This document shows, one piece after another, positions 1 through 64,000 of a stretch of 64,000 nt of DNA; position 1 is the first letter of the stretch; the number at the start of each line of letters is the position of its first letter. Under the pieces are notes generated by a model that had not been told where the DNA came from, did no database searches, and saw only the letters and a list, made by a program, of their open reading frames with translations. The translations under genes and the position numbers were made by a program. The stretch comes from Deltaproteobacteria bacterium. GTDB taxonomy: Bacteria; Myxococcota; Kuafuiibacteriia; Kuafuiibacteriales; Kuafuiibacteriaceae. Location of the stretch: assembly GCA_016703535.1 (NCBI GenBank), contig JADJBV010000001.1, forward strand, positions 385,014 through 449,013, read 5' to 3'.

Positions 1-1
1 T

Positions 2-3000
2 CTGGCCCAGCTGTTTCGGGAGTTGATCGAGAAGTGGGACGCGGTCGCCACCAGCCCGATCTTCCGGGATGATCTTTTGCGCAGCCGCTTGGGTGAGCTG
101 GAGGCCTTGCTCGACGAGATCCAGGCCGCCCACGACAACCGAGCTCAAGAGGGCAACGAGGTCGAACGTTTGCTGGGCGCCTTGCGCTCGGCGGGGCAGA
201 CCTTGGAGGGCCTCCGGCTGGCCGAACAATCGGTGGAGCTTCGCCGAGATCTGGATCGTACCGCCAAAGACGCGGCGGCCTTGTTCGACTCGATGAAGAA
301 GGAGGTCCTGGAGATCCGTCGCCTCGAGGAGGCCGAGGACTCCTATCGGCAGCTGGTGAACGCCCGGGGGCGGCTCCAGGGCGTGAGGGAGAACGACCTC
401 TTCATCAAGCTCCGCTTCGACGGCGAGGTGGCCCGGCCCGAGGTGCGCAGCGAGGGCGAGCTCGCGGCCAAAGCTTCAGCCGAAGCCGAGGTTTTGGTGG
501 CGGCGGAGGTCCAGGCTGAACACCTGCGCCTGGCGGCCGAGGTTCAAAGGGCCATGGACGCCAGCGCCCCGGTGAATCCGGCCGCCATGTACCAAGGCTT
601 CGATCCGGTCGCCGCGGGCCTCGTGCCGGGCCCGATGGGCGCCGAACGACCCGTCCTCGATCCGGTGGCTCAGAGCCAAGCGCAGCTTGAGGGGCAACTC
701 TCGACCTTCGGCAAGAAGCGGCAGGCCCTCCACGAGCGAAAGATCCTGGCGCGGCTCAAGCAAGAGGAGGAGCAGCGGGCCACCCGCACCTACCAGGACC
801 GAGTCCGGAACCGGGCCAACGAGATCGCGGCCCGGGTGAACAAGACCGTGGCCGATCTGGCGGGAGAGCTGGAGATCCTGGATCGCAGCCTCCGGCTGGC
901 CGAGCGGGCGCCGAAGCTCCACGCCGAGCTGCTCGAGGTGCGGGCCGAGGTGGCCGCGGCCGTCAAGGAGGCCCGGCATTGGGCCACCAAGCTGGTGGAT
1001 TTCGCCACCGCGGCGGGGCGCACACTCCTCGATGGCGCAATCTTTACGCTGGACGTTTTTTCCTTCGGGCTCTTCGGTCTGTCGAAGAAGCGGAGGGCCG
1101 CCGAAGCGGAGCAGGCCCCCACCTTGGACCTGGTGCCCACTCAGCAGCGGGCCGCCAAGCTCTTGGATCGGGTCCACGACTGGCTGACGGCCGAGATCGA
1201 GGCCCTGCCCGACTTCAAGCGGATGCCGGTGCACCGAGAGGCCACGGTCAACCTAGAGGCCGAGCTCTTGGCCGCGACCAAACTCGGCGAGTTGGCCTCT
1301 CGTTACGCCAAACTCACCGAATACTTCCAGAAGGAGGACAACCAGGTCTTCCGCCGTTATTTGTCCCAGCTCCTGGACCGGCTGGGCGGTGCCCGGGATA
1401 CGCAAGAGATCTTGCAGCGGGTGCAGGCCTTCACCGACAGCGCTGACCTGCTCTCCAACGAGATCGCGGGCCGGGGTGTGGCGTTGGAGTTGGCTCCGGT
1501 GGTGGAGTCGGTGATGAAGGCCGCCGAAACCTTGCGGGCCCAGAGCCTGAAGGATCAGACCTACCGTTTGCCCGTTCGTCAGCTCCGTCAGGCCATCCAG
1601 AACATCGACGCCTTGGGGCCCCCGGAGGATCAACCCCCGGTGTTGCGGGCGGTGCGCCAAGAGATGGAGAAGTTGGTCGGCCTGCTCACCGCGGGCGCCG
1701 ACGGTCCGCTGCGGGATCGGACCGAAGAGGCGGCCCTCGCTTTCACCCAGCTGCTCTCCCGCCGGGGTCGGACCAGCGCCGAACTCGAGGACGACGATGG
1801 CCAGGTCCAGGAAGACGAACGGACCTTGGAGGTGCGGGACGCCGATCGAGATCGGGCCACCGCCCCCACCGCTCGGGCCGAACAGAGCTTGAGTGCGTTG
1901 CCCACCGGCGGTGCGCCGTTGCGAGCGGTGGATCAACGCCGCCGGGCCGACGAGCTGGTGGTGATCCACATCGAGAGCAACCCCGTCGAGGTCAACGGGC
2001 CACCACCTGCCGTCGCCGAAGGAGAGGCGCCGCCCCCTCCCAACGAGGCGCTGTTGGCGCTGCGGGCCCGGGCGGCGGCCGCGGCTGGCAAGTTGGACAC
2101 CCAGGTCAAAAAGGCGATCGGCGGTCTGCCGGCTCAAAAGAAGGTCCTGCTGGAGGTCTTGGGGCAACTCGAGGCCCAAACCCGGGTCGCGGCTTTGGAT
2201 CAATGGCGCGAACAATTGGCCGGATTGGCGGGCCACTTGGAGGCGGTAGCGGTGGGGGGCGCCGACCCACGCCAGGCCCAAATTGAGGTGGCCCGGGCGG
2301 TTTCGGGGCTCCGGGCCGCGGTGCGAGGGCTCCAAGGCCTCGAGTGTTTGGCGCCGGCGGCCTTGGCCCAGCTCGAGGTCGTGTTGTCCAGGACCGGCGC
2401 CTTGGCCCAGGCCTTTGGCAGCGAGCTGTTCCGGGCCAAAGCCGAGGCCTGGGGCGCCGACGCACTTTTGGCGTTGCGGGAGACCGAAGCTCAACTCCTC
2501 GAACGGCGCGGTGCCCTGGAGGCCGAGGTGGTCAAGCCCAAGGCCGCCGGTGAACTCCTGGAGCGGCTCTCGACCCTCGGCGCTTGGCTCGCCAAAGACG
2601 AGTCTCGGATCGGCGCCTACTCTCGGTTTCAGCTCCTGGCCCACCTGCACCAGCGCCTGAGCGGGGTGGTCGAGGTCTTGCCGAAGAAGGCACTACCCGA
2701 GGCCCATGCGCTCCTCGTTCAGGTGGAGGGGACCGCCGAGTTGATGCGCCAACGCTCCGGCGGGCTGGAGGGCGATCAGACCGCGGCCGACCTGCATGGC
2801 GCCTACCTCGACTTGGGGCGGGCCCTGGCGGTGACCAAGTCGGAGCAGGCCCCGGTCGAGGCCTACGAAAACCTCGGCGCCTTGCTCTGGGGACTCCTAG
2901 GGGGTGGCAAGCGGGAACCGGCGCCCCTGCTCGATCGCTACCAGACCACCATCGAAGTGCTGCAGGCCTTGGAGGCCAAGGTGAAGGGGCCGGGCCGGGC

Positions 3001-5935
3001 CGCCGCCACCGAGATGATCCGGGCCGTGCACGAGCTGCGGAGCCAGGTGATGAACCAGGAACTCAGCGGCCACTTCGCCACCTGGAACCAGACCACCGGC
3101 GAGTCGATCGATCGACTCCGGGACCTCTCCGGCAACTTGGCGGAGACGGCGCGGCGCTTCGTCTCCTACGATCCTCTTTCGGAGCCGCTGACCGTCGGCG
3201 AACTGGCCGACGCCTTGACCGCGGTCTTGAAGGGCCTCGATCGGGGGCTGGTCGGTCCGGGGGCGGCCTTGCTCGCGGGGCAACTGGTCAACCTCGACGA
3301 AAAACTCCAGCTCCTGGCCGAGACGCCCAACGAGTTGGGGCGCCGGGCTCGCCTGTTGGCGGGCCGGGTCACCGAACTTTTGGCCGGCCTCAAGGTCCTC
3401 CAGGGTTCGGAGTTGATGCCCCGTTTTGCCGAGCTCACCCGCGCGGCCCACCAGACCTTCGAAGAGGCCCGCCAAAAGGGCGTCAGTCGGGAGACCTTGA
3501 GCTGGGCCGAAAAGTTGGTGGGGCGCTTGCCCGAGCTCCTCGAGGCCCCTCCGGCCCGGGTGTTGGAGGTCTTCGGGCAGGTGGAGGCCGATCTTTTCCC
3601 GGAGCTGGTGCGGAGACGAGAACGGGTCGAACAGCGGGCCCGGACGATCACCGCCGAGGCCGAAGCGGCGGCGGCGTTGCCCAAGGTCGAGAGCCAGGTC
3701 GCGGAGCTGCTCCGTCGTGAGCAACAAACCGCCACGGTGGGCGTCGGCGCCGGCAAGGTGCGGACGAACGCGAGCGCCTCCGCCGGTGGCGCTGCGGGGC
3801 TGGGCGCTTCGATCGGTGCGCCCATCGACTCGCCGGTCTTGAGCCTCCTCTCTCGCCGCCGGGCCCCCCTCGGCGTGGCCTCGGTCGAAGGAGGCACCAT
3901 CCTCGACTCTTTGGTCCTCGAAGGCCGGCCCCGGGGCCCCCACCTGGACGCGCCCGATCCCACCGACGCCCCGATCGAGCCGGGTCGAGGTCCGGGCACC
4001 GGCTCAACGGCCCGGGGCAAGGTCCTCGATCGGGACGCCCGCTTGGGCGCAGTCAAGCGCAACCCGCTGCCCTCTCGCCCCCTCGAGGAGCGCTCCAAAC
4101 CTCTCCAGGGCCTGGAGCTGAAGAAGAACTGGCTCCAGGATCACAAAAAGGCCCTGGATCAGGCGGTCAAAGAGGCGCAAGCCGCCTTGCGGGGCTCCGA
4201 CCAGGCCGATCTCGCCGAGCTCAACGACTACCAACGCCACAAGGAGGAGAACCGGGATCGGATCGCCAAGATGGCGGGGATCTTGCGCGCCCTCGGGAAC
4301 GTCGAGCTTTTGGTGTTGGTCGATCAATCGGGCTCGACCAGCGACGCCTTTGGCGAACACTCGATCTTGGACATGGAGCGGGCCGGCGCCTCCTTGTTGA
4401 TGGGGGCGGTCCAGCAGAGCGAAAGCAACTGCGCCATCTTCGGCTTCGGCGCTCGCAGCATCGGGCGCGACGGGATGGCACCGGTCGCCCAGTCGGGTCG
4501 CTTCTTCATCTTCCCCCACAAGAGCATGGCCGAGCCCTTGGACGACTCCACCGGCGACGCGGTCTTCGGGATGTTGAGCGAAAGTGATGGAGGCACCGAC
4601 ATCGACGTGGCCCTGGACGTGGTCGGGCGCCCCGAGATGTTTTCGGCGACGGCCAACCACAAGGCGGTGGTGTTGTTCACCGACGCGCAGGTCGGCAACC
4701 CCGAGGAGGTGCGGCAGAAGATCGCCGAGCTGCAGCACCGCGGCATCCCGGTGGTCCTGGTCTGTATGGGCGACGAAGGCCACGCTCGGGCCATCGATCC
4801 CGAAGGTGAATTCGCGATCAGCGTCCGCTCTTTGGACGAGATGTTGACCCGCTTGCCTTCCGTCTTCCAAAAGACACTGACCCAACACGCCAAAGCCCAG
4901 GCGGGTCACATCCTCGGCTCGGCCGCGGGCATCGGGGTCGCCGACGGTCACCACCCCCTCCAGGCGCCCGGCGCGGCCTCCTTGAACCTGGTCGACAACC
5001 TGCACCAGCCTTTGCCCGAACCCCAAGGCGACGGTGGCCTGGTGGTGCCGACAGGTGAACGCCGGGAGCAGCGCAACCTGGTCGATCGCCAGCGCTACGA
5101 ACAGGCGAAGAACGTCCTGCGCCTGGAGCGGGCCCAACGCCGAGGGACCCCCGAGCTGAAGCGGGCCAAGGTGGAGATCTTGGGCCTGGCCGCGCGGCAA
5201 AGCCGAGAAGGCATCAGCCAGACGCTGCGGCAGGCCTTCTTCCACGGCATGCCTCGGGCCCGGGGTTCGGAGATGGAGAAGCGCCAATTCTCCGGCCCGT
5301 ACTTCGATGAAGATCAGCTGCCGCTTTATTTGATCGGCCTGGCCCAAGGGGTGCCGGAGCTGCGGCTCTTCAAGCGGAGGAAGCCGGTCGGGAAGTCTCA
5401 ATCCCGCCTGGTGATCAACGCCGACATCTCGACCTCCACCAGCCGGCCCGAGGTGCGACGAGCGATGATCGAGAGCATCATTGCGGAGGTGGACGCGTAC
5501 AAAGACGCCAACCCCGGTGGCCAGGTGGCGATCATCTCCAGCTCCGACAAGGTCCGGCTCCACCAGGCCTTCGACATGGACTGGAACGACGAAGCCAAGG
5601 CTCACCTCCTGATGGAGCTCAACGAGTCCCACCCGGCCACCGACGACGAACGGGGTGACCTGGAGGCGATCGGCCTCCTCGACCTGATGGGGACCGACGT
5701 CGGCATGATCTTGACCCACACCGACGGTCAGGGAATGCCCGGGGCTGTCGACGTGACCCGTTCCGCGGCCCAACGGGGCTACGGGATGCTCAACGTCGGG
5801 GTCGGGGCCGATTGCCGCAGCGTGGTCCGCTTCGGCGAACACGGCCTCTACGCCCGAAACGTCAGCCAAATGGCCCATCGCTTTTGGGATTCGCTCCTCA
5901 AGGTATGGGAGTCGGCGGGGAGGGTGGTCCAGTAG
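2..5935 (+). CDS. Giant protein of at least 1978 aa, incomplete at its 5' end. It has a long Ala/Leu/Glu-rich alpha-helical coiled-coil N-terminal region and two vWA domains near the C-terminus.
   Basis: The reading frame is open from base 2 with no upstream stop, so the true start lies outside the window. vWA domain 1 has the MIDAS motif DQSGSTSD at about 4320 and ends VVLFTDAQ...VVLVCMGDEGH. vWA domain 2 has DISTSTS at about 5420 and ends THTDGQG. The stop codon TAG is at 5933-5935. Confidence 0.8.
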   Translation: MAQLFRELIEKWDAVATSPIFRDDLLRSRLGELEALLDEIQAAHDNRAQEGNEVERLLGALRSAGQTLEGLRLAEQSVELRRDLDRTAKDAAALFDSMKKEVLEIRRLEEAEDSYRQLVNARGRLQGVRENDLFIKLRFDGEVARPEVRSEGELAAKASAEAEVLVAAEVQAEHLRLAAEVQRAMDASAPVNPAAMYQGFDPVAAGLVPGPMGAERPVLDPVAQSQAQLEGQLSTFGKKRQALHERKILARLKQEEEQRATRTYQDRVRNRANEIAARVNKTVADLAGELEILDRSLRLAERAPKLHAELLEVRAEVAAAVKEARHWATKLVDFATAAGRTLLDGAIFTLDVFSFGLFGLSKKRRAAEAEQAPTLDLVPTQQRAAKLLDRVHDWLTAEIEALPDFKRMPVHREATVNLEAELLAATKLGELASRYAKLTEYFQKEDNQVFRRYLSQLLDRLGGARDTQEILQRVQAFTDSADLLSNEIAGRGVALELAPVVESVMKAAETLRAQSLKDQTYRLPVRQLRQAIQNIDALGPPEDQPPVLRAVRQEMEKLVGLLTAGADGPLRDRTEEAALAFTQLLSRRGRTSAELEDDDGQVQEDERTLEVRDADRDRATAPTARAEQSLSALPTGGAPLRAVDQRRRADELVVIHIESNPVEVNGPPPAVAEGEAPPPPNEALLALRARAAAAAGKLDTQVKKAIGGLPAQKKVLLEVLGQLEAQTRVAALDQWREQLAGLAGHLEAVAVGGADPRQAQIEVARAVSGLRAAVRGLQGLECLAPAALAQLEVVLSRTGALAQAFGSELFRAKAEAWGADALLALRETEAQLLERRGALEAEVVKPKAAGELLERLSTLGAWLAKDESRIGAYSRFQLLAHLHQRLSGVVEVLPKKALPEAHALLVQVEGTAELMRQRSGGLEGDQTAADLHGAYLDLGRALAVTKSEQAPVEAYENLGALLWGLLGGGKREPAPLLDRYQTTIEVLQALEAKVKGPGRAAATEMIRAVHELRSQVMNQELSGHFATWNQTTGESIDRLRDLSGNLAETARRFVSYDPLSEPLTVGELADALTAVLKGLDRGLVGPGAALLAGQLVNLDEKLQLLAETPNELGRRARLLAGRVTELLAGLKVLQGSELMPRFAELTRAAHQTFEEARQKGVSRETLSWAEKLVGRLPELLEAPPARVLEVFGQVEADLFPELVRRRERVEQRARTITAEAEAAAALPKVESQVAELLRREQQTATVGVGAGKVRTNASASAGGAAGLGASIGAPIDSPVLSLLSRRRAPLGVASVEGGTILDSLVLEGRPRGPHLDAPDPTDAPIEPGRGPGTGSTARGKVLDRDARLGAVKRNPLPSRPLEERSKPLQGLELKKNWLQDHKKALDQAVKEAQAALRGSDQADLAELNDYQRHKEENRDRIAKMAGILRALGNVELLVLVDQSGSTSDAFGEHSILDMERAGASLLMGAVQQSESNCAIFGFGARSIGRDGMAPVAQSGRFFIFPHKSMAEPLDDSTGDAVFGMLSESDGGTDIDVALDVVGRPEMFSATANHKAVVLFTDAQVGNPEEVRQKIAELQHRGIPVVLVCMGDEGHARAIDPEGEFAISVRSLDEMLTRLPSVFQKTLTQHAKAQAGHILGSAAGIGVADGHHPLQAPGAASLNLVDNLHQPLPEPQGDGGLVVPTGERREQRNLVDRQRYEQAKNVLRLERAQRRGTPELKRAKVEILGLAARQSREGISQTLRQAFFHGMPRARGSEMEKRQFSGPYFDEDQLPLYLIGLAQGVPELRLFKRRKPVGKSQSRLVINADISTSTSRPEVRRAMIESIIAEVDAYKDANPGGQVAIISSSDKVRLHQAFDMDWNDEAKAHLLMELNESHPATDDERGDLEAIGLLDLMGTDVGMILTHTDGQGMPGAVDVTRSAAQRGYGMLNVGVGADCRSVVRFGEHGLYARNVSQMAHRFWDSLLKVWESAGRVVQ

Positions 5936-5937
5936 CC

Positions 5938-6384
5938 ATGGCCCGCCGCATCTTCAATGGCCTGGAGGTCGAGATCCCCGAGGGATGGAGGGATTACTCC
6001 AGCATCGTGTTGGCGCCGCAAGAAGACGCGACAACTGGGCAACTCCCGACGATCAACTTGGTAGTGAAACGTAGGCCTGCGAGCGGTCGGGAAGGGGGAA
6101 CCCTGGTTTCCACCTACCTCGACTACTTGGCCCGGAGCTTCGGGCCCCTCCAGTCTTTGGAGACCAAAGAGGTGGACCACGGTCCGGCCCGGGCCACGGC
6201 CGTGCGCTTTCGAGCCGAACACGAAGGCCGCGCCTTCCAGCAGACGACCTTGTTGTACCGCTTTGGCGAAGACGAGATCGCCGCCACCGTCACCCAAAGC
6301 GACGGCGACCCGACCTCGACCAAGGAAGTGGAGAAGTTGCTCCACTCGGTGCGCCCCGTCGCGGGCCCGAGGCGGCGGTCATGA
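5938..6384 (+). CDS. Small 148-aa protein with DUF1795/DcrB-like fold features, of the EagR-type adaptor class.
   Basis: The ATG lies 2 nt after the stop of the giant gene. The protein carries an N-terminal FNGLEVEIPEGWRDYS motif and a C-terminal FQQTTLLYRFGEDEIAATVT motif, both reminiscent of the DUF1795 consensus. The assignment is by eye only. Confidence 0.45.
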   Translation: MARRIFNGLEVEIPEGWRDYSSIVLAPQEDATTGQLPTINLVVKRRPASGREGGTLVSTYLDYLARSFGPLQSLETKEVDHGPARATAVRFRAEHEGRAFQQTTLLYRFGEDEIAATVTQSDGDPTSTKEVEKLLHSVRPVAGPRRRS

Positions 6385-8009
6385 TCCACTCCTTCCTCCA
6401 GAGCGGCAGCGCCCGCTTCGAGCAGCTGGCGGGCCCCGAGTTGGCGATCGCGGTCCGGGAGATCGACAGCAAGTTCCAGCCGGACTGGAAGAAGAACGAC
6501 GTCGCCGAACGCACCCGAGCCACGGTCGTCGAGCCCTTCCAGCGGGCGATGGCGGCCCACGGCCAACCCCGTTTGTTGCGCTCTTTTTCGATCGGCGAAA
6601 AGAAGGAAGACCTCGAGCTGGTGGGCCCGGGCCACAACAAGGCCGAAGAACAGCTCCACTTCCTGGAGTTGGGTGAACAGGTTTTTGTGGTCGCCTCCTA
6701 TCAACGGGATCACGACCGGACCGAACTGCGCCTTTATCCGCCCCTGCCGCGCCGAGGTGTGCCGACCCTCGAGGCCCTCAAGGAGCGTGGCTTTCAAGGC
6801 CTGTACGGCCAAGATCGGGGCGACGTCGAGGTCGTGCGTTTGTTCCGGGAGCGGGGCCCACGCACCGACGTCCAGTTCGGCAAAGGCAAACGCTACGAAG
6901 ATCAAAACTTCGCCTGGGCCCTTTACGAGTCGTTGACCTCGGCCTTGCGCCGGGGGGATCGCTCGGCGGCCTCATTGGGCCCGGAGTTGATCAAGGCCCA
7001 GCGGATCCACGAGTTCGTGGACGCCCGCCTGCGAGAGGGCCGGCCGGTGAACTTTTCGCTGCTATTGCCCTACTTGGCCCACGCCAAAGGCCAACTTTTG
7101 CCTGACGGTCCGCCGGGCGGACAGGTGTTGCTCCACGCCCTGGAGTGGAACGGCAAAACCGTGGCCGTCACCCAAGAGCTCGGCCCCAAGCCGCGGATCC
7201 GGGCGTTCTTGCGCGATCAGATCGGTGAACAGCCGACGTGGCTGGAGCTCCGGTTCCCAGCCCAGGCCGAGGTCCCGGCCCGAGGTGTTTCGGCTTTGAT
7301 CCAAGGAGATCGGCTGCGGCTCTTCGGCGGCGTCGACCGCGCGAACAACGGCTTGGCCACCGAGTGGACTTTTGCGCTGGAGCAAGGCGCGCGCAACGCC
7401 TACCTGGACAGCACCTTTCAACCGGGCCCCGGGCTGGACGGGCCCCGAGCTTTTGCGACGGCGATCGCCCCCGACCGGGTGGCCTTGTTGGGCGGCGTGG
7501 CCGGCTTCTACGCGGGTCGCGGGAAGGCCGAAGCCGAGGCCCCGGCCTGGCAACGTCGATGGTCGGAGCAGGCCAAGGGCCAAGCCGGCTGGCGCGACGC
7601 GGGCGCACTCCCCGATCGGATGAGCGGCGGTGGGTCGACCTTCGCCACCGCCGATGGCGCCTTTGTCGGGCCGGGCGCGGGCCTGGACGGTCGCCTCTGT
7701 TATCTGGACTTCAAGAATCGAGTGGCGATCGAGTTGCCCGAGTTGCCGGGCCGCCTGGGCCTGGGACAACTCCACTTGGACGACTCGGTGCTCTACTACT
7801 CGGGCGGCTACGGTCTTCGGGGTGACGGCGCGAGCGCCGAGAAGATCGTCTATGGCTTGGATCTCAACCAGCTCGATGGCTGGAAGAAGATCGGCGACTG
7901 CCAACTTTTGGCCGGCTCCAACCGGCTGGTCCACCGGGGCGGCCGCCCGATGATCCTGGGGCTCTCTCCTCAGGGGCGCTTCACCTTCGTTCCCGGAGGT
8001 GCGCCGTGA
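6381..8009 (+). CDS. Hypothetical 542-aa protein whose C-terminal half has Gly-rich blades that may form a beta-propeller.
   Basis: Its start overlaps the upstream stop as ATGA. Codon usage is consistent with the neighbouring genes. No catalytic motif was recognised. Confidence 0.6.
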   Translation: MIHSFLQSGSARFEQLAGPELAIAVREIDSKFQPDWKKNDVAERTRATVVEPFQRAMAAHGQPRLLRSFSIGEKKEDLELVGPGHNKAEEQLHFLELGEQVFVVASYQRDHDRTELRLYPPLPRRGVPTLEALKERGFQGLYGQDRGDVEVVRLFRERGPRTDVQFGKGKRYEDQNFAWALYESLTSALRRGDRSAASLGPELIKAQRIHEFVDARLREGRPVNFSLLLPYLAHAKGQLLPDGPPGGQVLLHALEWNGKTVAVTQELGPKPRIRAFLRDQIGEQPTWLELRFPAQAEVPARGVSALIQGDRLRLFGGVDRANNGLATEWTFALEQGARNAYLDSTFQPGPGLDGPRAFATAIAPDRVALLGGVAGFYAGRGKAEAEAPAWQRRWSEQAKGQAGWRDAGALPDRMSGGGSTFATADGAFVGPGAGLDGRLCYLDFKNRVAIELPELPGRLGLGQLHLDDSVLYYSGGYGLRGDGASAEKIVYGLDLNQLDGWKKIGDCQLLAGSNRLVHRGGRPMILGLSPQGRFTFVPGGAP

Positions 8010-8449
8010 GTTTGCTCCACCCCGAGCAGCTGCGGCACCGGGCCGAACGTTTGTTCGCCGACGTGGGCGCCCTCGGCACCGCGGCGGGCCTGGGCTTCGT
8101 GTCCGCCGAACGAGGTGTGGCCAACCAAGGCATCAAGGCCTTGGCCGACGGCCCCTGGGCCTTTTTGGATCTGCGCAACGTCGAAGGCGCCAAAGCCGAG
8201 GGGTTGTTGACCGACGTTTTGGCCGCGGGCCCGAGCCAACTGTTGATCGCCGCCCACCGGGAACCGGCGCCGGCCTTGGCGCGGGTCCTCAAGGCCTACG
8301 TCGATCGGGCCCCGGAGCTCTTGTTGGGCGGCCGAAAGCTGGCGCGGCCCGAGGGCGCCGCGGTGCTGTTGGTCCTCGACGGGGCCACCAACCTGGTGGG
8401 CCTGCCCGAACCCTACCCGAGCCTGCCTTATTGGGACTTTTTGCCATGA
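8006..8449 (+). CDS. Hypothetical 147-aa protein.
   Basis: It starts at a GTG that overlaps the upstream stop as GTGA, so it is translationally coupled. Confidence 0.5.
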   Translation: MSLLHPEQLRHRAERLFADVGALGTAAGLGFVSAERGVANQGIKALADGPWAFLDLRNVEGAKAEGLLTDVLAAGPSQLLIAAHREPAPALARVLKAYVDRAPELLLGGRKLARPEGAAVLLVLDGATNLVGLPEPYPSLPYWDFLP

Positions 8450-9567
8450 CCCGCATCGGCCCAAAAGAACTCCAGGCCCTGCAGGCGGCCTTGGCGAGCC
8501 GAGACGAAAGTGGGCTCCTCGATCCCGAGCAGGTGATCCAGGACTTCGTGCGCCTGGAGCCGGGGGCCCGGGTCTACTACTCGGAGGGCGACGGTCGGGT
8601 TTCGCTTTTGGTGCCGGTTCGGGACGAATACCTGGGCCTGGATCGGGTGCCCTTCGCGCCGTCCCGCAACTTGGCCAACGTCATCCACGAGGCCAAGGTC
8701 GAAAAGAAGGAGCTGGAGCTCCCGGGGATCGGCCGCTTTTATCAGGTCGTCTTTTCGCCACTCTTCGATCTCAAGGGCAAAGCTCAAGCCGCCGCCGAAG
8801 GTGGCCCGGTCGAGGTTGCCTTTCAAGGTACCGGCCCTGGCGGCGTGTGGAGCGCCTTTTCCCGGGAAGAGGCCTGGTTCAAAGATGATCTCGCGACCTT
8901 GATCAGCCTGTCGATGGAGGGTGGCTTTCGGGTGGGGCCCGAGCTGCGCGGCCCAGGCTGGAAGCGTACGCAAGGCCCGACCTTCTCCGAGCTCGAGAAG
9001 CGTACGGCGCGCCCGGTGGCCGGCCATCAAGAGCTGGCCCAAGGCGCGATCCATGGGGCCGAGCTGGTCACCGCTCGGCCGATCCCGGTGGCGCCGGCGC
9101 TTCCCGAAGCCCGCACCGACTTCGAGCCGGAGGAGCTCAAGGCCTGGCCCGGCGAGTGGAGCCTGCCCGCCCTCGAGGCCCACTTCCCGAAGTTGCGGAC
9201 CGAAGGGCACGCGGTGGTGCTGGAGGGGGAGCGGGGCCAGGAGGTTCGGCTGGAACGAGAGGTGGTCGCGGGGATCTCCAGCTGGAGTTTGGGCCAAAAA
9301 GAGCTGCGACCGCTCCTCGACGCGGACCCCCGGACCTTGGAGCGCCTGGTGCAGGTGCTCGAGCCCTTCGCCGCCGAAAGCGCGGCCCACCCTTTGTTGG
9401 CGTTGTGGCGCGCCGAGCGGGATCAGAACGACGGTGGGGTCGTCGCCGACGTTTTGGGCGCAGCCCGTGAGCTGATGGTGCAAAAGAACGCGCGCCGAGA
9501 GGCCCAACAGGCGCTCCACAAAGCGGCCTTCAAGAAGAGCTTCAAGCCGACGGGAGGTGCCGAGTGA
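8446..9567 (+). CDS. Hypothetical 373-aa protein.
   Basis: Its ATG overlaps the upstream stop as ATGA. The 7999..9567 ORF in the track is a 5' over-extension of this gene. Confidence 0.6.
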   Translation: MTRIGPKELQALQAALASRDESGLLDPEQVIQDFVRLEPGARVYYSEGDGRVSLLVPVRDEYLGLDRVPFAPSRNLANVIHEAKVEKKELELPGIGRFYQVVFSPLFDLKGKAQAAAEGGPVEVAFQGTGPGGVWSAFSREEAWFKDDLATLISLSMEGGFRVGPELRGPGWKRTQGPTFSELEKRTARPVAGHQELAQGAIHGAELVTARPIPVAPALPEARTDFEPEELKAWPGEWSLPALEAHFPKLRTEGHAVVLEGERGQEVRLEREVVAGISSWSLGQKELRPLLDADPRTLERLVQVLEPFAAESAAHPLLALWRAERDQNDGGVVADVLGAARELMVQKNARREAQQALHKAAFKKSFKPTGGAE

Positions 9568-9932
9568 ACGACAAGCTGGTCACCGTCGAGGACTTCTTTT
9601 TGTTGCTCGGGAGCTTGCTCGAGTCGCGGCGCGCGGCCTTCCGTCGCCGCCTGACCTTGGCCTTTGCGGTGGTCGACGGTGGGCCGTGGTTCGTCGACAC
9701 CGGCGCCCCGCGGATCATCGTCCAGGAGTGGCGCCGAGACGCCCAGGTGTCGGTGTTGTGCAACCGTCGGACCCTGTCCGATCTCGTCGGCGGCCACTTC
9801 GATCCCAACGCCCCCGCCGCCGAGCACCTGTTCGTCTGGGGCGGCGACAAAGAGACCTTCTCCACCCTGGCCCAGGTGCTGGGTGGAGCCATGACCGCCT
9901 TCGGCGCCCACCTGTCGGCGCTGAAGAGATGA
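9564..9932 (+). CDS. SCP2 sterol-carrier-like domain protein of 122 aa.
   Basis: It starts at a GTG overlapping the upstream stop. The motif LSDLVGGHFDPNAPAAEHLFVWGGDKETFSTLAQV resembles the SCP2 consensus G..dp..a...G.lkv.Gd......l. Confidence 0.6.
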   Translation: MNDKLVTVEDFFLLLGSLLESRRAAFRRRLTLAFAVVDGGPWFVDTGAPRIIVQEWRRDAQVSVLCNRRTLSDLVGGHFDPNAPAAEHLFVWGGDKETFSTLAQVLGGAMTAFGAHLSALKR

Positions 9933-9942
9933 GGAGCAGCAA

Positions 9943-10818
9943 GTGGACGCAGTGAAGCGCAACGCACAGTACCTGCTCCGCCTCGTCGACGGGCTGGCCC
10001 AGCCGATCAGCGCGCCTGAAGCCCAGGCGGTGGAGCGCACCGTCCGCAGCCTGAAGCACCCCGAGCTCCTCGACCTCGGCGCCATCGAGGGTTTGGGCCT
10101 TGCCCCCAAGCTGGAGGCGGCCCTGGTGTTCCAGCTCCTCTCGCGCCGCTACCCGGACCAGGTGAAGGCGGCGGTGTACTCGGCCCACACGCTGTCGGGC
10201 GTCTTCTTGGCGGTGCTCGGCGCGAAGCCGGAGGCCGACCCAAAACGCGCGGTAGGCCAGGCGCCCGAGTTCGTTACGCGCTTCGTCGATCAGCTCCACG
10301 CGCTGCGGCCGGAGAGCGACGGGACCGGCACCAGCCTCGGGGCGGTCCGGGGCGCCAAACTCGTCTCCCACGACTTGGCCCAAGGTGTCGTTCGGCTGAA
10401 GCTCGAAGGCTCGGGTGGTGAGCCGGACCGGGACCTGAGCCTCCACCGTCGGGACGACGGTGCCTTCGACTACCAGGTCGCCGGCGGCAAGCGGCAGCGG
10501 GTGGAGACGCTGGACCTGCCGGGGCTCCGCGTCCTCCACCAGGCGCTCCACGCGGCGACGGCCGGCGGCGCTCAGGACCCGATGTTGGCCTTGCTCCGGC
10601 GCAAGACGGAGGCGGACCGCGCCGCTGTCCTCAAGGAGGCAGCCGAACACCTGGGGGACCTGGTCACCCAGAAGGCCGAGCGCCGAACCAAGGAGCTTGA
10701 GCAGCTCCGTGGGGCGTTGGAGGTCGGCTTCGCCGATTTCCGGGTCGGCTTTTTCGACAAAGACAGGATCGACGCGCTGGCCAAGGAGCTGTTCGCCGCG
10801 CCCGGGAAGAAGGACTGA
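9943..10818 (+). CDS. Hypothetical 291-aa protein whose N-terminal domain is paralogous to that of the gene at 17202-18479.
   Basis: A GGAG Shine-Dalgarno lies 6 nt upstream of the GTG start. The stretch GLGLAPKLEAALVFQLLSRRYPDQV matches GLGLSAGLRANLIFAWLNHRYPDQI in the downstream gene. Confidence 0.6.
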   Translation: MDAVKRNAQYLLRLVDGLAQPISAPEAQAVERTVRSLKHPELLDLGAIEGLGLAPKLEAALVFQLLSRRYPDQVKAAVYSAHTLSGVFLAVLGAKPEADPKRAVGQAPEFVTRFVDQLHALRPESDGTGTSLGAVRGAKLVSHDLAQGVVRLKLEGSGGEPDRDLSLHRRDDGAFDYQVAGGKRQRVETLDLPGLRVLHQALHAATAGGAQDPMLALLRRKTEADRAAVLKEAAEHLGDLVTQKAERRTKELEQLRGALEVGFADFRVGFFDKDRIDALAKELFAAPGKKD

Positions 10819-10821
10819 GCC

Positions 10822-13263
10822 ATGCCTTTTACGCCAATCGACAAGAACATCGGTTTTTCGGCCCTGTGGGCCCAAGGCAACGACGAGCAGCTCGGCGTGG
10901 TCGAGGCGTTTGGCCGCAGGCCGATGACCGAGACGGCGTTGATGGAGTTCGCCCTCGACAACCCGGGGCTCGCCGCGACCTTAAAAGAGATGGTCCAGGT
11001 GCTGCGCCAGGGCGGGCCGGCCAAGGGCAGCGTCAACGACTTCCGGGCCAACCTTAGCCGCTCCGAGCGGGTGGGGCGGACCCGGGCGAACGCTCAGCCG
11101 GTTGACGTCGAAGCGATCATGCAGGTGATCGATCGGAACATCATCGGGCAGGCCCACGTGCGAGACGCGGTGCGGGTGATGCTGGAGGCCTGGCCGGATC
11201 AACCGGAGAAGGCCCTGCCGTACGTGATGGGTATGGCCGGACCGCCGGGCGTCGGCAAAACCGAGCTCTTCCGGGCCTTGTCCTTGGCCATCTACGGCGA
11301 CCCGGAGGCGGTGGCGATCATCGACTGCAGCAAGATCTCCAAGAAGCACGAGATCGCCGCGGTATTTGGGGCCGCGCCGGGCCTCAAGGGCACTCTCGAG
11401 GAGGGTGAGGTTCCGCCCATGTGGCGGCCGCTCTTCGAGAAACAGGTGAACGGCCGGCCGAAGCTCGTCCTATTCGATGAGCTCGACAAGGTCGGCGCGG
11501 GCGAAGACTCGGCCGAGGCGCGGCAGGAGGCGGTCACCGCCTTCTCGATGACCCTGGGCCGCTTCCTCGAGGACGGCGTGCTCGGTTTCGGCAACGGGGT
11601 CTCCATCCCGCTCAAGGACTGTGTGATTGGCTTCGCCTCGAACGCAGGATCGGCGACGCGTGGGAACAAGGAAGGCGAAGGACTGCGGCAGCACTTCGTC
11701 GATGCCTTCAACGCCATCGTGCCCCCGCACATCTTCGACCGGCTCGACACGACTTTGTCTTTCGATCCACACACCCCCGAGACCCTCGCGATGGTCGCGA
11801 AGAAGATCATCGACAAGACCGTTGCCGAAGAACTCAAAGAGGTGCGCCGGGAGTACGGGATCGACGCCCAGATGCTCTTCCAACCCCCGGGCGCTTCGCA
11901 GGCGGACGGGAGCCGGAAGGAGGGCCCCGGCGAGGTGCTGACCTTCCTCGGTGAAATCGGCTATCACCCGGAACGTGGCGCACGTGGCCTCGACAAGTTG
12001 ATCAAGTCTCTGGTCAAGCCGATGATTCGAAAGGCGGCGGCGGAGATCGAAGACGGCGAAAGGGTGCTCTTCGAGTTGCGGGACAAGATCCTCCAAGCCG
12101 ACGGGACCTTCCGCGCCGGCGGCCCCCTCGACGAGGTGAAAAAGGCCCAGCTCAAGGCCCAGTTTTTCGAAGCCAAGGCTTCCATCCCGAAGGGCGTGAA
12201 CCAGGCTTCCTTCCCCCTATCCTTTCGGGTGCTCAACCCGAAGCCCGGCTTCTTCGAGTATCAAGGCGCCGCCCAAATTCCGCACGATACGAACTTTCCG
12301 CTGCTCGTCTACGGCTCAGGGGCGGTCAACGGCCGCGGCTTCATGGTCTCCCAGCCCCACCTCGACGCACCGGCGGCGCTCCACTTCTTGCGACCGGGCC
12401 TCTTCGAGCATGAAGACCGGGTCGACTCGGTGCGGCTGCCGGAACACTTGGAGAAGGCCGAGCACGACCTCAAGGCGGTGGCCCTCGACGATCGCCAGGT
12501 GATGATCTACGGCGTCGGCACCGCCAAGGGGGGGGCAATGGCCGAGGCGCTGGCCGCGATCTACGACACCAAGACCAAGAAGTGGAGGGACGCCGCTCCG
12601 CCGGATCTGCCGCTGGTCGGCGCGTCCTTGGTCGCCGGAAATGGCAAGGCGCTCCTCTTCGGCGGCCGGGTTCAGGAGAAGAGCGCGGATGGTTCCTGGG
12701 CGGTCGACGACGACCCGCTGCGGATGCGGGGACAGCCGATCGAGAACCAGGCCTATGTCTACGACTCGAAGAAGGACGAGTGGCGTTGGGTCCAGGGCCC
12801 TGAGGATGGCCTGGTCGGATCCGCGACCGTGTTCCAGCAGGGGAAGGGGTACATCATCGGCGGCGAGGAGACTTTCCGTCGGGAGAACTCCCAGATCGAC
12901 AGCTCTCGGGCCTCCCGGCGGGTCCTGGTCTTCGACTTCGAGACCGAGACCTTCGCCGCCGGCCCTCGGCTGCCGGCCAAGTTCGAGCAGGGCCTCGCTT
13001 TCGGGACCGCCTTCGCCGACGCCAACGGAGGCATCTCGGTGGTCGGCGGAGGCGTGTACCTCGACGGCGGGAGAAAGTTGGAGCCCACCCAAAGCTACTA
13101 CCGGCTCTCGGGTGGTGCCTGGCGGAGCGGAGATATGCCCCAGCCCGGTCTCTGCTTGAGTGCGCTGCCGCAGGCCGAGTCGTCCTGGGTGATCGGGCCT
13201 TTCCGCCGGGACGCCAACACCTTCGGCTTCGACATTCTCCGCCCGCGGACCACGGAGGATTGA
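10822..13263 (+). CDS. ClpA/ClpB-D2-type AAA+ ATPase of 813 aa with a single AAA module and a C-terminal Kelch-like beta-propeller.
   Basis: Walker A is GPPGVGKTE and Walker B is LVLFDELDK. IIDCSKISKKHEIAAVFGAAPGLKGTLEEGE corresponds to ClpB-D2 [30 protein letters not shown]. The sensor-2 motif is GARGLDKLIK, matching GARPLKRAIQ. The C-terminus carries repeated GG...W/Y..YD blades at about 12290-13260. Confidence 0.85.
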   Translation: MPFTPIDKNIGFSALWAQGNDEQLGVVEAFGRRPMTETALMEFALDNPGLAATLKEMVQVLRQGGPAKGSVNDFRANLSRSERVGRTRANAQPVDVEAIMQVIDRNIIGQAHVRDAVRVMLEAWPDQPEKALPYVMGMAGPPGVGKTELFRALSLAIYGDPEAVAIIDCSKISKKHEIAAVFGAAPGLKGTLEEGEVPPMWRPLFEKQVNGRPKLVLFDELDKVGAGEDSAEARQEAVTAFSMTLGRFLEDGVLGFGNGVSIPLKDCVIGFASNAGSATRGNKEGEGLRQHFVDAFNAIVPPHIFDRLDTTLSFDPHTPETLAMVAKKIIDKTVAEELKEVRREYGIDAQMLFQPPGASQADGSRKEGPGEVLTFLGEIGYHPERGARGLDKLIKSLVKPMIRKAAAEIEDGERVLFELRDKILQADGTFRAGGPLDEVKKAQLKAQFFEAKASIPKGVNQASFPLSFRVLNPKPGFFEYQGAAQIPHDTNFPLLVYGSGAVNGRGFMVSQPHLDAPAALHFLRPGLFEHEDRVDSVRLPEHLEKAEHDLKAVALDDRQVMIYGVGTAKGGAMAEALAAIYDTKTKKWRDAAPPDLPLVGASLVAGNGKALLFGGRVQEKSADGSWAVDDDPLRMRGQPIENQAYVYDSKKDEWRWVQGPEDGLVGSATVFQQGKGYIIGGEETFRRENSQIDSSRASRRVLVFDFETETFAAGPRLPAKFEQGLAFGTAFADANGGISVVGGGVYLDGGRKLEPTQSYYRLSGGAWRSGDMPQPGLCLSALPQAESSWVIGPFRRDANTFGFDILRPRTTED

Positions 13264-13266
13264 CCG

Positions 13267-15975
13267 ATGGCCCGCCCCACCATTGCCACCGCGCCCGCGA
13301 CCATCAAGCCGTCGCGCTTCGGCCTCGCGCCGGAGCACGAGGCTTGGCTCAAGCAGGAGTTCGGCGAGCAACCGTCCATCCATGACCTCGACCGGGTCGA
13401 GCGGGCCGGCGGCCTGACCGCCACCCAGAAGCGCATCCTCGACGCCGTGCGCCGATCGGTGGTGGGCAACCTGCGGGCAACCGCGGGGGTGGCCTTCAAC
13501 AAGGACGGAAAGGTCGAGCCCGGGACTCAGCGGATCTGGACTCTCCGCACGGCCAAAGTGCCGACGGGCCACCTCTCGAAGGCCGCCGCCTTCGAGGCCG
13601 AGATGAAGCCGTTCCTGATCGGCCAGGTTGGGGCGCTCAAAGACTTCAAGCGTTTCCTCGACGCCTACAACCCCCTCGTCAAGAACACGCCGCCGATGAT
13701 GGTCATCGGCGGGGAGGAGGGCCACGGGAAGTCCGAGGCCTTGGATGGGTTGGCCAAAGCGCTCTTCGGCGAAGCGGCCACGGTGTTCACCGTCGACCTC
13801 AGCAAGGTCACCGACGACATGCACGACGCGCTCTTTTCGGCCGGCGGCAAAAAGGGCGATCTTTCGGTCCCCCGTCTGATGGAGATCGAAGACAACAAGT
13901 TGGGGATCGTCCACCTCACCGGGCTTGACCAGTTGAAGGCGCGGGCGCCCCAGATCGCCGACACCCTGCTCAATCGCTTGGGCTGCCGCGCCGACGACAA
14001 GGACCACGCCTGGGTCCCCTTCGTGCTCGACTTCGACAGCGCACCCGACACCAAGCTGGCCCCGATCCTCGAGGATGCCTTGGGCAAGGCGGCGGTCCTT
14101 TTGCGCAAGGCCCAAAGCTCCTTTCAGTATCTCGACGCGGACGCGATGGCCGAGTACCTGGAGATCGCCTTGCCCCAGCTCCTGCAGCGGCCAGGGCTGG
14201 GCCAACTCCACCTTGAGTGGGACGACGAGGCCAAGGCGGCCTTCGCCGAGGTCCTCGCCACCCGCTTGACGCCCATCGATCAATTGCAGCCCCGCCTGGA
14301 GAACCTGATCCTGGGGCCGGTCAGCGCCGAGATGGTCCCGGCCGACGCGTTGCTGCGGGTCCACCTCCTCGCGGAATACGCCGATCACCCGGACAAGCTC
14401 GCGGCGGCAATCAAGGAGCTGCAGGACCCGGCGCTGGACCTCCTCGAGGCGCCCCAGATCTTCACGGTCACCGAGGAGGGGCGGGTTGCGGATCCGGCCT
14501 TGGTGGAGGGACTGATCGAGAACTCGGAACAAGTGCTCGAAGCGCTGCTGCAGTGCTCCCAGCACCATGACCTGGAGGTCCGGCGGCTGTTCCCCGAGTA
14601 CGATCGGCTGGAGCGGCTGGACCAAGTGATGGGCGAGATGGCCACGGCGCTTCGCACGCGGGCTAGGCAGAAGGGCAAGCTGATCTTCGAGCCCGCGCCG
14701 CACGAGCGGCTGGGCGGGTTGGTCGCTGAATGCGAGAAGCTGGTCGCTCAGTTGGGCCGAATGACGGCGGAGCGGCAAGCGCAGCTCGATGTGTCGATGC
14801 CCGCCCACGTGGTGGTGGCCCTCCAGAGTGTCCTCGAAGGGGTGCGGCTCATCGCACAAGCCTCCGACCTGTTGCGCGGTGAAGCGCCGACGCCAGACGG
14901 CACGCGGGCCCACGCGGCGCAGCTGAACCGGGCCATCGAAGCCCTGACCAACGCCCGCGGGCTATTGCCGATCGGCAACCTGGGCAAAAACCGGATCACT
15001 CATCAGCTGCAGGCGCTGGCCGCGAAGTGGATCGAGGCGGTTGCGGTGGCGCGTCGGTCCCAGCAAGAGGGCATGTTCCCGCTGGTACTGGAGACCGACG
15101 CTCAGGATCTGATCGATGAGGCCCGAAAGCTCCGCGGCCAACTCCCGGTCAAGCCTTTGGCTAAGGGTGAGCGAGAGACCAACGTCCGGCGTTTGTTCGA
15201 GTCCAGTCCCGAGGCCAAGAAGGAGCTGAAGGACCTCGATCGTCTCGTCAAGATGACCATCGAAGTCGCCGAAAACCTGGGGGGCCTGTCGGACGCTCAG
15301 CGCAAGACGGTGGCAGACCTAGCCAAGGAGGAGAGCGCGGACTCGTTGTCCGCTCGTCGCAAGATCGCCAAGGAGCTGATCACCTGCGAAAACGGCGCGA
15401 CCGATGTCGACGAACGTCTGGTCAGGGCCGAGTTGATCAAGCTACCGAAGGCGGCGCTCGAGCGGCTCAAGAAGACCGAGGTGAAGGTCTACGTCGTGCG
15501 GGGCAAGATCACCGACTTCTTGAAGCAGCTCCCCAAGGGCGCCCGTCCGCCCGGGTACCCCGAAGGCAAGACCTTCGACGATGTGCCGGCGATCTTCGTG
15601 CCGAAGGAGGCTGAGGGCAATGACAAGGGGGACATCGTCGTCATCGTCACCAAGGAGGTGAATGGGAACGTGATCCTGCCCGGCCTCGACGTAAAGCGCG
15701 GCTACAACCAGGTCATCCACGAGTGCCTCCACGGCTTGGATGTGCAGAACTACTACAGCACGAAGGAGGAGTTCGTCTCGGCGAGAGAGGCGGAGCTGGG
15801 CGTCCTCAGCCAGTACGAGAAGCAGGCCAAGGAAGGGAACTTCGATCGGGGGGCCGCTGAGACCTGGGCCATCACCGGCGAGCGCCTCTATGGCGGCGAC
15901 GAGAGCGTTCGCAAGGAACGTCCGCTCCTCGTCAAGGTCGTCGAGGACGCCTTCGGGACAGGGGCGTTCGCATGA
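13267..15975 (+). CDS. Divergent ClpB-D2-like AAA+ module of 902 aa with a C-terminal zincin-type HExxH metallopeptidase-like domain.
   Basis: Walker A is GGEEGHGKSE. Walker B is the atypical IVHLTGLDQ, with DQ in place of DE. A long helical middle region follows. The C-terminal HECLH motif at 15718-15732 is preceded by the hydrophobic beta-strand stretch VILPGLDVKRGYNQVI, as is typical of zincins. Confidence 0.7.
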   Translation: MARPTIATAPATIKPSRFGLAPEHEAWLKQEFGEQPSIHDLDRVERAGGLTATQKRILDAVRRSVVGNLRATAGVAFNKDGKVEPGTQRIWTLRTAKVPTGHLSKAAAFEAEMKPFLIGQVGALKDFKRFLDAYNPLVKNTPPMMVIGGEEGHGKSEALDGLAKALFGEAATVFTVDLSKVTDDMHDALFSAGGKKGDLSVPRLMEIEDNKLGIVHLTGLDQLKARAPQIADTLLNRLGCRADDKDHAWVPFVLDFDSAPDTKLAPILEDALGKAAVLLRKAQSSFQYLDADAMAEYLEIALPQLLQRPGLGQLHLEWDDEAKAAFAEVLATRLTPIDQLQPRLENLILGPVSAEMVPADALLRVHLLAEYADHPDKLAAAIKELQDPALDLLEAPQIFTVTEEGRVADPALVEGLIENSEQVLEALLQCSQHHDLEVRRLFPEYDRLERLDQVMGEMATALRTRARQKGKLIFEPAPHERLGGLVAECEKLVAQLGRMTAERQAQLDVSMPAHVVVALQSVLEGVRLIAQASDLLRGEAPTPDGTRAHAAQLNRAIEALTNARGLLPIGNLGKNRITHQLQALAAKWIEAVAVARRSQQEGMFPLVLETDAQDLIDEARKLRGQLPVKPLAKGERETNVRRLFESSPEAKKELKDLDRLVKMTIEVAENLGGLSDAQRKTVADLAKEESADSLSARRKIAKELITCENGATDVDERLVRAELIKLPKAALERLKKTEVKVYVVRGKITDFLKQLPKGARPPGYPEGKTFDDVPAIFVPKEAEGNDKGDIVVIVTKEVNGNVILPGLDVKRGYNQVIHECLHGLDVQNYYSTKEEFVSAREAELGVLSQYEKQAKEGNFDRGAAETWAITGERLYGGDESVRKERPLLVKVVEDAFGTGAFA

Positions 15976-16199
15976 GCCAGCCCAAGTTCATCGGCATCGC
16001 CGAGATGGATGAGCGGGGTGTCTTGGACCTCCGCCTCTCGGCGGCCTCGCCCTACGGCTTTGGAGGTTCCCACTTCACCTACTTCCCCGACGATCCCGAA
16101 TACGACGCGGTCATCCGGCACCTCGGCGGGATGCGCCCGGGCGAGACCAAGTCGGTCCCGCCTTGGCCCGAGGGCTCCTCGATGGGGGGTGCTTCATGA
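15972..16199 (+). CDS. Small hypothetical 75-aa protein.
   Basis: It is coupled on both sides by ATGA overlaps, at 15972 upstream and 16196 downstream. Confidence 0.45.
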   Translation: MSQPKFIGIAEMDERGVLDLRLSAASPYGFGGSHFTYFPDDPEYDAVIRHLGGMRPGETKSVPPWPEGSSMGGAS

Positions 16200-17200
16200 G
16201 CAACGGCAACCGGCCCCTCGGTGGCTACGATCCGAACAAGGCCGTCGATCGGCAAGCGGGGGCGACGGCCTTCCAGCCCAAGGTGAAGCCGGGCGCCGAA
16301 ACCCAGGCCAAGGTCGAGGGCGGGGGCGTGGAGCCGAAGCTCGCGCCCCGCACCATGGCCCTCCCACGGATCTCCGCCAAGGAGCGGCCGGTTGAGGCCG
16401 GCTATGAAGAGCACCTCGAGCGGCTAGAGGAGGCCATCGAGCAGCAGACCGCGGCGATCGTCGAGCATGTGGCCGAGATCGCCGCCGAAAAGGGCCTCGA
16501 TCCCAGCGACGTGACCCTGGTCTGGTCCTTGGACATCACCGGGAGACAGGACGTGGTCTGCTCCTTCTGCGGCCGCCCGAGCTGCACGTTCCGGCCGGTC
16601 CAGTACCGCACCCGCAACCCGGAGGTTGATCTCCTTGGGGACTCGATCATCGTGTTCCAGGAGGCCGCCGCGCGGGCGGGCGTGAAGTACGGGATCATCG
16701 TGTACGACGAGGAGGTCTTGGTGCTGAGGGACCCGGCCACCGCGGGCGACCAGGCGGAGCGGGCCGACACCCTCACGCGCTACACCCAGTTCCGGGATCG
16801 GCACGACTACCCGGATCCCAATAGCCAAAGTTGGCTGCAGCAAGCCTTGGCCAAATGGAACCCCGCCGACGCCGCGCGGCGCGTGTCCGGAGATCCGGCC
16901 GACGGTCGAATGTTCGAGGCGGCCTTCAAGATCTTCCAGCAGGTCGGCGGCGCCTTCAAGTCGATGGTGGTAGCCAAGTCGGTCGAACCGCGAGGCGGGA
17001 TCAGGGGCTTCGAGGTCCGGGCCAAGCAGGCGGGGATCCAGATGACCGGCCTCGCGGTCGGCGATCGCGCAGAGGCGGTGGCCCGGCGGTTCCTGGACCG
17101 AACGTTGATCGCCCAGGACGCCCACCAACTCCGGGATAGAGTGGGCGACGGGGTCAATACGTCCCTCCAGGCGATCAAGGACCTCCCGGCGAAGGGCTGA
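16196..17200 (+). CDS. Hypothetical 334-aa protein.
   Basis: Its ATG overlaps the upstream stop. It contains a CSFCGRPSC Cys cluster. The track ORF at 16163 is an over-extension of this gene. Confidence 0.55.
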   Translation: MSNGNRPLGGYDPNKAVDRQAGATAFQPKVKPGAETQAKVEGGGVEPKLAPRTMALPRISAKERPVEAGYEEHLERLEEAIEQQTAAIVEHVAEIAAEKGLDPSDVTLVWSLDITGRQDVVCSFCGRPSCTFRPVQYRTRNPEVDLLGDSIIVFQEAAARAGVKYGIIVYDEEVLVLRDPATAGDQAERADTLTRYTQFRDRHDYPDPNSQSWLQQALAKWNPADAARRVSGDPADGRMFEAAFKIFQQVGGAFKSMVVAKSVEPRGGIRGFEVRAKQAGIQMTGLAVGDRAEAVARRFLDRTLIAQDAHQLRDRVGDGVNTSLQAIKDLPAKG

Positions 17201-17201
17201 T

Positions 17202-18479
17202 ATGGTCAAGCGAGTTGAAGGAGCCGCCGACTTCTATCGAGGGTTGGCCAAAAGTCTGGACGGGGCTCGGGTCGATCCGGCCAAGCTGGGTGAGATCCAG
17301 GACGTCGTCGAGAGCCTCTCGCCCGAGGCGCCGCTCACCCTGCAGATCATCGATGGCCTCGGGCTCTCGGCGGGGCTGCGGGCCAACCTGATCTTCGCTT
17401 GGCTGAACCACCGCTATCCCGACCAGATCGAGGAGCAACTGCCGGTGGCCCAGTCGATCGCTGGGGTCCTCCGAGCTTTGGTCGATGGGGGTCAGCCCCC
17501 CGCGTTCTTGCAGGAGTTCTACGTGCGCCTCACCCATACGCCAGCGTATGGCGGCGCCGCGGAGATCCACGCCTTGGCAGACCTACTTGAGAAGGGGCAG
17601 CCGCGTTACGTCGGCGAGCGCGACGGGCGCGTGGTCTTTCAGGCCAGCGTCGGCGCTGACCTTCGGGCCCACTTTCCGGACCAGCTTCGGGAGCAAGAGG
17701 TCACCTTGGTCGCCTCCCCAGACGGCGGTGGTGGGTTCCAGCTGAGGCCGGAGGGCGGGAAGTCCTTGGCGGCGCTCAAGGGGGAGCCAGCCCAGCTGGG
17801 TGAACTCCCGCCGGGGGCGCTCGCGGGCTTGGTGGCGGCGCTGAAAGCGGGCGCGCAGCGGGGTGGTCTCGCCCAAGTGGGGAAGGCGCTCCGAACCGAA
17901 CTCGGGCGGGCCGCGGAGGGCTATGAGGCGCCGGTCCACCCGGTGGAGGCGAGGTTGGACCAGTTGCTGCGGCTGACCCTCGGCAACCAGCGGGTGGGCG
18001 AGACCCGATTGGAGAGCCTGAACCAGCTGATCGAGCAGTCCCTTGCCGCGGCGGAGCTGGCGATGCAGTCGCCGGGGGCGGTGCAGGTGCTGCTCAGCGC
18101 GGCCAAAAGCGTCGAGGCTCTGGAGGTACCGGAGGACGGCTACCAGGCCTCGGGCTTGTCGCTTCCCAAGCTCAAAGAGCGGCCGGCCCCGGCGAACAAG
18201 GCGTCGGCGAAGGCCTCCACGCCCGAACCCGAGGAGGCGCCCAAGGCCTCCGCCGATCCGCTGAAGCCCACCGACCCATCGCCCGATCCGACGTCCCCCA
18301 GCGGGAACCAGGGCGGCGATGCGGACATCGGGGGAGGCGGGGGCTGGGCCAACGCGACAGGCAACCCCAGGATGATCACTCGGCGGCCCCGGGGCCGGTC
18401 GGTGACGCTCCCGGACGACCTCGACTTGGCGGCGCTGAAAGCCTTGGTGGCATTGCTCCGGCGACATCCACGGGCCTGA
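17202..18479 (+). CDS. Hypothetical 425-aa protein with an N-terminal domain paralogous to the gene at 9943-10818 and a Pro/Gly-rich low-complexity C-terminus.
   Basis: Its ATG lies 1 nt after the upstream stop. The paralogy is visible in the GLGLS...RYPDQ motif. It is the last gene of the operon. Confidence 0.6.
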   Translation: MVKRVEGAADFYRGLAKSLDGARVDPAKLGEIQDVVESLSPEAPLTLQIIDGLGLSAGLRANLIFAWLNHRYPDQIEEQLPVAQSIAGVLRALVDGGQPPAFLQEFYVRLTHTPAYGGAAEIHALADLLEKGQPRYVGERDGRVVFQASVGADLRAHFPDQLREQEVTLVASPDGGGGFQLRPEGGKSLAALKGEPAQLGELPPGALAGLVAALKAGAQRGGLAQVGKALRTELGRAAEGYEAPVHPVEARLDQLLRLTLGNQRVGETRLESLNQLIEQSLAAAELAMQSPGAVQVLLSAAKSVEALEVPEDGYQASGLSLPKLKERPAPANKASAKASTPEPEEAPKASADPLKPTDPSPDPTSPSGNQGGDADIGGGGGWANATGNPRMITRRPRGRSVTLPDDLDLAALKALVALLRRHPRA

Positions 18480-18485
18480 TTTCTC

Positions 18486-18516
18486 TTGACCTCTGAGCCG
18501 GCTCAGCCCAGATATT
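18486..18516 (+). promoter_or_regulatory. Candidate sigma70-like promoter for tRNA-Met, with -35 TTGACC and -10 GATATT, containing the palindrome CTGAGCCGGCTCAG at 18492-18505.
   Basis: The hexamer TTGACC is at 18486-18491 and GATATT at 18511-18516, about 19 nt apart. A perfect 14-bp palindrome sits in the spacer. Confidence 0.35.
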
Positions 18517-18549
18517 CGCGTCTCCGCGCCGCGGAGTGGTTCTGACCTA

Positions 18550-18623
18550 GGTGGGGTAGCTCAGGTGGTTAGAGCGAGGGTCTCATAAGCCCTAGGTCGG
18601 GGGTTCAAGTCCCCCCCCCACCA
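18550..18623 (+). tRNA. tRNA-Met with anticodon CAT (elongator type; an Ile2/lysidine tRNA cannot be excluded).
   Basis: The cloverleaf was folded by hand. The acceptor stem is GGTGGGG/CCCCACC, the D-stem GCTC/GAGC, the anticodon stem AGGGT/GCCCT with loop CTCATAA, and the T-arm GGGGG-TTCAAGT-CCCCC. The discriminator is A, no CCA is encoded, and the length is 74 nt. Confidence 0.9.
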
Positions 18624-19564
18624 TGTCCGAATCGCCGCTGGCCGAACGTCTCTTTTCCCTCCGCACGCCGGATGGGACGACCTTGGTGCTCGCCGAGGTC
18701 CTTGGGGGCGAAGAAGCCGGCACCGGTCCGTCGTTCCTGTTGATCCACGGCCTGGCTCAAACCCGGCGGGCCTTCGAGCTGGGGCCGCTCCCCCGACTGT
18801 TGTTGGGCCAGGGGGCCCGGGTGTTTTTGGGCGAACTTCGAGGTCACGGGCGCAGCCACGGGGCCGAGCCGGCGCACGAGCTCGAGGCCTACTTCAGCCA
18901 GGATCTGCCGACCTTCTTCGACGCCATCCCTGGCCCCATCCACTACGTCGGGCACTCCTTGGGTGGGATCTTGGGGTACGCGGCGCTGGGGCGGCCCTTG
19001 GGAGCACGGTTGGCGTCGGTCACCGGAGTGGCCGCGCCCCTGACCTTGGCCGCGGGCCGGCCGGACATCCGTTTGGCGGCGGCCTTGGCGGGACCGATCG
19101 CCTCTCGCTTGGACTCCATCCCCCTCGACCGGCTCCTGGCAGGGCTGGCCAAGCCGTTGGCCCGGCCGGCGGCGCCGTTTTGGCTGCGGGCCTTTCAGCG
19201 CTACGTGGGCTTGACCAACCCAGCGCTGGCGTCGGCGGCCGCGCTCGAGGCCACGTTGGTGACCTCTCACGCCGAGTCACCCGCCGTCTTTCAGGCCTTG
19301 TTGGCGATGGCGGTCTCGGGGCGGCCGCTGTTGCTCGGGCAGGATCTGGAGGCGGCGGTGCGACGGGCGCACCAACCGGTGGCGGCGATCGTCGGGGGAC
19401 GAGACGTCTTCGCGGCGCCAGCCAGCGTCCGTGGGCTGGAGCAGGGGGTGGGCCCGAGGTTGGTGCACTTGGTGGAGCACGGCGCCCATGTTGACCTGAC
19501 CCTTGGCCACCATTGGACCCGGACCTTCGAGCGGTGGTGGCCCTTCGTCACGGCCCCGCGTTGA
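18623..19564 (+). CDS. Alpha/beta-hydrolase fold protein of 313 aa.
   Basis: It has the GHSLGG nucleophile elbow (VGHSLGGILGY) and an N-terminal ...PSFLLIHG oxyanion-region motif. The annotated ATG begins on the discriminator base of tRNA-Met, so the start codon is uncertain. Confidence 0.75.
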   Translation: MSESPLAERLFSLRTPDGTTLVLAEVLGGEEAGTGPSFLLIHGLAQTRRAFELGPLPRLLLGQGARVFLGELRGHGRSHGAEPAHELEAYFSQDLPTFFDAIPGPIHYVGHSLGGILGYAALGRPLGARLASVTGVAAPLTLAAGRPDIRLAAALAGPIASRLDSIPLDRLLAGLAKPLARPAAPFWLRAFQRYVGLTNPALASAAALEATLVTSHAESPAVFQALLAMAVSGRPLLLGQDLEAAVRRAHQPVAAIVGGRDVFAAPASVRGLEQGVGPRLVHLVEHGAHVDLTLGHHWTRTFERWWPFVTAPR

Positions 19565-19567
19565 GGC

Positions 19568-19596
19568 TTGACAAGGCAGGCGGTCGCCCGTATTTC
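19568..19596 (+). promoter_or_regulatory. Candidate promoter for tRNA-Leu, with -35 TTGACA and -10 TATTTC.
   Basis: TTGACA is at 19568-19573, followed by a 17-nt spacer and TATTTC at 19591-19596. The mature tRNA 5' end lies 18 nt downstream. Confidence 0.45.
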
Positions 19597-19613
19597 GATG
19601 CGCCTCGTCCCCT

Positions 19614-19699
19614 GCGAAAGTGGCGGAATTGGTAGACGCGCAGGATTCAGGTTCCTGTGCCCGTTTTAGGGTGTGAGGGTTCGAGTCCCTCCTTTCGCA
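19614..19699 (+). tRNA. tRNA-Leu with anticodon CAG, a type II tRNA with a long variable arm.
   Basis: The acceptor stem is GCGAAAG/CTTTCGC. The anticodon stem is CAGGA/TCCTG with loop TTCAGGT. There is a 16-nt variable arm. The T-arm is GAGGG-TTCGAGT-CCCTC. The length is 86 nt. Confidence 0.9.
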
Positions 19700-19743
19700 T
19701 CGCGCTTCGCGCGAGTGCTCAATGAGGGCCTCGGGCGAGCGCT

Positions 19744-19762
19744 CACCGTTCTTCGAACGGTG
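19744..19762 (+). other. Perfect 8-bp hairpin, CACCGTTC-ttc-GAACGGTG, downstream of tRNA-Leu.
   Basis: It was read directly from the sequence. It may be a processing or termination structure, but no U-tract follows it. Confidence 0.5.
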
Positions 19763-19841
19763 GGCTTGGCTTCGAGTCCCTCTTGCCTGGACTGGGTGGG
19801 TTGTTTCGAGCTCGCGCTGCGCGCTCGCGGTCCGGGGGCTC

Positions 19842-19980
19842 GGTCTCGCTGCGCTCGGCTCGTTCTCGCTGCGCTCGACCTCGCGGGGCTCGACCTCGCG
19901 GGGCTCGTTCTCGCTGCGCTCGACCTCGCGGGGCCTCGTTCTCGCTGCGCTCGACCTCGCTCTCGCTGCGCTCGACCTCG
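19842..19980 (+). repeat. Imperfect tandem direct repeat array with about five copies and a period of about 30 nt. The core is CTCGCTGCGCTCG and a full unit reads ctcgttctcgctgcgctcgacctcgcgggg.
   Basis: The core occurs at 19845, 19865, 19908, 19939 and 19962. There are no intervening unique spacers, so it is not a CRISPR array. Confidence 0.7.
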
Positions 19981-20007
19981 TGGGTTGGGTCGGTCTAGTA
20001 GGGAGGC

Positions 20008-20673
20008 ATGATCACCCTTTATACGGCCCCCACTCCCAATGGCTGGAAGGCCTCCATCACCCTCGAGGAGCTGGGCCTGCCTTACCAAGTGCGGGCTTTG
20101 GATCTTGGGAAGATGGAGCAAAAGGAGCCGTGGTTCCTGGAGCTCAATCCCAACGGGCGCATCCCGGCGATCGTCGATCACGACAACGACGACTTTGCGG
20201 TGTTCGAGTCGGGGGCGTTGATGATCTACCTGGCCGACAAGGTCGGGCGGCTGTTGCCGAGCGATACCAAGGCTCGGTCTCGGGTGATTCAGTGGCTGAT
20301 GTTCCAGATGGGCGGGGTGGGGCCGATGATGGGGCAGGCGAACGTGTTTTATCGTTATGCGCCTGAGAAGATCCCGTACGCGATCGAGCGGTACCAGAAG
20401 GAGAGCCGGCGGTTGTTCGAGGTCTTGGACCGGCAGCTGGCGAAGGCGGAGTTTTTGGCGGGCGAATATTCGATCGCCGACATCGCCAATTGGTCTTGGG
20501 TGCAAGGTTATGGCTGGTCGGGGTTGAGCATCGACGGGCTGCCGAACTTGGCGCGGTGGCTCGAGGTGATTGGGGACCGGCCGGCGGTGCAGCGGGGCAA
20601 GGCGGTGCCCGTGAAGGCGGAGGCGGTGGCCGATGCGTCTCGGGTGGAGACGGCCCGGAAGTTGTTGCCATGA
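20008..20673 (+). CDS. yfcG: Nu-class glutathione S-transferase / GSH-dependent disulfide-bond oxidoreductase, similar to YfcG/YghU.
   Basis: [14 protein letters not shown]...[12 protein letters not shown]...[11 protein letters not shown]...IPYAIERYQ...[12 protein letters not shown] aligns nearly end-to-end with E. coli YfcG, aligned from memory. Confidence 0.85.
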
Positions 20674-20846
20674 GTTGGGCCGTGGTCCTGGGGTTGGCCC
20701 TGGGTGCCATGGCCTTGGGCGCGTTCCTCCTGCGGCGGCGGGGGCACCGGAAGCACTGCCCCCACTGTGGTGCGATGGTTCCGGAGCAAGACGCCGTTTG
20801 TAAGTTCTGCGGATACCGCTTCGACAACCCGGCGGCTCCGACGTGA
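20670..20846 (+). CDS. Small 58-aa membrane-anchored zinc-ribbon protein.
   Basis: Its ATG overlaps the GST stop as ATGA. It has one transmembrane helix followed by CPHCG...CKFCG. Confidence 0.5.
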
Positions 20847-20900
20847 GGTGAGCGCTTGGGCCTGATACACTCACCTGGCGGGGCTGGCCCCGAGAACTCC

Positions 20901-22760
20901 ATGACGCCCGACGTCACCGCCGAAGACGCGCCGACCTCCAAGTGGTTTGGCTCGTACCTCTTGCTCGAGGCCTTGCCGGCCTACGGGATGGTCCAACCTT
21001 ACGTCGCTCGCGCCGATGGTCGCGTGGGCTTGTGTGTGGTCAAGCGGCTGTTGCCGGCCCTCGAAGGCAACCCGACGGCCCGGGCGCGATTTGCTCGGGA
21101 GGCGAGGATCGGCGCTCAGCTGCAACATCCGGGGATCGTCCCCTTCGTGGGGCACGGGGTCGAAGGGACCACCGCGTTTTTGGCCGTCGACTTTTTGGTC
21201 GGTGAGCCACTCCAGGCGGCCCTCGCGGCCTTGGCCCGGGCCGGTTCACGTTTGCCGTTGCCGCTGTTCAGGACCATCGCCCTTTCGGTCCTGGACGCCT
21301 TGTCCTTCGCCCATCGGGCCCGTTCGGCCGAGGGGACGCCCCTTGGGATCGTCCATCGGGACCTGACGCCTAGGAACATCATCCTCACCTTCGCGGGGGA
21401 GGTGAAGATCAGCGACTTTGGGGTGGCGCGCCTCAACGCCGACGACTTCAAGACCGTCCCGGGCATCGCCGTGGGGACCCTCGAGTACCTCTCGCCGGAG
21501 CAGGCCACGGGCCAGACCGTCGACGCGCGCAGCGACCTCTACACTTTGTCGGCCCTCTTTTACGAGATGTTGGCCGGTAAGCCGGTGATCCCGCCGGGCA
21601 CCACTACGGTCGCCACCCTCTCCTTGGTCGCCAACGTCGAGCCCACGCCGTTGGTCACCTTGCGGCCCGACCTTTCACCTCGGCTGGCAGGGGTCATCGA
21701 ACGAGGCATGGCCAAAGATCGGGAGGTTCGTTTTCAGAGCGCGGCCGAGATGAAGGTGGCCCTGGAGTCAGCGCTTGGACCTTCACCCGCGGCGGGGCCC
21801 GAAGCCTTGTCCCGTTTTTTGCGGGAGCTCTTGCCGGACAGCGAGGCCCGGATGATCCAGCTGATGGATCGGATCCGGGATCAGGCGGCCACCGCGCCAC
21901 CACGCCCCAGCCAGATCGGCGCCGACGGGGTGGTGCGCCCCGGTGAGATGGATCGGGCCAGCCCCTCCCAACTCGCCACCATGGTGGTGCGTGATCGATC
22001 GACCCCGCGAGGGGGCACGCCCAGCGAGCTGGTCAGCGACGAACCCCCGGAGCCCTCGGTGATGACCATGCCGGGGACCTTGGTCCGAGGCGGCGAACCT
22101 GCGCCCATGCCCCAGGTCTCGACCATCCCGAGCGGCAACGTGCGGGAGCCGGTGCCGAGCCTGGTGGGCCCTGCTCCCCGGCGCGGGACGATGATCTTGG
22201 TCCTGGGGGTGGCGTTGTTGTTGGTCGTGGCCGCGCTCCTCCTTCGACCTCAGGCCCCGGAGCCGATGCTGATCGACGATCCGCCGGCCCCTTCGGCGGA
22301 CCCGCCGGTGGTCACGGCGGCCTTGAAGCCCGGTGAACCTCGAGCCGCAGAGGCTGAGCCGACCGCTCCGGCCGAGGTCTCGCCTCCTCCCCGAAGTGAG
22401 GTCTTGGAGGCCAAGGGGCCGCCCAGTAAGAGGCGAGTCCCGAACAAAGAACCGGGCGAAGCCGCGGCGGTTTCCAGCCCACCTCCTCCCGCGTCACCAC
22501 CTCCTGCGCCTCCGCCCGCGGAGTCGCCATACGCGGGGCTGCGCCAAAAGATCCGGGCGATGATCGCCGCCCAACCCAAAAAGGACGTTCGGACCTTCGA
22601 TGAGGTTCGGGGGGCCTTGGCCCGCCTCTCCAAAGATCTGCCGGAGCCGACGCGCCAGAAGGTGGCGAGCAAGTTGTCCTCCGCCGATCTCGCCCAAGAC
22701 GTGGAGGAGTTGGGACAGGCGCTCGAGCTGATTGAACGAAGTCGGGCCCAGCTCGAGTAG
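20901..22760 (+). CDS. Ser/Thr protein kinase with a Pro-rich linker, one transmembrane segment and a Pro/Ala-rich C-terminal region.
   Basis: Kinase motifs HRDLTPRNIIL, DFGVAR and GTLEYLSPEQ are present. The track ORF starts at a TTG at 20856, while the first ATG is at 20901. Confidence 0.8.
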   Translation: MTPDVTAEDAPTSKWFGSYLLLEALPAYGMVQPYVARADGRVGLCVVKRLLPALEGNPTARARFAREARIGAQLQHPGIVPFVGHGVEGTTAFLAVDFLVGEPLQAALAALARAGSRLPLPLFRTIALSVLDALSFAHRARSAEGTPLGIVHRDLTPRNIILTFAGEVKISDFGVARLNADDFKTVPGIAVGTLEYLSPEQATGQTVDARSDLYTLSALFYEMLAGKPVIPPGTTTVATLSLVANVEPTPLVTLRPDLSPRLAGVIERGMAKDREVRFQSAAEMKVALESALGPSPAAGPEALSRFLRELLPDSEARMIQLMDRIRDQAATAPPRPSQIGADGVVRPGEMDRASPSQLATMVVRDRSTPRGGTPSELVSDEPPEPSVMTMPGTLVRGGEPAPMPQVSTIPSGNVREPVPSLVGPAPRRGTMILVLGVALLLVVAALLLRPQAPEPMLIDDPPAPSADPPVVTAALKPGEPRAAEAEPTAPAEVSPPPRSEVLEAKGPPSKRRVPNKEPGEAAAVSSPPPPASPPPAPPPAESPYAGLRQKIRAMIAAQPKKDVRTFDEVRGALARLSKDLPEPTRQKVASKLSSADLAQDVEELGQALELIERSRAQLE

Positions 22761-22761
22761 C

Positions 22762-24048
22762 TCAGGGCACCCCGCCGCCGTTGAGGGCCACGCTGAGGCC
22801 GTAGCTGAGCGCGCCGATGCCCAGGCCGACCACCACTGGTAACCAGGGGATCTCGTTCTCATCCGTCAACAAGGACCCCAGGCTAAAGGCGGCGCCGGTC
22901 CCGACCAGGCTGTAGCCCAGGGGCGCGATCAAGACGCTCCCAGGGTTGACGTCCCGGGCCAGCTCACTTTGGTCGTTGTGGCCAAAGGCCAAGAAGGCGG
23001 AGTTGCTCTGGCAGTCTTCTGCTTCGAAGCAGGCCGTGGTGACGTCGCTGGGGTTGGTGACCGCCACGCCCACCAACGCTGCCCCGGCGATCGCGGTGGC
23101 GATGCCTCCCCAAAAGACGACCGCGTGGAGCCCGGCCGCCGAACCGGCCAGCCGAGCCGGCCGTGCGTCGATCCGGGCGGCCGCGCCCGCCGTGACGGTG
23201 ACGTCTTGTTGAAATGGGGCGTAGTCGGGGTGGACCAGCTCAACCCGGTGGGTCCCGGGCAACATCTGTAGGATCCGGGTGGTGCCGGGTTGGGTCGCGC
23301 CGACGGTGTCACCATCGATCGACACGCCCAGGCCGGGCTCTGGGCCCTCGATCACCAACTCGCCATAGGGGCGCCAATGCCCACCACTCTCGAAGAAGGC
23401 GCGAAAATCCTGGACCACCAATCGCTCGAGGAAGCTCCGAGTTTCGTCGGCATCCCGCACGTTGACCTTGATGGGCGGGATCAACACGGCGCTGCTGTTG
23501 ATCCGGGCCTCCACGTCGTCTTGCCAGTCGGAGACTTTACGAGAAGCGTCGTGGAACAAGTTCAACGCCCGGTCGGTGTCGACCAGGACCGCGGTCATCC
23601 GATCTTCTTCGCCCTCCAAGGTCACGTTGGAGATCACCAAGAGGTAGCGAGGGTAGGGCACCTTCTCCTCTTTGAGGCGACGCACGTGTTCGCGGTAGGG
23701 CAGGACCTGACCGTTCTCCGAGGGGCGGGCCGCGGGATCGTAGTCTCGGGCTCGGGCCTTCAGCGAAATGCAACCCAACTTGCCGCGGCACTCGATCATC
23801 ACCGCCGCGTCCAGGAGTTGGACGTTGAAGTCGGTCTCCTTGCGGAGGACCTCGCTGAACATCCGGATCACTTCGGAGCTGGAGGTCCGGGCGACCTCAC
23901 CGGTGGGGGTACCCAGCAGGAAGGCGAAGTTCTGGCGGTTCGGCAGGATGATCGCGCCGTCGGCTTGTTCGGCCTGGGCCACGCCGGTACCGGCCAAGGT
24001 CAACACCAAGGTCGACAGCCAGGGCCCAAACCAACGCACCCCCACCAT
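22762..24048 (-). CDS. Secreted 428-aa protein with a PEGA domain and C-terminal transmembrane segments.
   Basis: The start was chosen at the internal ATG 24046-24048 because it yields the signal peptide MVGVRWFGPWLSTLVLTLAGTGVAQA. The PEGA-like block is VSIDGDTVGATQPGTTRILQMLPGTHRVELVHPDYAPFQQDVTV. The 576-aa track ORF is a 5' over-extension of this gene. Confidence 0.65.
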   Translation of the reverse strand: MVGVRWFGPWLSTLVLTLAGTGVAQAEQADGAIILPNRQNFAFLLGTPTGEVARTSSSEVIRMFSEVLRKETDFNVQLLDAAVMIECRGKLGCISLKARARDYDPAARPSENGQVLPYREHVRRLKEEKVPYPRYLLVISNVTLEGEEDRMTAVLVDTDRALNLFHDASRKVSDWQDDVEARINSSAVLIPPIKVNVRDADETRSFLERLVVQDFRAFFESGGHWRPYGELVIEGPEPGLGVSIDGDTVGATQPGTTRILQMLPGTHRVELVHPDYAPFQQDVTVTAGAAARIDARPARLAGSAAGLHAVVFWGGIATAIAGAALVGVAVTNPSDVTTACFEAEDCQSNSAFLAFGHNDQSELARDVNPGSVLIAPLGYSLVGTGAAFSLGSLLTDENEIPWLPVVVGLGIGALSYGLSVALNGGGVP

Positions 24049-24120
24049 TCGGGCGAATGTTAACCGGGACCGGGCCGGCTGGCGAGTAGGGCGCCGACAG
24101 GCCTGATAGGCTCCAAGGCC

Positions 24121-25620
24121 GTGACCCCCTCGGTCCCAGGGCACACCCAGGTGTTGGTGATCGGAGGTGGGCCGGCCGGCGCGGGCGTGGCCACCGTCTT
24201 GGCAGAAGCGGGGATCCCGACCCTCCTCCTGGAGCGTCGCACCTTCCCACGGCCTCGGATCGGTGAGTCTTTGACCCCCAAGGTCACCCCCTTGCTCTCG
24301 ATCTTGGGGGTCCGGGAGCGGGTGGAGGGGGCGGGGTTCGTCCGGATGGCCGGCACCACGGTGGATCACGGCGCCGGTCGGGAGACCCACCTCTTCGATC
24401 CCGAGGGCCGACGTTTGGGGTACCAGGCCGATCGGGCCGTCTTCGATCAGATCTTGCTCCAACGGGCCAAGGCCGCGGGGGCCGAGGTCCACGAGGAGGT
24501 GAAGGTCATCGGCGTCTTGCGCTCGGGCACCCGGGTGGTGGGCGTCGAGTGGGCTTCACCGAACGGCAGCGGCCAAGTCGAGGCCGAGTGGGTGGTGGAC
24601 GCCAGCGGCGGCGCGGCGGTTTTGTCCAGGGCCCTGGGGCAACGACGTCGTGCCCTTCAGCGCACCGTCGCGTTGGCGGGATATTTTCGAGGAGGACGTC
24701 GCCCCACCGAACACCCGCCCGGCAACACCCTCTTCGAGATGATCGACGAAGGCTGGATCTGGTCGGTGCTCCACGCCGACGGTCGCCGCAACGTCACCTT
24801 GGGCCTGGACGCCGCCCGAGTGAGGGCCCGCAGCGCCAGTTATCTGGAGCTTTATCATCGCCTGCTGGAGCGTTCACGCCTGGTGGCACCTTTGCTGGTG
24901 GGGGCCACCTTGAGTGGTGGTTTGTCGGCCCACGACGCCACCTGGGCCCGCAGTGAAGCCTACGCGGGTGATGGTTGGTTGCTGTCGGGAGACGCCGCTT
25001 CGGTCATCGATCCCCTGACCTCTCAAGGGGTCTACAAGGCGCTCCAGTCGGCCATCGTGGGGGCGGCGGTGGTTCAGACCGTGCTCAAAAGACCGGCGGA
25101 TCGGGGCTTGGCCCTTCACTACTACCAAGAAAGCCAGGCCCGTTTTGCGGCCAACTACGCGGCGATCGCCCTCTCGTTTTACCGACGTTCTCCGCACCAA
25201 GAGCAGCCCTTTTGGCGGATCCGCACTCAGAGTTCCTTCGCCGACCACGCCGACGTTGCGCCCGCCGATCTCCAGGTCTTGGCCGAACGTCGTCGACACT
25301 TCACCGAACGGGTCACTCAAGCCGGTGGGGACCGGGTGATGCTCCGGGTTCGGCCCGGGATCCGGGTCGAGCCCCGGCCGGTGGCCGAAAGAGGGTTCAT
25401 CGAACTTCGCCCCGGGTGGGTCAGCGACGGGGCGCCGATCGACTCGGCTGGCGTCGATCCCGGGGCGTTGCTCCAGGCTCTGGGTGGGGGCACGGTCGCT
25501 CAGGCCTTCGAGGCGTACATCGCCCAGACCGGCCAAGAGCGCTCCAGCGCCTTGGCTCGCGCCTTGATGATCGCCCTCGGCAACTTGGCCGAAAGAAACC
25601 TGCTCGAACTCGCTGAATAA
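24121..25620 (+). CDS. FAD-dependent oxidoreductase, like a halogenase or geranylgeranyl reductase.
   Basis: The N-terminal Rossmann motif is VLVIGGGPAGAGVATVLAEAGIPTLLLER. It starts at a GTG. Confidence 0.65.
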   Translation: MTPSVPGHTQVLVIGGGPAGAGVATVLAEAGIPTLLLERRTFPRPRIGESLTPKVTPLLSILGVRERVEGAGFVRMAGTTVDHGAGRETHLFDPEGRRLGYQADRAVFDQILLQRAKAAGAEVHEEVKVIGVLRSGTRVVGVEWASPNGSGQVEAEWVVDASGGAAVLSRALGQRRRALQRTVALAGYFRGGRRPTEHPPGNTLFEMIDEGWIWSVLHADGRRNVTLGLDAARVRARSASYLELYHRLLERSRLVAPLLVGATLSGGLSAHDATWARSEAYAGDGWLLSGDAASVIDPLTSQGVYKALQSAIVGAAVVQTVLKRPADRGLALHYYQESQARFAANYAAIALSFYRRSPHQEQPFWRIRTQSSFADHADVAPADLQVLAERRRHFTERVTQAGGDRVMLRVRPGIRVEPRPVAERGFIELRPGWVSDGAPIDSAGVDPGALLQALGGGTVAQAFEAYIAQTGQERSSALARALMIALGNLAERNLLELAE

Positions 25621-25624
25621 CGCC

Positions 25625-28600
25625 TCAACTTCGCTTCGGGGCCCGGCTGCTCTTCTCTTCGGTCAGGGCGTTGAGCTTCATCAGCTCGATCAGCTCCAGC
25701 AAAGGACGGGAGAGGTTCCGCGACTCTTCCAGGCTCTGGGCCGAGGCCCGCACCAAAGGCAAAAGCGCTTGCTCCAGGCTTTCGGCGTGTTTTTGCAAGA
25801 GAGCTTGCACTCCCACCGGCGGCTCGTTTTTGACCGTCACCGCCAGATCCGCCGGCTTTTTCCCGAGGGCCGAAAGCGCTTGCTCCAGCCGCGCCAGGTG
25901 CGGCTCCAGCCACTCCTGGTTGCCGTCGGACTGCTTCTGCACGGCCTCCTTGAGCTGGGCTTGGATGCCCTCCAGCTGTTCGCCCAAGTTGCCCAAGGTG
26001 GAGGTCACTCGGGTCACCGGATCATCGTCGGCACCCCCAGCGACCTTGAGGCGGCGGAAGTCCCTTTTGATCGCGTCCCAGCGGGCCTTTTGCTCAGGGC
26101 TCATCATCCCCCGGAGTTCGGCGAACTTGAGCAGGTTGTGTTCGGCCCCGGTCGTCAAGGTCTGGGACTCGCCGGCGTAGTGATCGCCGATCAAGCGGTC
26201 CAGCTCCTCATCGTTCATGGCCGCCACCACCTTTTCGGCCAACTTGTTCATGTTCCGGTAGCTGCCTTGCAGCTTGAAGGGGGGTTCGGTCCGGAAGCGA
26301 TCGTCCTGGGACGCCGAGGCGATGTACTCAAGGTTGACGCGCAACAAGGTCTGCTGCACCCGGAACAGCCGGCGCAGGACGTTTTCGATCTCCTCGATCT
26401 CGGCCCGGGAATAGGAGTGGGCGAACTCGGTCTGGGCCACGTCTTCGCCCCTCACCCGGCGGATGAAGCGGTGCACGTCGTCCAAAGAACGGGTGGCCAC
26501 CGGCTGGAGCACCGCGTTCGAGGTGAGGGCGTTCTCCAGGTAGGAGAGGGCGAAGGTCTCTTCTTTGCCCCCCAAGATATCGCCCAGGTTGTAGGTGTCG
26601 GCTCGGTTGGCCAACATGTCGGGGATCTGAAACTTCTCGCCCGATTCCGTGTACGGGTTGCCGGCCATGACCACGCAGAACTTCTTGCCCCGCAGATCGT
26701 AGGTTTTGGTTCGGCCCTTCCACACGCCCTCGATCCGACGTTGGGCGTCACACAAAGAGATGAACTTCTGCAGCAGCTCTGGGTTGGTGTGCTGGATGTC
26801 GTCGAGATACAGCATCACGTTGTTGCCCATCTCGAGGGCCAGGTTGATCTTCTCCACCTCCTGGCGGGCGGTGGCGTTCGGCGCGTCGGCCGGATCGATG
26901 GAGGTCACCTCGTGCCCCAGGGCCGGGCCGTTGACCTTCATGAAGACGATCCCCAGCCGGCTGGCCAGGTACTCCATCAAGGTCGTCTTGCCGTAGCCAG
27001 GAGGAGAGATGAGCAACAACATGCCCATCAGATCGGTGCGCTTCTTTTCACCAGCGGCGCCGAGCTGCTTGGCCAGGTTGTCGCCGATCAACGGCAGGTA
27101 GACGTCGTTGATCAGCTTGTTGCGTACGAAGCTGGTCAACACCCGAGGCCGGAACTCCTCCAACCGCAAGCGGTTGCGCTCCCGCTCGACCAGACCCTGG
27201 CGGACCTTTTTGTACTCGAGGAACCCGGGGACACGCACCGCCCGAAAGTCACCGAGCCGGGTCAACAGTTCGTCGAGACGGATCTCCAGTTGGCGATCCA
27301 CCACCTTGGGGTGTTGGCCGAGGAGGCCGGAGGCCACCGCCCGCACCGGCGCGCCGTTTTCGTCCCGATCCAGGTGAGCCCCGGTCACCATCATCACCGC
27401 GGCCTCGAGCAGGGCGGGGCGCAGCGCTTTGATGCCTTCGTCGTCGGTTTGCTCCAGGTAGGCCTCGAACCAAGCTCGGGCCAGGCCGACCTGATCGGCC
27501 AAGCGCCCCTCCAAGGCCCGCAGGTCTTCTTCGAGATCGCCGCGGCCGTGGGTGCCATCCAGGTGCCGGAATAAGGCGTCCCTCAGCCGCACCGCGTCCG
27601 CGCTGATGGTGAAGCGGGGACGTTCGGCGGCCAACTCTTCCACCAGGTAGGCGCCGGCGAAGCGGGTTTCGGAGGGCGGCACCTTGAGCCCCAAGGCCTC
27701 GAGGAAGGAACGCACCTCGAGGTCCAACTCGGCCGCCAACTCGGCCTCGGCCCGGGGATTGGCGAAGCTCTTCCGCAGCCGGCCCAAGGAGCGGGCCCGG
27801 CGGTGAAACTGAACCTGGCGCTCCTTGCTGCTCGGGAAGGCCCAATAAAGGCAGGCCCAGGCCCGTGGTTCGGCGGAAAAACGCAGCAGGCCCGCGGTCG
27901 CCCGGATCGAGAGCAAACGCCCCAAGATGAGGGCGGTGTCGGCGTCGTGAAGGCCCCGTTCGTAGCCCTCGTCATAACGATCGACCATCGCGGCCCGGAC
28001 GATCTCCAGGAGCGCCGCCTCGTCCCGGGCCACCTCCTCGAGCCTACGCACCGTCAGCCCCCGCAGGCCGGCCTCGGCGTCGGCCAAGATCTGGGTGGCC
28101 AGGTATTCGCCTCGGTAAACCGTGGGGGACTCGGACACCAACTGCTGATCCCAGTAGTCCCGGTAGCGGTTGAAGTTTTCGTCTTCGATCGGCTCGTAGA
28201 GTTCGGTGCCGGTCAGGTGCAGCCACATGCCACCGTCTTTGGGCACGATGGTCAGCTCGAAGGCCTCGGTGTTGACCGAAAACTTGTGCTTGCCGAACTT
28301 GATGATGTTGGCGCCGTCCTCGTAGAGGTCCAGCTGGTCCCTGAGGTTGCGGACCGCGTCTTGTCGGGCCGACTTGAGCTTGGACTCGAAGTCGTCGGCC
28401 TTGACGCTGTCGCCCAGGTCCCGGAGCTGCTCGATGACCTGCCGCAACTTCAGGATCATCGCGTCCGAGGCAAAGTAGGCGTTCAGCTCGTCGTCGGCCT
28501 TGAAGCTCTTGGCTCGGCGCTGCACACCCTCGACGATCCGCTGGGCGGCGGCCGCTAGGTTCTGGGCCCGCCGTTGTCGTTCGTCCAACAGCTGCTGCTT

Positions 28601-30886
28601 TTTGGTGCCGAAGGCCTCGTAGATCTCTTCGCGTTTGCTCTGGAGTTCACTCAAGAACTCGTCGAACTCCGAAAACCGCGCCTCCAACTCCTGGAGCTGG
28701 ACCAACAAACGCGACAGACTTTCGTCGCACTTCTCCGGTTGATCGGCCAAGGCAACGCCGCTCTGCACCGCTTGGCCGAGCAGCTTGAACTGGGCCACGA
28801 ACTCGGCCCGGCCTTCTTTGCCGAGGAGCTCCTTCTTGCGCGCCTGCAGGGTGGCCCGGACCCGGTTCAGGTGGCCAAAGACCTCCGAGATCTTCTCGAG
28901 GATGGTGGTCCGTTGGGTCGGGTCATCGACCTCCAGGGTCGACACGACCTCGGAGAGCAGGTTCAGGCCTTCGGTCAGACCATCCAACTCGGTGGTCAAG
29001 GCCGGGAGGTCAGTCCCTTTTTGGGCGCCCTCCACCTTCCCGAACAAGGCCTCGATCTGCTGCACCAAGGGGCCCAAGGCCTCCTCGGTCAACATGAAGG
29101 CCACGCAACCTTTGCTGACGTCGTCGAAGGCCGCCTTGGCCTCTTCGCCCAACTTATCGAGGGCCGCTGTGTCGATGTAGCGGACGTCCCGCAGGGTGAT
29201 CAAGTGACCCCGGTGTTTGCGCAGCCGGGTCATGCCCTCCAGGAAGTCCGCGACCCGCCGCCAGTCCCGAGGGCGGAGGTCACCGATCAGCTGAGCGTGG
29301 CTGGTCTGAGCCTCGGTCAGGGCCTCGGCGGCCCGCTTCTGCATCGCCAGGACCTTCTCGAACTCGTCGATGATCAGGTCGGCGTTTTTCTTGATCTCCA
29401 GGAGCGGCGCGGCGAAGCGCCCCGTCTCTTCCTGGTCGAGCCAATAGTAGGCGTCGAGCACCCGGTTGGTGCTGGCGATCAGGTCCTCGTAGATCCGGCG
29501 GGTCGGCTTATCGCTTTCGATCAGCCGCTTCAGCGAATAGGCCTCCGAGATGCCTCGCACCAAATCGGCGTTGCCCACCTTGGATAAGTAGGAGCCGTCG
29601 GTCGGTTTTTCGGCGGCGAACAACTCGGACATGAACGGGGTCCGCCAGATCTGCATCGGGTGGACCCGGGTCGGTTCGTTGCCCGCCTGGCGGAACACCA
29701 CCATCGTGCCGTCGTCGAAGAGCGTAAAGCCGTGGCAGGTGATCGGGTTCTGAACTTCCTTGCGGATCAGATTGTACGGCAAAAGCAAATACCGGCCGTC
29801 CGCTTGGTGGTAGTAGACGTACAATACGTCTTCGCCGTTGGGGGAGCGCAACGAGCGCTTGAAGATCAGGTCCCCGATCTCGGCGTCGAAGACCTTGGTG
29901 TCACCGCTCTCCAGGTAATAACCGCCCGGGAAGACCAAGCCGTGATCTTCGGGGAGGCGCACGCAGGACTGGCCGATCGGGTCCAGCCGGGTGACGTCTT
30001 TGGTGCGGGAGTTGTAGACCAGGTAGCGGTGGGTGGTCTCTCGATAGGGTAGGATCTTGAGCAGGATCAGCCCGCCGACCTTGGCGTACCAGATCTCGGC
30101 GTCATCCAAGGCCTGGCGTTTGTCTTGGACCGGCTCACTGTAGACGCCGGCGCCGCTTTGGGTGTTGTTTTCGACCTTCACCGTCAGGTCGCCGCCCACG
30201 GTCTCCACGAAGATCTCGTTCAAGATGTTGACGTGGGGGTGGCGGCCCGAGACCTGGTCGTCTCGGCCGGTGCGGATCCACTCGAAGTCGTGAGAGGGCG
30301 GGAATTGGTGGTCTGAATCGCCGCGGTTGTCGACGTAGTTGACCTGGCCGTTGGGGGAGATGGCCCAGCGGAAGGCCTTGATGTCGGACAGGGCCAGGCC
30401 GACCTGGAAGACCGCCAACAACTTGCCCGGCTCGGGCTCCCGCACCACCAAAAGCCGCGCGTCTTTGTAGTACTTGTAGAGCTCAGCGAACTCGGCCTGA
30501 AAGGTGGGGTTGTCGAAGAGCCCCGGGATGCTGCCGAGGGGCACCGCCGACAGGTCGTAACTTTCACCGGTCTTTTCGCACTTGTGCAGCGAAAAGACGT
30601 CTTCCAACCGGGTCCCGGTCTTGAGCCCGAGGAAGACGTTGTAGCCCATGATCAACATCCCGCGGAGCTCGACGATGCTCCGGGGGATGCAGTTGTTTTC
30701 GGTGCGGATCCGCTCGTTGCCGATGACCGTCAGTTCGGTGCCACCAAAGGTGGCGACCCGCTTTTGGTTGAGCTGATCGGCCCGGCTGCCCAGGTCTTTG
30801 GCCTGGGTCAACAGGCGCTGGCGTAGGACCTCGTAGCTGCCGCCCTCAAGGGCGGCCTCGGCGTTTTGGCTCGCCTGCTCGCTCAT
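25625..30886 (-). CDS. Giant 1753-aa protein with an internal AAA+ ATPase module of the MoxR/AAA_5 type, encoded directly downstream of flotillin.
   Basis: Walker A is ISPPGYGKTT and Walker B is VMLYLDDIQ, followed by arginine-finger/sensor regions. It lies 33 nt downstream of the flotillin gene on the same strand. Confidence 0.75.
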   Translation of the reverse strand: MSEQASQNAEAALEGGSYEVLRQRLLTQAKDLGSRADQLNQKRVATFGGTELTVIGNERIRTENNCIPRSIVELRGMLIMGYNVFLGLKTGTRLEDVFSLHKCEKTGESYDLSAVPLGSIPGLFDNPTFQAEFAELYKYYKDARLLVVREPEPGKLLAVFQVGLALSDIKAFRWAISPNGQVNYVDNRGDSDHQFPPSHDFEWIRTGRDDQVSGRHPHVNILNEIFVETVGGDLTVKVENNTQSGAGVYSEPVQDKRQALDDAEIWYAKVGGLILLKILPYRETTHRYLVYNSRTKDVTRLDPIGQSCVRLPEDHGLVFPGGYYLESGDTKVFDAEIGDLIFKRSLRSPNGEDVLYVYYHQADGRYLLLPYNLIRKEVQNPITCHGFTLFDDGTMVVFRQAGNEPTRVHPMQIWRTPFMSELFAAEKPTDGSYLSKVGNADLVRGISEAYSLKRLIESDKPTRRIYEDLIASTNRVLDAYYWLDQEETGRFAAPLLEIKKNADLIIDEFEKVLAMQKRAAEALTEAQTSHAQLIGDLRPRDWRRVADFLEGMTRLRKHRGHLITLRDVRYIDTAALDKLGEEAKAAFDDVSKGCVAFMLTEEALGPLVQQIEALFGKVEGAQKGTDLPALTTELDGLTEGLNLLSEVVSTLEVDDPTQRTTILEKISEVFGHLNRVRATLQARKKELLGKEGRAEFVAQFKLLGQAVQSGVALADQPEKCDESLSRLLVQLQELEARFSEFDEFLSELQSKREEIYEAFGTKKQQLLDERQRRAQNLAAAAQRIVEGVQRRAKSFKADDELNAYFASDAMILKLRQVIEQLRDLGDSVKADDFESKLKSARQDAVRNLRDQLDLYEDGANIIKFGKHKFSVNTEAFELTIVPKDGGMWLHLTGTELYEPIEDENFNRYRDYWDQQLVSESPTVYRGEYLATQILADAEAGLRGLTVRRLEEVARDEAALLEIVRAAMVDRYDEGYERGLHDADTALILGRLLSIRATAGLLRFSAEPRAWACLYWAFPSSKERQVQFHRRARSLGRLRKSFANPRAEAELAAELDLEVRSFLEALGLKVPPSETRFAGAYLVEELAAERPRFTISADAVRLRDALFRHLDGTHGRGDLEEDLRALEGRLADQVGLARAWFEAYLEQTDDEGIKALRPALLEAAVMMVTGAHLDRDENGAPVRAVASGLLGQHPKVVDRQLEIRLDELLTRLGDFRAVRVPGFLEYKKVRQGLVERERNRLRLEEFRPRVLTSFVRNKLINDVYLPLIGDNLAKQLGAAGEKKRTDLMGMLLLISPPGYGKTTLMEYLASRLGIVFMKVNGPALGHEVTSIDPADAPNATARQEVEKINLALEMGNNVMLYLDDIQHTNPELLQKFISLCDAQRRIEGVWKGRTKTYDLRGKKFCVVMAGNPYTESGEKFQIPDMLANRADTYNLGDILGGKEETFALSYLENALTSNAVLQPVATRSLDDVHRFIRRVRGEDVAQTEFAHSYSRAEIEEIENVLRRLFRVQQTLLRVNLEYIASASQDDRFRTEPPFKLQGSYRNMNKLAEKVVAAMNDEELDRLIGDHYAGESQTLTTGAEHNLLKFAELRGMMSPEQKARWDAIKRDFRRLKVAGGADDDPVTRVTSTLGNLGEQLEGIQAQLKEAVQKQSDGNQEWLEPHLARLEQALSALGKKPADLAVTVKNEPPVGVQALLQKHAESLEQALLPLVRASAQSLEESRNLSRPLLELIELMKLNALTEEKSSRAPKRS

Positions 30887-30919
30887 CGACCCGGCCTCCC
30901 GTCCCGCCCAAAGTTGGGC

Positions 30920-33082
30920 TTATTCGTCGAGGCCCAGCTCCTTGGCCCGCTTCAGCAAGGTGCCCAACTTGGACTTGGTGCCCGAGTCTTGGGCTTCACT
31001 CATCAGCTTGCCGAGGAAGCCCGAGACCGAGAGGTTCTTCAGGTCCTCGCTGGAGAGGCCCTGCACCGCCTTCATCACCTCACCCGGGAGATCTTTGCTG
31101 CCGTCCAAATAGGGCTTCAGCACCTCTTGCACCCGCTCGCTGCCGTCGATGGCGCCGTCGATGGCCTTGCCCACCGAAACCGCGTTGATGAAGCGCTCGA
31201 AGAACTGGCCGTCGCCGCCCACGATGTTGATCTTGGCCGACTGGAAGGCCTGCTTGAGGATGTCGGCCCGGGACTTGGCCACCTCCACCCGAGTTTGGAT
31301 CTCGGCCAAGGCGATCGCCTTATCGCGTTCGATCCGCAGCCGGTACTCCTCGTGTTCGCGGCCCACGCCATCCAAGGCCTTCATCGACTCGGCCTTTTGC
31401 GCCAAACCAGTGGCCTCGGCGACCAACTTCTTCTCGATGGCCACGGCTTCGGCCAAGCCCATCTTCTCCTTGGCGGCGGCGTCGGCTTCCCCGATCCGCG
31501 CCTGGGCCAAGCCCTTCTCTTCAGCGCCCGCGGCCTCGGCCAAGAGGCGTTCCTTGACGGCCCGCGCCTCGGCCAAACCACGCTTTTCGATCGCACCCGC
31601 TTCGGCCTCTTGGCCTTGGGCCGCGGCCATCATCTGCTCTCGGGTGATCTTGGCCTTGGCGAAGCCTTCCTTTTCGGTGGCGATGATGTTGGCCTCTTTG
31701 ACTCGCACCTGGGCCAGACCTTCGGCGGCGGCTTCGGCTTGGATGCCCTCCGAGATCCGGATCTTGGCCTTGGCGTTGCGGTCGGCGGCCTCGAGGTCGG
31801 CGTCGGCCAGGGTCAACTTCTCCTTGGCCGCGAACTTGGCCACCTCTTGGCGGGCTTCGGCGGTTTTGGTGGCCTGCACCACCTGCTCCTGGGCCTTGGC
31901 TTCGGCGGCGATGATCACCGCGTCCTTGTTGCGGCGAGCCTCGGCCAACACCCGGGTGTCTTTGATCCGCTCTTCTTCTTCGGCGACGGTCTTGTCGACC
32001 GCGATCCGGCCGCGGATCACGTCGGCGATGGCCTTCTTTTCGATCTCGATCTCTTTTTCTTTGGCGATCCGAGAGAGTTCGGTCTCCCGCTCCCGGGTGA
32101 TCTGCTCGAGCATCCGGTCTTTTTCGACCCGTTCGGTCTCGACCGCGATCACCCGCTCCCGGTTCTTTTGGGCGACCTGGATCTGCCGCTGTTTGGCCTC
32201 GTCGTTCACCTTGACCTCTTCTTCGGTCTTGATGCGGGCCAACTCGGCGCTCTTGTAGGACTCGGCCTGGACCTTTTGGGTCTCGGCTTCTTCCCGGGCC
32301 TTCATCGTGGCGATCTCTCGGGCCTGTTTGATCCGGGCGTCTTGCTCCTGGCGATCGAGGGCCAAGACCGCCTCGGTGGCCTCCACGTCCTGCTTCTTGA
32401 TCGCCTTACGTTCGTTTTGGCGCAGGTCGTTGGTCTGTACGTTTTGAACCGCGGTCAGCTCGGTGATCTTACGGATGCCTTGGGCGTCCAAGATGTTGTC
32501 CTTGTCCAAGGACTCGATCGGGGTCTGCTCCAGATAGTCGATGGCGGCGTCGTCCAAGACGTAGCCGTTCAGGTCGCGGCCGATGGTCCGGATGATCTCG
32601 TCCTTGAAGGACTCTCGTTTGGTGTACAGCTCCTCGAAGTCGAGCTGCTTACCGACGGTCTTCAGCGCCTCGGAGAACTTGGCCTGGAAGAGGGCCTCCA
32701 TGGTGTTTTGGTCGGAAGCCCGGACACAGCCCACCTGCTGGGCCACCTTCAACACGTCTTCGGTGGTCTTGTTCACCTTCACGAAGAAGGTGACCTTGAT
32801 GTCGGCCCGAATGTTGTCTTTGCAGATCAGGCCTTCTTTGCCGCGCCGATCGGTCTCGATGGTCTTCACCGAGATGTCCATCAACTCGGCTCGGTGGATG
32901 ATCGGGATGACAATTCCGCCGGTGAAGGTGACCAGGGGCTCCCGGTTCATCTTGTTGATGATCAAGGCTCGGCCTTGTTCGACAGTGCGGTAGAACTTGG
33001 CCACCGCAAAGGCCAAGCCCGCCACCACGATGATGGTGCCGACGATCGCGACACCCATGATCAGCAAGTTTTCGATAGCCAT
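30920..33082 (-). CDS. Flotillin/SPFH-domain protein like YqiK or FloT, 720 aa, with an extended C-terminal coiled-coil region carrying GLAEA repeats.
   Basis: It has an N-terminal transmembrane helix and an SPFH block QGRALIINK...VKTIETDRRGKEGLICKDNIRADIKVTFFVKV. A long Glu/Ala/Lys-rich coiled coil follows, with the repeated motif (K/M)GLAEA(R/V)A. Confidence 0.85.
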   Translation of the reverse strand: MAIENLLIMGVAIVGTIIVVAGLAFAVAKFYRTVEQGRALIINKMNREPLVTFTGGIVIPIIHRAELMDISVKTIETDRRGKEGLICKDNIRADIKVTFFVKVNKTTEDVLKVAQQVGCVRASDQNTMEALFQAKFSEALKTVGKQLDFEELYTKRESFKDEIIRTIGRDLNGYVLDDAAIDYLEQTPIESLDKDNILDAQGIRKITELTAVQNVQTNDLRQNERKAIKKQDVEATEAVLALDRQEQDARIKQAREIATMKAREEAETQKVQAESYKSAELARIKTEEEVKVNDEAKQRQIQVAQKNRERVIAVETERVEKDRMLEQITRERETELSRIAKEKEIEIEKKAIADVIRGRIAVDKTVAEEEERIKDTRVLAEARRNKDAVIIAAEAKAQEQVVQATKTAEARQEVAKFAAKEKLTLADADLEAADRNAKAKIRISEGIQAEAAAEGLAQVRVKEANIIATEKEGFAKAKITREQMMAAAQGQEAEAGAIEKRGLAEARAVKERLLAEAAGAEEKGLAQARIGEADAAAKEKMGLAEAVAIEKKLVAEATGLAQKAESMKALDGVGREHEEYRLRIERDKAIALAEIQTRVEVAKSRADILKQAFQSAKINIVGGDGQFFERFINAVSVGKAIDGAIDGSERVQEVLKPYLDGSKDLPGEVMKAVQGLSSEDLKNLSVSGFLGKLMSEAQDSGTKSKLGTLLKRAKELGLDE

Positions 33083-33214
33083 GTTCCCCTCACCTCAAGG
33101 CCTTTAGCGGGCCGACTGCTTCGCGGCCCGTGGTAGTACGGCTCAGACCGCCCGGCAAGGGACGGCCCGGAGCCCAGAAAATCCGTGTCTTCGGGCGTCG
33201 ATGGGCTCAGCGCC

Positions 33215-33988
33215 TCACGACGGATCCTTGGCGATCAACTCGCGTTCACTTTTGGTCAGCCCTTCGACGCGATAGGCCTCTTGCGCCGCGTCGTAGCCGA
33301 TGATCAGCGCCTCTTGACCGCGTTCGAAGGTCTGGCCGGCGTCGGCCCGCACCTGGATCACGAAGGCGTCGGCGCCCTCTTCGATGGTGGCTTGGCCGAA
33401 CTTGTGGTCGACGTTGGCGGTGCTGATCCGGCAGGTCCGCCCCACCAGATCCCGTCGTCGACTGGCCTCTTTGGTCCGAAAGAAGCGCTCCAGAGGTTTG
33501 GTCGAGAGCCGAGTCGCCGGGATGGAGGCGAAGGTGGCCAGGGCCATCACCAAGATCCCGGTGACCACGTGGGGCACGTAGGGATCGAGGACCGGCGAAA
33601 GCCACCGCATCAGGAACATCGAGGCCACCCAGCCGATCAGCGCGATCAAGCTCAGGGTGACGGTCACCGGGACCCGCCCGAGGCCCAACCAGGAGAAGAA
33701 GGTGAGGAGGGAAAGGCCCTCGTGGATCTCGTGGACGGCTTCGCCCGCGGCTTCGGCCTTGGCGAAGGCCGCGTCGGCGATCCCATCGAGTTTGGCGGAG
33801 GCGGCGTCGCCGAGGCCGTCGAGTTTGCCGGTGGCGGCGTCGGCCAGGCCGTCGAGTTTGCCGCCGAGGAAGTCGAGGTCGAGGGCCCCGAACATCACGA
33901 ACAGCCAGTAGAGGAGCATCAACACCGACAGGCCGGTGAAGATGACGGTAGGAAAAGCCAAAGTCTGGATGAGGAAGCTTTGGAGCAC
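33215..33988 (-). CDS. NfeD/YqiJ-like membrane protein, the flotillin-associated OB-fold protein.
   Basis: It has a multi-pass transmembrane N-terminus and a C-terminal beta-barrel segment LVGRTCRISTANVDHKFGQATIEEGADAFVIQVRA. It lies upstream of flotillin, matching the yqiJ-yqiK arrangement. Confidence 0.7.
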   Translation of the reverse strand: MLQSFLIQTLAFPTVIFTGLSVLMLLYWLFVMFGALDLDFLGGKLDGLADAATGKLDGLGDAASAKLDGIADAAFAKAEAAGEAVHEIHEGLSLLTFFSWLGLGRVPVTVTLSLIALIGWVASMFLMRWLSPVLDPYVPHVVTGILVMALATFASIPATRLSTKPLERFFRTKEASRRRDLVGRTCRISTANVDHKFGQATIEEGADAFVIQVRADAGQTFERGQEALIIGYDAAQEAYRVEGLTKSERELIAKDPS

Positions 33989-34110
33989 AGGAAACCTTCA
34001 GCCCGACGCCGGGAATATGAACACGCTTTGGCCGGTGTCTACCGGCCGGCCCGACCTTCGCCCGAGTTGGGGGTTGCCGCAACCCGGGTCCCGACTAAGA
34101 TGCAGGTCCG

Positions 34111-37104
34111 GTGAGTGTGGTGATCCTGGTTGGCCTCGAGGGCCCCGCTCGCACCCTGTCGCAGACGCTCGCACGTCTGTTGGGCCTGGAGTCGGAGCAC
34201 GTCGCCACCGCCGAAGAGGCCCTGCGCCGTCCCCCCGAAGGCCCGATCCTCACCCGAATGCGGCTGCCTCGCCTCGACGGCGCGTCTCTGCTTCGTCGGG
34301 CCAGCTTGGCCACGCCAGGGCGTCGGGGGCTGCTCCTGACCGCTCGCCCGATCGGGGGTCCTCCATCGTTGGCCCTTGATCCGAGGTGGCATCGGATCGT
34401 CGCTCCCCACCAGACGGGCCCGCTCTTCGAGGGCCTGCGGTGGGCCAGCGGCGTTGAGGTCCCGGAGCAACACCGGGCGTTGATCGCGGCCTGGCGGCAG
34501 GGGCCCGAGAGCCTCGCGATGAGAGTGCAAGACAACTTGCACTCCCCCGGTGAAGAACTTTCGGTGGGCCTGGAGCTGGTGGCCCATGCCTCTCCCCCGG
34601 GCGCGGCCCTGGCGACCTTGGGGCAGTGGTTGAGCGCGCCCGTCCTTCCGCCCGCGGTCGCCGAGCGGATCCTGGCGCTCCTGCCGCGTTTTTTTGGCGC
34701 CGGCCTGGACTTGGTGGCGGCGATCGCCCGGCGCGCCGAGTTGCCCCCAGCGCTGCGGGCCCGGGCCATCCAGGAGTTGGGCCGTCGGTACCCATTGGCG
34801 GCTTCGCAAGTTGTCTTGCAAACGCTCTTGGCTGATCCGTCACCCTGGTGCCGCTCCGAGGCGGCCCACGCCCTGGTCGATGGCGCCCGGTCGGCGGCGG
34901 CCCAACGGGACACGGTGCGGCTGGTGGGCGGCCCGGCCCACGACGTCTTGGTCGCCCTCGCAAAAGACGTTCGGGTCGATCCCGAGGCTCGGGGCCGGGC
35001 GGTCGAACTTTTGGCCAAAGAGGCCCCTACGGCCCAGGTGCTCCCGTTGTTGTCCGCGTTGGCCGCTTCACCCGCGGGCGAGTTGGCGACGGTCGCCTCC
35101 CGGTGGCTGGTCCGGGCCGATGGGCTGGAGGCCGACGCTCAACGACAAGTGGTCGAAGACGAGGCCCGTCCCTTGGCCGAACGACGTTTGGCCTTGGAGC
35201 ACTTGGCGCTGCAATTGCCCGAGGAGCAAAGCGCGCCGCTGCTCGAACGGGCCGAGTCGAGCCCCACCCCTGAGCTCCGCGATCGGGCGCTCCAGCTCCA
35301 CTTCGCCGCCGCCGAAGGCGGCCTGGACGACAGCTTGTTGAGGGCGACCCACGGCGGTCGCAGCGCCCAGCGGGCCGCGCTGCTCGGGGCCTTGGAGCAA
35401 GGCCGAGGTTCACCGACGGGCCTCTTGGCGATCGCCGCCTCTGGCTTCGAGGACGAGCTGGTGGTGGCCGCGCTCCGGGTGTTGGGCGCCCGCTACGACG
35501 TGACTCAGGTCGGACCGGCCTTGCGCGCCGCCTTGGCCGACGATCGACCGAAGGTCCGCGACGCCGCATTTTTGGCCTTGGTGCAGCAGGGCGAGCGAGC
35601 TTGGCCCCTCCTGATGGAGGTCGCCCAGGACGCGGCCTTGCCGACCACCGTGCGGGCCTCGGCCCTCGGCGAGTTGGCCGAGGCGGCCGAACCCGAGCGG
35701 GTCCGGGCCACGGCCCGAAGGCTGGCCAACGATCCCGATCCCCTCTTGGCCGCCGCCAGCGTCAGGGCGGTGGTCTTGTCGGGGGCCACGGCCCTGGCCG
35801 AGCTGGCGCCACGCCTGGCGGCCCGACCCCGGACCGAACACTACCAAGGGTGGATCGAGGGGGCCTTGGCCCTGGGCACCTACGGCTACGGCGCCTTGGC
35901 CTTGTTGGTCGCAGATCCGGCGGCCCCGATCCCGATCCGCGGCGAGGCCCTACGGCGGGTGCTGTCGGAGTTTGGCGAGTCGGATGCCCAGCCTTTGTTC
36001 GACGCCGCACCACCCGAGGTGCAGGCCTTCGCTCGCGGGCCAGTGGCCGCGCCAGCGCCCGCGGTCGCCCCTTCGCCTCCGAGCGACGGAGAAGACGCCG
36101 CAACCCAGCCTGCAATCCCCGCGTTTGTCCCGGCCCCCGGATCAGGGAGCGGTGAACCACGGCGGCGTCGTCGACCCAAGTCGGGGGTGGCCGAGGCGCC
36201 GTTGGAGGCCCCGGCGTCTCCGCCGGCCAGCGCGCCCGAAGATGATCACCCCGAAGATCGGGCGCCCACCAAACCCGTGCCGCCGGCCCAAACCCCCGCG
36301 TCGACTCGGCCCGCGTCCACCCCACCCGCGTCCACTCCACCCGCGGCCACGCGGCCCGGGCCCGCCGGGACCTCACCGATCCCCCGGGCCTCGTCTTCTC
36401 GGCCCCGGGCCCCCGCGACTCAGCCCGGGACCCAAGACAGCCTGCCGCCGATCCCCAAGGACCGGGCCGAACAGGTGCTCGAGGAGTGTATTCGCCAGGG
36501 GCCCGCCGGTCTGCGGGGCCTGAAGCTCCTGGCGCTTTCACCCCGGGTCCCAGATCCGGTGCGGGCCGCCGCGGTGCGCCACTTGGCGTCGGACTTCGAC
36601 GACGCCCAACGGGGGGATGTGTTGACACGTTGCCTGCGCGGGCCGCCGATGGTGCAAGCGACCGCCCTTGGCTGTTTGATGGTCCAAAAGGAGCCGCCCC
36701 GGGCCGCCCTCGAGGCCTTGGCCATGGAGCCGGACGCCGAGCTGAACACCCGGCTCCGAGCTCTACGTTTTTTGGCCTCACGATTTGGGCGGCACCAGGT
36801 CGCGCCGCTGTTGTTGCGGGCCTTGGAGTGTGGCCAGGCCGAGCTGGAGCGGGCCGCCCTCGAGTCCCTCTTCACCTCGATCCGCTTTACGCCCGAGCTC
36901 GCGGTGGAGGAGGCGCTGGTCAACTTGCTGCGGGAACACGAGTCGCTGGAGGTCAAGACCTGGGCGGCCCAAGCCCTCGGCACTTTTGGCGGTGCGGGGG
37001 CCTTGCCGCACCTCGATCACTTCACCGGCCTCTTCGCCGAGGTTGAGGTGAAGGCGGTGGCCAAACGAGCCCGCCAGCGGATCGTAGCCCGGCTCAGGGG
37101 ATGA
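34111..37104 (+). CDS. HEAT/PBS-lyase-like repeat protein of 997 aa with a receiver-like N-terminus and a Pro/Ala/Thr-rich low-complexity linker.
   Basis: Repeated (P/A)xxRxxAxxAL(G/A) helical pairs occur throughout. The protein starts at a GTG. Confidence 0.6.
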   Translation: MSVVILVGLEGPARTLSQTLARLLGLESEHVATAEEALRRPPEGPILTRMRLPRLDGASLLRRASLATPGRRGLLLTARPIGGPPSLALDPRWHRIVAPHQTGPLFEGLRWASGVEVPEQHRALIAAWRQGPESLAMRVQDNLHSPGEELSVGLELVAHASPPGAALATLGQWLSAPVLPPAVAERILALLPRFFGAGLDLVAAIARRAELPPALRARAIQELGRRYPLAASQVVLQTLLADPSPWCRSEAAHALVDGARSAAAQRDTVRLVGGPAHDVLVALAKDVRVDPEARGRAVELLAKEAPTAQVLPLLSALAASPAGELATVASRWLVRADGLEADAQRQVVEDEARPLAERRLALEHLALQLPEEQSAPLLERAESSPTPELRDRALQLHFAAAEGGLDDSLLRATHGGRSAQRAALLGALEQGRGSPTGLLAIAASGFEDELVVAALRVLGARYDVTQVGPALRAALADDRPKVRDAAFLALVQQGERAWPLLMEVAQDAALPTTVRASALGELAEAAEPERVRATARRLANDPDPLLAAASVRAVVLSGATALAELAPRLAARPRTEHYQGWIEGALALGTYGYGALALLVADPAAPIPIRGEALRRVLSEFGESDAQPLFDAAPPEVQAFARGPVAAPAPAVAPSPPSDGEDAATQPAIPAFVPAPGSGSGEPRRRRRPKSGVAEAPLEAPASPPASAPEDDHPEDRAPTKPVPPAQTPASTRPASTPPASTPPAATRPGPAGTSPIPRASSSRPRAPATQPGTQDSLPPIPKDRAEQVLEECIRQGPAGLRGLKLLALSPRVPDPVRAAAVRHLASDFDDAQRGDVLTRCLRGPPMVQATALGCLMVQKEPPRAALEALAMEPDAELNTRLRALRFLASRFGRHQVAPLLLRALECGQAELERAALESLFTSIRFTPELAVEEALVNLLREHESLEVKTWAAQALGTFGGAGALPHLDHFTGLFAEVEVKAVAKRARQRIVARLRG

Positions 37105-39394
37105 TCAGGTCGTAGGTGTTGCCAGGTGCGGTGCCCTGGTCCCGGTACAGATAGGCTCGCACGAAGTACCCGCCAGCGGTCGGTGGCGTGATGGTGATCG
37201 ACTCGCCGTTGGTGGTGCCGGCGGAGGTGCCGACCACGGTGCCGGCCGAGTCGAGTAAGGTCAGGTCGATGTCGCCTTCGGCGTGGGTGAAGTTGACCCG
37301 CACCGTGGACGGCACACCTCCCGGCAGATCGATGTCGTAGTAGTCGTCGCTGCCGCTGCAGGCGGTGAGGGACGAGTAGGTGCCCGGCAACAGGTAAGGG
37401 GAGGTGTTGGAGTTGTCGTTGGGTTCGTAGAGGTCACTGGGACAGGTCCCGCCACCGCCGCCGGTGACGCTGGTCATCAGGTTGTAGGCGTTGCCGGGGC
37501 TGCTGCCCGCGTCGCCGTAGAGCGTGATCCGCAAGACATAGTTGCCGGCGGCGCCCGCGGTGAAGCTGAGGGTCTCGTTGTCGGTGTTGGTGGTGCCGCT
37601 CGCCACTACGGTGCCCGCCGGATCTCGGATCTCGGCGTCGATGTCACCTTCGGCGTCGGTGAACTGCACGGTGAGGGTCACGTTTTGTCCGGCGGTGAGG
37701 GCCAAGCGGTAGAAGTCGTCGTTGCCCGCGCAGCTCTGCAGGTTGGGCGTGGAACCGGCGCTGATCGGGCTGGCGCTGCCGGCGGCGTCGTTGGGCTCGA
37801 GGCTGTCGGACGGGCAGGTCGGGGGCGGGTTGCTGCCGCCGCTGGTGACCGTGACGTTGAGAGAGTACGGCGTGCCCAAGGTCGAGCCGGTGTCCGAGTA
37901 TAGCGTGACCTGTACGGCCGCGAAGCCGCCGTTTTGGAAGGTGTAGGTGACCCGTTCGGTGCCGTTGGAGGTCGAGGATCGATCGAGGGGGATGCCAAAC
38001 AGCCCGAGCAAGGCCAGATCGATGTCCCCTTCGGCGGGGTTGAAGGTGACCTCGGCGGTGACGGTTTCGCCGCCGCTGACCAACAAGCGATAGAAGTCGT
38101 CGTCGCCGGTGCAGACGTTGAGGCCACTTTCGGTGCCGTCGGAGATGAAGGCCGCGTCGCCGTAAGCGTCGTTCTCCTCGAAGCCGTCGGCGGCGCAGGG
38201 CGCGGCGGAGGCCTGGATCTGCAGCGTATATTGGTTGCCCGGGTTGGGGCCCAGGTCTTGGATCAGCTGCACCCGCACGCTGTAGGTGCCGGCGGTGGTG
38301 GCCCGATAGGTGAAGGTTTCGGTGCCGCTGGTGGTGCGGGAGCTGGCCACGACCGAACCGCCAGCGTCGTACAACTCCAGGTCCAGGTTCCCTTCGCCGT
38401 GGACGAAGGTGATGGTGACGGTCAGATCGTCGCCCGCGGCCAACGGCAAGGAGAACCAGTCTTCGTCGCCGGCGCAGGTGGTGAGGCCACTTTGGGCGCC
38501 GCCGTTGATCGTCGCCGCTTGGGCCCGGGTGTCGTTGGGCTCGAAGCGATCCGGGTTGCAGGTCATGGTGGTGGTGCAGTGGCCGGTGGTGGTGTTGCAG
38601 GTCGCCGGGGCGGTGCAGCCTGCCGCGCCGCAGCCGGGGTCACACGCTCCACTGAATAGATTACACACAGTGGAAGGCGCATTACACTCCAGGTCGGACC
38701 CGCAGATCGGCCCGGTGTTGGCGCCACAACGGCCGCTGTTGGGGTTGCAGATCATGCCGCCCGAACACTGGAGGCCGCCCGCTTGGGCGCAGCCCGGGAT
38801 ACACTGGTTCGACTCGCAGACGGTCATCGGCGGTGAACAGTTGGCGTCGCTGCTGCAAGGCCCCTGGAGCGAAACACATTGGCCGGTGTTGGAGTTACAG
38901 ACCTCACCACTCGGGCAGCTACCGCCGCCGGGTTGTGCACAACCCAACACGCAGATGTTGCCCTTGCAGATGGTGGCGGGCGGGGCACATTCGCTGTCGC
39001 CGCGGCACTCGTCGCCGGGTTCGGGCGCGCCGCTGTCGGGTTGGGGGGCCACGCCGCCGTCCGGATCGGGCGGTGGGGTGCGGGGGATGCAGACGCCGGT
39101 CAGGGTGTTGCAGTATTGGTCGGTCGCGCAGGCCTGGTCGTTGGCGCAGGTGGTGGCGACGATGCACGACTTGGTGTTGGGATCGCAGATCTCACCGAAG
39201 TTGCATTCGTCGTCCCGGCCGCAGCCCGACTTCAGGCTCATCCGGCACTCGCCGCTGACGCAGACCTGGTCGGCGCCGCAGTCCCGATTGCTCACGCAAC
39301 CCCCGACCGGGGTTTGGGTCGTGTCCGAGCTGCACCCGTAGATCCCGACGCCGATCAGTGTCCACAATGCCCAGGAGACCCGCACGGCCAGCAT
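37094..39394 (-). CDS. Secreted Cys-rich lipoprotein of 766 aa with four pre-peptidase C-terminal (PPC) domains.
   Basis: The signal sequence ends in GIYGC. About 20 CxxC-type Cys-rich modules follow. There are four repeats of the form EPND....A..I..G....L..C.GDDD(W)F.L....G..LT....F.H.EGDIDL.L.D..G..V. The 3' end overlaps the convergent HEAT gene by 11 bp. Confidence 0.75.
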   Translation of the reverse strand: MLAVRVSWALWTLIGVGIYGCSSDTTQTPVGGCVSNRDCGADQVCVSGECRMSLKSGCGRDDECNFGEICDPNTKSCIVATTCANDQACATDQYCNTLTGVCIPRTPPPDPDGGVAPQPDSGAPEPGDECRGDSECAPPATICKGNICVLGCAQPGGGSCPSGEVCNSNTGQCVSLQGPCSSDANCSPPMTVCESNQCIPGCAQAGGLQCSGGMICNPNSGRCGANTGPICGSDLECNAPSTVCNLFSGACDPGCGAAGCTAPATCNTTTGHCTTTMTCNPDRFEPNDTRAQAATINGGAQSGLTTCAGDEDWFSLPLAAGDDLTVTITFVHGEGNLDLELYDAGGSVVASSRTTSGTETFTYRATTAGTYSVRVQLIQDLGPNPGNQYTLQIQASAAPCAADGFEENDAYGDAAFISDGTESGLNVCTGDDDFYRLLVSGGETVTAEVTFNPAEGDIDLALLGLFGIPLDRSSTSNGTERVTYTFQNGGFAAVQVTLYSDTGSTLGTPYSLNVTVTSGGSNPPPTCPSDSLEPNDAAGSASPISAGSTPNLQSCAGNDDFYRLALTAGQNVTLTVQFTDAEGDIDAEIRDPAGTVVASGTTNTDNETLSFTAGAAGNYVLRITLYGDAGSSPGNAYNLMTSVTGGGGGTCPSDLYEPNDNSNTSPYLLPGTYSSLTACSGSDDYYDIDLPGGVPSTVRVNFTHAEGDIDLTLLDSAGTVVGTSAGTTNGESITITPPTAGGYFVRAYLYRDQGTAPGNTYDLIIP

Positions 39395-39412
39395 TGTCGG
39401 GAACTTGGGTGC

Positions 39413-40945
39413 TCATCGCCCATCGGACGATCGCCGTGTCGGCTGCACCCGACGCCGTGGACTGCCGGACCGGGGAGAACCCGGCAGGGCCCGGGCCAGG
39501 CGGCGCACAGCCTCGACCAGCTCCCTTTCGTCCAGGCAGGCGTAGCCGACCCGCAGGTGCCGGGACCGCCCGTCGTGGAAGTGAAAGCGACGCCCCGGGC
39601 CCACGATCACCCCCAGGTCGGCGGCCCGGGCGGCCCAGCGGTCGACGTCGAGCTTCGGGTCGGCCTCGAGCCACAGGGCCATGCCGCCCGCGGGCAACTC
39701 GACCTTGAGCACCTGACCGAGCCGCTGCTCGAGCGCCGCCGCCACCACCTCCCGACGGTCCTGATAGATGCGCCGCATCCGTCGCGCGTGGCGCTGCACC
39801 TCACCATCTTCGAACAAAGAGGCGACGGCCGCCTCCAACGCCAGGTCACCTTGGCGATCGATCGCCAGGCGCAGTTCGGTGGCCCGGGCGATCACCGGCG
39901 TGGGCGCGACCAAATAACCAAGGCGCAGTCCGGGCGCGAGCACCTTCGACAAGGTGCCCACGTAGATCACTACCCCGGCCCGATCGGCGCTGGCCAAGGG
40001 CAAGACGGGGCGACCTTGGTAGTGGACCTCGTGATCGTAGTCGTCCTCCAAGATCGCGAAGGCGTGTTTTTGCGCCAAGGCCAAGAGGCGCAGGCGGCGG
40101 GCCGCCGAGAGGGTGACCATGGTCGGGTACTGGTGGTGGGGCGTCAGGTACACCGCCCGCACCCGTTGCCGTTCGAGCAGCCGCTCCAGTGCCTCGAGGT
40201 CGAGGCCTTCTCGGTCCACGGGCAACGGCACCAGCTCGGCCTTGCGACCCAAGGCCTGCCACGCCGGCCGATAACCGTAGGCCTCCACCACCACCCGATC
40301 TCCAGGCGCGAGCAACACCTCGGCCGCCAAATAAAGAGCCTCCTGGGCACCCCGAGTCACCAACACCTGCTCCGGGCTGGCGGCCAAGGCCCGTTCTTCG
40401 CGCAGGAGCTGGGCCAAGGCCGCTCGCAGGGCCGGGTGCCCCGCCGGATCGCCGTAGTCGAGGAGCCGGCGGTGGGACTGAGTGACGGCCCGCCGATACG
40501 CCCGCGCCAAGGCGGCCCGAGGCACCAGCCGAACGTCCGGCACCCCGCCCGCCATCACCAAGGCGCCCTTCGGGTGAGGTGGGCTGGGCGAGGGCAGGGG
40601 ACCGTGAAGCACGAAGCCCACCCGGTCGGGCACCGGTTCATCGGGCCCGAGTTCGGGCGCAAAACGGCGAGGTCGAACCTTGGGGAGCGCCTCGGCCACG
40701 AAGGTCCCTCGAGTGCCGTCACTTTCGATCCAGCCTTCCGCCAAGAGCTCATCGTAGGCGGCGACCACCGTGTTGCGATTGACGCCCAGCTTGCTGGCCA
40801 AACTTCGAGTCCCAGGCAGCCGATCTTTTGGTCGCAGCCGCCCGCGCAGGATGTCCCGGGTCAAGCCCCGAGCGATCTGCAAAAACACCGGCAACCCGCC
40901 CGCAGCGTCCAACCCGGAAATGTTCTCCCACTCTCCGACCATCAC
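39413..40945 (-). CDS. MocR/PdxR-family transcriptional regulator, a GntR HTH fused to a PLP-dependent aminotransferase-fold domain.
   Basis: The N-terminal winged HTH contains GTRSLASKLGVNRNTVVAAYDEL. The C-terminus has an aminotransferase class I fold. Confidence 0.8.
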   Translation of the reverse strand: MMVGEWENISGLDAAGGLPVFLQIARGLTRDILRGRLRPKDRLPGTRSLASKLGVNRNTVVAAYDELLAEGWIESDGTRGTFVAEALPKVRPRRFAPELGPDEPVPDRVGFVLHGPLPSPSPPHPKGALVMAGGVPDVRLVPRAALARAYRRAVTQSHRRLLDYGDPAGHPALRAALAQLLREERALAASPEQVLVTRGAQEALYLAAEVLLAPGDRVVVEAYGYRPAWQALGRKAELVPLPVDREGLDLEALERLLERQRVRAVYLTPHHQYPTMVTLSAARRLRLLALAQKHAFAILEDDYDHEVHYQGRPVLPLASADRAGVVIYVGTLSKVLAPGLRLGYLVAPTPVIARATELRLAIDRQGDLALEAAVASLFEDGEVQRHARRMRRIYQDRREVVAAALEQRLGQVLKVELPAGGMALWLEADPKLDVDRWAARAADLGVIVGPGRRFHFHDGRSRHLRVGYACLDERELVEAVRRLARALPGSPRSGSPRRRVQPTRRSSDGR

Positions 40946-41101
40946 TATCCACCCCCAGTCCCGACCCCTTCGCAGGTTGCCTCAGTTCCTCACCCTCCTG
41001 GGTTCTTGGTTTCCTAAACGATCCGATCGCCTAACTGGACTAGTAAGATTCGCAGAACTGGGCCATCTCAACAGTCCAGTAGCCTGGCACGGTCCCCGGG
41101 C

Positions 41102-42178
41102 ATGCGACATCCTCACTACGCCGCTCCGGCCGGCTTGGCCCGGGACCTCTTCGCCAGGGCCGAGGTGGTCCATGTGGCCGCCGCCAGCCCCGAAGGGCGA
41201 CCCCTCTTGCGTACGGTCCACGGCGTGGTCGTCGGCGAACACCTGTGTTTTCACGGCGCCGACCTGGGTGAAAAATCGGCCCTGCCAGGTTGGCCGGTGG
41301 TCATCAGCGCCGAGCGGATCTTCGCCGAGATCCCCAGCTACTTCGTCGACCCCGAGCGGGCCTGCCCGGCCACCACCTATTACGAAAGTGCGATGGTCGA
41401 AGGCACGCTGGAGGCGGTTCACGATCCGGAGCTGAAGGCCCAGGTCTTGTCGGCGCTGATGGCCCGCTTTCAGCCCGAGGGCGGGCACCGGCCGATCACC
41501 GCCACCGACCCGCTGTACGAAAACGTGGTCCGGGCGCTGCTGATCCTGCGGATCCCGCTCGAAGGTGCGGTCGGCAAGATCAAGCTCGGCCAAAATCGGC
41601 GGCCCGCCGAACTCCACCAAATTTTGGGGCTCCTCTGGGATCGCGGACGCCCGGGTGATCCGGAGGCGATCACTCGGGTGCTCCTGGCCAATCAAGAGCG
41701 GTTGGAGAGTCTGCCGGACTTCTTGGCCGCGCCGCCGGGGGTCCGGCTCCTCCCGTTCTTGACGTCTGAACACGCCGCTGCTTCGGCCCAACTTTTGAGC
41801 GGGCAATATTGGACCCAAGGCCTCGGGCTCGAGGCCCTGGCCCAGGCTCAGCTCGGCTCGACCGCTTGGGTGGGGGCCTTCGAGGGCGACCGGTTGATCG
41901 GCAGCGCTCGGGCGATGAGCGACGGGGCCCGGCTGGCTTGGCTCTACGACGTGGTGGTGGAGAGTTCGTTCCGCGGCCGCGGCGTCGGGCAGGCGTTGGT
42001 GCGGCTGCTCCTCGATCACCCGGCGGTGCGGGGCGCGCGCAAGGTCCTCCTCGGCACCAAAGACGCGATGCCTTTGTACCAACGTTTTGGCTTCGCCGAG
42101 GTGGACAGTCCCCTCTCGACCCGCAACGGCCGGCTGATGGCCTGGACCCGGCCGCTCGGGTCCAGGGGATCGGCGTGA
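41102..42178 (+). CDS. Protein with a PNPOx-like FMN-binding split-barrel domain fused to a C-terminal GNAT acetyltransferase.
   Basis: The GNAT motif is VVVESSFRGRGVGQALV...LYQRFGF. The gene is divergent from the MocR-type regulator. Confidence 0.65.
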   Translation: MRHPHYAAPAGLARDLFARAEVVHVAAASPEGRPLLRTVHGVVVGEHLCFHGADLGEKSALPGWPVVISAERIFAEIPSYFVDPERACPATTYYESAMVEGTLEAVHDPELKAQVLSALMARFQPEGGHRPITATDPLYENVVRALLILRIPLEGAVGKIKLGQNRRPAELHQILGLLWDRGRPGDPEAITRVLLANQERLESLPDFLAAPPGVRLLPFLTSEHAAASAQLLSGQYWTQGLGLEALAQAQLGSTAWVGAFEGDRLIGSARAMSDGARLAWLYDVVVESSFRGRGVGQALVRLLLDHPAVRGARKVLLGTKDAMPLYQRFGFAEVDSPLSTRNGRLMAWTRPLGSRGSA

Positions 42179-42208
42179 GGCCCACGAACGTGGCGCCCAA
42201 AGCGGGCC

Positions 42209-42745
42209 ATGGGCGCGTTTGTCGAGGGTCGGGAATCGGTGGCCAGGGTGGCGGGTTGGCCGGCGGTGCTGATCCCCGTGATGTTGACGTTTTTGGCCTC
42301 ACCTGAGGCCCCGCCCCCTCGGTTCGACGCGGAGGTCTCTCACTTGCTGGGCCGCGTGATGCCCGAGTGGGAGCTGGAACGTTGGCTCGACGGACAAGCG
42401 CGCAGCTTGGCTTCGCTCCGCGGTCAGGTGGTCTTCATCCGCTGGTTTGCGATGCCGACCTGCCCGTTTTGCACCCGCAGCGCCGAAACATTGATCAACA
42501 TTGATGATGCGTTCAAGGATCGGGGCCTACGGGTCATTGGGATCTACCACCACAAGGAGGATCGACCGCCGCTGCCGGACGACCCGGAGGTGGCGACCAA
42601 GGCCTTCGGCTTTCGCTTTCCCCGAGCGCGCCACATCCACCTGGGAGGTGCCTTGGCGGAGGGTCCAGCCTTGGACGCACTCTGCGACGCCATCGAGCAG
42701 CTCTTGGCCGAAGGTGACGAGGTTCAGGCCTCACCCTCGGGCTGA
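42209..42745 (+). CDS. Thioredoxin-fold (TlpA/redoxin-like) protein with a CPFC active site.
   Basis: The active-site context is VVFIRWFAMPTCPFC, and an N-terminal hydrophobic segment is present. Confidence 0.65.
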   Translation: MGAFVEGRESVARVAGWPAVLIPVMLTFLASPEAPPPRFDAEVSHLLGRVMPEWELERWLDGQARSLASLRGQVVFIRWFAMPTCPFCTRSAETLINIDDAFKDRGLRVIGIYHHKEDRPPLPDDPEVATKAFGFRFPRARHIHLGGALAEGPALDALCDAIEQLLAEGDEVQASPSG

Positions 42746-43179
42746 GCCGAGGCCAAGATTTCGCTCAGGCCCAACCAGGCCGCGTCGTCCCACATCTGGA
42801 TGTCGAGGGGGTAGGGATCGTGGCCGAAGAGATCCAGGTTGAGGGAGTCCATGAAGGCCTCGCCGTCGGCGGTGTAATAACGCCACTCCTTGACCCCGGC
42901 GCCGGTCAACGACACCGCTTGGACGCCGATGGTCCGGGCTTCGGTCCCCGCCTCGAGGGCGTCTTCGAAGGTCCGCATGCGCGCGTATTCTTCCGGCGCC
43001 GGCAGCCCGCTGCCTTCGCTCGAGTAGCTCCAGGTGATGACCATCAGCTTGGGGAAACGGAGCCGCTGCTCGTCCTTGGGCATCTCACTGCGCATGCGGA
43101 TCAGGTGGGGCTGGCCCTCCACCTCCGCTTTGCCGACCGACCAGCTGTCGTCTTCGAAGATCTCCCCCATCGCGTGCAC
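42724..43179 (-). CDS. Hypothetical 151-aa protein.
   Basis: Codon usage is consistent with the region. It overlaps the convergent thioredoxin gene by 22 bp. Confidence 0.45.
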   Translation of the reverse strand: MHAMGEIFEDDSWSVGKAEVEGQPHLIRMRSEMPKDEQRLRFPKLMVITWSYSSEGSGLPAPEEYARMRTFEDALEAGTEARTIGVQAVSLTGAGVKEWRYYTADGEAFMDSLNLDLFGHDPYPLDIQMWDDAAWLGLSEILASAQPEGEA

Positions 43180-43225
43180 CCTTAACCCAAGGTCGCTTGG
43201 GGGACCAGCCGTTCGAAGGTCGCCG

Positions 43226-43879
43226 TCAACCTGCCTTGCGCAGGGTCAGGTTGAGCCGTTGCCGCCCGACCTCGGGGTGTTCGCCGTCGGCCACCGGCAA
43301 GATCCCGTGGAACCGCAGCCGAGCCGGGCCACCAAAGACCACCACATCGCCGTGCTCCAACAAGATCCGCTCCGGGCGATCGGTGCGCTCCAAGCCGCCG
43401 AACAAGAAGGTCGCCGGCAGGCCCAAGGACACCGAAACGATCGGGTGATCGTAACTTCGTTCGTCCCGATCTTGGTGCAGCGCCATCTTGGCGCCAGGCA
43501 GGTAGCGGTTGATCAGGCAGGCGTCGGGCACGAAGCCCGGATATCCGGCCACCGAGGCCGCACCTTGGGCCAGGGCCAACAACCCGTCGGGCAAGGGAGG
43601 CCAAGGCCGGCCCGACTCGGGATCGGTGGCCTGGTAGCGATAACCTCGCTGATCGGTGACCCAACCCAGGGCGCCGCAGTTGGTCAGGGCCACGGACATC
43701 CAGCGGCGCCCCGGCGTCATCATCGACCGAAACGGCGCGTGTTGGTTCACCAGGTCGATGGCCGCCAACAGGGCCTTGGCCTGGCCCGCGGCGTAACGAG
43801 GCAAATGCCAGGCGCCCGGCAAAAACTCGGTCGCGGGCGGGCGAAGATCGCCGAAGGCGAGGGGGAGTTGGCCCGCCAC
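43226..43879 (-). CDS. alkB: Alpha-ketoglutarate/Fe(II)-dependent dioxygenase AlkB, a DNA/RNA alkylation repair enzyme.
   Basis: MALHQDRDE...PIVSVSLGLPATFLFGG...LLEHGDVVVFGG..RLRFHGILPV matches E. coli AlkB LSLHQDKDE..PIVSVSLGLPAIFQFGG..LLEHGDVVVWGG..RLFYHGIQPL. Confidence 0.9.
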   Translation of the reverse strand: MAGQLPLAFGDLRPPATEFLPGAWHLPRYAAGQAKALLAAIDLVNQHAPFRSMMTPGRRWMSVALTNCGALGWVTDQRGYRYQATDPESGRPWPPLPDGLLALAQGAASVAGYPGFVPDACLINRYLPGAKMALHQDRDERSYDHPIVSVSLGLPATFLFGGLERTDRPERILLEHGDVVVFGGPARLRFHGILPVADGEHPEVGRQRLNLTLRKAG

Positions 43880-43920
43880 CTCGAGAGCATCGAGGGAAGT
43901 GGGCCGTTCGCCAAGGGCGA

Positions 43921-44709
43921 TCAGCTCTTCACGGGAACCGGCGCGGCGGCGGGCGGCGTCGAAGCGCCCACCGGGTTGGCCCCGGTTTGGGTGACCGAAG
44001 CCGGCGGAGGCCCCATCGCGGGTGCGGGCGCTTGGGCGGTGGTCGCTTTGGGCGTGTGGGCGGGGATCGGGGTGGGCAAGGCCCGCTCGATCTCCCCCGC
44101 GTCGGCCTTTTGGGCCAACACCAGGCGCTCTTTTAGCGTTGCCACCTCTTTGTGGTCCCCCTCGAGTTGGCCGATCTCCCGCTTGGCCCCGGCGATCTGG
44201 GACTCCAGGCGTTCGATGTCCTTTTTCAGGCTGCCGATCCGATCCTCGATCATCTGCTCCTTCCGTTGAGCGCTGTCGATGATCCGCGGGACGTCGACGT
44301 GGAGAGCCTCCAGGGTCTTCTTCACCACCTGCATCACCAGATCGATGTTGCGGTTGGGCAGCTGACGCGCCAGCTGGAGCGCCTCGTCGATCCCGAAGTT
44401 GCCGTTGGGCAGCTGGCTCGGGGTCGGGAGTTGGCTGGGCGTCGGGACCTGACTAGGGGCCGCTTGGAGCGGCGGCGGGGGCGGCGAGGTCTTCACCGGC
44501 GTGACGCTGACCTGGGTGCTGCCCGACATGATCGGCGGGCCGACCACGCCATGGGTCGCGACCTTGGCGGGTGTGGGTGACTCGGCCGGGGTGGTGTCGC
44601 TGTTGAGCGACTTGGCGCGCACCGCTTCGGTCACGATGTCACTCGACTTCACCACCTCTTCGACCTCGTCCAGGTCTTCGGTCCGCTTCCGGCGATCGAA
44701 CAAGCCCAT
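43921..44709 (-). CDS. Hypothetical coiled-coil protein of 262 aa with a Pro-rich C-terminus.
   Basis: It contains heptad-like segments such as RIGSLKKDIERLESQIAGAKREIGQLEGDHKEV. Confidence 0.5.
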   Translation of the reverse strand: MGLFDRRKRTEDLDEVEEVVKSSDIVTEAVRAKSLNSDTTPAESPTPAKVATHGVVGPPIMSGSTQVSVTPVKTSPPPPPLQAAPSQVPTPSQLPTPSQLPNGNFGIDEALQLARQLPNRNIDLVMQVVKKTLEALHVDVPRIIDSAQRKEQMIEDRIGSLKKDIERLESQIAGAKREIGQLEGDHKEVATLKERLVLAQKADAGEIERALPTPIPAHTPKATTAQAPAPAMGPPPASVTQTGANPVGASTPPAAAPVPVKS

Positions 44710-44937
44710 CGGGATACCTCCAGAGGGGGGAGACTACGTTCGATCCCGATCTCCTGCTAGGACTCCACTGGATCCCTCCTGCGCAGCTTTGCGCCTGTTT
44801 CGGTCCATCGACCCCGAGATCCGACCGTGGGTCGGCGATCGTCCTCCGTTCCTTGGGGGGCCTGGGCTCTGGCTGTGCCGACCGGCCTCACCGACCGGTC
44901 TTGCTGGCCGCGTACCGCCCGTGTAGCAGGGAGACGC

Positions 44938-47900
44938 ATGGGAGAGCGGCCGCTGCGGGAGGGCCCCGACGAGGGGTCGACCGCCGAGCTCGAGGCCACC
45001 TTGGTGCCTCACACCCCTTCGGGGGCGCCCCCAAACCCCGGGCCGGATCTGGGCGAGTTCCCGGTGGTCGACCGGAGCCACTATCGCCTGGGCGCGGAGT
45101 TCGCTCGGGGAGGCTTGGGCCGAATCCTGGAGGCCTACGACCTGCGGCTCCAGCGCCACGTGGCGATCAAGGAGCTCTTGGCCAAAGATCCCCGGGCCGA
45201 GGCGCGGTTTCTCCGGGAAGCGTACATCACCGCCAGGCTGCAGCACCCGAACATCGTGGCCATCCACGAGGCCGGGCGTTGGCCCGAGGGCGATCGCTTC
45301 TACGCGATGAAGTTGGTGCGGGGTCGGACCTTGGCCGATCAGCTGGATCTGACCCGCAACGACAATGAACGGCTGGCCTTGGTCCCGGCGATCGTCGACG
45401 TCGCCGACGCGGTGGCGTACGCCCACAGCCAGAACATCCTGCATCGGGATCTCAAGCCCTCGAACGTGATGGTCGGCCCCTTCGGCGAAACCGTGGTGAT
45501 CGATTGGGGCCTGGCCAAGGCCCTGGACGACGGCAAAGAGGAAGGGGTCACGCCGCCCGAACGGACCCCCAGCAACGCCTTCGAGACCTCCGACGGGATG
45601 GTGGTGGGCACGCCGGCTTATATGCCGCCGGAGCAGGCCATGGCCCACCGCATCGACGAACGGGCCGATGTCTACGCCTTGGGCGCGATGTTGTACCACG
45701 TGTTGTCGGGCCATCGGCCTTATCACGAGGTGAAGCCGAAGGACGTGTTGCAGGCGGTGGTCAATCGCCCGCCGGTGCCGTTGTCCGAGTTGGCGCCGCG
45801 GATGCCCCGGGACCTGGTGGCGATCGTCGACAAGGCGATGGCCCGGGATTCGTCCCAACGATATCGGACCGCACGCCAGATGGTGGAAGAGCTCCGGCGC
45901 TTCAGCACCGGTCAGTTGGTGCGGGCCCACGACTATTCGTCTTGGGAGATCCTGACGCGCTTCGCCCGACGGCAAAAAGCGGCGGTGGCCACGGCGACCT
46001 CGGCTTTGGTGGTGTTGTTGGGGTTGGCGACCTTCAGCTACCTGCAGATCGCAGAGGAGAAGGCCGAGGCCCAAAAGAACGCCGTCGAAGCCGAGCTGCG
46101 GGTGGAGCAGTTTTTGCTCGAAAAAGCCCGGTCTTTGCTCGATCGGGACCCGACCTTGGCCTTGGCCTATCTCAAGGATCTGAAGCGACCGATGCCCGGC
46201 GCGGCGACGGTGGGCGCCGAGGCCGAAGACCGCGGGGTCGCGCGGCACGTGCTCCGGGGCCACTCGGCGGGCATCAACGATCTGGCGGTGTCGGCCGACG
46301 GGCGCCACTTGGCCTCGGCCAGCACTGACAAGACGGTGCACCTTTGGGACGTCGGCAGTGGCCAGGGGCGGGCCTTGTTGTGCCATCAAGATCGGGTGGC
46401 CACCGTCGCCTTTTCTCCCGACGGCGCCAGGCTCGCGAGTGGCGGCTACGATCATCGGATCTGCGTCTACGACGTCGAGACCGGACAAGGCCGACGTCTG
46501 GAGGGGCCGACCGAACCCGTGCAGCGGGTGGTGTGGTCGCCCGATGGGGAACGACTGGCGGCGGTCTCAGGGGATCGGACCGTCCGCCTTTATGGCGCGG
46601 ACGGCGCCTTGCTCGAGACCTTGGTGGTCGAGTCGGTGAACCGGGAGGTCTTCGTCCAGTTTTCTCAGGACGGTCGGAGGTTGTTGACCGGCGGGCACGG
46701 CGCCTTCGTGCGGATCCTGGATCTGGCCACCCACGAAAGCCGGGCCTACGACATCAGCTGCAGCGAAGGCGAAGTGGGCTGTAAAGAACCCCGGGTCACC
46801 TGGGCCGCCTTGTCCCCTGACGCTCGGACGGTGGCGGTGGCCGGTTCGGACGGCACCGTCTCGATCTTCGAGGTGCTCTCCGGCAAGCGACAGCGGCTGC
46901 GGGGCCACGAAGATCTGGTCCGTCACCTGGCCTTTTCGGCGGACGGTCGGCGGCTGGTTTCGGCCAGCCTCGATCGGAGCGTGCGGCTTTGGAACCTCGA
47001 CACCGGGGAAGGACGGGCGCTCCTCGGGCACACCGAACGGGTGACCAGCGCCCACTTTTCCCCGGATGGGTCCCGGGTGGTTTCGGCGAGTTGGGATCGG
47101 ACGGTGCGGATCTGGGACCTGGAGACCGGCGAGGTGAAGGTCCTCCTCGGGCACGAAGACGAGGTTTCGGTGTTGGCGGCCGCCGCCGACGAGTCCTTCT
47201 TGGCTTCGGCTTCGGCGGACGGGGCGGTGCGGCTTTGGCGCTTGGATCCGCCCCGTTCTCGGGCGCTCCGAGGCCACACCATCGGCGTCCACGGCGTCGA
47301 CTTTTCGCCCAAAGGGGATCGGGTGGCTTCGGGTGGCCACGACGATCTGGTGCGGATCTGGGATCCGGCTGGGGTCGAGCCGACTCGGATCTTGAGCGGC
47401 CACACCGATCACGTGTTTCGGGTTCGTTTTTCTCCGGACGGCCGGTGGTTGGCCAGCTCCGCCGACGATCAAACCGTCCGCCTCTGGTCGGTGACGGGTG
47501 AAGATCGCCTCTCTTTGATCGGGCACACCGCCGACGTGGAAGAGTTGGCCTTCTCCAGCGACGGGGGCCTCCTGGCCTCGGCGGGGGAAGACGCGGTGGT
47601 GTGGTTGTGGTCGATGCCCAACGGGATCGGGCGACCGCTGCGGGGCCACCAGAACCACGTCACGGATCTGGCCTTTGATCCCAAGCGACCGCGCCTGTTG
47701 TCGTCGAGCCGGGACGGCACGGTTCGGATCTGGGATCTGCGGGCCCAGACCTCAACCGTGGTGCGAGGCCACCTTCGAGAGGTTTGGAGTGTGGCGATCT
47801 CCTCCGACGGTGAAGAGTTGGCGTCGGTCGGCGCTGACGACACCTTGCGGCTCTTCGACGCCAAGACCTTGCGTCCTCGCCGAGTGCAGAAGGGCCTGCT

Positions 47901-48306
47901 GGGCGCTCGTTTGGTCCGTTATTCGCCGGACGGCCGTTATCTGGGGGTGGCCACCTCGGGCGAAGACGTCTGGCTCTGCCAACGGGCTCATGAACTCTGC
48001 GATCGCTTGCCGGGGCAGCAGTCGGTGGTCTGGGACTTGACCTTCACCCCCAACTCCCAGGCGATGATCACCGGCGCCGGCGACGGCACGGTGCGGATCT
48101 GGGACGTGGAGACCCAAGAGAGCCGGGTCCTGCGCGGACATTCGGCGGCGGTCTACGACGTCGCGGTGTCGCCCGATGGGCGAACGGTGGCCTCGGCCAG
48201 CGCCGATACCTTGGTGCGGCTCTGGAACCTGCAGCTGCCGCCCAAACCCCGGGACCTGGGGCGGTGGTTGGAGGCCCGGACCTCGGCCACCTCAGGCCGG
48301 CCGTAA
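44938..48306 (+). CDS. Ser/Thr protein kinase with a transmembrane segment and a C-terminal WD40 beta-propeller of about 14 repeats.
   Basis: Kinase motifs HRDLKPSNVMV, DWGLAK and GTPAYMPPEQ are present. WD repeats end in VHLWDV, VRLWNL and VRIWDL. The first ATG is at 44938; the track ORF begins upstream at 44827. Confidence 0.85.
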   Translation: MGERPLREGPDEGSTAELEATLVPHTPSGAPPNPGPDLGEFPVVDRSHYRLGAEFARGGLGRILEAYDLRLQRHVAIKELLAKDPRAEARFLREAYITARLQHPNIVAIHEAGRWPEGDRFYAMKLVRGRTLADQLDLTRNDNERLALVPAIVDVADAVAYAHSQNILHRDLKPSNVMVGPFGETVVIDWGLAKALDDGKEEGVTPPERTPSNAFETSDGMVVGTPAYMPPEQAMAHRIDERADVYALGAMLYHVLSGHRPYHEVKPKDVLQAVVNRPPVPLSELAPRMPRDLVAIVDKAMARDSSQRYRTARQMVEELRRFSTGQLVRAHDYSSWEILTRFARRQKAAVATATSALVVLLGLATFSYLQIAEEKAEAQKNAVEAELRVEQFLLEKARSLLDRDPTLALAYLKDLKRPMPGAATVGAEAEDRGVARHVLRGHSAGINDLAVSADGRHLASASTDKTVHLWDVGSGQGRALLCHQDRVATVAFSPDGARLASGGYDHRICVYDVETGQGRRLEGPTEPVQRVVWSPDGERLAAVSGDRTVRLYGADGALLETLVVESVNREVFVQFSQDGRRLLTGGHGAFVRILDLATHESRAYDISCSEGEVGCKEPRVTWAALSPDARTVAVAGSDGTVSIFEVLSGKRQRLRGHEDLVRHLAFSADGRRLVSASLDRSVRLWNLDTGEGRALLGHTERVTSAHFSPDGSRVVSASWDRTVRIWDLETGEVKVLLGHEDEVSVLAAAADESFLASASADGAVRLWRLDPPRSRALRGHTIGVHGVDFSPKGDRVASGGHDDLVRIWDPAGVEPTRILSGHTDHVFRVRFSPDGRWLASSADDQTVRLWSVTGEDRLSLIGHTADVEELAFSSDGGLLASAGEDAVVWLWSMPNGIGRPLRGHQNHVTDLAFDPKRPRLLSSSRDGTVRIWDLRAQTSTVVRGHLREVWSVAISSDGEELASVGADDTLRLFDAKTLRPRRVQKGLLGARLVRYSPDGRYLGVATSGEDVWLCQRAHELCDRLPGQQSVVWDLTFTPNSQAMITGAGDGTVRIWDVETQESRVLRGHSAAVYDVAVSPDGRTVASASADTLVRLWNLQLPPKPRDLGRWLEARTSATSGRP

Positions 48307-48831
48307 CAACTTGAGCGCCGCCTCGACCTCACTCCAGCTTGGATGATCACCGGCGGTTTCGCTGGCGTGGCGCCACAACAACTCCCCGCCCCGATCGACC
48401 AACAAGGTGCCGCCCAGCTGGAGCGCGTCCCCCTTGACCCCGGACTGCATATGCCCGCGGCCCAAGGCCCGGGCGGCGTGCAAGATACCTTGCGGGGCCA
48501 AGAGCCCGCCCAGGTCCCGGCGAAAGTGGGCTCGCTCGTACACCTTCAGGGTGGGGTCGGTGTAGATCGGCTCCTCGACCGACTGATCATTCTTGAACCA
48601 GGCGGCTTGGGCGACCGAACCATTGCCAACCAGCACCAGCCGGGCGCCGTAGCTCTTGATCTCGTGGTGATGGCGGCGCAACTGCGCCACTTGCTCTCGG
48701 CAGAACAGTCAGCCGTAGTGGCGCAGGAAGGTCAGGAGTGCTGGGCCGTCCCTCCACACTTCGGCCAGGGTGTGGAGCCCGCCGTCCGGGTCGTAGACGG
48801 GGCTTTCCGCGAGTTCAGCCGAGATCTGCAT
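48292..48831 (-). CDS. Candidate selenoprotein of the PRXL2/SelU-like (AhpC-TSA_2) peroxiredoxin-like family, with an in-frame TGA (Sec) at 48709-48711 in the redox motif G-U-L-F-C. If the TGA is not read through, this is a pseudogene.
   Basis: Translating from ATG 48831 on the minus strand gives MQISAELAESPVYDPDGGLHTLAEVWRDGPALLTFLRHYG-TGA-LFCREQVAQLRRHHHEIK... in one frame, contiguous with the 132-aa track ORF. The TGA sits where the first Cys of the conserved CxxC (FxRxxGCxxCRE) is expected. Confidence 0.5.
48673..48690 (-). other. Hairpin in the mRNA, GUGGCGC-AGUU-GCGCCGC, 18 nt downstream of the in-frame UGA. It is a candidate bacterial SECIS element.
   Basis: The 7-bp stem includes one G-U pair and the 4-nt loop contains GU. 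Its position is within the usual 16-37 nt window for bacterial SECIS apical loops. Confidence 0.35.
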
Positions 48832-48873
48832 GGTTGAAGCATCGAACGTCTGGCCTGGCCCGTCGAATCCCGA

Positions 48874-51066
48874 GTGGGCCTGGCTGTCCTGGAATCGACC
48901 GTGCCCCGGGCGATCTGCTACGGTCCGCCCGTGACTTTAGTCACGGAAGCTGAGGCCCAGGCCCTCTTTGGTGGGGAACGGGAAGCCCTCTTTGCCCTGG
49001 TTCGCCGCATCGCCGAACCCCGGGTCGGGTCGCTGCGCCTTCGAGGGGTGGTCGAGTCCCAGCTGGGTCGCCCGCTGCCCAAAGAGCTCGGCCACTTCGT
49101 GGAGGCCTTCGAGGCCCACGAACTCGAGGTCTGTGATCCCGCCGGCGCCGAACTTTTGGCCCCCGGCCCCAGCCCGGATCTGCTCGGCCTCTTGGATCCC
49201 AACGCCCCCGCTTACCTGCCCGAGTTGGTCGGCTTCTTCACCGCCAGCACCCCGGTGGTGCTCGACGAAGAGATGTGTTTTTTGGCGGCCCTGGCCGGCA
49301 CCCGTTCGGGCTACGCCAAGGTCTATTATTTTCACCCCCAAGACTGGGGCCTGTGGCCCACCGATGCGTCGTTGACCGCTCGGCTTTTCCGCACGCTCCA
49401 GGAAGAAGATCGACCCGAGTTGGCCCACCTGCGCTTCACCGGGGAAGAGGAGGCCCGCCGGGTCCAAGCTCTCAAGTTGTTCGAGGCCCTGGCCCGCCCC
49501 GAGCCACTTATGCCGGAGCTGGATCCGGTGGTGTTGTTCCCGCGGGTGAGCTGGTTGATCCACGCCTTGGGGGGCGTGGGCCTCAGCTTCGACAAGGAGT
49601 TGCCCAAAGCGCCGCCCCACGATCGCTGGATGAGCGAACGCCTGGAGTTGGTGGCCCGGCCTCACCTCCTCGCCTATTGGTTGTGGGCCCACTGGTTCTT
49701 CGATGATCCCGAAGGGCTCGAGGAAGCGACCGCGGCCGCCGCCCGTTCGCCCCACCCGGTGGTGGCCGGGACGGTGCAAGCGATCCACGCGCTCCTTCAC
49801 GGAACAAAGCTGAAGTTGGGGGACAAAGATCGCTCCCAACTTTTGGCGCTGAAGGACGAGCTCTTGGAGCGGGCGCCGGCGGAGCTGCTCAGCGGCCCGG
49901 CCCGCCATCGACGCAACCGCCGCCGGGCCGAAGAATCCCAGGCCAACCGAGCGGAGATCGAGGCCCTCGAGTTGTTGGAGGCCCAGGCCCCCTCCGAACC
50001 TCTGGTCGCCGAGGCCTTGTTCCTCTTGCAGCACTTGGCCCGGGGCAGCGCCGTTCCTCCGGAGAAGGCCGAACTTCACGGGGGCCTCGACTCCAGCGCC
50101 GCCCAAGCCCGCTTGGCCGAGCTGATGGATCCGCGTTTTCGTCCGGTGATCGAGGCCCGGCTGACCCGAGCGGCGGCGGTCGGCGACACCCACCGGGACG
50201 CGTCGTTTGGGTTGATCTTGGCCCTCGCGGCGTTGGAGCCGGACTTCGGCGCCTTCGTCGCCTTCTTCGAGCGGCTCGGCACCAGCAACTTCGGCCCCCG
50301 TCGGATGCAGGAGCTCTATCGGGCCTTCGGCAGCTACCCGGATCCCCGGGCCACCAAGATCCTGGCCGCCGGCGCCCGGGCTTGGTTGACCGAGGTCGAC
50401 GACTGGATCCGCATGGCGCCCAGTGAACCGTTGCTCCAGCTGCTGCACCGCGATTGTTTGGAGACCCACGAGCTGATCGCCCGGCTGTTGGAGCGGGCCA
50501 ACTATTCGGCGGCCAACTTCGACATCTGCGTGCGGGCGGCCCACGCGGCCCTGGAGCTGAAGTCGCAGCGGGCCATCCCCGGTCTGGAGCGGGCGGTCAA
50601 ACAAGGGTTGGGCCGGGTCGACGACGGCGGCCGGGCCACGGTGATCCGGGCCTACGCCCAAGTGGCGGGTGAGGTCAGCGTGCCGGTGTTGTTGGCCCGA
50701 CTGGCGGATCGCCGAAATCGCTGGGAGTCGTCGGACGAGGACGATCAACCCGAACATCAGTACGAGTTGTCGTGTTTGTTGTCGGGGCTCTTGCCGGTGT
50801 TGCCCGAGGATCAAGAGCTCTTGGCGGTGGCGCGGACGCTCCTGGCCTTGTTCAAGATCCGGATGTTGCCGACCCGGACCCCGCGGCGGGAGGTCTTCGA
50901 GGCCACCAAGGCCATCGTGGTTGGCGCCCACCAAGGGGACGTCCGGGCCCTGGCGTCGGCGATCACCCCTTTTTTGCGCTTGGAAACGAGGCTCACCCCG
51001 GTCACCAAGGCCGCGGCCCGAGCCCTGGAAACTGCGGCTCAAATGGCCCTCGGTGATCTCTCATGA
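48874..51066 (+). CDS. Hypothetical 730-aa protein that is largely alpha-helical.
   Basis: The ORF is long with consistent codon usage. The GTG start is uncertain. Confidence 0.5.
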   Translation: MGLAVLESTVPRAICYGPPVTLVTEAEAQALFGGEREALFALVRRIAEPRVGSLRLRGVVESQLGRPLPKELGHFVEAFEAHELEVCDPAGAELLAPGPSPDLLGLLDPNAPAYLPELVGFFTASTPVVLDEEMCFLAALAGTRSGYAKVYYFHPQDWGLWPTDASLTARLFRTLQEEDRPELAHLRFTGEEEARRVQALKLFEALARPEPLMPELDPVVLFPRVSWLIHALGGVGLSFDKELPKAPPHDRWMSERLELVARPHLLAYWLWAHWFFDDPEGLEEATAAAARSPHPVVAGTVQAIHALLHGTKLKLGDKDRSQLLALKDELLERAPAELLSGPARHRRNRRRAEESQANRAEIEALELLEAQAPSEPLVAEALFLLQHLARGSAVPPEKAELHGGLDSSAAQARLAELMDPRFRPVIEARLTRAAAVGDTHRDASFGLILALAALEPDFGAFVAFFERLGTSNFGPRRMQELYRAFGSYPDPRATKILAAGARAWLTEVDDWIRMAPSEPLLQLLHRDCLETHELIARLLERANYSAANFDICVRAAHAALELKSQRAIPGLERAVKQGLGRVDDGGRATVIRAYAQVAGEVSVPVLLARLADRRNRWESSDEDDQPEHQYELSCLLSGLLPVLPEDQELLAVARTLLALFKIRMLPTRTPRREVFEATKAIVVGAHQGDVRALASAITPFLRLETRLTPVTKAAARALETAAQMALGDLS

Positions 51067-51659
51067 AGCTCCGTGTTAACGTCGGCCCCATGCGGTTGTT
51101 TGTTGTGGTGCTCCTGGCCTTCTTCGGCAACGGCACCGCCACCTTGGCCGGCGCCGCCGAGGCCGAGGTCCTCAAGGTTGGCGAAGTGGCGCCTCCTTTT
51201 GTGCTCAAGACCATGAACGCCAAGTTGGTGGGTCAGAACCAGTTTGTGCTCAAAGAACACGTGGGCCCCGAGGCCAAGGCGATCAAGAAGGCGGTGGTCC
51301 TCAGCTTCGCCGCTTCCTATTGTGAACCCTGTCGTCGAGAGCTCAAGGAGCTGAAGGCGATGAAGGCCGAGTTGACCGAGGCTGGCGCCGAGCTGGCGGT
51401 GGTGGTGATCGACACCGAAGCCGAAGGCATCGCCGCCATGCAGAAGTTGACGGTGGACGAATTGGCGCTCCCGTTTCCCGTGCTGGCCGATCGCTTCGGG
51501 GTCTTGGCCCGGCGATATCACGCCAACGCTCTACCGATGACCGTGGTGATCGGCAGCGACGGCAACGTCCGCTACGTGGCCTCGGGCTTCGCGGAGGGCG
51601 CCTTGGACAAGCTCCGGGCCGAGCTCGGTATCAAGGTCGAGGCCAAGCCTAAAAAGTGA
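51063..51659 (+). CDS. Secreted TlpA-like thiol-disulfide oxidoreductase of the redoxin family with a CEPC motif.
   Basis: Its ATG overlaps the upstream stop as ATGA. A signal peptide is present. The active-site context is VVLSFAASYCEPCRRE. Confidence 0.7.
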   Translation: MKLRVNVGPMRLFVVVLLAFFGNGTATLAGAAEAEVLKVGEVAPPFVLKTMNAKLVGQNQFVLKEHVGPEAKAIKKAVVLSFAASYCEPCRRELKELKAMKAELTEAGAELAVVVIDTEAEGIAAMQKLTVDELALPFPVLADRFGVLARRYHANALPMTVVIGSDGNVRYVASGFAEGALDKLRAELGIKVEAKPKK

Positions 51660-53229
51660 CGCCGACCGGCCCGATGCCTCGGGTTTCGCCCTGACTGGCG
51701 GCGATGATGATCCCCGCGGTGGCCGCGCCCACCACCAAAACGCCCCCAGCGATGGCCCACCCGTACCAGGGGAGGCCCAAACCTCCGCCACCTTCGCCGC
51801 TCAGGTCGAGGGGTTGAGGATCTGGATCACCGAAGGTCGCGATCGGCACGCCGGAGAGATCCCGGAGCACCACCTTCACCAACACCTGGCCGGCGTAGTT
51901 CTCGAGTTCACCGTTGTCGCTGAACTCGGCCTCTAAGCGGGTCCCGTCTTCGCTGGTGCGGATCTTTTCGGCCGAGTGCACCTCACCGCCGCTCCCCCAG
52001 ATCTGAATTTCGCCGCCGGAGACCAAACGGAAAGGGTCCGGGCCGAAGGTCGAGACCACCGAAACTTTGGGGCCGTCGGTGGTGACCTGGCGTTCGGCTT
52101 GGGTCTGGATGATCCGAAGAGCCTGGGTACAACCTCCACTTTTGGCCTCTTCGGCGAGGCGCTGGAAGAAGGGGCGATCCAAGGTCGAGGTGCGGCCCGG
52201 CTCGAGGCAAAGGGAACGACCGAGGGCCACTCGGGCCAACTCTCGACGGCCGCGCATGGCGTGGATCCCCGCCTCCAGCTCGAGGCCCGCGGTCAACTCG
52301 GCCCGGTTCAAGCGACCGCTGTTGCGCAGCTTGTCCAGGAAACCTTCGGCCTCGTCGATCCGCAGATCGAGCAACGCGGCCCGGATCGCGTCCAGGGCCT
52401 GCAGGTTGGTGAGCCCTTCGATGGCCCGCGCCTTTTTGGCGACGCTGTTGGGCTTTTTGCTCAGGCTGCCCAAGGCCAGGACCGCCGCGTCCGCAAGGGT
52501 TGGGTCCGGGTGGTCGGCCGCCGCCCGCAGCCGAGCCAAGGCGATATCCGCGTAGAGCCGGGCCCCGATAAATCTCTCCAGGAGGGGCCGCTGCTCACTC
52601 TTCAGGCCCGCGGCGGTGGGGGGGCGATCGACCCGATCGAGGCGGAGATAGTCGTGGAGCGTCGGCAACCCCCGGTAGGCCTCTTCGGCCCGGGCCTGAA
52701 ACAAGAGGAAGGCCCGCTTGTCGTCCTCCACATCGGCCAAGGTGGGGGTGGCGAGTTGGCCGTTCAGCAGCAGGGCGACGTCTTGGATCGCCGCGCCAGC
52801 TTCGTTTTTGGAGAACTGCAAGCTGACTTGCAGACGCAGCTCCAGCTTGGCCGTACCCACCAAGCCGGTGTTGCGGACCGAATAACGGAGCAACACTTTG
52901 CGCTTTTTGCCGCTGCTTTGGTCCTCCAGGGTTACTACCGGCAAGACCAAAAGGCCCGGTTTTGAGCTCTTGAAGGAGGAGACGATGGCGCGCGGTTGAG
53001 GTGGCGCGTCGAGGTTCAGCTCGGTCTCCAAGAACACCGTGTCGCCGATGGCGAGGGACACCGGCTGATCGGGGCGGGCCAGGCGCAACAGCCGATCTTC
53101 CAAGCGGGTCGCCTCGAGCTGTTCGGGGGCTTCGGGGGTAGCGTCGATCCGATCGAGATCGGTCTCTAGGCCGGTCGGCGGAGGTGTGGCCGCAATCGCC
53201 AGCGACCACAAGCACCAAAGCGGCGTCAC
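51649..53229 (-). CDS. Hypothetical secreted/membrane protein with a C-terminal transmembrane helix.
   Basis: The start was placed at GTG 53227-53229 to give the signal-like N-terminus VTPLWCLWSLAIAA. The track ORF extends further to 53445, so the start is uncertain. Confidence 0.45.
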   Translation of the reverse strand: MTPLWCLWSLAIAATPPPTGLETDLDRIDATPEAPEQLEATRLEDRLLRLARPDQPVSLAIGDTVFLETELNLDAPPQPRAIVSSFKSSKPGLLVLPVVTLEDQSSGKKRKVLLRYSVRNTGLVGTAKLELRLQVSLQFSKNEAGAAIQDVALLLNGQLATPTLADVEDDKRAFLLFQARAEEAYRGLPTLHDYLRLDRVDRPPTAAGLKSEQRPLLERFIGARLYADIALARLRAAADHPDPTLADAAVLALGSLSKKPNSVAKKARAIEGLTNLQALDAIRAALLDLRIDEAEGFLDKLRNSGRLNRAELTAGLELEAGIHAMRGRRELARVALGRSLCLEPGRTSTLDRPFFQRLAEEAKSGGCTQALRIIQTQAERQVTTDGPKVSVVSTFGPDPFRLVSGGEIQIWGSGGEVHSAEKIRTSEDGTRLEAEFSDNGELENYAGQVLVKVVLRDLSGVPIATFGDPDPQPLDLSGEGGGGLGLPWYGWAIAGGVLVVGAATAGIIIAASQGETRGIGPVGVTF

Positions 53230-53286
53230 GGGCGGCACGGTAGCAGGGGATGGACCGGGCGGCGAGAGTGGCGCTCTCCCCGGTCT

Positions 53287-53694
53287 TTGCGTAGGGTGCT
53301 CCGGGTGCGGTGGTGGGTGATGGCCGCGTGGTTGGTCAGCGGGTGTGGCGACCTCATCTTGCGCCCCCTGGACCTGACCATCAGCGGGGTCTCGGGGCGC
53401 GCCGAGAAGTTGGTGATCGGCGTCTATCCCAAGAGCAGCGGTCAAACCTGCCAGGGCGTGGGCCTCGGGAATGTCCAGAGCCTGAGCCCGCCCACCCTCT
53501 ACATCTGGCAGCGCGGCCAGATGGATCGGGCCACCACTTTACCGGCGGTCGAGGAGGAGGGCCTGACGATCGTGGTCTACACCGAAGACGCGAACGCCAC
53601 GCCCATCCAGTTCGTGTGTGAAGAGATCGACTACGCCGATCTGGAGGCCCCGGAAGTGCAACTCCAACTCAGCACCCGAGTTCCGACCCAATAG
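53287..53694 (+). CDS. Small lipoprotein of 135 aa.
   Basis: A TTG start at 53287 yields a 19-aa signal sequence ending in the lipobox LVSGC. The alternative ATG at 53320 would give too short a signal. Confidence 0.5.
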   Translation: MRRVLRVRWWVMAAWLVSGCGDLILRPLDLTISGVSGRAEKLVIGVYPKSSGQTCQGVGLGNVQSLSPPTLYIWQRGQMDRATTLPAVEEEGLTIVVYTEDANATPIQFVCEEIDYADLEAPEVQLQLSTRVPTQ

Positions 53695-53721
53695 GGCCCT
53701 ATAGGGTCAATCGCGGCTTCA

Positions 53722-54942
53722 TTGCCGCTTCGGTTTGGCTATAGTTCGCCCGTGGAGCGCTTCGGGCCGTTCGAGATCCTGCGGCTCCTTGGCCGAGGTG
53801 GCATGGCCGAAGCGTTCGTGGCGCGCCGGGCCGACGGCGCGGGCTCCGGGCAGCTGGTGGTCAAGCGAATCCGGCCCGATCACGCCCAACGCGAAGAGTA
53901 CCTGCGTCGATTTGTCCTCGAGGCCCAGGTCGCCTCTCGGCTCGCCCACCCCAACTTGGTGCGCTTCGTCGAGTTTGGTCAGGTGGGGCAGGGCCAATAT
54001 CTGGCCATGGAGATGGTGAAGGGCCGTAGCCTGCACCGGCTCCTCGATCACCTCTTCCTGCGCGAAGAGGCGCCCCCCGTCGAGGTCGCGATCTCGATCG
54101 GCGCGGGCATCCTCTCGGGCCTGGCCGAGATGCACGCCGTGACCGATGAAAACGGGCAGTCGCGGCCGATGCTCCACCGAGACGTCACGCCGGCCAACGT
54201 GATCCTATCGACCGAAGGCCGACCGGTGATCATCGACTTTGGGATCACCAAAGATCTCTTTGGGCCATCGTTGACCTTGCCGGGTAAGGTGATCGGCACG
54301 GCCCGCTACATGGCGCCCGAACATCGGCGCGCCGAATATTTGGATCCTCGGGCCGACGTCTTTTCGGCCAGCGTGATCTTGGCCGAGCTGCTCCTGGCGC
54401 GACACCCGTGGCCGCCCCTCTCTTCGATCAAGGAGCTTTTGCGGGTCACCTTCGATCCCCCCGAGCTCACCGACGCCGAACGTCGGCGGCTTTCGCCCGA
54501 GTTGATCGAGGTGTTGTTCCGGGGCCTGGACTGCGATCGAGAACGGCGCTTCCCCGACGCCCGGGCCATGCTCGACGCTTTGCGGGCGTTGCCCGGCTAC
54601 CCGACCGACGGCGAACAAAAGACGGCGAGTTGGGCTCAAAGTTTGGGCGTGTCCTTGGACGAAGAGCTCGTCGAGCCGGTGGTCGACCTTTTGCCCGCGG
54701 GGCTGCCCCCGGCGGCGCCCCCCGCGCCAACCCCGGAGAATTCGGGCGAACCCCGGGGCGCTCAGGTCCTGGCCTTGCCTCCGCTGCCGCCTCGCCGGGA
54801 CTCGTCCTTGGGTTCGGTTGGAACCCTGGATTTGGTGGCCGAAGTGACGGTCCCCAGTAGGCGGATGTGGGCTTGGTCACTCCTCGGCCTGGGCGGGGTG
54901 GTCTTGGTGGGGGCGGTGGTCGCGTTGCTCCTCTCCCACTAG
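53722..54942 (+). CDS. Ser/Thr protein kinase with a C-terminal transmembrane anchor.
   Basis: Kinase motifs HRDVTPANVIL, DFGITKDL and GTARYMAPE are present. Confidence 0.85.
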   Translation: MPLRFGYSSPVERFGPFEILRLLGRGGMAEAFVARRADGAGSGQLVVKRIRPDHAQREEYLRRFVLEAQVASRLAHPNLVRFVEFGQVGQGQYLAMEMVKGRSLHRLLDHLFLREEAPPVEVAISIGAGILSGLAEMHAVTDENGQSRPMLHRDVTPANVILSTEGRPVIIDFGITKDLFGPSLTLPGKVIGTARYMAPEHRRAEYLDPRADVFSASVILAELLLARHPWPPLSSIKELLRVTFDPPELTDAERRRLSPELIEVLFRGLDCDRERRFPDARAMLDALRALPGYPTDGEQKTASWAQSLGVSLDEELVEPVVDLLPAGLPPAAPPAPTPENSGEPRGAQVLALPPLPPRRDSSLGSVGTLDLVAEVTVPSRRMWAWSLLGLGGVVLVGAVVALLLSH

Positions 54943-54964
54943 GCGGCCTGCTACACTGCCTGGG

Positions 54965-57118
54965 TTGGTGGCCGGCGCTCCCCGCCAGTCTTTTTCGGTC
55001 GATATCGCGGGCCTTTTGGCGGCCCTCACCGAACAATTTCCCGAGCCGCTCCTCTGCGTCCGGGAGTTGGTCCAAAACGCGGCCGACGCCGGCGCCCAAC
55101 GGATCGAGACCGACGTCGCCTACGATGAGGGCCGTTCCCTCTTGCGGCTTTCGGTGCGCGACGATGGCCGGGGCATGAACGAGGTCGAGGTCGACGGTTA
55201 CCTGACCATCGGCTTCTCCGACAAAGACCCGGGCCGGGATCGGGGACGCTTCGGCGTCGGCAAACTTTCGCCCTACGCCCTCGGCATCTCCCGGATGGTC
55301 GTCGAGACCTGCGACGGCCACACCACCCACCGGATCACCTTCAACCGGGACGGCTCGGGCACCATCGCTCGGCTCGAGCCCCGGCCCCGAGGGACCGTGG
55401 TGCGGGTCTACAAAAGTTGTGGCCGGGAGGAGGCCGAACACCTGGCCGAACGCACCTTCCAGTTGGTGCGGGACACCTGCGGCAGCTTGCCGATCCCGCT
55501 CTTCGTCAACGGGACTCAGGTCAACCGGGACGTGGCCCTCTCCACCATCTACGCCTTCCCCTTCAATTCACCGGCAGGGAAGGGCGTGCTCGGCTTGGCG
55601 GCCGAGGCGGTCCACGTGTTGATGGGCGGCGGCATCGTGCTCGAGAGTGGTTCGGCCATCTTGGGCAACGAGGTCTCGTACATCCTCGACTCGCCCCGCT
55701 TGGCCCCGACCTTGTCGCGCAACGCGGTCCGCCGGGACCAGGCCTTCGACGAGCTGCTCCGCACCGCCCGGGCTCAGATGCCCTTTTTTACGGCCCACGT
55801 GGCCCGGCAGCTCCGGGTGCGGACCCAACGCCTCCGGTCCGAAGGTGTGGCGGTTGAACGAGGCCTGGACACCAACGATCGAGCGGCCCTCGAGTGGCTG
55901 CGTTCTTTGTTGGTTGAACCCGAGACCCCGCCCGACTCGGTGGTGCGGGACGCGCCGGTCATCGAAACCGCCGACGGGAGTTTGGTCTCGGCCAACGAGC
56001 TGATCGACGTGATCCGCCGCGAGGGCCGGGTGCCGATCTCGCGGATCCCCAGGACCCGGGACGAGATCAGCGCCTACGCCGATCGAGGCGTGCCGGTGTT
56101 GTTGCTCTACCGAGACCTCGAGGACTTCCTGGAGCGTCAGGCGATCGAAACCGTGGAGGTCGACGGCCTGGACGAAGGGGCGGAGATCGCCGAGGGCCAG
56201 TGGGGCAAGGGCGAGGTGGCCTTGGCCGACCGGCCGGTGATCGATCCGCCGGCCCGCAGCTGGAAGCCGGCGATCGTCGCTTCGATGGCCTCGGCGACGG
56301 TGGCCTTGGTCTCCTGGCACCTGATCATCCCCAGCGAAGAGGAGCTGGATCGGCGGTTGATGGCCGATCGACTCCCCGCGATCACCGCGCCAGCGCCGGC
56401 GCCCGGGCCTCAGGACGGGCCCGCCTTCGGCGAGGAGGTGGTGGTGCAAACGCCGCCGATCGCGGCCAACCTGGTGAGCGCCCCCCGGGAGGAGAAAAAC
56501 CGGATCCTCTTGACCCTGGCGGCGGTGGTGGCGGCCCTCTCTTTGGCCACCGGCTTTGGCATGCTCTACCTGACCTTCACCGCTCGCCACACCCAGGTGG
56601 GGTCGTGGTTGCGGACCGAAGCGGGGGCGCCGATGACCAGCGGCGAAACGCGTCGCCGCAAGTTCAACGTCTTGTCCCGGGCCTTGTTGCACCCGATCGA
56701 CTTTTTTGTCGCCCGGGGTTGGTCGCTTCGGGCCTCGGGGCCCCGGCCACTCCACGCGCCGGCGGCGATCAAAGGTTATCGGGAGTTGGCCCCGGAGCAA
56801 CCCATCCGCTCCGGGGTGCGGCTGGATCTCGATCGGGTGCGGATCGGCTTCGTCGACTTGGTCTCCCAAAGCGGCGATCCCCACGACGGGCGCATCTTGC
56901 TGAAGCGGCGGGATCGGGTGTTGCTCAACCGCAACCACCCCACGGTGCGTGATCTGATCGCGGTCGCCGAAAGTGATCAGCGGCGAGCCCGGCTCTTGTT
57001 GGACGCCCTCTTGGCCACGGACGCCGATCTGGCCCGGGGCACCGATCCACGGCAGGTTGAGTGGGATCTGTTGGGGCGCGCCGAGTTGGGCGCGAGGAAA
57101 AAGCTCAGTGTCCAATGA
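54965..57118 (+). CDS. GHKL (Hsp90/HtpG-like) ATPase-domain protein of 717 aa with C-terminal transmembrane segments.
   Basis: Motif I is ELVQNAADAG, motif II is VRDDGRGM and motif III is GRFGVGKLS. Confidence 0.7.
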   Translation: MVAGAPRQSFSVDIAGLLAALTEQFPEPLLCVRELVQNAADAGAQRIETDVAYDEGRSLLRLSVRDDGRGMNEVEVDGYLTIGFSDKDPGRDRGRFGVGKLSPYALGISRMVVETCDGHTTHRITFNRDGSGTIARLEPRPRGTVVRVYKSCGREEAEHLAERTFQLVRDTCGSLPIPLFVNGTQVNRDVALSTIYAFPFNSPAGKGVLGLAAEAVHVLMGGGIVLESGSAILGNEVSYILDSPRLAPTLSRNAVRRDQAFDELLRTARAQMPFFTAHVARQLRVRTQRLRSEGVAVERGLDTNDRAALEWLRSLLVEPETPPDSVVRDAPVIETADGSLVSANELIDVIRREGRVPISRIPRTRDEISAYADRGVPVLLLYRDLEDFLERQAIETVEVDGLDEGAEIAEGQWGKGEVALADRPVIDPPARSWKPAIVASMASATVALVSWHLIIPSEEELDRRLMADRLPAITAPAPAPGPQDGPAFGEEVVVQTPPIAANLVSAPREEKNRILLTLAAVVAALSLATGFGMLYLTFTARHTQVGSWLRTEAGAPMTSGETRRRKFNVLSRALLHPIDFFVARGWSLRASGPRPLHAPAAIKGYRELAPEQPIRSGVRLDLDRVRIGFVDLVSQSGDPHDGRILLKRRDRVLLNRNHPTVRDLIAVAESDQRRARLLLDALLATDADLARGTDPRQVEWDLLGRAELGARKKLSVQ

Positions 57119-58973
57119 AGACGTCAGTGAGGTCTTCGAGACCCTGAGCCTCTCCAACACCGAACCCCTCGGGGCCCCCGGGTCCACCCGCCGGCCCCTT
57201 TACCGCGCCGATCCCGACCGGGTGTTGCGGGTCCTGGCCGCCAACCAGTTCGAAGATCCGTACCTGGCCTTTCGCGAGCTCTACGCCAACGCCTTGGACG
57301 CGGTGCGCAGCCGCAAAGACGGGGTCATCCACGTGAAGGTCGCCGCCGATCGGGTGGTGATCGAAGACAACGGCACCGGCCTCGACGACGCGGGCCTGGA
57401 GGCCTTGACCACCTTGGGCGCCTCGACCCGGCGTGGCCACGACGCGATCGGCCGTTTTGGCATCGGCTTCGCGTCGATCTTCGATCCGGCCTTGGGGGTG
57501 GGGAAGGTCGATTTTCAGGCCCATCGACAAGGCCAAGACGAAGGGGTGGTGATCCGCTTCGTGCCCGACGTCGGCGGGGGCGTCTCCATCCAGGTCGACG
57601 CTCACCCCAGGCCACGTCTCGGTGGCAGCCGCGTCGAGATCGCCTTCGATCCGAGTCGAGCCAGAGAAGATCGGGTGGCCAAGGTGGTGGAGGTCTTCGA
57701 GACCCACGCCGCGTATTCGGGGGTCGAGACCGAACTCAACGGGCGCCTCCTCGGCAAAGATCTGGCCGACTTCATCAAGGCCGAACTCAAGGACGGCGAC
57801 TGGTCCAACGTGGAGCGGGCCTTGTCGGCGGCCTCGGCGGTCAAGGGGCCGGTCGGCGTCGCGGCCATCGATCCTTCTCGCAGCGAGTCCAAGTTTCGGG
57901 CCTATCAACGGGGGCTCTACGTCTGCGAGGTCCCCTTGCCCCGGGTGCAAGGGAAGCCGTGGCCCCGGGGGGTGTTCGGCGCGGTCCACGGCGAAGGCCT
58001 GGATCTGGTGGCCAGCCGCAACGCCTTCGTCGAAAACGATCACTTCCACCGTTTTCAAGAGGAGCTGCGGCGCCTGGCCTACGAGTCGGCCTACCGAGTG
58101 GTGCGCCACTGGGAGCAGACCAAAGACACCTACGCCCGGATCGTGTTGCTCGACGCCCTCCGTCGGGGCCTGCGCACCACCACCCCCGAGAGCCTGTTGG
58201 CCGAGTCGGACGATCTCTTCTCTAGCGCCGTCGTGCGGTCGCCACTTTTTTATGCCTGGGGCACCAAAAAGCTCTACTCCTTCGAAGAGCTGGTGGCGCT
58301 GAAGCGCAGCGACACCTTCCGGGCCTTGTCCTATCGGCCGGCCTGGCGCGATCGGGACGACGGGCCGATCATGCGGGCCGACGACTCCATCGAGCGGGAC
58401 ATCTTCCGCAAGTTGTCCGGCATGCGAGAGATGCCGGCGGCGGCCCGGGCCGAAGACGTGGCCATCCCCTCGTGGCTCTCTCGGCTGCGCGATCGCTTGA
58501 TGTCCGGGCCGAGGGCCGAATATTCCTTGTTCCAGCGGCCCCTCGACGAGGCCAAGGTCGCGCCGGGCACCAAACGCTTGATCGAAAAGCTGGAGGAGTT
58601 TTTGGCCAGCCCCGAGGTCTCCGAAGCCTTGGCTCGGCTGCTCCCCGGGCCACTCCCGCGGCTGGGCTTCGGCATCTCCCGGAACGCCTTCGGGCCGGTG
58701 GCGGCCTACCGCTTGGGCGAGATCCGCTTCAACGTCGCCCATCGGGCGGTCCGCCGTTTGTCGAAGACCACCGATGCCCAGCTCGGGGCTTGGGCGCTTT
58801 TGCCGGTGTTGGCCCACGAGTTGGCCCACATGTGCCACGAGCTCCATGACCTGGACTTCTATCGGACCAGCCGGGCCATCCTGAGGGCCTTGGTGGTGGC
58901 CGCGGCCAAGATCGACGCCCGGGCCGCGGCCTCAACCATGATGATGCCCGAGCTTGGCTCCGAACCTTCGTAG
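57108..58973 (+). CDS. Second GHKL (Hsp90-like) ATPase-domain protein, a paralog of the upstream gene.
   Basis: The motifs RELYANALDA, IEDNGTGL and GRFGIGFAS are present. A GTG start at 57108 lies 8 nt after a GAGGAA Shine-Dalgarno and overlaps the upstream gene end by 11 nt. The track start at 56973 is a probable over-extension. Confidence 0.65.
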   Translation: MSNEDVSEVFETLSLSNTEPLGAPGSTRRPLYRADPDRVLRVLAANQFEDPYLAFRELYANALDAVRSRKDGVIHVKVAADRVVIEDNGTGLDDAGLEALTTLGASTRRGHDAIGRFGIGFASIFDPALGVGKVDFQAHRQGQDEGVVIRFVPDVGGGVSIQVDAHPRPRLGGSRVEIAFDPSRAREDRVAKVVEVFETHAAYSGVETELNGRLLGKDLADFIKAELKDGDWSNVERALSAASAVKGPVGVAAIDPSRSESKFRAYQRGLYVCEVPLPRVQGKPWPRGVFGAVHGEGLDLVASRNAFVENDHFHRFQEELRRLAYESAYRVVRHWEQTKDTYARIVLLDALRRGLRTTTPESLLAESDDLFSSAVVRSPLFYAWGTKKLYSFEELVALKRSDTFRALSYRPAWRDRDDGPIMRADDSIERDIFRKLSGMREMPAAARAEDVAIPSWLSRLRDRLMSGPRAEYSLFQRPLDEAKVAPGTKRLIEKLEEFLASPEVSEALARLLPGPLPRLGFGISRNAFGPVAAYRLGEIRFNVAHRAVRRLSKTTDAQLGAWALLPVLAHELAHMCHELHDLDFYRTSRAILRALVVAAAKIDARAAASTMMMPELGSEPS

Positions 58974-59128
58974 CTTGAGCTAGTGTCCCGCGGTTCACCC
59001 GCCGGTGAGGACTGAATAGGGCAGTCGTCTCCTCCACCTGAAGGTCCAGATCCAGATCGGTCCGCGGTGCGCCTGGCACGAGCCGTGCTCTTAGCCTCCG
59101 TGGGCCTACGGGCCCAGAAGGAGCATCG

Positions 59129-59371
59129 ATGAAGATCTTGATCGCGAGTTTGGCCCTGGCGGCCACCGCACCCCTGACGGTGAACACCCCGGCGCTGCAA
59201 GCCGAACCCGCTACGGCCGTGGCCAGCACGGTCGGCACCAACCCTCACCCGTTTGGGCCGATGGCCGTCGTGTTCGTCCGTTTGGCCTTCGCCGCGGCCG
59301 CCGCTTCGTCCACCAAAAGCAACCTCCCCAGCTACTTTGAGGGACCGGCGCCGACCCAAGCCTTCGATTGA
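59129..59371 (+). CDS. Small secreted protein of 80 aa.
   Basis: A strong GAAGGAG Shine-Dalgarno lies 7 nt upstream of the ATG. A signal peptide MKILIASLALAATAPLTVNTPALQA is present. Confidence 0.6.
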   Translation: MKILIASLALAATAPLTVNTPALQAEPATAVASTVGTNPHPFGPMAVVFVRLAFAAAAASSTKSNLPSYFEGPAPTQAFD

Positions 59372-59428
59372 AAGAACGAGGGCGCCGCCGCGCTGCGGTT
59401 CGGCGGCGCCCCTCGAACCAGGAGAGCC

Positions 59429-60118
59429 ATGGAACGAACAATCAAGGCCCTGGCCACCCTGGTGGTCGCGGTCCACCTGCTGTTGACCGTCGCCTACAAC
59501 GCCCCCGAAAGCCCGGCGCGGCAGGCCCTGAGCCCGCTGCTCGAGTCCACGGTTGGTCGCTGGTTCCCCCAGAACTGGCGGATGTTCGCGCCCGATCCGG
59601 CCCGCTCCAACGTCTCGGTGATCGTCGCGTGTTTGGACGCGGCGACCTTGGTGGATCGGCGAGGGTCGGTCGAGACCGCGTCGACCGCCTGGGCCGGACC
59701 TTGGGTCGACATCTCCGCGCCTTTGGCCCGGGCGCACCAAAACTCCCGGCTCTCGGCCTACGACCGGTTCCTGAGGGCCCAAGACGCCGCCGCCCGCAAC
59801 GTGTTGGCCGATCCCCACGGCATCGAGGCCTGGGTGAAGTCGTGCAAAAAGGGCGACACTTCGGCTTGCACCTTCGCCGATGAGACCCGGCGCGCTTGGA
59901 AGCGCTCCTCCACGCGATACCTGGTGCGGGTTGCGTCCTCCTATTGTCGCGCGGTCGCGCCGGCCAGCGCCGGGGTGGGGTTGCGGGTCCGGGATCGACC
60001 GGCGGTCCCCTGGTCCAAGCGGCACACCGAGACCGAATCGCCCGCGTCCGAGATGCCCCTCGGCTTCTTCCCAATCGCCGAGGATGTGATGCCCTCGCCG
60101 ATGTTCGAATCGAGCTGA
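59429..60118 (+). CDS. DUF5819-like membrane-anchored protein.
   Basis: A GGAGAG Shine-Dalgarno is present. It has an N-terminal transmembrane helix followed by the WFPQNWRMFAPDP motif. Confidence 0.55.
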   Translation: MERTIKALATLVVAVHLLLTVAYNAPESPARQALSPLLESTVGRWFPQNWRMFAPDPARSNVSVIVACLDAATLVDRRGSVETASTAWAGPWVDISAPLARAHQNSRLSAYDRFLRAQDAAARNVLADPHGIEAWVKSCKKGDTSACTFADETRRAWKRSSTRYLVRVASSYCRAVAPASAGVGLRVRDRPAVPWSKRHTETESPASEMPLGFFPIAEDVMPSPMFESS

Positions 60119-60121
60119 CCG

Positions 60122-61045
60122 ATGTGGAAACAACACCCCCTGGTTTTTTGGCTCAACGGCCCGGCCCACCACCGGACCGGGGTCCGCTTCTTTCAAGCCA
60201 TGATCGGCGTAGCCCTCTTGTTCCGCTTCGCCACCGAGGTCCCCTTCGCCGGCTGGTTGTGGGGGGCCCGGGGCCTCCCGGGCGGCGGCGCTTTCCCGGC
60301 CCTAGGCCCGTGGTCCCAGGCCGTGGAGGGGCTCTACGCCGACGATCGCCTGATCGTGGGGCTGCTGCTGCTCCAGGCGGTGGGTGCCTTGCTCCTGATC
60401 ACCGGCCAGGCCACCCGCTTCGCGGCGTCCTTGTGCCTCTTCGCGGTGACCATGCTCGAGTGGCGCACCATGGAGATCAACGACGGCGGCGACAACCTGG
60501 CCCGGATCTGCCTCTGCTACTTCTTGTTCTTGGCCCCACCGAACAGGGTGGTCGCTCCGGGTTCATTGCGCGCCTACCTGCACAACCTCGGCGTCCTGCT
60601 CCTGATCGCCCAGGTGATGATCCTGTACTTCGTCGCCGGCCTCGCCAAGGCGATGGGGGAGGTCTGGATGAACGGCACGGCCCTCTACCTGATCAGCCAG
60701 GTCGAGGAGTTTTCGCTCCCGGGGCTCCGGGCCCTCTTCAAGAACCCCTTCCTCACCGTCGGCGCCAGCTACCTCACCTTGGGGCTCCAGCTCTTCTTCC
60801 CGATCTCCTTCTTCACGCGCTTCAAGCTGTTCTTCTTGTTGTTGGGGATGGCCTTTCACCTGGGGATCGCCGGTTTCATGGGCCTGGTCAGCTTCAGCCT
60901 GATCATGGCCGGCGCGGATCTCCTCTTGATCAGCGACGAGGAGTACGGCGGGTTCCGTCGATGGCTCCCCGCGTGGCCCTGGCGTTGGCCCTTCGCGATC
61001 AAGGACACGCCGGCCCTACAGCGGGGGGCAGGCCAGGACCTCTGA
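60122..61045 (+). CDS. HTTM-domain (vitamin K-dependent gamma-carboxylase-like) polytopic membrane protein.
   Basis: ILYFVAGLAKAMGEVWMNGTALYLI corresponds to VKGC [24 protein letters not shown], and N-terminal RFFQAMIGVALLFRF to FRFLFGLLMVLD. Its ATG lies 3 nt after the upstream stop. Confidence 0.6.
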   Translation: MWKQHPLVFWLNGPAHHRTGVRFFQAMIGVALLFRFATEVPFAGWLWGARGLPGGGAFPALGPWSQAVEGLYADDRLIVGLLLLQAVGALLLITGQATRFAASLCLFAVTMLEWRTMEINDGGDNLARICLCYFLFLAPPNRVVAPGSLRAYLHNLGVLLLIAQVMILYFVAGLAKAMGEVWMNGTALYLISQVEEFSLPGLRALFKNPFLTVGASYLTLGLQLFFPISFFTRFKLFFLLLGMAFHLGIAGFMGLVSFSLIMAGADLLLISDEEYGGFRRWLPAWPWRWPFAIKDTPALQRGAGQDL

Positions 61046-61054
61046 GGGTCACGG

Positions 61055-63277
61055 TCATATCGATCGTCGAGCGGGAGCCTGGTCGCCGCCAGGCGAAGGG
61101 ACCTCGGTTCCCCGGCCCAGCGCTCTCTCGAGGGCGGCGGCGAGTTCTTGGCGACGGAGAGGTTTGGTCAGGTAGTCGTCCATGCCCGCCGCCAAGACCT
61201 GCTCCCGATAGCCGGACATGGCGTGCGCGGTCAGCGCGATCACCGGGACCTGGGCTACCGGATCGGGTCGGGCCCGGATGAGACCCGTGGCCTCGTAGCC
61301 CCCCATGCCAGGCATCTCGATGTCCATCAACACCACGGCGATCGCCAGGTCGTCCAAGCGGGCGAGGGCCGCCGCACCGTCTTCGGCTTCGGCGCTGCGG
61401 TAGCCCAAACGCTGCAGGTACATGGTGGCCACCTTGCGGTTGACCGGGTTGTCGTCGACCACCAAGACCAAAGGTGCGTCGGCGTCGATCGAACACTCCA
61501 CTTGGCGGCGAACGGCTTGATGATCGCTGGGGCTCAGCGCCAACACCGAGGCCAGGGCTCGGCGAGAGATCGGCTTGGTGAGCTGAGCGGCCAGGGGACC
61601 CTTGTCCTCCGAGGCCAGGCCGTCTCCCCACTCCGAGAGCAACACCACCTTGGCCTCGTGTTGGGCGGCCAGGTCCTTGGCGTCCTCGGCGAGATCCTGT
61701 TCGCCGTGACGGCGGTCGATGAGGGCCAGGTCAAATCGTCGGGCCTGGAGGAGGGCCCTTGCCTGGGCCAGATCTTCTGGGACTTGGACCTTCGCGCCCA
61801 GGGCCTCGAGTTGCCCAACCAACACCGCCCGGGTCTTGGGGTGATCTTCGAGCAACACCACCTGGAGGCTCCGGGGTTGGGGGGCCGGCGCGGTCACCTC
61901 GACGGCGGTGGGGAGCTCCAGGCCGATCGTAAAGGTGCTCCCGCGCCCGAGCTCACTTTCAACCCGAATGTGGCCGCCCATCAGCTCCACGATTCGTCGG
62001 CTGATCGCCAGGCCGAGCCCGGTCCCTCCGTAACGTTGAGCGACCTTGGCGTCGGCCTGCACGAAGGGCGCGAAGAGCCGATCGAGGGCCCCCGGGGGGA
62101 TGCCAACCCCCGAGTCTCGTACGGTGAGCTCCAGGGCCAAACGTCCGGCCTCCGTCGGTTGCCCCTCGAGGAGCAGCTCGACCTCACCACGTTCGGTGAA
62201 CTTGACCGCGTTGCCGAGCAGGTTCAGCAAAACCTGACGCAGTCGGGCCCCATCACCGCGCACCCACCAGCGGGTGTTCGGCTCGACGTTCAAGATCAGC
62301 TCCAGGTTCTTCTCCTTGGCTCGCCCGCCGATCAGGGTGAGGGCCTCCTCGGCCACCAGCTCGAGATCGAACGTGTGTTCGTCCAGGTCCATGCGCCCGG
62401 CTTCGATCTTGGAGTAGTCGAGGATGTCGTTGAGCAGCGACAAGAGCGACTCGCCCGAGGCCTGGATGATCTCGGCGAAGCGGCGCTCCTGTTCACCCAG
62501 GGGTTGATCGAGGAGGAGCTCGGCCATCCCGAGGACGCCGTTCATGGGCGTCCGGATCTCGTGGCTCATGGTGGCCAAAAAGACGCTCTTGGCCCGGTCG
62601 GCGGCCTTGGCCTTCTCTTCGGCGACGCGCCGCACCTCGACCTCGGCGGACAACTCCTGCAGGGCCGCCTTGGCCTCCTCTTCAGCGAGGTGGCGATTGC
62701 GCAGGAACGCCGAGATCAAGAGCCCGAAGGTGATCACCAACAACACGATGTTGGCGACCCGGAGCAGGGGCATACGTTCGGGGGGCAACACGGTCTGGAC
62801 CGCCAGGGGTCCCAGGTGACCCGTGCTTAGCCAGAGGACGGTGGCCAAGGCGACCACACTCCAGATCACCAGGGGGCGGGCCCCGCCGATCAGGCCGGCC
62901 AACAAGGGGACGAGGTAGAGCCAGGTGTGGCCGGGTTCGGTGATGCCGCCGTTGCTGGCGCTGGTGAAGGCCACGGTGATCAAGACCGTGGCGGCGATCA
63001 GGTGGGCACTGGCCCTCGGGTTTCGCTTCCAGTCGAGGATCCACAGCCCGAGCGGGACCGCCGCCATGTTGGCGCCGATGGCCCAAGCGAGGGCCGGTTC
63101 GTCGAGCAGCCAATAGGTCAGGGCCGAGACCAGCCCGATCAACTCCAGGCCCGCCGCCGTGACCAGGACCTGACGAAAGTACTCCCGGACCATCCGAGTC
63201 GCCCGGAGGCCTTCTTCACCACCCGCCAGGTGATGACCGAGCCAACCGGCCAGGCGTGGGAGGGCGCGCGTGGTCAA
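61055..63277 (-). CDS. Hybrid sensor histidine kinase with a multi-pass transmembrane sensor, HisKA, HATPase_c and two receiver domains.
   Basis: The H-box is MSHEIRTPMNGVLGM and the G-box is GTGLGLAISRRIVELMGG. The receiver domains contain VDDNPVNR...VLMDIEMPGMGGYE and LIDRRHGEQD. Confidence 0.85.
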   Translation of the reverse strand: MTTRALPRLAGWLGHHLAGGEEGLRATRMVREYFRQVLVTAAGLELIGLVSALTYWLLDEPALAWAIGANMAAVPLGLWILDWKRNPRASAHLIAATVLITVAFTSASNGGITEPGHTWLYLVPLLAGLIGGARPLVIWSVVALATVLWLSTGHLGPLAVQTVLPPERMPLLRVANIVLLVITFGLLISAFLRNRHLAEEEAKAALQELSAEVEVRRVAEEKAKAADRAKSVFLATMSHEIRTPMNGVLGMAELLLDQPLGEQERRFAEIIQASGESLLSLLNDILDYSKIEAGRMDLDEHTFDLELVAEEALTLIGGRAKEKNLELILNVEPNTRWWVRGDGARLRQVLLNLLGNAVKFTERGEVELLLEGQPTEAGRLALELTVRDSGVGIPPGALDRLFAPFVQADAKVAQRYGGTGLGLAISRRIVELMGGHIRVESELGRGSTFTIGLELPTAVEVTAPAPQPRSLQVVLLEDHPKTRAVLVGQLEALGAKVQVPEDLAQARALLQARRFDLALIDRRHGEQDLAEDAKDLAAQHEAKVVLLSEWGDGLASEDKGPLAAQLTKPISRRALASVLALSPSDHQAVRRQVECSIDADAPLVLVVDDNPVNRKVATMYLQRLGYRSAEAEDGAAALARLDDLAIAVVLMDIEMPGMGGYEATGLIRARPDPVAQVPVIALTAHAMSGYREQVLAAGMDDYLTKPLRRQELAAALERALGRGTEVPSPGGDQAPARRSI

Positions 63278-63327
63278 CGGGGAGTCCCACTGGCTGCATC
63301 GGCCACCCCAGGGAAAATATGAGGGTG

Positions 63328-64000
63328 TTAGAGTCGGATCACCACCTTGCCCAGGTGTTGGCCCGAGGCCAGGTGGACGAAGGCCTCCTTGGCCTCCGGC
63401 AACGGGAAGACGCGATCGATCACCGGCCGAAGTGGGTTCACCTCGAGGGCCGCCACGAACCGCTCGAAGCTGGAGACCGAACCGACGTAGACGCCCCGCA
63501 CCGTCTGGCGGCGGTAGAAGACCGCGTGCAGGTTGACCTCACCCCGGGCCCCGGTGAGGACCCCCAACATACTCATGGTGCCGCCGTAGCGCAGGGCCGC
63601 CGCCGACTGATCGAAGGTGGCTTGGCCGCCCACGTCCACCACCAGATCCACCCCACGCCCACCGGTGAGAGCCCGGACTTCCTCACCCCACTTGGGCACC
63701 TTTTGGTAGTCGATGACCGCGGTGGCGCCCAGGGCCAACAAGCGGGCCGCCTTTTCACCGCTGCTGGAGGTCATGAAGACCTTGGCGCCGGCGGCCTTGG
63801 CGAGCTGGAGCCCAAAGACCGACACGCCCCCCGAGCCCTGGAGGAGCACCGTTTCGCCCGGGCGCAAGGTGGCGACCTCGAAGAGCGCGTGCCACGCGGT
63901 GAGCCCGGCGCAGGGCAGGGTGGCGGCCTCTTCGAAGGAATAGTCGGCGGGCACCTTGACCCAGCTGTGCTCAGGCAAGACCACCTCTTCTTGGAGCATG
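63328..64000 (-). CDS. Zn-dependent/MDR-family alcohol dehydrogenase or quinone oxidoreductase. Only the C-terminal part is in the window; the 5' end lies beyond it.
   Basis: The Rossmann segment LLQGSGGVSVFGLQLAKAAGAKV is present, with a C-terminal ...LGKVVIRL typical of MDR enzymes. Confidence 0.75.
   Translation of the reverse strand, partial: MLQEEVVLPEHSWVKVPADYSFEEAATLPCAGLTAWHALFEVATLRPGETVLLQGSGGVSVFGLQLAKAAGAKVFMTSSSGEKAARLLALGATAVIDYQKVPKWGEEVRALTGGRGVDLVVDVGGQATFDQSAAALRYGGTMSMLGVLTGARGEVNLHAVFYRRQTVRGVYVGSVSSFERFVAALEVNPLRPVIDRVFPLPEAKEAFVHLASGQHLGKVVIRL

Follow-up and report, generated by a model that had tools for sequence, protein, structure and literature searches.

A conserved ~25-kb operon with a midasin-like AAA+ giant in uncultured Myxococcota

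Introduction

What kind of apparatus is encoded by 12 genes packed onto one strand, most of whose products resemble no named family? The window considered here, a stretch of 64,000 nucleotides, opens with such a block, which a first-pass annotation had taken for a candidate multi-component unit of uncharacterized proteins rather than a metabolic pathway. Synteny and the scarcity of family matches support the view that it is a single, conserved and tightly coupled unit that is not metabolic. Pfam, NCBIfam, PADLOC and PHROG hold no family for most of the 12 products, PDB profile searches with g02, g05, g06 and g11 returned no match, and no description of the operon system was found in the searchable literature. 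By analogy with better-known AAA+ proteins, we propose, with middling confidence, that the operon specifies a cytoplasmic multi-AAA+ protein-remodelling machine which would extract, unfold and cleave its targets, organized around a midasin-like giant.

An operon larger than its visible part

All 12 genes (g01 to g12) lie on the + strand where the annotation had placed them. The gaps between them, from g01 to g12, are +2, -4, -4, -4, -4, +10, +3, +3, -4, -4 and +1 nt; the tight packing is thus borne out (4-nt overlaps or gaps of 1-10 nt), and the ATGA and GTGA stop/start junctions are real. GC content is 0.81-0.89 at third and 0.40-0.53 at second codon positions in 12 of 12 genes, which indicates that they are read in their true coding frame. 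Comparison of neighbourhoods elsewhere, proposed as a check, shows that metagenomic relatives with as little as 42% identity keep the order: gene order and similar product lengths recur in independent contigs whose g03 identity is 58%, 43% and 42%, an arrangement beyond chance, and conservation at the protein level in identical order extends to at least 10 independent assemblies (JGI, Logan, ENA, NCBI).

The earlier estimate of an operon longer than 18.4 kb was right about a multi-gene unit but understated its size. A 99.5%-identical contig gives g01 4,172 aa and a start ~6.6 kb upstream of the window edge, so that the operon measures ~25 kb and the block is its larger, downstream 18.5 kb. A tRNA-Met(CAT) gene (18550..18623, + strand), 70 nt after g12, forms the downstream boundary in this genome. 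At locus L009, the gene after g12 is an unrelated amidase on the opposite strand. The hosts are uncultured Myxococcota represented by MAGs.

A giant built like midasin

The first gene, g01 (1..5935, <2-5935, + strand), is cut by the window; of its ~4,172-aa product, the last 1,977 aa remain: the distal helical linker and two MIDAS/vWA domains (vWA1 with DQSGS at fragment residue 1441, ~nt 4322; vWA2 with DISTS at fragment residue 1808, ~nt 5423). These domains, already recognized in the first-pass annotation, are paralogous and have intact MIDAS DxSxS motifs. The description "giant vWA protein" was correct as to the vWA domains, but it covers no more than the C-terminal half of a midasin-like protein with six AAA+ modules, an architecture missed because all six are encoded upstream of the window. 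At full length (4,172-4,213 aa; the 4,172-aa copy carries AAA_5 domains) the giant runs from six tandem MoxR/midasin-type (AAA_5) modules through a helical, Ala/Leu/Glu/Arg-rich linker of ~1,500 aa to the two C-terminal vWA domains, and six modules are likewise present in P0008, a full-length relative with 85% identity.

Judged by profile comparison, the six modules are mutually homologous: 12 of the 15 module pairs reach hhalign probabilities of 91-99%, each module being linked to the others through such pairs, while the control of AAA modules against vWA stays below 2%. Two sets of residues are invariant across eight giants sharing 27-42% identity (G688/G693/K694/T695 with D758/E759, and G1023/G1025/K1026/T1027 with D1087/E1088). 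Only AAA3 and AAA4 keep the Walker A Lys/Thr and Walker B Asp-Glu, the other four P-loops having no Lys; neither vWA domain of the giants varies in its MIDAS residues.

Midasin (Rea1/Mdn1) is the eukaryotic AAA+ mechanoenzyme of pre-60S ribosome maturation, and eukaryotic-type ribosome biogenesis is, to our knowledge, absent from bacteria; in the literature, midasin-type architecture was found described for eukaryotes only. On profile evidence, the giant is built like midasin, by far its best solved relative. A PDB profile search places midasin first (E 1e-81) and NorQ next (1e-15), two-module units of the giant retrieve midasin first each time (E 5e-41, 4e-69 and 3e-45), Pfam recognizes four AAA_5 domains and the midasin-specific lid domain AAA_lid_7, and vWA2 matches the eukaryotic MIDAS domain (probability 96%, E 5e-9). 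Both proteins are single polypeptides of >4,000 aa with six tandem modules of the MoxR/dynein-midasin clade and a midasin-type lid; each confines catalytic activity to central modules, those at the two ends being degenerate, and has a long helical linker that leads to a C-terminal MIDAS domain. Formally, the giant's obligate partner, a beta-propeller protein that carries an additional N-terminal domain, resembles Rsa4/Ytm1, but the resemblance is no more than an analogy.

Differences are equally plain. The giant belongs to a bacterial host, its canonical modules are AAA3 and AAA4 rather than the AAA2-AAA5 of Rea1 (PMC6286127), and it has two MIDAS domains instead of one. A search for a D/E-rich region in it found none, and its linker has no detectable sequence homology to that of midasin (hhalign probability 0.2%). 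Its partners are Kelch rather than UBL-WD40 proteins, and Clp-type ATPases and a zincin are among the other products of its operon. A 1:1 correspondence between the modules of the two proteins could not be shown. At the level of single modules, AAA2 scores higher with NorQ (66 bits) and AAA4 with CbbQ (60 bits) than with any single midasin module, so the midasin-like ring could be a convergent concatenation of MoxR modules.

A rare family with a three-gene core

The giant family is extremely rare, with 22 matches among 1.84 billion representative proteins and four MAGs among 185,579 species genomes. Its universal core consists of the giant, g03 and g04, which occur together, g03 and g04 always behind the giant, in all nine DNA loci running past the giant's 3' end (L007 and L009-L016, of which L016 stops inside g03). 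In three related MAGs, whose giants are 77-87% identical, the three genes alone form a cassette flanked by carB and an M20 peptidase gene. The g03 product (6381..8009, + strand; 542 aa) joins an N-terminal alpha/beta domain (~residues 1-235) to a C-terminal Kelch beta-propeller and is found in only seven clusters among 5.8 billion proteins. That of g04 (8006..8449, + strand; 147 aa) has an alternating helix/strand pattern and a conserved acidic-aromatic tail at its extreme C-terminus, [YC][WS][DE][FY][LV]P, which reads PYWDFLP in the window; its predicted structure (pLDDT 50) is unusable.

Could this core be a housekeeping chaperone for maturation or disassembly, in which the giant, after the model of NorQ/NorD, CbbQ/CbbO, CoxD/CoxE or midasin acting on the pre-60S particle, remodels one specific large complex through its MIDAS domains while it is assembled, and the other genes supply assembly factors, not effectors? 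MoxR-vWA pairs are classically maturation chaperones (PMC13036017, PMC9976466), and after midasin the PDB entries closest to the giant's AAA modules are NorQ and CbbQ; NorQ/NorD and CbbQ/CbbO also share the logic of a vWA/MIDAS partner, and the cassette of the three MAGs is stably syntenic among housekeeping genes. Those systems, however, consist of a homohexamer of single-module, ~270-aa subunits and a distinct vWA protein, and they adjoin the operon of their client enzyme, whereas no client gene (reductase, Rubisco, CO dehydrogenase) is linked to the giant in any locus examined. Rarity of this order would be unusual for a core assembly factor, as would a reassorted accessory module with a peptidase, and we consider the chaperone reading unlikely.

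Two modules and their products

Around the core, the operon comes in variants. The 148-aa soluble product of g02 (5938..6384, + strand) occurs in both variant A and variant B but not in the minimal cassette. Its weak DcrB/PsbP-like signal had been read as DUF1795/DcrB; the window's copy, at E 3.5e-3, scores 17.9 bits where the threshold is 27.2, but four orthologs also match that family weakly. The 373-aa product of g05 (8446..9567, + strand) belongs to no known family; in variant B its N-terminal half recurs as the opening of a ~975-aa protein, and its C-terminal half shares a domain with the middle region of g07 (hhalign 90.6%). At the junction of the two modules lies g06 (9564..9932, + strand; 122 aa), whose faint SCP2-fold matches (E 0.2; 0.027 for the related Alkyl_sulf_C) are not significant, so that its designation as an SCP2 lipid-binding protein is not supported.

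Downstream, g07 (9943..10818, + strand; 291 aa) shares a paralogous N-terminal domain with g12 (17202..18479, + strand; 425 aa), the last gene of the block, which ends in a low-complexity Pro/Ala/Ser tail; this is the anticipated paralog pair (blastp 4e-10, hhalign 98%). The 813-aa product of g08 (10822..13263, + strand) is, as had been claimed, a single-ring ClpB-D2-type AAA+ protein (AAA_2, 50.8 bits against a cut-off of 27) with a Kelch propeller at its C-terminus. The four orthologs compared all share the Walker A (GPPGVGKT) and Walker B (FDELD) motifs without change. The protein has the GAPPG motif of the ClpB/ClpV/ClpK D2 unfoldases, but unlike these it has neither N-domain nor middle domain. 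The aromatic Tyr of its pore loop is replaced by Leu in the window (GAAPGLKG), and substrate threading is therefore not assured.

The adjoining g09 (13267..15975, + strand; 902 aa) combines a degenerate AAA+-like domain, a long helical middle and a C-terminal zincin. The zincin assignment holds (anthrax-lethal-factor/PPEP-like; ATLF E 2.9e-5), with HExxH invariant at residues 818-822. Of the two paralogous AAA+ ATPases proposed, g08 is secure and g09 weakly supported (blastp 7e-4, hhalign 82%): its P-loop is degenerate (GHGK[SAED]) and its Walker B has no catalytic Glu. An ATPase adjoining a pseudo-ATPase-peptidase recalls the AAA+ proteases FtsH and Lon, but here the peptidase is neither M41 nor Lon-type and is carried on a degenerate AAA+ paralog. 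Between g09 and g12 are g10 (15972..16199, + strand; 75 aa, conserved at this position with 67-75 aa wherever a variant A locus extends that far) and g11 (16196..17200, + strand; 334 aa), a well-conserved protein of no known family with a CxxCxxxxC cluster and 52-86% identity among relatives.

Module 1 runs from the giant through g05/g06 and module 2 from g06/g07 through g12. For the window's module 1 the match to L011 is 85-93%, and for its module 2 that to L007 is 85-91%, the reciprocal comparisons giving only 49-72%; the two stretches of ~84% nucleotide identity, to L011 and to L007, overlap at 9552..10008 (no strand assigned), where a recombination breakpoint probably lies. These identities show an operon of two evolutionary modules, reassorted between lineages.

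Such different histories, and the presence of module 1 without module 2 at L010 and L012-L016, might suggest two separate systems, the second AAA+ protease-like, brought together by chance or in an island. We find this improbable. Module 2 lies directly behind module 1, on the same strand and with gaps of at most 10 nt, in the six loci where it was found (42-100% g03 identity), and the domain common to g05 and g07 spans the two modules. Moreover, Clp-type ATPases are found in variant A as well as in variant B, where the gene lies within module 1 itself; an unfoldase partner is thus a recurring requirement.

Localization and the secretion reading

All 12 products are soluble, none having a signal peptide or a convincing membrane segment, and neither Pfam nor NCBIfam finds a T6SS, T3SS or T4SS structural family among them. 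This bears on the suggestion of a secretion-type or contractile apparatus in which the ClpB-D2-like ATPases recycle the assembly in the manner of ClpV, g02 is an effector adaptor and the giant a scaffold or exported adhesin. In its favour are the ClpB/ClpV D2 type of g08, the weak DcrB/DUF1795-clan matches of g02 orthologs and one divergent locus where an adjoining opposite-strand gene weakly matches T3SS_needle_F. The TssH/ClpV model, however, gives 36.6 bits where 885 are required, the g02 match in the window is sub-threshold, envelope genes are not near the minimal cassette, and the N-terminal six-AAA+ ring marks the giant as a cytoplasmic mechanoenzyme, not an adhesin. We reject the secretion reading as highly improbable, and favour a cytoplasmic machine. 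That the block is an artefact of chance open frames or of a mis-assembled giant can be dismissed: GC-rich DNA does yield many long spurious ORFs (dozens were listed, on both strands), but codon-position GC, conserved order in independent assemblies and invariant catalytic motifs refute it.

Proposed mechanism and role

For the remodelling machine proposed here, Rea1/Mdn1 and the MoxR-vWA pairs suggest by analogy that ATP turnover at AAA3 and AAA4 would remodel the giant's linker. Its MIDAS domains may grip an acidic residue of a partner, the candidate ligands being the invariant Asp/Glu of the g04 tail (a guess from conservation alone) or the g03 N-terminal domain, and in this way the giant would pull on a target that the Kelch propeller holds. 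Once extracted, the protein might, in the variant seen in the window, pass to module 2, where the active ATPase g08, with its own Kelch propeller, and the pseudo-ATPase paralog g09, with its HExxH zincin, would unfold and cleave it.

The nearest bacterial theme is that of the MoxR-vWA "thresholding" conflict systems described in multicellular bacteria, in particular the ternary systems with a beta-propeller (Kaur, Burroughs, Iyer, Aravind 2020, PMC7159879). Common elements are MoxR-clade AAA+, vWA/MIDAS and beta-propeller domains, variable accessory genes including peptidases, uncharacterized alpha+beta accessory proteins, and a concentration in social or multicellular bacteria. There, however, a single-module MoxR homohexamer acts with a separate vWA protein fused to a four-bladed propeller, whereas here six modules and vWA domains are fused in 4,200 aa, the Kelch protein is separate and the membrane-spanning third component is absent.

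Assigning a role is the weakest step of this account. No PADLOC model matches the operon beyond generic AAA+; the housekeeping synteny of the three-gene core speaks against a conflict role, as do searches of viral contigs, which found no relatives, and of plasmids, where g08 alone had matches, all of them generic AAA+ proteins of the Clp type. By analogy with the MoxR-vWA systems, the most likely role of the operon would be in conflict or self-limitation, under regulation of the "thresholding" kind.

The operon and its extent

The twelve plus-strand genes that the first-pass annotation placed at window positions 1-18479 (g01-g12) are present as claimed, and the ATGA and GTGA junctions that it described were recovered as overlaps at six of the 11 junctions, the gaps from g01 to g12 being +2, -4, -4, -4, -4, +10, +3, +3, -4, -4 and +1 nt. 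In this DNA of 67% GC, each gene carries a true coding-frame pattern, with GC3 at 0.81-0.89 against GC2 at 0.40-0.53. Because gene order and near-identical lengths recur on independent metagenome contigs (where g03 identity is 58%, 43% and 42%), the arrangement is no chance product of GC-rich sequence.

The first gene is cut by the 5' edge of the window. A JGI contig (L001) found by exact look-up of g02 is 99.49% identical to the window across 16.4 kb; there gene 1 encodes a giant protein of 4,172 aa with dynein-related AAA_5 domains N-terminally, and the operon is therefore ~25 kb long, with its initial 6.6 kb upstream of the window. At the closest full-length locus (L011), a 98-aa double-zinc-ribbon ORF (L011:9550-9846) lies 155 nt upstream of the giant start, and the upstream genes beyond it are unrelated lipid-metabolism genes; the large genes of the operon thus probably begin with the giant. 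Scans for terminators and promoters at the operon 3' end gave counts at chance level.

At least seven protein families of the operon are without detectable relatives. Searches of g02-g07 and g10-g12 against PADLOC, PHROGs and NCBIfam gave no informative matches, and PDB profile searches with g02, g05, g06 and g11 gave no match; a faint SCP2-fold signal in g06 was the sole match from the lenient Pfam scan. Weak resemblance to DUF1795/DcrB is seen in g02 (PF08786, E 3.5e-3; 17.9 bits, cut-off 27.2) and in four of its orthologs, while a six-ortholog profile matches nothing in the PDB. Domains are shared pairwise among g05, g07 and g12.

Anatomy of the giant

The rarity of the giant rests on an exhaustive HMMER search in which the C-terminal 1,200 residues of g01, as present in the window, were compared with 1.84 billion representative proteins: only 22 relatives were found, of which nine were full length (3,880-4,336 aa), and eight full-length giants were aligned. 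A word-index search with the g01 fragment gave no match, and matches from such a search with an AAA-ring profile were all of 3,168 aa or less, the index apparently lacking proteins of ~4,000 aa.

Six AAA+ modules can be delimited, both in a full-length relative of 85% identity (P0008) and in the eight-giant alignment; Pfam itself recognizes AAA_5 four times (E 1.5e-42). Walker A and B residues are invariant across the eight giants in AAA3 (GPASSGKT ... DE) and AAA4 (GATGTGKT ... DE), AAA1 and AAA2 keep the glycine-rich loop with the Lys absent, and AAA5 and AAA6 are fully degenerate. Homology among the modules is detectable, with 12 of 15 pairs at hhalign probabilities of 91-99%, joining all six, against less than 2% for vWA controls. 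The odd modules (AAA1, 3 and 5) are mutually closer, as are the even ones (AAA2, 4 and 6; alignment A2), a sequence pattern that hints at a ring built from a triplicated two-module unit.

Beyond the ring lies a region of ~1,500 residues with helical composition (A, L, E and R together make up 49%). The two vWA domains of the first-pass annotation were borne out by MIDAS motifs in the window fragment; they are C-terminal and mutually paralogous (hhalign E 5e-10), and their MIDAS residues, D3677/S3679/S3681/T3768/D3797 in vWA1 and D4044/S4046/S4048/T4116/D4144 in vWA2, are invariant in the eight giants. At one related locus on a 783-kb ENA contig (L016:10001-22563), gene calling divides the giant between two ORFs that overlap (2,402 and 1,796 aa); an assembly error could have introduced a frameshift, or the ring and the linker-MIDAS part could truly be separate proteins there.

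Likeness to midasin and its limits

Searched against the PDB, a profile built from the eight giants places midasin first by a wide margin (Mdn1 6OR5; Rea1 6I27 and 5JCS), with E-values of 1e-81 and 2e-75, and the matched stretches cover both the ring and the MIDAS domain. The next relatives are NorQ (E 1e-15) and CbbQ (E 4e-13), and AAA2 and AAA4, each taken alone, have better scores to NorQ/CbbQ than to any one midasin module; a maturation chaperone of the NorQ/NorD kind is a live rival to the functional model favored below. Each two-module unit searched alone finds midasin first (E 5e-41, 4e-69 and 3e-45), and no other family reaches significance with the degenerate AAA5-6 unit. Pfam also finds AAA_lid_7, a midasin-specific lid, in the giant.

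The likeness covers a single giant chain in which six AAA+ modules of the MoxR/dynein-midasin clade stand in tandem, and a C-terminal MIDAS domain (DxSxS...T...D), although the giant has two where midasin has one. The second of these, vWA2, matches the corresponding MIDAS domain in a eukaryotic midasin from metagenome data at a probability of 96% (E 5e-9).

Limits to this likeness are just as plain. The linker is ~1,700 aa in Rea1 (stem, middle and top), whereas the ~1,500-aa region of the giant is without sequence homology to it: comparison with the linker of a eukaryotic midasin (P0031) gave an hhalign probability of 0.2%, and no PDB match was obtained over that region. A D/E-rich region before the MIDAS domain is absent, with no 60-residue stretch above 27% Asp+Glu in the window's g01 fragment. 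Midasin (Rea1/Mdn1) removes assembly factors with UBL domains (Rsa4, Ytm1) from pre-60S particles. A role for g03 as a UBL-propeller analog of these factors was considered and kept as an analogy only, the predicted secondary structure of its N-domain being unlike the beta-grasp fold. Finally, two modules of the giant look active, compared with four in Rea1 (PMC6286127). Weighing likeness and limits together, we describe the giant as having a midasin architecture.

Core partners, operon variants, and distribution

When one genome per species was scanned, the giant was found in 4 of 185,579 species, all represented by MAGs, labeled Myxococcota (two), Deltaproteobacteria, and Bdellovibrionales. 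The last label is probably a taxonomy artefact, since that giant is 87% identical to one from a Myxococcota-labeled MAG and its locus is 65% GC. Clades of the giant family are mutually 28-49% identical. No match came from JGI metagenome scans with the giant AAA region and with g09, from scanning genomes with g03, or from scanning viral contigs with the giant profile; among plasmids, g08 matched only generic Clp-type AAA+ proteins, none over 80% of the query.

Three or four operon variants can be distinguished. Variant A, the window's type, has all 12 genes. Variant B comprises the giant, a g02-like gene, a two-ring ClpB-like ATPase, g03, g04, and a protein of ~1,000 aa whose N-terminus matches the N-half of g05. 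A minimal variant of giant, g03 and g04 only is flanked by carB and an M20 peptidase gene in three related MAGs. On a 10.7-kb contig of JGI 3300071358, a two-ring ClpB-like ATPase is followed by a g03-like Kelch gene, a g04-like gene is also present, and the giant is absent immediately upstream. Comparison of all loci thus gives a universal core of the giant, the Kelch protein g03, and g04.

Within the g04 family, strong conservation is confined to the final 6-7 residues, [YC][WS][DE][FY][LV]P (window 8426-8446; alignment A4), which suggests a docking peptide; an acidic tail this short could be a ligand for either a MIDAS site or a Kelch pocket. A single-sequence AlphaFold model of g04 has a pLDDT of 50. 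At the most divergent locus, a 159-aa opposite-strand gene (L010:15846-16325, minus strand) with a weak T3SS_needle_F match lies by the cassette.

The downstream module and its reassortment

The description of g08 as a single-ring ClpB-D2-type AAA+ protein with a C-terminal Kelch domain held up. AAA_2 matches at 50.8 bits (cut-off 27), ClpB_D2-small falls just under threshold (18.1 against 21.9 bits), and TIGR03346 aligns along ClpB residues 564-848. Walker A and B are invariant in four orthologs. The pore loop differs from that of ClpB/Hsp100: the aromatic of GAPPGYVG is missing from the window's g08, the window and related loci L007 and L009 having GAAPGL(K/V)(G/E), and GAPPGYKG is kept only in L011.

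For g09, which had been proposed as a second, paralogous ATPase, a relationship of its AAA+ domain to that of g08 was weakly supported, and the domain is degenerate, with GHGK followed by a variable residue and the catalytic Glu absent. Beyond it come a long helical region and then a predicted C-terminal zincin like anthrax lethal factor or Pro-Pro endopeptidase. The HExxH reported earlier is indeed there, invariant in four orthologs, which also conserve a REA[ED]...YE motif after it, whereas M34-like zincins of this type combine HExxH with a Glu ligand further along the chain; family matches are weak (Pfam ATLF at 24.3 bits against a cut-off of 27.4; PPEP-1/Zmp1 at E about 0.03 over residues 703-776).

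Identities along the operon are mosaic. The window and L011 are 85-93% identical in g01-g06 and only 49-56% in g07-g09, whereas the window and L007 are 85-91% identical in g06-g11 and only 58-72% in g01-g05. A recombination breakpoint lies at ~9552-10008, nucleotide identity of ~84% being to L011 only upstream and to L007 mainly downstream. Modules 1 (the giant through g05/g06) and 2 (g06/g07 through g12) have therefore been reassorted between lineages, and module 2 has been seen only directly downstream of module 1.

Genomic surroundings

A tRNA-Met(CAT) gene (18550-18623) lies 70 nt past g12, followed by an alpha/beta-hydrolase ORF (18623-19564) and a tRNA-Leu(CAG) gene (19613-19701); the operon 3' end at these tRNAs could be an integration hotspot. 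Downstream neighbors differ among related operons, for example an amidase in L009. A PEGA-domain gene is found near the cassette on the JGI 3300071358 contig, and a PEGA protein is encoded in the window at 22762-24492 (minus strand), 4 kb downstream of the operon.

The window holds a second MoxR-clade AAA+ giant, unrelated to g01: a 1,753-aa protein (25625-30886, minus strand) with DUF3686 (E 9e-201), DUF7902 and a C-terminal AAA_5 domain. It adjoins a 720-aa protein without a family (30920-33082, minus strand), and GC content dips to 0.62-0.64 across 28000-34000, compared with ~0.67 elsewhere in the window. On the plus strand are Ser/Thr kinase genes at 20856-22760 and, fused to at least 12 WD40 repeats, at 44827-48306, together with a HEAT-repeat protein at 34111-37104. 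This kinase/WD40/HEAT content is typical of Myxococcota and agrees with the taxonomy of the giant-bearing MAGs.

What the machine may do

The best-supported model is a cytoplasmic machine with a midasin-like mechanoenzyme; no signal peptide and no membrane segment was found in the products of g01-g12. The MIDAS domains of the giant would exert a pull on a protein, partner or target, that g03 and g04 present, and in variant A pulling would be coupled to the unfoldase g08 and the peptidase g09.

The nearest theme among described bacterial systems is found in multicellular bacteria, whose MoxR-vWA-centered conflict systems include a subtype with beta-propellers (PMC7159879). The fit is drawn from the rarity of the operon, its confinement to Myxococcota-like MAGs, its variable accessory genes, and its module reassortment. 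Exchangeable accessory parts (here module 2) and enrichment in social bacteria are shared features, the operon occurring in MAGs labeled Myxococcota, Deltaproteobacteria, and Bdellovibrionales. Caution comes from the lack of a PADLOC match, where the operon gave generic AAA+ matches only, and from the stable housekeeping neighborhood of the minimal cassette. Single-module MoxR and vWA are on separate genes in the conflict systems (Kaur et al. 2020), whereas they are fused in the giant, and none of the signature components VMAP, iSTAND, FtsH, and propeller-TPR appeared in Pfam scans of the operon.

The secretion-type apparatus with ClpV-like ATPases envisioned in the first-pass annotation is unsupported, because the products are soluble and secretion-system families are unmatched: no tss structural family was found in the window block or related loci, the TssH/ClpV model TIGR03345 scores 36.6 bits against a cut-off of 884.95, and TssH is a double-ring protein with a ClpV N-domain, whereas g08 has one ring. 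Type VI secretion also uses DUF1795 Eag adaptors, the family that g02 matches below threshold.

Origin and outlook

In the literature consulted, single-chain six-module AAA+ rings (midasin, dynein) are regarded as a eukaryotic invention from single-module bacterial MoxR (PMC3495828, PMC7159879), the fusion having arisen early in eukaryotic evolution according to the group classifying these ATPases (PMC3495828). No account of a prokaryotic midasin-like protein turned up in searches of the available full-text literature, and an earlier passing mention of bacterial multi-module relatives is possible. As a MoxR/midasin-type AAA+ protein with MIDAS, the giant is of a known kind; the bacterial six-module version appears to be new.

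Its midasin architecture may mean that the six-module fusion was inherited from a common ancestor, or that MoxR modules were joined convergently in the two lineages. Midasin AAA3 and AAA5 match most modules of the bacterial giants, no one-to-one module correspondence is seen, and the midasin stretches from AAA2-end to AAA3 and from AAA4-end to AAA5 both align to the same stretch of the giant, AAA2-end to AAA3. We consider it unlikely that eukaryotic midasin, and with it the midasin-dynein stem, has its bacterial sister or donor lineage in the Myxococcota giants; ring, lever-like linker and MIDAS "hand" would then have been invented in bacteria within an operon-encoded extraction machine and acquired by a proto-eukaryote, not assembled after eukaryogenesis from single-module MoxR.

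With the giants, module phylogeny and structure can be used to test how the midasin/dynein architecture arose, and a deeply diversified bacterial family with the midasin plan offers the first prokaryotic comparator for the evolution of the ring, linker, and MIDAS "hand." The operon is also a much simpler system, with the mechanoenzyme and its partners encoded side by side, and it unusually pairs an AAA+-Kelch unfoldase with a pseudo-AAA+-zincin. If it is a conflict system, it would represent a new and very large type in the MoxR-vWA repertoire of social bacteria.

Follow-up and report, generated by a model that had tools for sequence, protein, structure and literature searches.

The window analyzed here, a 64,000-nucleotide stretch of contig JADJBV010000001.1, opens inside a giant gene that heads a translationally coupled operon of 12 genes (Table 1). 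On the plus strand, frame +2 runs without a stop from base 2 until a TAG at 5933–5935 and comprises 1,977 sense codons. The initial annotation had recognized this giant frame, which is borne out, and had put it at 1,978 residues or more, a count that is one too high; it had also placed the 5′ end outside the window, and the gene does run past the window edge. Codon-position GC contents (GC1/2/3 = 0.73/0.45/0.85) match the coding pattern of the host genome. Because the frame is kept at 25–86% protein identity across 11 further loci, we conclude that it is a real gene rather than a chance open frame of GC-rich DNA. On the metagenomic contig L001, which is 99.5% identical at the DNA level, the gene is intact and encodes 4,172 aa, which excludes a pseudogene there, such as upstream frameshifts might have produced according to the same annotation. 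The eight full-length relatives measure 3,880–4,336 aa, and by this comparison positions 2–5935 of the window encode the last 1,977 residues of a predicted protein of ∼4,170 aa. For the first 841 residues of the window strain's protein, we infer the sequence from P0002, a full-length relative that is 85% identical.

Table 1. Features of the locus in window coordinates, with the basis or character of each.
Feature	Position	Strand	Basis or character
Upstream N-terminal part of the giant	∼2,195 aa outside the window		Six AAA_5 modules and linker start; seen in L001 and P0002
Helical linker region of the giant	2..3745	+	Window residues 1–1248; open frame, composition, alignment
Hydrophobic patch AIFTLDVFSFGLFGL in linker	1037..1081	+	Candidate binding site for the DcrB-like protein
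Low-complexity tether, linker to vWA1	3746..4294	+	Residues 1249–1431, rich in G/S/P/T/A
vWA domain 1, complete MIDAS	4295..4900	+	AlphaFold model residues 1–205; weak Pfam VWA_CoxE match
vWA1 MIDAS motif	DQSGS 4322–4336, GGT 4589–4597, TD 4679–4684	+	
Inter-vWA spacer	4901..5395	+	Disordered stretch, then three-helix element before vWA2
vWA domain 2 (midasin-type MIDAS) and stop codon	5396..5935	+	
vWA2 MIDAS motif	DISTS 5423–5437, ATDD from 5636, TDG from 5720	+	
148-aa DcrB/DUF1795-like protein	5938..6384	+	No signal peptide; Pfam DcrB 17.9 bits
Kelch partner, 542 aa	6381..8009	+	N-terminal alpha/beta domain and C-terminal Kelch-type beta-propeller
Small partner, 147 aa	8006..8449	+	Conserved C-terminal motif P-Y-W-[D/E]-F-L-P; nine orthologues aligned
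373-aa protein	8446..9567	+	No Pfam match
122-aa protein	9564..9932	+	Specific to the window clade
291-aa protein	9943..10818	+	
813-aa protein	10822..13263	+	Hsp100 D2-like AAA+ (AAA_2, ClpB_D2-small) fused to Kelch repeats; Pfam, NCBIfam
902-aa protein	13267..15975	+	Weak P-loop match; weak anthrax-lethal-factor-like (ATLF) match, HECLH
Last three operon genes, tightly packed (75, 334, 425 aa)	15972..18479	+	Gene calls in L001

The AAA part lies outside the window, and its six-module layout was read in the relatives P0002 and L001. In P0002, each of six segments returned AAA_5 (dynein-type) as its best Pfam match, and HMMs of the single modules cross-matched one another in register; L001 likewise carries AAA_5 modules upstream of the part represented in the window. 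Among the six modules, only the third and fourth retain invariant Walker A and Walker B motifs.

The linker that follows is 1,450–1,610 aa at full length in the family, and its window portion can be aligned to the corresponding region in 11 relatives. Ala, Leu, Glu, and Arg make up 49.5% of giant window residues 1–1330, in line with the composition first described. The coiled coil proposed along with it was not confirmed, as Pro and Gly contribute 12% and a crude heptad scan returned four windows of ∼30 residues with strong a/d contrast and no more. Given this sparse heptad signal, the long coiled coil was dropped, and a helical bundle fits the linker better. Because the upstream part holds six AAA_5 ATPase modules, we read the ∼1,400 helical residues as the linker of a midasin-type mechanoenzyme and not, as originally suggested, as a fibrous or scaffold element; the accompanying proposal of adhesion found no support. 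Within the operon, a Kyte-Doolittle value of at least 1.6 was reached once, at a borderline 1.63 over residues 342–360 of the giant, where the hydrophobic patch AIFTLDVFSFGLFGL is located. The segment bearing this patch is 15–30 aa shorter in the clade without the DcrB-like gene, and the patch is possibly a binding site for the DcrB-like protein. The tether between the linker and the first vWA domain contains 42% G+S+P+T+A and 13% D+E in the window; across the family it spans 104–188 aa, with 34–56% G/S/P/T/A and 10–25% D+E.

The AlphaFold model covering the C-terminal 548 aa of the giant (mean pLDDT 81) contains two Rossmann-like alpha/beta domains. Per-block pLDDT in vWA1 lies mostly at 71–88, while in the spacer residues 207–219 fall below 50 and helices occupy residues 267–320. 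This spacer is 165–167 aa long throughout the family. Both MIDAS signatures (DxSxS...T...D) are invariant in the eight full-length relatives, which are 27–42% identical, and together with the model this invariance upholds the early claim of two vWA domains with intact MIDAS.

Midasin is the best solved match of the family by both sequence and fold. A phmmer search of the AAA region against the PDB matched midasin with an E-value of 2.7e-21 and CbbQ/NorQ with 3e-5, and a family profile matched midasin with E-values of 1.1e-81 and 6e-85 over seven significant stretches, one alignment pairing 619 profile positions across modules 2c-3-4n with Mdn1 1283–1914 (632 residues). The MIDAS region matched Mdn1 (E = 2.4e-5), human MDN1 (1.4e-5), and the Rea1 MIDAS (1.4e-4). 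By these matches, kinship to midasin is clear for both the AAA modules and the MIDAS domain of the family. Modules 2 and 4 scored 58 and 50 bits against single-module NorQ/CbbQ and 35 and 16 bits against individual midasin modules, so that the evidence for a specific sister relationship to midasin does not extend to every module. In the profile search against the PDB, no sequence similarity was detected between the family linker and that of Rea1, which has stem, middle, and top domains. The unstructured D/E-rich region that midasin has between linker and MIDAS domain is absent, with no 100-aa window anywhere in the family proteins exceeding 29% D+E.

The standing of midasin as best solved match, together with a narrow bacterial distribution, would fit a scenario in which a eukaryotic midasin gene moved into bacteria and then diverged, the architecture then being secondary and silent on origins. 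We consider such a transfer very unlikely, since only the AAA modules and the MIDAS domain are similar, the latter at 14–17% identity when structurally aligned. Furthermore, the missing linker similarity and D/E-rich region, the extra vWA domain, the divergence of family members down to 25–27% identity among themselves, their own conserved operon partners, and a GC3 of 0.85 that is typical of the host genome argue against a recent transfer of midasin.

The giant family is very rare. An exhaustive search with the C-terminal part as query found 22 matches among 1.84 billion representative proteins, and an alignment-based scan of genome contigs found loci in 4 of 185,579 species genomes. All carriers are uncultured metagenome-assembled genomes (MAGs) of Myxococcota or Bdellovibrionales type. 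A word-index search with the whole 1,977-aa fragment returned no homologue, the index being apparently saturated or without giants, and the same search with the last 548 aa returned one 334-aa fragment; scans of metagenome and genome contigs that used one query sequence, the AAA region of L001, gave no match.

Around the giant, the accessory gene set varies by clade and the core is constant, down to a minimal locus of three genes. The Kelch partner is encoded in every readable locus of the family, and the small partner (∼140 aa) at every locus with sequence beyond the Kelch gene. A structure model of the Kelch partner built from seven sequences was mediocre (pLDDT 62.7); in its N-terminal domain, likeness to a ubiquitin-like (UBL) domain was not demonstrable and no invariant acidic residue was found. 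The small partner has a conserved acidic-aromatic C-terminal tail. A roadblock/LC7-like assignment of this protein was considered and dropped, as its sequence matched neither Pfam nor the PDB.

The 148-aa gene begins 2 bp past the stop codon of the giant, and its TGA overlaps the ATG of the next gene. Its annotation as DUF1795-like stands at the family level, where six of seven orthologues match Pfam DcrB (best E = 3.1e-9) and one has a precomputed DcrB match at E ≤1e-5; for the window copy itself, DcrB (PF08786) is the sole match and falls below the cut-off (17.9 versus 27.2 bits). The orthologues are 39–93% identical to the window copy, and PDB sequence searches with the DcrB-like protein matched no Eag structure. 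The gene co-occurs with the Hsp100-like ATPase gene. Four of 12 loci lack it, while the giant and Kelch genes are kept in every readable locus, and it is thus dispensable for the giant family.

These data bear on the model put forward in the annotation, in which the giant is a large secreted effector, built as a fibrous coiled-coil adhesin or scaffold and delivered to a secretion system by a DUF1795/Eag-type adaptor. [quoted passage not shown] Nevertheless, the N-terminal half of the giant is a six-module AAA+ ATPase, which largely refutes this model. The giant has no signal peptide-like or transmembrane segment apart from the borderline linker patch (Kyte-Doolittle 1.63), the prePAAR motif AARxxDxxxH was sought in the giant proteins and not found, PAAR and Eag-type transmembrane domains are likewise missing, and searches of the window and the family loci recovered no T6SS or other secretion gene. 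With the sparse heptad signal and the absence of the DcrB-like gene from a third of the loci added to this, we dropped the T6SS/Eag reading and regard a secreted effector served by the small gene as highly improbable.

The remaining operon genes are less readily assigned. The first ∼190 aa of the 373-aa protein are homologous to the N-terminus of 960–990-aa proteins at other loci, and the 291-aa protein resembles the 425-aa protein (17202–18479) over ∼90 residues at the N-terminus. A Pfam scan of the 334/345-aa and 425-aa products gave no match; the GC3 of the 334-aa and 425-aa genes is of coding type. The ATLF match of the 902-aa protein scores 24.3 bits, under the Pfam cut-off of 27.4, and an HExxH motif is visible in the translation, suggesting that this protein is possibly a metalloprotease effector. 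In all, the operon defines about ten protein families without known function.

Modeling the mechanism on Rea1/Mdn1 and on MoxR-vWA pairs, we propose that the giant is probably a midasin-like, ATP-driven machine that pulls or remodels its client through a MIDAS-mediated contact. The metal ion at a MIDAS site would capture an acidic residue on a client or adaptor, with the Kelch and small proteins of the operon as leading candidates. Linker remodeling would be driven by predicted ATP turnover in the third and fourth modules, and the movement of the linker would pull the MIDAS-bound client, leading to extraction or remodeling of that client. In loci carrying both, the DcrB-like protein and the Hsp100-like ATPase may form an accessory holding and unfolding module.

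It is possible, if somewhat unlikely, that the same machine serves in biological conflict (defense, predation, or an abortive response) in the manner of MoxR-vWA systems, with the giant sensing or remodeling an invader or prey protein via MIDAS and thereby freeing or activating a co-encoded effector such as the ATLF-like HExxH protein. The very patchy and rare distribution in Myxococcota- and Bdellovibrionales-type MAGs, the clade-specific accessory genes around a constant core, the weak ATLF/HExxH protein of the window clade, and weak PADLOC matches for the Hsp100-like ATPase (DolB, 2.3e-10) are consistent with such a role, as is the precedent of ternary MoxR-vWA systems, which include propellers and variable effectors and are concentrated in multicellular bacteria (Kaur et al. 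2020, PMC7159879). However, the three-gene minimal form has no recognizable effector, the giant, Kelch, and small proteins match no known defense-system model, and the ATLF match is below threshold; moreover, the surroundings are ordinary chromosomal genes, with no mobile-element gene among those scanned or annotated.

Single-chain rings of six AAA+ modules (midasin, dynein, RNF213) are regarded as eukaryotic inventions, and the literature we found sets the six-AAA midasin-type architecture at the origin of eukaryotes. In the literature on midasin-like and giant bacterial AAA+ proteins we found no such bacterial protein described, an older mention being possible. An unlikely reading is that the fused six-AAA ring, linker, and MIDAS did not originate in eukaryotes but existed in Myxococcota/Bdellovibrionota-type bacteria, already with a beta-propeller partner; the family would then descend from, or be kin to, the bacterial lineage that gave rise to eukaryotic midasin and, via midasin, to the dynein motor core. 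With its shared overall plan, the family could be a prokaryotic outgroup with which to root midasin/dynein evolution, bearing on the bacterial share in eukaryogenesis, or it could represent a striking convergent assembly from MoxR and vWA parts. Because it has two predicted active sites only and candidate partners in the same operon, the proposed bacterial machine would also be a simpler system in which to study force transfer and linker remodeling toward a MIDAS-bound client.

Among known systems, the DcrB-like protein resembles the Eag/DUF1795 chaperones in its PF08786 family match, its length of ∼150 aa, its lack of a signal peptide, and the position of its gene directly beside that of the presumed client; unlike Eag clients, the putative client here has no prePAAR, PAAR, or transmembrane domains, and there is no T6SS locus. 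MoxR-class AAA+/vWA pairs (NorQ/NorD, CbbQ/CbbO, RavA/ViaA) are built from single-module subunits of ∼270–500 aa that form homohexamers and work with a separate vWA protein, whereas the bacterial giant fuses six modules, linker, and vWA domains in one chain. The ternary systems of Kaur et al. (PMC7159879) are alike in combining a MoxR-clade ATPase, a vWA domain, and a beta-propeller, in having helical accessory proteins and, in some variants, a second AAA+ chaperone, and in their enrichment in multicellular or social bacteria. Their MoxR is single-module, and their vWA protein carries a propeller of about four blades fused at its C-terminus, whereas here the Kelch propeller is a separate gene and the ATPase modules and vWA domains share one chain; a six-module giant is not described in that study.

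The closest counterpart is midasin (Mdn1/Rea1/MDN1), a eukaryotic AAA+ mechanoenzyme of ribosome biogenesis. Its clients Rsa4 and Ytm1 consist of a UBL domain and a WD40 propeller. In pre-60S ribosome maturation, a pathway that bacteria are not known to have, assembly factors with a beta-propeller dock onto the midasin MIDAS through their UBL domain, as represented by the MIDAS-UBL complexes 6qta, 6qtb, and 8ql1 in the PDB. The bacterial family differs from midasin in having two MIDAS-bearing vWA domains instead of one, a G/S/P-rich rather than D/E-rich tether, Walker A and B kept in two modules, a Kelch rather than WD40 propeller as partner, and an operon that includes DcrB-like and Hsp100-like genes. 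It shares with midasin a single chain of more than 4,000 aa, six tandem AAA_5 modules, a helical linker of ∼1,500 aa (∼1,700 aa in Rea1; PMC11603028), a flexible tether, a C-terminal midasin-type MIDAS domain with intact DxSxS...T...D, and a beta-propeller protein as partner.

The giant protein joins six AAA_5 modules, of which two bear catalytic motifs, to a long linker, flexible tether and two conserved MIDAS sites in a single chain, and conserved partners are encoded alongside it. Translation of the window in frame +2 showed no stop from base 2 until the TAG at 5933–5935, giving 1,977 sense codons; the initial annotation was off by one in this length, while the giant frame, the two vWA motifs and the coupled 148-aa gene that it described all stand. 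GC content at codon positions 1/2/3 (0.73/0.45/0.85) is like that of other genes of the window (67% GC). Ala, Leu, Glu and Arg together make up 49.5% of the first ~1,330 window residues, and two vWA-like regions occupy the last 548. Because the 148-aa gene and ten more same-strand genes follow with overlaps or gaps of ≤10 bp, the giant through position 18479 is one long operon. Neither transmembrane segments nor N-termini resembling signal peptides were seen among the operon's proteins, all of which are thus predicted to be soluble. Elsewhere in the window, a second, unrelated giant of 1,752 aa combines one AAA_5 domain with DUF7902 and DUF3686 ('ATPase involved in DNA repair', E 9e-201); with its two same-strand neighbors, neither of which has a Pfam match, it possibly forms another AAA_5-based system.

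The initial annotation also held that the giant extends past the window's 5' end. A search for exact matches to the 148-aa protein led to a metagenomic contig (L001, JGI 3300056850) with 99.5% identity to the window across 16.4 kb, in which the giant gene is unbroken and encodes 4,172 aa, bearing this out. In L001, AAA_5 (dynein-related) domains precede the window part (E 3e-24; 3,331 translated residues), and a phmmer search of this AAA region against all PDB sequences ranked midasin at the top (E 2.7e-21), ahead of CbbQ/NorQ (about 3e-5). An exhaustive phmmer search of 1.84 billion representative proteins with the giant's last 1,199 residues returned only 22 hits, eight of them full length (3,880–4,336 aa): P0002 (4,213 aa) is 85% identical, and the other seven are 28–35% identical over matched stretches. 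When 185,579 species genomes were scanned with a pattern from the family alignment, four loci emerged, all in MAGs labeled Deltaproteobacteria, Bdellovibrionales or Myxococcota. The rest of the window suits such a genome, with Ser/Thr kinases bearing WD40 repeats, a PEGA-domain protein and a hybrid histidine kinase. One 1,159-aa protein, with 13 WD40 repeats behind its Ser/Thr kinase domain, is typical of Myxococcota-like genomes.

The AAA+ region lies outside the window and was examined in relatives. When P0002 was divided into six segments, AAA_5 was the best Pfam match of each (E 2.8e-6, 1e-8, 0.038, 6e-15, 0.082 and 9e-5), the third giving an additional weak 'Midasin AAA lid' match, and HMMs built per module cross-hit the other modules in register; by these comparisons the region is six AAA-like modules. 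Canonical Walker A motifs occur in modules 3 and 4 only (GPASSGKT and GATGTGKT), and the Walker B residues (D-E) of both are invariant. The MIDAS signatures (D, S, S, T, D) of vWA1 and vWA2 are likewise invariant in all eight full-length proteins, at 27–42% identity. The last 548 aa were modeled with AlphaFold at a mean pLDDT of 81, and Foldseek agreed on a vWA fold for both domains.

Features of the giant, its operon and other genes discussed (window positions unless a locus is named; lengths of the giant's parts are across the family)
Feature	Position	Strand	Length	Remark
Helical linker			1,450–1,610 aa	window begins within it
Hydrophobic linker segment	1004–1102			giant residues about 335–367, between conserved W and FG motif
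Tether			104–188 aa	G/S/P/T/A-rich, not D/E-rich
vWA1			about 190–200 aa	MIDAS motif complete
DQSGSTSD	4322–4345			
Inter-vWA spacer			165–167 aa	length constant
vWA2			about 180 aa	MIDAS domain of midasin type
DISTSTS	5423–5443			
DcrB-like gene	5938–6384	+	148 aa	starts 2 bp past giant's stop; TGA overlaps ATG of 542-aa gene
Kelch protein	6381–8009	+	542 aa	
Small protein	8006–8449	+	147 aa	
291-aa protein	9943–10818	+	291 aa	
ATLF-like protein	13267–15975	+	902 aa	
425-aa protein	17202–18479	+	425 aa	
Second giant	25625–30886	-	1,752 aa	
Neighbor of second giant	30923–33082	-	720 aa	
Neighbor of second giant	33218–33988	-	257 aa	
Kinase-WD40 protein	44827–48306	+	1,159 aa	
DcrB-like gene, L008	22645–23091			
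159-aa gene, L013	15846–16325	-	159 aa	

Partners were compared across twelve loci. A Kelch-type protein of about 500–540 aa is present at every readable locus (L010 ends before the gene), as is a small protein of about 130–147 aa wherever sequence continues past the Kelch gene (L010 and L011 stop short of this). The DcrB-like gene occurs in eight loci and is missing from four (L012, L013, L015 and L016); an Hsp100-like ATPase accompanies it on every contig that extends far enough to show this. L012, L015 and L016, from three related MAGs, hold the giant, Kelch and small protein only, followed by unrelated opposite-strand genes, and L013 has this set plus one extra gene of 381 aa. A 159-aa gene in L013, beside the most divergent family member, has a weak T3SS_needle_F Pfam match. 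In most loci the Hsp100-like ATPase is two-ring and ClpB/ClpV-like (890–974 aa), scoring far under the ClpB and TssH equivalog cut-offs; that of the window clade instead joins one D2-like ring to Kelch repeats. The small protein, for which no Pfam or PDB relative was found, has an invariant Trp at residue 51 and a tail, P-Y-W-[D/E]-F-L-P, conserved in 9 of 9 orthologues (window, L007–L009 and L012–L016). Its acidic tail is a candidate MIDAS ligand. The 291- and 425-aa proteins apparently have an N-terminal region of ~90 aa in common; over 92 aa, the latter shares 36% identity with the L008 orthologue of the former, which suggests modules duplicated inside the operon.

The sole Pfam match of the 148-aa protein is DcrB (PF08786, the former DUF1795), scoring 17.9 bits where the cut-off is 27.2. 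Since six of seven orthologues match DcrB (best E 3.1e-9), assignment to this family is reasonable, in agreement with the DUF1795/DcrB-like call made initially. For L008, the relative with 85% identity, gene calling gave only a 93-aa product, probably a start-codon miscall because all 148 codons are open (93% identical to the window copy). Eag chaperones are cytoplasmic, while DcrB is a periplasmic lipoprotein; with no signal peptide, the 148-aa protein resembles the former more. Clients of Eag chaperones carry prePAAR, N-terminal transmembrane domains and PAAR and occur in a T6SS context (PMC7773334). Here all of these features are missing, and the suggestion that the protein chaperones a large secreted effector finds no support. 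A hydrophobic linker segment is found in loci carrying the DcrB-like gene and is shorter by 15–30 residues in three giants (the L012, L015 and L016 clade) out of the four whose loci lack the gene; the fourth, P0016 of L013, keeps a comparable segment. The difference hints at a putative binding site but stems from a single evolutionary event.

By analogy with Rea1 (PMC11603028) and MoxR-vWA pairs (PMC7159879, PMC13036017), a MIDAS-bound metal ion would capture a client or adaptor by an acidic residue, candidate ligands being the conserved D/E in the small protein's tail and the Kelch protein's N-terminal domain. ATP hydrolysis by modules 3 and 4 would then swing the linker and pull the client, and in expanded systems the DcrB-like protein and Hsp100-like ATPase may hold or unfold a hydrophobic client segment. 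Such a device may act on a large cellular complex, as a machine for its assembly or for extraction. It may also serve in conflict or predation, as suggested by the patchy distribution, by accessory genes that vary and by a weakly ATLF-like HExxH protein. This 902-aa protein has an anthrax-lethal-factor-like match around HECLH (24.3 bits, below the 27.4 cut-off) and a weak P-loop match at its N-terminus; possibly it is a metalloprotease effector restricted to the window clade.

The family profile matched S. pombe Mdn1 at E 1.1e-81 (6e-85 with more sequences in the profile) over seven or eight significant stretches, a summed score that gains from six-fold repetition. Within it, 619 profile positions (end of module 2, whole module 3, start of module 4) align to Mdn1 1283–1914, a 632-residue stretch (80 bits, E 3e-22); one alignment through modules 2-3-4 indicates that the spacing of consecutive modules is alike too. 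The vWA2 region matched MIDAS domains from Mdn1 (E 2.4e-5), human MDN1 (8ql1_A, 1.4e-5) and Rea1 (6qt8, 1.4e-4), with no further PDB vWA protein attaining E 0.01. However, module 2 scores 58 bits against NorQ and 35 against the best midasin module, module 4 scores 50 against CbbQ and 16 against midasin, and similarity between the giant's linker and that of Rea1 is undetectable by sequence. Furthermore, the D/E-rich region of Rea1 (PMC11603028) is absent from the bacterial giant, which has two MIDAS domains where midasin has one. Hence, we describe the giant as midasin-like in plan and related in parts, and withhold strict membership of the midasin family. The literature searched does not describe a six-AAA protein of midasin type in bacteria, although an older mention is possible. 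MoxR has been considered the closest prokaryotic homologue, with the six-domain fusion arising early in eukaryotic evolution (PMC3495828), and a bacterial midasin-like giant bears on the origin of midasin and dynein architecture.

Follow-up and report, generated by a model that had tools for sequence, protein, structure and literature searches.

Two adjacent genes of the window, the 64,000-nucleotide stretch analyzed here, encode an intact and a predicted inactive version of one ClpB/ClpA-D2-type AAA+ module. Gene A comprises a single such module with all catalytic motifs intact, followed by Kelch repeats. In gene B, a degenerate paralogue of the module (BN) is joined through a helical middle region to a zinc peptidase domain of the M34/ATLF type. 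Gene A, the BN gene, and usually a gene for a protein of ∼330 residues form a rare conserved cassette. This description follows from the domain identities, the state of the motifs, the paralogy of the modules, and the conserved gene order. The two proteins may assemble into a two-part AAA+ machine, a reading given slightly less than an even chance.

Table. Features of the operon around genes A and B (positions in the window)
Feature	Position	Strand	Description or basis
Giant protein, C-terminal 1977 aa	2..5935	+	Runs off the window; VWA domain (VWA_2, 30 bits, residues 1797-1869)
Six co-directional genes	5938..10818	+	ORFs, mostly with 4-nt overlaps
DcrB-like gene	5938-6384	+	Weak Pfam DcrB match, the sole Pfam match among the six genes
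Further upstream operon genes	6381-8009, 8006-8449, 8446-9567, 9564-9932, 9943-10818	+	ORFs
Gene A	10822..13263	+	813 aa; ORF as in the first-pass annotation; N-domain, AAA+ module, Kelch C terminus
AAA+ module of A (residues 104-422)	11131..12087	+	Large and D2-small subdomains; aligns to ClpB NBD2 residues 54-323
Walker A of A, GPPGVGKTE (140-148)	11239..11265	+	Invariant in 7 family members
Pore-loop-1 equivalent of A, GAAPGLKGT (183-191)	11368..11394	+	Alignment with ClpB D2
Walker B of A, LVLFDELDK (215-223)	11464..11490	+	D219 and E220 intact; invariant in 7 members
Sensor 1 (GFASNAG, N274) to Arg finger (HIFDRLD, R307) of A	11629..11748	+	Both invariant
Sensor 2 of A, GARGLDKLIK (386-395)	11977..12006	+	G386, A387, and R388 invariant; align with ClpB GARPL
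Conserved C-terminal region of A (442-813), Kelch repeats	12145..13260	+	Pfam Kelch matches, residues 552-743
Gene B	13267..15975	+	902 aa; ORF; predicted dead ClpB-D2-type module, helical middle, M34/ATLF zinc peptidase
BN module of B (1-430)	13267..14556	+	Three-helix N-domain, degenerate AAA+ large and small subdomains
Degenerate P-loop of B, GEEGHGKSE (149-157)	13711..13737	+	Alignment of 47 sequences
Walker-B-equivalent strand of B, IVHLTGLDQLK	13906..13938	+	T218/G219 in place of D/E; LTGLDQ at 217-222; hhalign register
LATRLTPIDQLQPRL, family motif LATPHxPLxELxxRL	14254..14298	+	At the sensor-2 GAR position; alignment
Helical middle of B (431-689)	14557..15333	+	Only in full-length B orthologues
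M34/ATLF-type zinc metallopeptidase domain of B (690-895)	15334..15951	+	Pfam ATLF, PDB profile
HECLH zinc-binding/catalytic motif (H818, E819, H822)	15718..15732	+	Invariant in 72 sequences; aligns with PPEP-1/PPEP-2 HExxH
Y850 (YEKQ) and E865 (GAAETWAITGE)	15814..15900	+	Catalytic-Tyr and third-zinc-ligand equivalents; alignment of 72
Small 75-aa gene	15972..16199	+	Overlaps the stop of B by 4 nt (ATGA)
334-aa protein	16196..17200	+	Conserved CxxCG and NPE; third cassette member; BLAST homologues
425-aa protein	17202..18479	+	N-domain paralogous to that of 9943-10818

The reading frames and motifs quoted in the first-pass annotation are all present, with both ORFs on the forward strand and GVGKTE, GHGKSE, LVLFDELDK, GARGLDKLIK, and HECLH (residues 818 to 822 of B) at their places. 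Its description of A as a ClpB/ClpA D2 module with a Kelch region is confirmed by matches above the cutoffs to Pfam AAA_2 (E value of 2.6e-13, 50.8 bits against 27, residues 138 to 310) and to Kelch_2 (35.8 against 21.3, E value of 6.5e-9), Kelch_6 (29.5 against 25.3), Kelch_1 (23.7 against 20.1), and Kelch_3 (24 against 22). The best PDB match of A is the isolated NBD2 of Thermus thermophilus ClpB (E value of 8e-15, residues 112 to 418), with an alignment that extends through the small domain. The ClpB_D2-small model matches the A protein of the window weakly (18.1 bits against 21.9) and the homologue from locus L007 with 34.8 bits; the Kelch matches are also stronger in that homologue. The C-terminal region of A matches designed Kelch propellers of the PDB (E value of 6e-5), and a family HMM of this region matches the A-like proteins of L001 to L004, L007, and L008. 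A is not an orthologue of ClpB: it contains a single module, and the NCBIfam ClpB model TIGR03346 scores 66.6, far below the equivalog cutoff of 1232.1, with only model positions 564 to 848 covered.

Homologues of A form seven full-length clusters. The full catalytic set (GPPGVGKT, LFDE, ASN, DRL, and GAR) is invariant in seven family members and matches the ClpB residues, N274 and R307 being aligned with TSN and NRL of ClpB. The GVGKT core, the DE pair of Walker B, and the Arg finger are also retained in the homologues of L007, L008, and L010, with small variations such as GNP at sensor 1 in L008 and GSR at sensor 2 in L010. The pore loop of the window's A was searched for the aromatic G-Y-V-G pattern and shows GLKG instead: GAAPGLKGT stands against GAPPGYVGY of ClpB, with Leu at the aromatic position. 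The A family has L, Y, or F here, and four of eight extended-family members carry an aromatic residue (Y/F). As the window's A has none, substrate threading may be weak or absent, and the term motor may mean remodeling only, a point against the two-part machine.

Gene B starts 3 nt after A, with GGAGGA preceding its ATG, and has relatives in four close clusters; in a set of 1.84 billion proteins, four representatives are full length. Its N terminus, described earlier as a degenerate copy of the A module, is confirmed as a true paralogue by profile comparison and structure prediction. The profile-profile probability is 96.8%, the hhalign paralogy covers the entire module together with the N-domain that precedes the AAA part, and the best fold matches of the confident model are ClpA and ClpB-NBD2. 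Among the Pfam AAA models, none detects the module beyond a weak AAA_16 match. The first-pass annotation had located the Walker B defect in a DQ replacing DE, which does not agree with the alignment. LFDELDK of A aligns with VHLTGLDQ of B, so that DE corresponds to TG, and DQ lies three residues further on. No D or E occurs at either Walker B column in any of the 47 aligned BN sequences. Because the loss is common to the BN family, with about 45 relatives showing it, the sequencing variant that had been considered as an explanation is ruled out.

The other nucleotide-binding motifs of BN are altered as well. In the P-loop, G154 is found in all 47 sequences, H153 in 44, and K155 in 39, with Q, E, or T replacing the lysine in the other eight. 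After the lysine, S/T occurs in just 9 of the 47 and Asp in 21; S/T is absent from 38. In the motif replacing sensor 2, T332, P336, and R343 (44/44) are invariant or nearly so, and an Arg is present within residues 276 to 281, near the Arg-finger position, in 33 of 47 sequences. With TG for DE, S/T in so few sequences, and LATPHxPL for GAR, BN is classified as a degenerate pseudo-ATPase. It is predicted to be unable to hydrolyze ATP, in line with the impaired hydrolysis suggested earlier, yet it appears to be under selection.

The middle region of B is helical in a low-confidence model, a long helix spans residues 410 to 449 in the confident model, and an HMM of the region matches B orthologues only; as with the 334-residue protein, no fold could be assigned. 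The C terminus is a complete M34/ATLF zinc peptidase fold related to the Pro-Pro endopeptidases (PPEPs) and is presumably active. The HExxH motif thus lies in a genuine zincin fold, and ATLF is among the families that the first-pass annotation had proposed. Pfam ATLF scores 24.3 with full-length B, below the cutoff of 27.4, and 28.1 bits with the domain alone, which is above it; the model is matched by 71 of 72 relatives of the domain. Against the PDB, the family profile finds PPEP-2 (E value of 3.4e-27) and PPEP-1 (∼1e-26), both over the whole domain, and lethal factor (3.7e-6). The catalytic residue set is complete: HExxH, Tyr, and the third ligand Glu of PPEP-1, PPEP-2, PPEP-3, and anthrax lethal factor (MEROPS M34) align with B, where E865 never varies among the 72 sequences and Y850 is kept in at least 90% of them, both aligned with the YP.E.FAE segment of the PPEPs. 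PPEP-like substrate-loop residues are also present, in a segment shared by B and the PPEPs (PPGYPEGKTFDDVP versus PKGWEGTGKTWDDVP), and Trp103 of PPEP-1 is Tyr in B. Firmicutes secrete the PPEPs, which are small enzymes (PMC8610288, PMC12828418). In contrast, the peptidase of B forms the C terminus of a 902-residue protein from a high-GC deltaproteobacterial MAG, and neither a signal peptide nor a hydrophobic N terminus was found in B; B is therefore not assigned to the PPEP subfamily.

The pair sits in an operon of about 12 genes in this window. L001 and L004 share its upstream gene order, as does I-eyKFDv judging by gene sizes, and the orthologue of the giant protein on the L001 contig has 4213 residues with AAA_5. 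The 425-residue protein has orthologues in L002 to L005 and resembles the product of 9943-10818 (BLASTP, 34% over 89 residues, E value of 5e-10). No signal peptide or transmembrane segment was found in any operon protein, and all are predicted to be cytoplasmic. In Pfam, NCBIfam, PADLOC, and the PDB, there is no relative of the BN module, of the 334-residue protein, or of most of the surrounding operon.

Ten contexts of BN genes were read (the window, L001/L002, L003, L004, I-eyKFDv, L007, L008, L010, L011/L012, and L013), and in all ten an AAA_2 ATPase gene lies directly upstream, carrying Kelch matches in all contexts but L003 and L013. A and B diverge in parallel between loci, with identities of 52/56, 42/43, 35/37, 34/34, and 26/29%. 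The C termini of the BN family are interchangeable, comprising the M34 peptidase, WD40, and domains without assignment, and L008 shows five BN paralogues in tandem behind one motor. By sequence comparison, the dead BN module defines a small unannotated family and is a reusable N-terminal unit. Homologues of the 334-residue protein follow the BN gene in L001 to L005 and L007 (BLAST) and in L010, and a gene for 319 to 330 residues, recognized by size and place alone, holds the same position in L011/L012 and L013/L014. Almost all known members come from metagenome contigs; 185,579 species-representative genomes gave no match in pattern scans, and no description of the A/B cassette was found in the literature. 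The first-pass annotation had overlooked the conserved cassette, the operon of about 12 genes, and the reuse of the dead module with variable C termini.

A gene for 67 to 75 residues lies directly after B in every peptidase-type context, namely, the window, L001/L002, L003, L004, L005, and I-eyKFDv; it was aligned for four contexts and read in L005. After the non-peptidase BN genes of L007, L010, L011, and L013, it is absent. The 75-residue protein is probably a partner of the peptidase and may serve as an inhibitor, immunity protein, or substrate.

In the proposed two-part machine, A would be the ATP-hydrolyzing motor, presumably ring forming, and its Kelch propeller would select the partner or substrate. 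The dead module of B, which retains a conserved P-loop and in most cases has an Arg close to the finger position, would dock into or onto the ring of A, and the long helical stalk would bring along a site-specific zinc endopeptidase of the M34/PPEP type, whose activity would be under control of the machine. The outcome would be targeted cytoplasmic cleavage controlled by ATP rather than processive degradation. The dead module may serve as a reusable adaptor, with relatives exchanging the peptidase for WD40 or other domains and, in L008, five adaptors lined up behind one motor; the 334-residue protein would be a third constant subunit. A heteromeric ring of active and inactive subunits is plausible and is favored by the strict adjacency and the parallel divergence of A and B. 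For the purpose of the machine, a role in conflict or defense is one possibility.

Several known systems share parts of this architecture. ClpB, ClpA, and ClpC (Hsp100) differ from A, which has a single module without D1, ClpN domain, or M-domain and carries GLKG instead of GYVG in the pore; both A and B combine a three-helix N-domain of their own with C-terminal domains foreign to Hsp100, and B is devoid of Walker B and sensor 2. Human CLPB (Skd3) combines N-terminal ankyrin repeats with a single ClpB-D2-like module, whereas the repeats of A are Kelch repeats and C-terminal, and Skd3, unlike A/B, is not known to have a dead paralogous partner or an associated peptidase. FtsH and Lon share with B the AAA+ fold and the protease on one polypeptide. 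The FtsH-like logic suggested by the first-pass annotation is otherwise a loose analogy: the AAA module of B is predicted to be dead and is separated from the peptidase by a spacer of ∼260 helical residues, so that ATPase activity would come from the separate chain A. The peptidase is an open-cleft, site-specific enzyme of the M34/PPEP type, not a chambered M41 or a Lon S16 protease, and B has no transmembrane anchor. B is accordingly not regarded as an FtsH-type AAA protease, given its dead Clp-type module, M34 peptidase, and lack of a transmembrane segment.

That a partner with a dead AAA+ fold can act on a Clp-like ATPase has a precedent in LAP1 and Torsin (PMC4358337). Compared with Torsin and LAP1/LULL1, A has its own Arg finger and B has a P-loop; A and B are recent paralogues instead of remote fold relatives, and the A-B contact is a proposal. 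A pair of the Torsin-LAP1 type, in which the partner supplies the Arg finger missing from the ATPase, does not fit, as A keeps R307, although B has an Arg nearby in 33 of 47 sequences. Since A has its own finger, its catalysis needs no B, unlike that of Torsin, which counts against the two-part machine. Among defense systems, A matches the ClpB-like ATPase DolB of Dodola (PADLOC; E value of 2.3e-10, residues 92 to 224) over 116 of 375 model positions, and the DolB model shows no Kelch region or dead-paralogue partner. The AAA core of A also matches PDC-M37B (PADLOC), and PADLOC v2 gave nothing meaningful for B and the operon neighbors. With only these partial matches by A, the operon is not one of the anti-phage systems known to PADLOC v2. 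The MoxR-vWA ternary conflict systems, which have inactive NTPase third components, share the theme of multi-AAA+ operons with an active ATPase, a vWA protein, and an inactive NTPase paralogue, in addition to propeller repeats, peptidase effectors, small processed proteins, and occurrence in complex bacteria (Kaur et al. 2020, PMC7159879). Those systems are of the MoxR/STAND type, whereas A/B is of the Clp-D2 type, and the vWA domain here belongs to a giant midasin-like protein, which the core cassette can do without. The text of PMC7159879 contains no Kelch, DcrB, or lethal-factor terms and mentions ClpB in the reference list only.

Paralogous AAA+ modules typically co-assemble, as in Pex1/6, Rvb1/2, and the clamp loaders. 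This speaks against the improbable reading that the B-family proteins are substrates of A, recognized via the Kelch propeller or the N-domain and unfolded, activated, or recycled, with the dead fold as a stable handle. Such a client relationship would suit the single L008 motor that serves five different BN proteins, the complete catalytic set and own Arg finger of A, and the aromatic pore loop of half of the extended family. However, the A protein of the window has no such loop, and the conserved P-loop and the Arg near the finger position are hard to explain in a passive handle. The chances are thinnest for the reading that B is not dead and that A and B are two independent ATPases, B binding and hydrolyzing nucleotide noncanonically, for example, through D255 and D257. 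GxxGHGK and the D-F-D residues at the tip of the sensor-1 strand (37/47, 37/47, and 30/47) are strongly conserved, and catalysis by D255-F-D257 could in principle occur and would count against the two-part machine. The reading is opposed by the lysine lost in 8 of 47 sequences, the absence of S/T from 38, the missing acidic Walker B residues and sensor-2 GAR, and the poor AAA_16 match.

The neighborhood suggests two further readings. A and B could be accessories of a midasin-like machine, in which the giant AAA_5/VWA protein and about eight others assemble or remodel a large structure without a role in conflict. Somewhat less credit is given to this than to the client relationship. The order of ∼12 genes with the giant gene recurs at 43 to 85% identity in L001 and L004 and by sizes in I-eyKFDv, the 4-nt overlaps suggest a single translationally coupled unit, and the VWA domain at the C terminus of the giant protein and the predicted cytoplasmic location of all proteins would fit. 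Against this, A, BN, and the ∼330-residue protein occur without the giant gene in L007, L010, L011, and L013, L008 has A and BN without it, and L003 has no giant gene directly upstream. As the cassette is found without it, the giant protein is taken as an add-on of one sub-lineage, not as part of the core. Unlikely, too, is a polymorphic-toxin logic in which B is an effector with delivery module, stalk, and toxin peptidase, the 75-residue protein its immunity protein, and A a chaperone or export ATPase. It draws on the constant N-module with variable C termini, the small gene directly 3′ of the peptidase versions only, and the fusion of the same peptidase family to PAAR in 3 of 72 relatives, but the operon encodes neither a secretion system nor any protein with a signal peptide or transmembrane segment. 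In addition, no small genes are interspersed among the five BN genes in tandem in L008, neither WD40 nor a short tail resembles a toxin, and a folded pseudo-ATPase of 430 residues would be an unusual delivery domain.

Pairs of active and inactive AAA+ subunits are a recurring means of motor regulation, known from clamp loaders, Pex1/6, Torsin-LAP1, and FtsH/FtsHi; a bacterial pair of the Clp-D2 type in which the dead subunit can be swapped was not found. Since BN (∼430 residues), the 334-residue protein, and most of the operon have no database relatives, the cassette is uncharted, and because it is rare and confined to metagenomes, immediate experimental access is limited. A bolder reading, held only tentatively and with considerably less confidence than the two-part machine itself, takes A, BN-X, and the ∼330-residue protein as a new class of modular AAA+ machines, in which dead paralogues would be plug-in subunits that load exchangeable domains with effector or sensor function (M34 protease, WD40, or other) onto one ring. 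This would be a bacterial counterpart of Torsin-LAP1 and possibly an immune or conflict system, with a protease released by ATP-dependent activation and restrained by the 75-residue protein. If A and B assemble, the pseudo-ATPase would be a universal adaptor through which a single motor is coupled to a variety of heads, enzymatic or binding, and an endopeptidase of the PPEP/lethal-factor type, hitherto known as a secreted enzyme or toxin, would come under intracellular ATP control.

Genes A and B are separated by 3 nt, with a GGAGGA just 5' of the ATG of B, and lie in DNA whose G+C content is 62 to 72% throughout the window. The first-pass annotation had described their products as paralogues built on the ClpB D2 module, one carrying a Kelch propeller and the other ending in an HExxH zincin motif; each motif that it quoted is found, and both open reading frames have exactly the limits that it gave. 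Its reading of A as a ClpB-D2-type module joined to a Kelch region holds. The protein matches Pfam AAA_2 (E 2.6e-13, 50.8 bits, cut-off 27) and four Pfam Kelch models above their cut-offs, with ClpB_D2-small scoring just under its Pfam cut-off. The closest solved structure is the isolated NBD2 of Thermus thermophilus ClpB (E 8e-15, residues 112 to 418), and human CLPB/Skd3 also matches in the same search (E 8e-7). Only positions 564 to 848 of the NCBIfam ClpB model are matched, at 66.6 bits and far below the cut-off of 1232, so A is not an orthologue of ClpB but a protein with a D2-type module. The Walker A motif GPPGVGKT, Walker B D219/E220, sensor-1 N274, R307, and sensor-2 G386-A387-R388 are invariant in seven members of the A family. 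Three more distant A-like proteins, from contigs L007, L008, and L010, retain Walker B and the arginine finger, with slight variation in sensor 1 (GNP in L008) and sensor 2 (GSR in L010). The sole departure in A is the pore loop, GLKG compared to GYVG in ClpB, at a position where the family has L, Y, or F. A is predicted from these motifs to be fully equipped for ATP binding and hydrolysis in a ring. A phage origin was rejected: PHROGs gave a generic Clp match and two weak clamp-loader matches for A, nothing specific.

The N-terminal module of B (residues 1 to 430), here called BN together with the family that shares it, shows the same fold with an altered nucleotide site. A hypothetical protein from a "Deltaproteobacteria bacterium" metagenome-assembled genome has the same sequence as B. 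No Pfam AAA model matches its N terminus beyond a weak AAA_16 hit, and the BLASTP alignment of B with A is confined to 87 residues surrounding the P-loop (E 1e-4). Comparison of the two family profiles by hhalign gives a probability of 96.8% (E 2.6e-10) over 367 columns (A 9 to 420, B 11 to 394) and takes in a common helical domain preceding the AAA+ core. With 47 aligned sequences, AlphaFold models B 1 to 450 confidently (pLDDT 89.1, pTM 0.77), and the best 50 Foldseek matches of this model in the PDB comprise ClpB and ClpC structures only. Sequence profiles and an independently obtained fold thus agree, which confirms the proposed paralogy; BN is a degenerate member of the Clp/Hsp100 D2 lineage. 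A model of the whole of B (4 sequences, pLDDT 47.8) was set aside, and a 113-sequence composite alignment was dropped because peptidase-only sequences were misplaced onto the N terminus.

The first-pass annotation was right that Walker B is lost in B and wrong about the residues: in the hhalign register, LFDELDK of A lies opposite VHLTGLDQ, so that TG replaces DE and the reported DQ falls three residues further on. Neither Walker B column holds D or E in any of the 47 BN sequences, and G219 occurs in 36, which excludes a sequencing variant. The P-loop lysine is kept in 39 of 47; the residue following it is S or T in 9 and Asp in 21. Sensor-2 GAR has become the family motif LATPHxPLxELxxRL, and an arginine lies close to the arginine-finger position in 33 of 47. 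Strong conservation of G154 (47/47), H153 (44/47), R343 (44/44), and a D-F-D at the tip of the sensor-1 strand, beside the lost catalytic residues, argues for a conserved pseudo-ATPase instead of a decaying sequence. BN is predicted to be such a pseudo-ATPase, retaining the fold of A with a maintained but noncatalytic site.

The C-terminal domain of B scores 28.1 bits with the Pfam ATLF model when searched alone and 24.3 bits within the full-length protein (cut-off 27.4), and 71 of 72 relatives of the domain match ATLF. The profile of these 72 sequences retrieves PPEP-2 (6fpc, E 3.4e-27), PPEP-1 (∼1e-26), and anthrax lethal factor (E 3.7e-6) from the solved structures, with alignments that span HExxH as well as the Tyr and Glu downstream of it. 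H818, E819, H822, and E865 are invariant, Y850 is nearly so, and the substrate-loop segment RPPGYPEGKTFDDVP resembles VPKGWEGTGKTWDDVP of PPEP-1. Together, the profile matches and the conserved catalytic set place the HExxH, as proposed, within a real and apparently competent M34/ATLF peptidase. PPEPs have been described as secreted Firmicutes enzymes of small size (PMC8610288, PMC12828418); the B domain belongs to M34/ATLF without being a typical PPEP, and neither B nor any other operon protein has a signal peptide or transmembrane segment. Residues 431 to 689 are helical in the predicted models, of which that of whole B is of low confidence, and are specific to full-length B orthologues. Among the 72 stand-alone relatives of B 690 to 895, 3 carry PAAR motifs, and Amidase_3, LysM, or glycine-zipper domains occur in others, which indicates that the same M34 domain serves elsewhere as a secreted or toxin module.

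The B profile, run with HMMER over 1.84 billion representative proteins, picks up 336 relatives, of which 4 are full length, ∼45 share only residues ∼5 to 430 and bear other C termini, and more than 100 share only residues ∼690 to 895. The BN family is a small one of about 45 clusters (50% identity) in that set, nearly all of it from metagenome contigs. A word-indexed protein search with the BN profile found only 7 proteins, and a metagenome pattern scan found only two fragments. Scans of 185,579 species-representative genomes with BN-family and B patterns gave no confirmed relative; such scans require short patterns to match exactly, and divergent members may escape them. The C termini of BN proteins are the M34 peptidase, a WD40 propeller (P0131, P0142), short tails of 100 to 130 aa, or long unknown regions.

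A homologue of A, an AAA_2 ATPase, is encoded immediately 5' of a BN gene in all 10 readable contexts (the window, L001/L002, L003, L004, the JGI contig I-eyKFDv, L007, L008, L010, L011/L012, and L013), and Kelch profiles match it in all except L003 and L013. The two proteins diverge in step, with A/B identities between loci of 52/56, 42/43, 35/37, 34/34, and 26/29%. A homologue of the 334-aa protein follows the BN gene in L001 to L005, L007, and L010; L011/L012 and L013/L014 have a gene of 319 to 330 aa in this position, matched by size and place. In every peptidase-type context a gene of 67 to 75 aa lies directly 3' of B (aligned in four, read in L005), and it is absent after nonpeptidase BN genes. 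The C terminus of the 75-aa protein, ..VPPWPE, is conserved but not invariant; its Pro-Pro motif was rejected as a PPEP-type site, as PPWP becomes RP or PS in orthologues. A Trypco1 match in one of six members of the 334-aa family (E 0.006) was taken as chance. The BN group of L008 has a canonical GHGKTE P-loop and long C-terminal regions with no Pfam match, and its array adjoins tuf-secE-nusG-rplK. In L007, the protein encoded after the cassette has 426 aa and partially matches Sigma54_activat (27.6 bits, cut-off 20.2).

In the window and its nearest relatives, the cassette of A, BN gene, and ∼330-aa protein sits inside a codirectional array of about 12 genes with overlaps of mostly 4 nt, in which the giant gene comes first, followed by a DcrB-like protein and five unknowns. 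By eye, the giant protein has two DxSxS-type motifs, LVDQSGSTSD and INADISTSTS; the L001 contig encodes an orthologue of 4,213 aa with AAA_5, which suggests that these bacterial proteins have a midasin-like layout (AAA_5 ... VWA). No Pfam relative was found for the 291/425-aa family, and neither it nor the 334-aa and 542-aa families have sequence relatives in the PDB. The 542-aa protein was rejected as a paralogue of the Kelch region of A (BLASTP E 0.14, no HMM match).

Positions of the cassette, its surroundings, and related loci
Feature	Contig	Position	Strand	Remarks
Giant protein, C-terminal 1977 aa	Window	2-5935	+	Runs off window start; Pfam VWA_2 at residues 1797-1869
Small gene after giant gene	Window	5938-6384	+	Weak DcrB match, E 0.0035, below cut-off; "weak" in two orthologues
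122-aa gene	Window	9564-9932	+	Weak Alkyl_sulf_C (SCP2-like) match, E 0.027, below cut-off
291-aa protein	Window	9943-10818	+	N-terminal domain of ∼90 aa in common with 425-aa protein, E 5e-10, motif ..L[SN][RH]RYPDQ..
A	Window	10822-13263	+	ORF, 813 aa
B	Window	13267-15975	+	ORF, 902 aa
75-aa gene	Window	15972-16199	+	Overlaps B stop (ATGA); no family match
334-aa protein	Window	16196-17200		
425-aa protein	Window	17202-18479	+	See 291-aa protein
Alpha/beta-hydrolase-like ORF	Window	18623-19564		3' of operon, by eye; GHSLGG motif
GST-like ORF	Window	20008-20673		3' of operon, by eye
Ser/Thr-kinase-like ORF	Window	20856-22760		3' of operon, by eye; HRDLTPRNI motif, Pro-rich tail
Four paralogues of 291/425-aa family	L003	853-2130, 2127-2999, 3391-4302, 10729-12408		Most divergent locus
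Tandem BN array	L008	255-15097		One A-like ATPase, then five abutting BN paralogues (637, 927, 766, 1088, 733 aa)
Cassette with flanks	L011	1561-14263		Flanks: 965-aa protein with faint Sigma54_activ_2 (AAA+) match, 862-aa unknown, 610-aa Prok-JAB protein, 86-aa gene

Since A and B are inseparable and codiverge, and one A can precede several B-type genes, the simplest reading of BN is a docking or coassembly module for the Kelch-bearing Clp-type motor A. BN would attach variable heads to this motor; in B, a helical stalk would carry a site-specific endopeptidase as the head. The 75-aa protein may be a peptidase-specific inhibitor, an immunity protein, or a substrate, and the 334-aa protein may form a constant third subunit. 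Taken as a whole, this model is tentative and falls a little short of an even chance; whatever it claims past the identity of the domains, the state of the motifs, and the linkage of the genes is inference. Among rivals given less weight, B could be a client of A. A reading of B as a noncanonical ATPase has to be weighed with both the retained P-loop lysine and the missing Walker B acids, and polymorphic-toxin logic with both the toxin-type settings of the M34 domain and the lack of secretion signals in the operon. A and B might also serve a midasin-like machine as accessories. The L007, L008, L010, L011, and L013 contexts lack the giant gene, and in L003 it does not lie directly upstream, which places it outside the core.

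Skd3/CLPB combines one D2-type module with a repeat domain and is the closest architectural analogue of A, which works like the Clp/Hsp100 D2 lineage as a divergent member. The proposed FtsH-like logic applies to the presence of an AAA fold and a zinc peptidase in one chain and fails for every other defining feature. In the Torsin-LAP1 system, the partner has an AAA+-like fold without nucleotide motifs and a strictly conserved arginine (PMC4358337); the pairing of an active with a dead subunit is alike, but A retains its own arginine finger. The multi-AAA+ conflict systems of Kaur et al. 2020 (PMC7159879) offer a comparable theme with modular effectors and an inactive NTPase paralogue, and the A-B architecture is not described there. 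A conflict or defence role of the cassette is suggested only by analogy, from the modular effectors, propeller sensors, inactive NTPase paralogue, toxin-type peptidase, and small partner gene; PADLOC gave only a partial DolB match to the AAA core of A. Pfam, NCBIfam, PADLOC, PHROGs, and the literature yielded no model or paper for the BN module, the A-BN pairing, or the cassette. This suggests that the known principle of an active motor with a pseudo-ATPase partner is realized here in a module, a pairing, and a cassette that are apparently undescribed.
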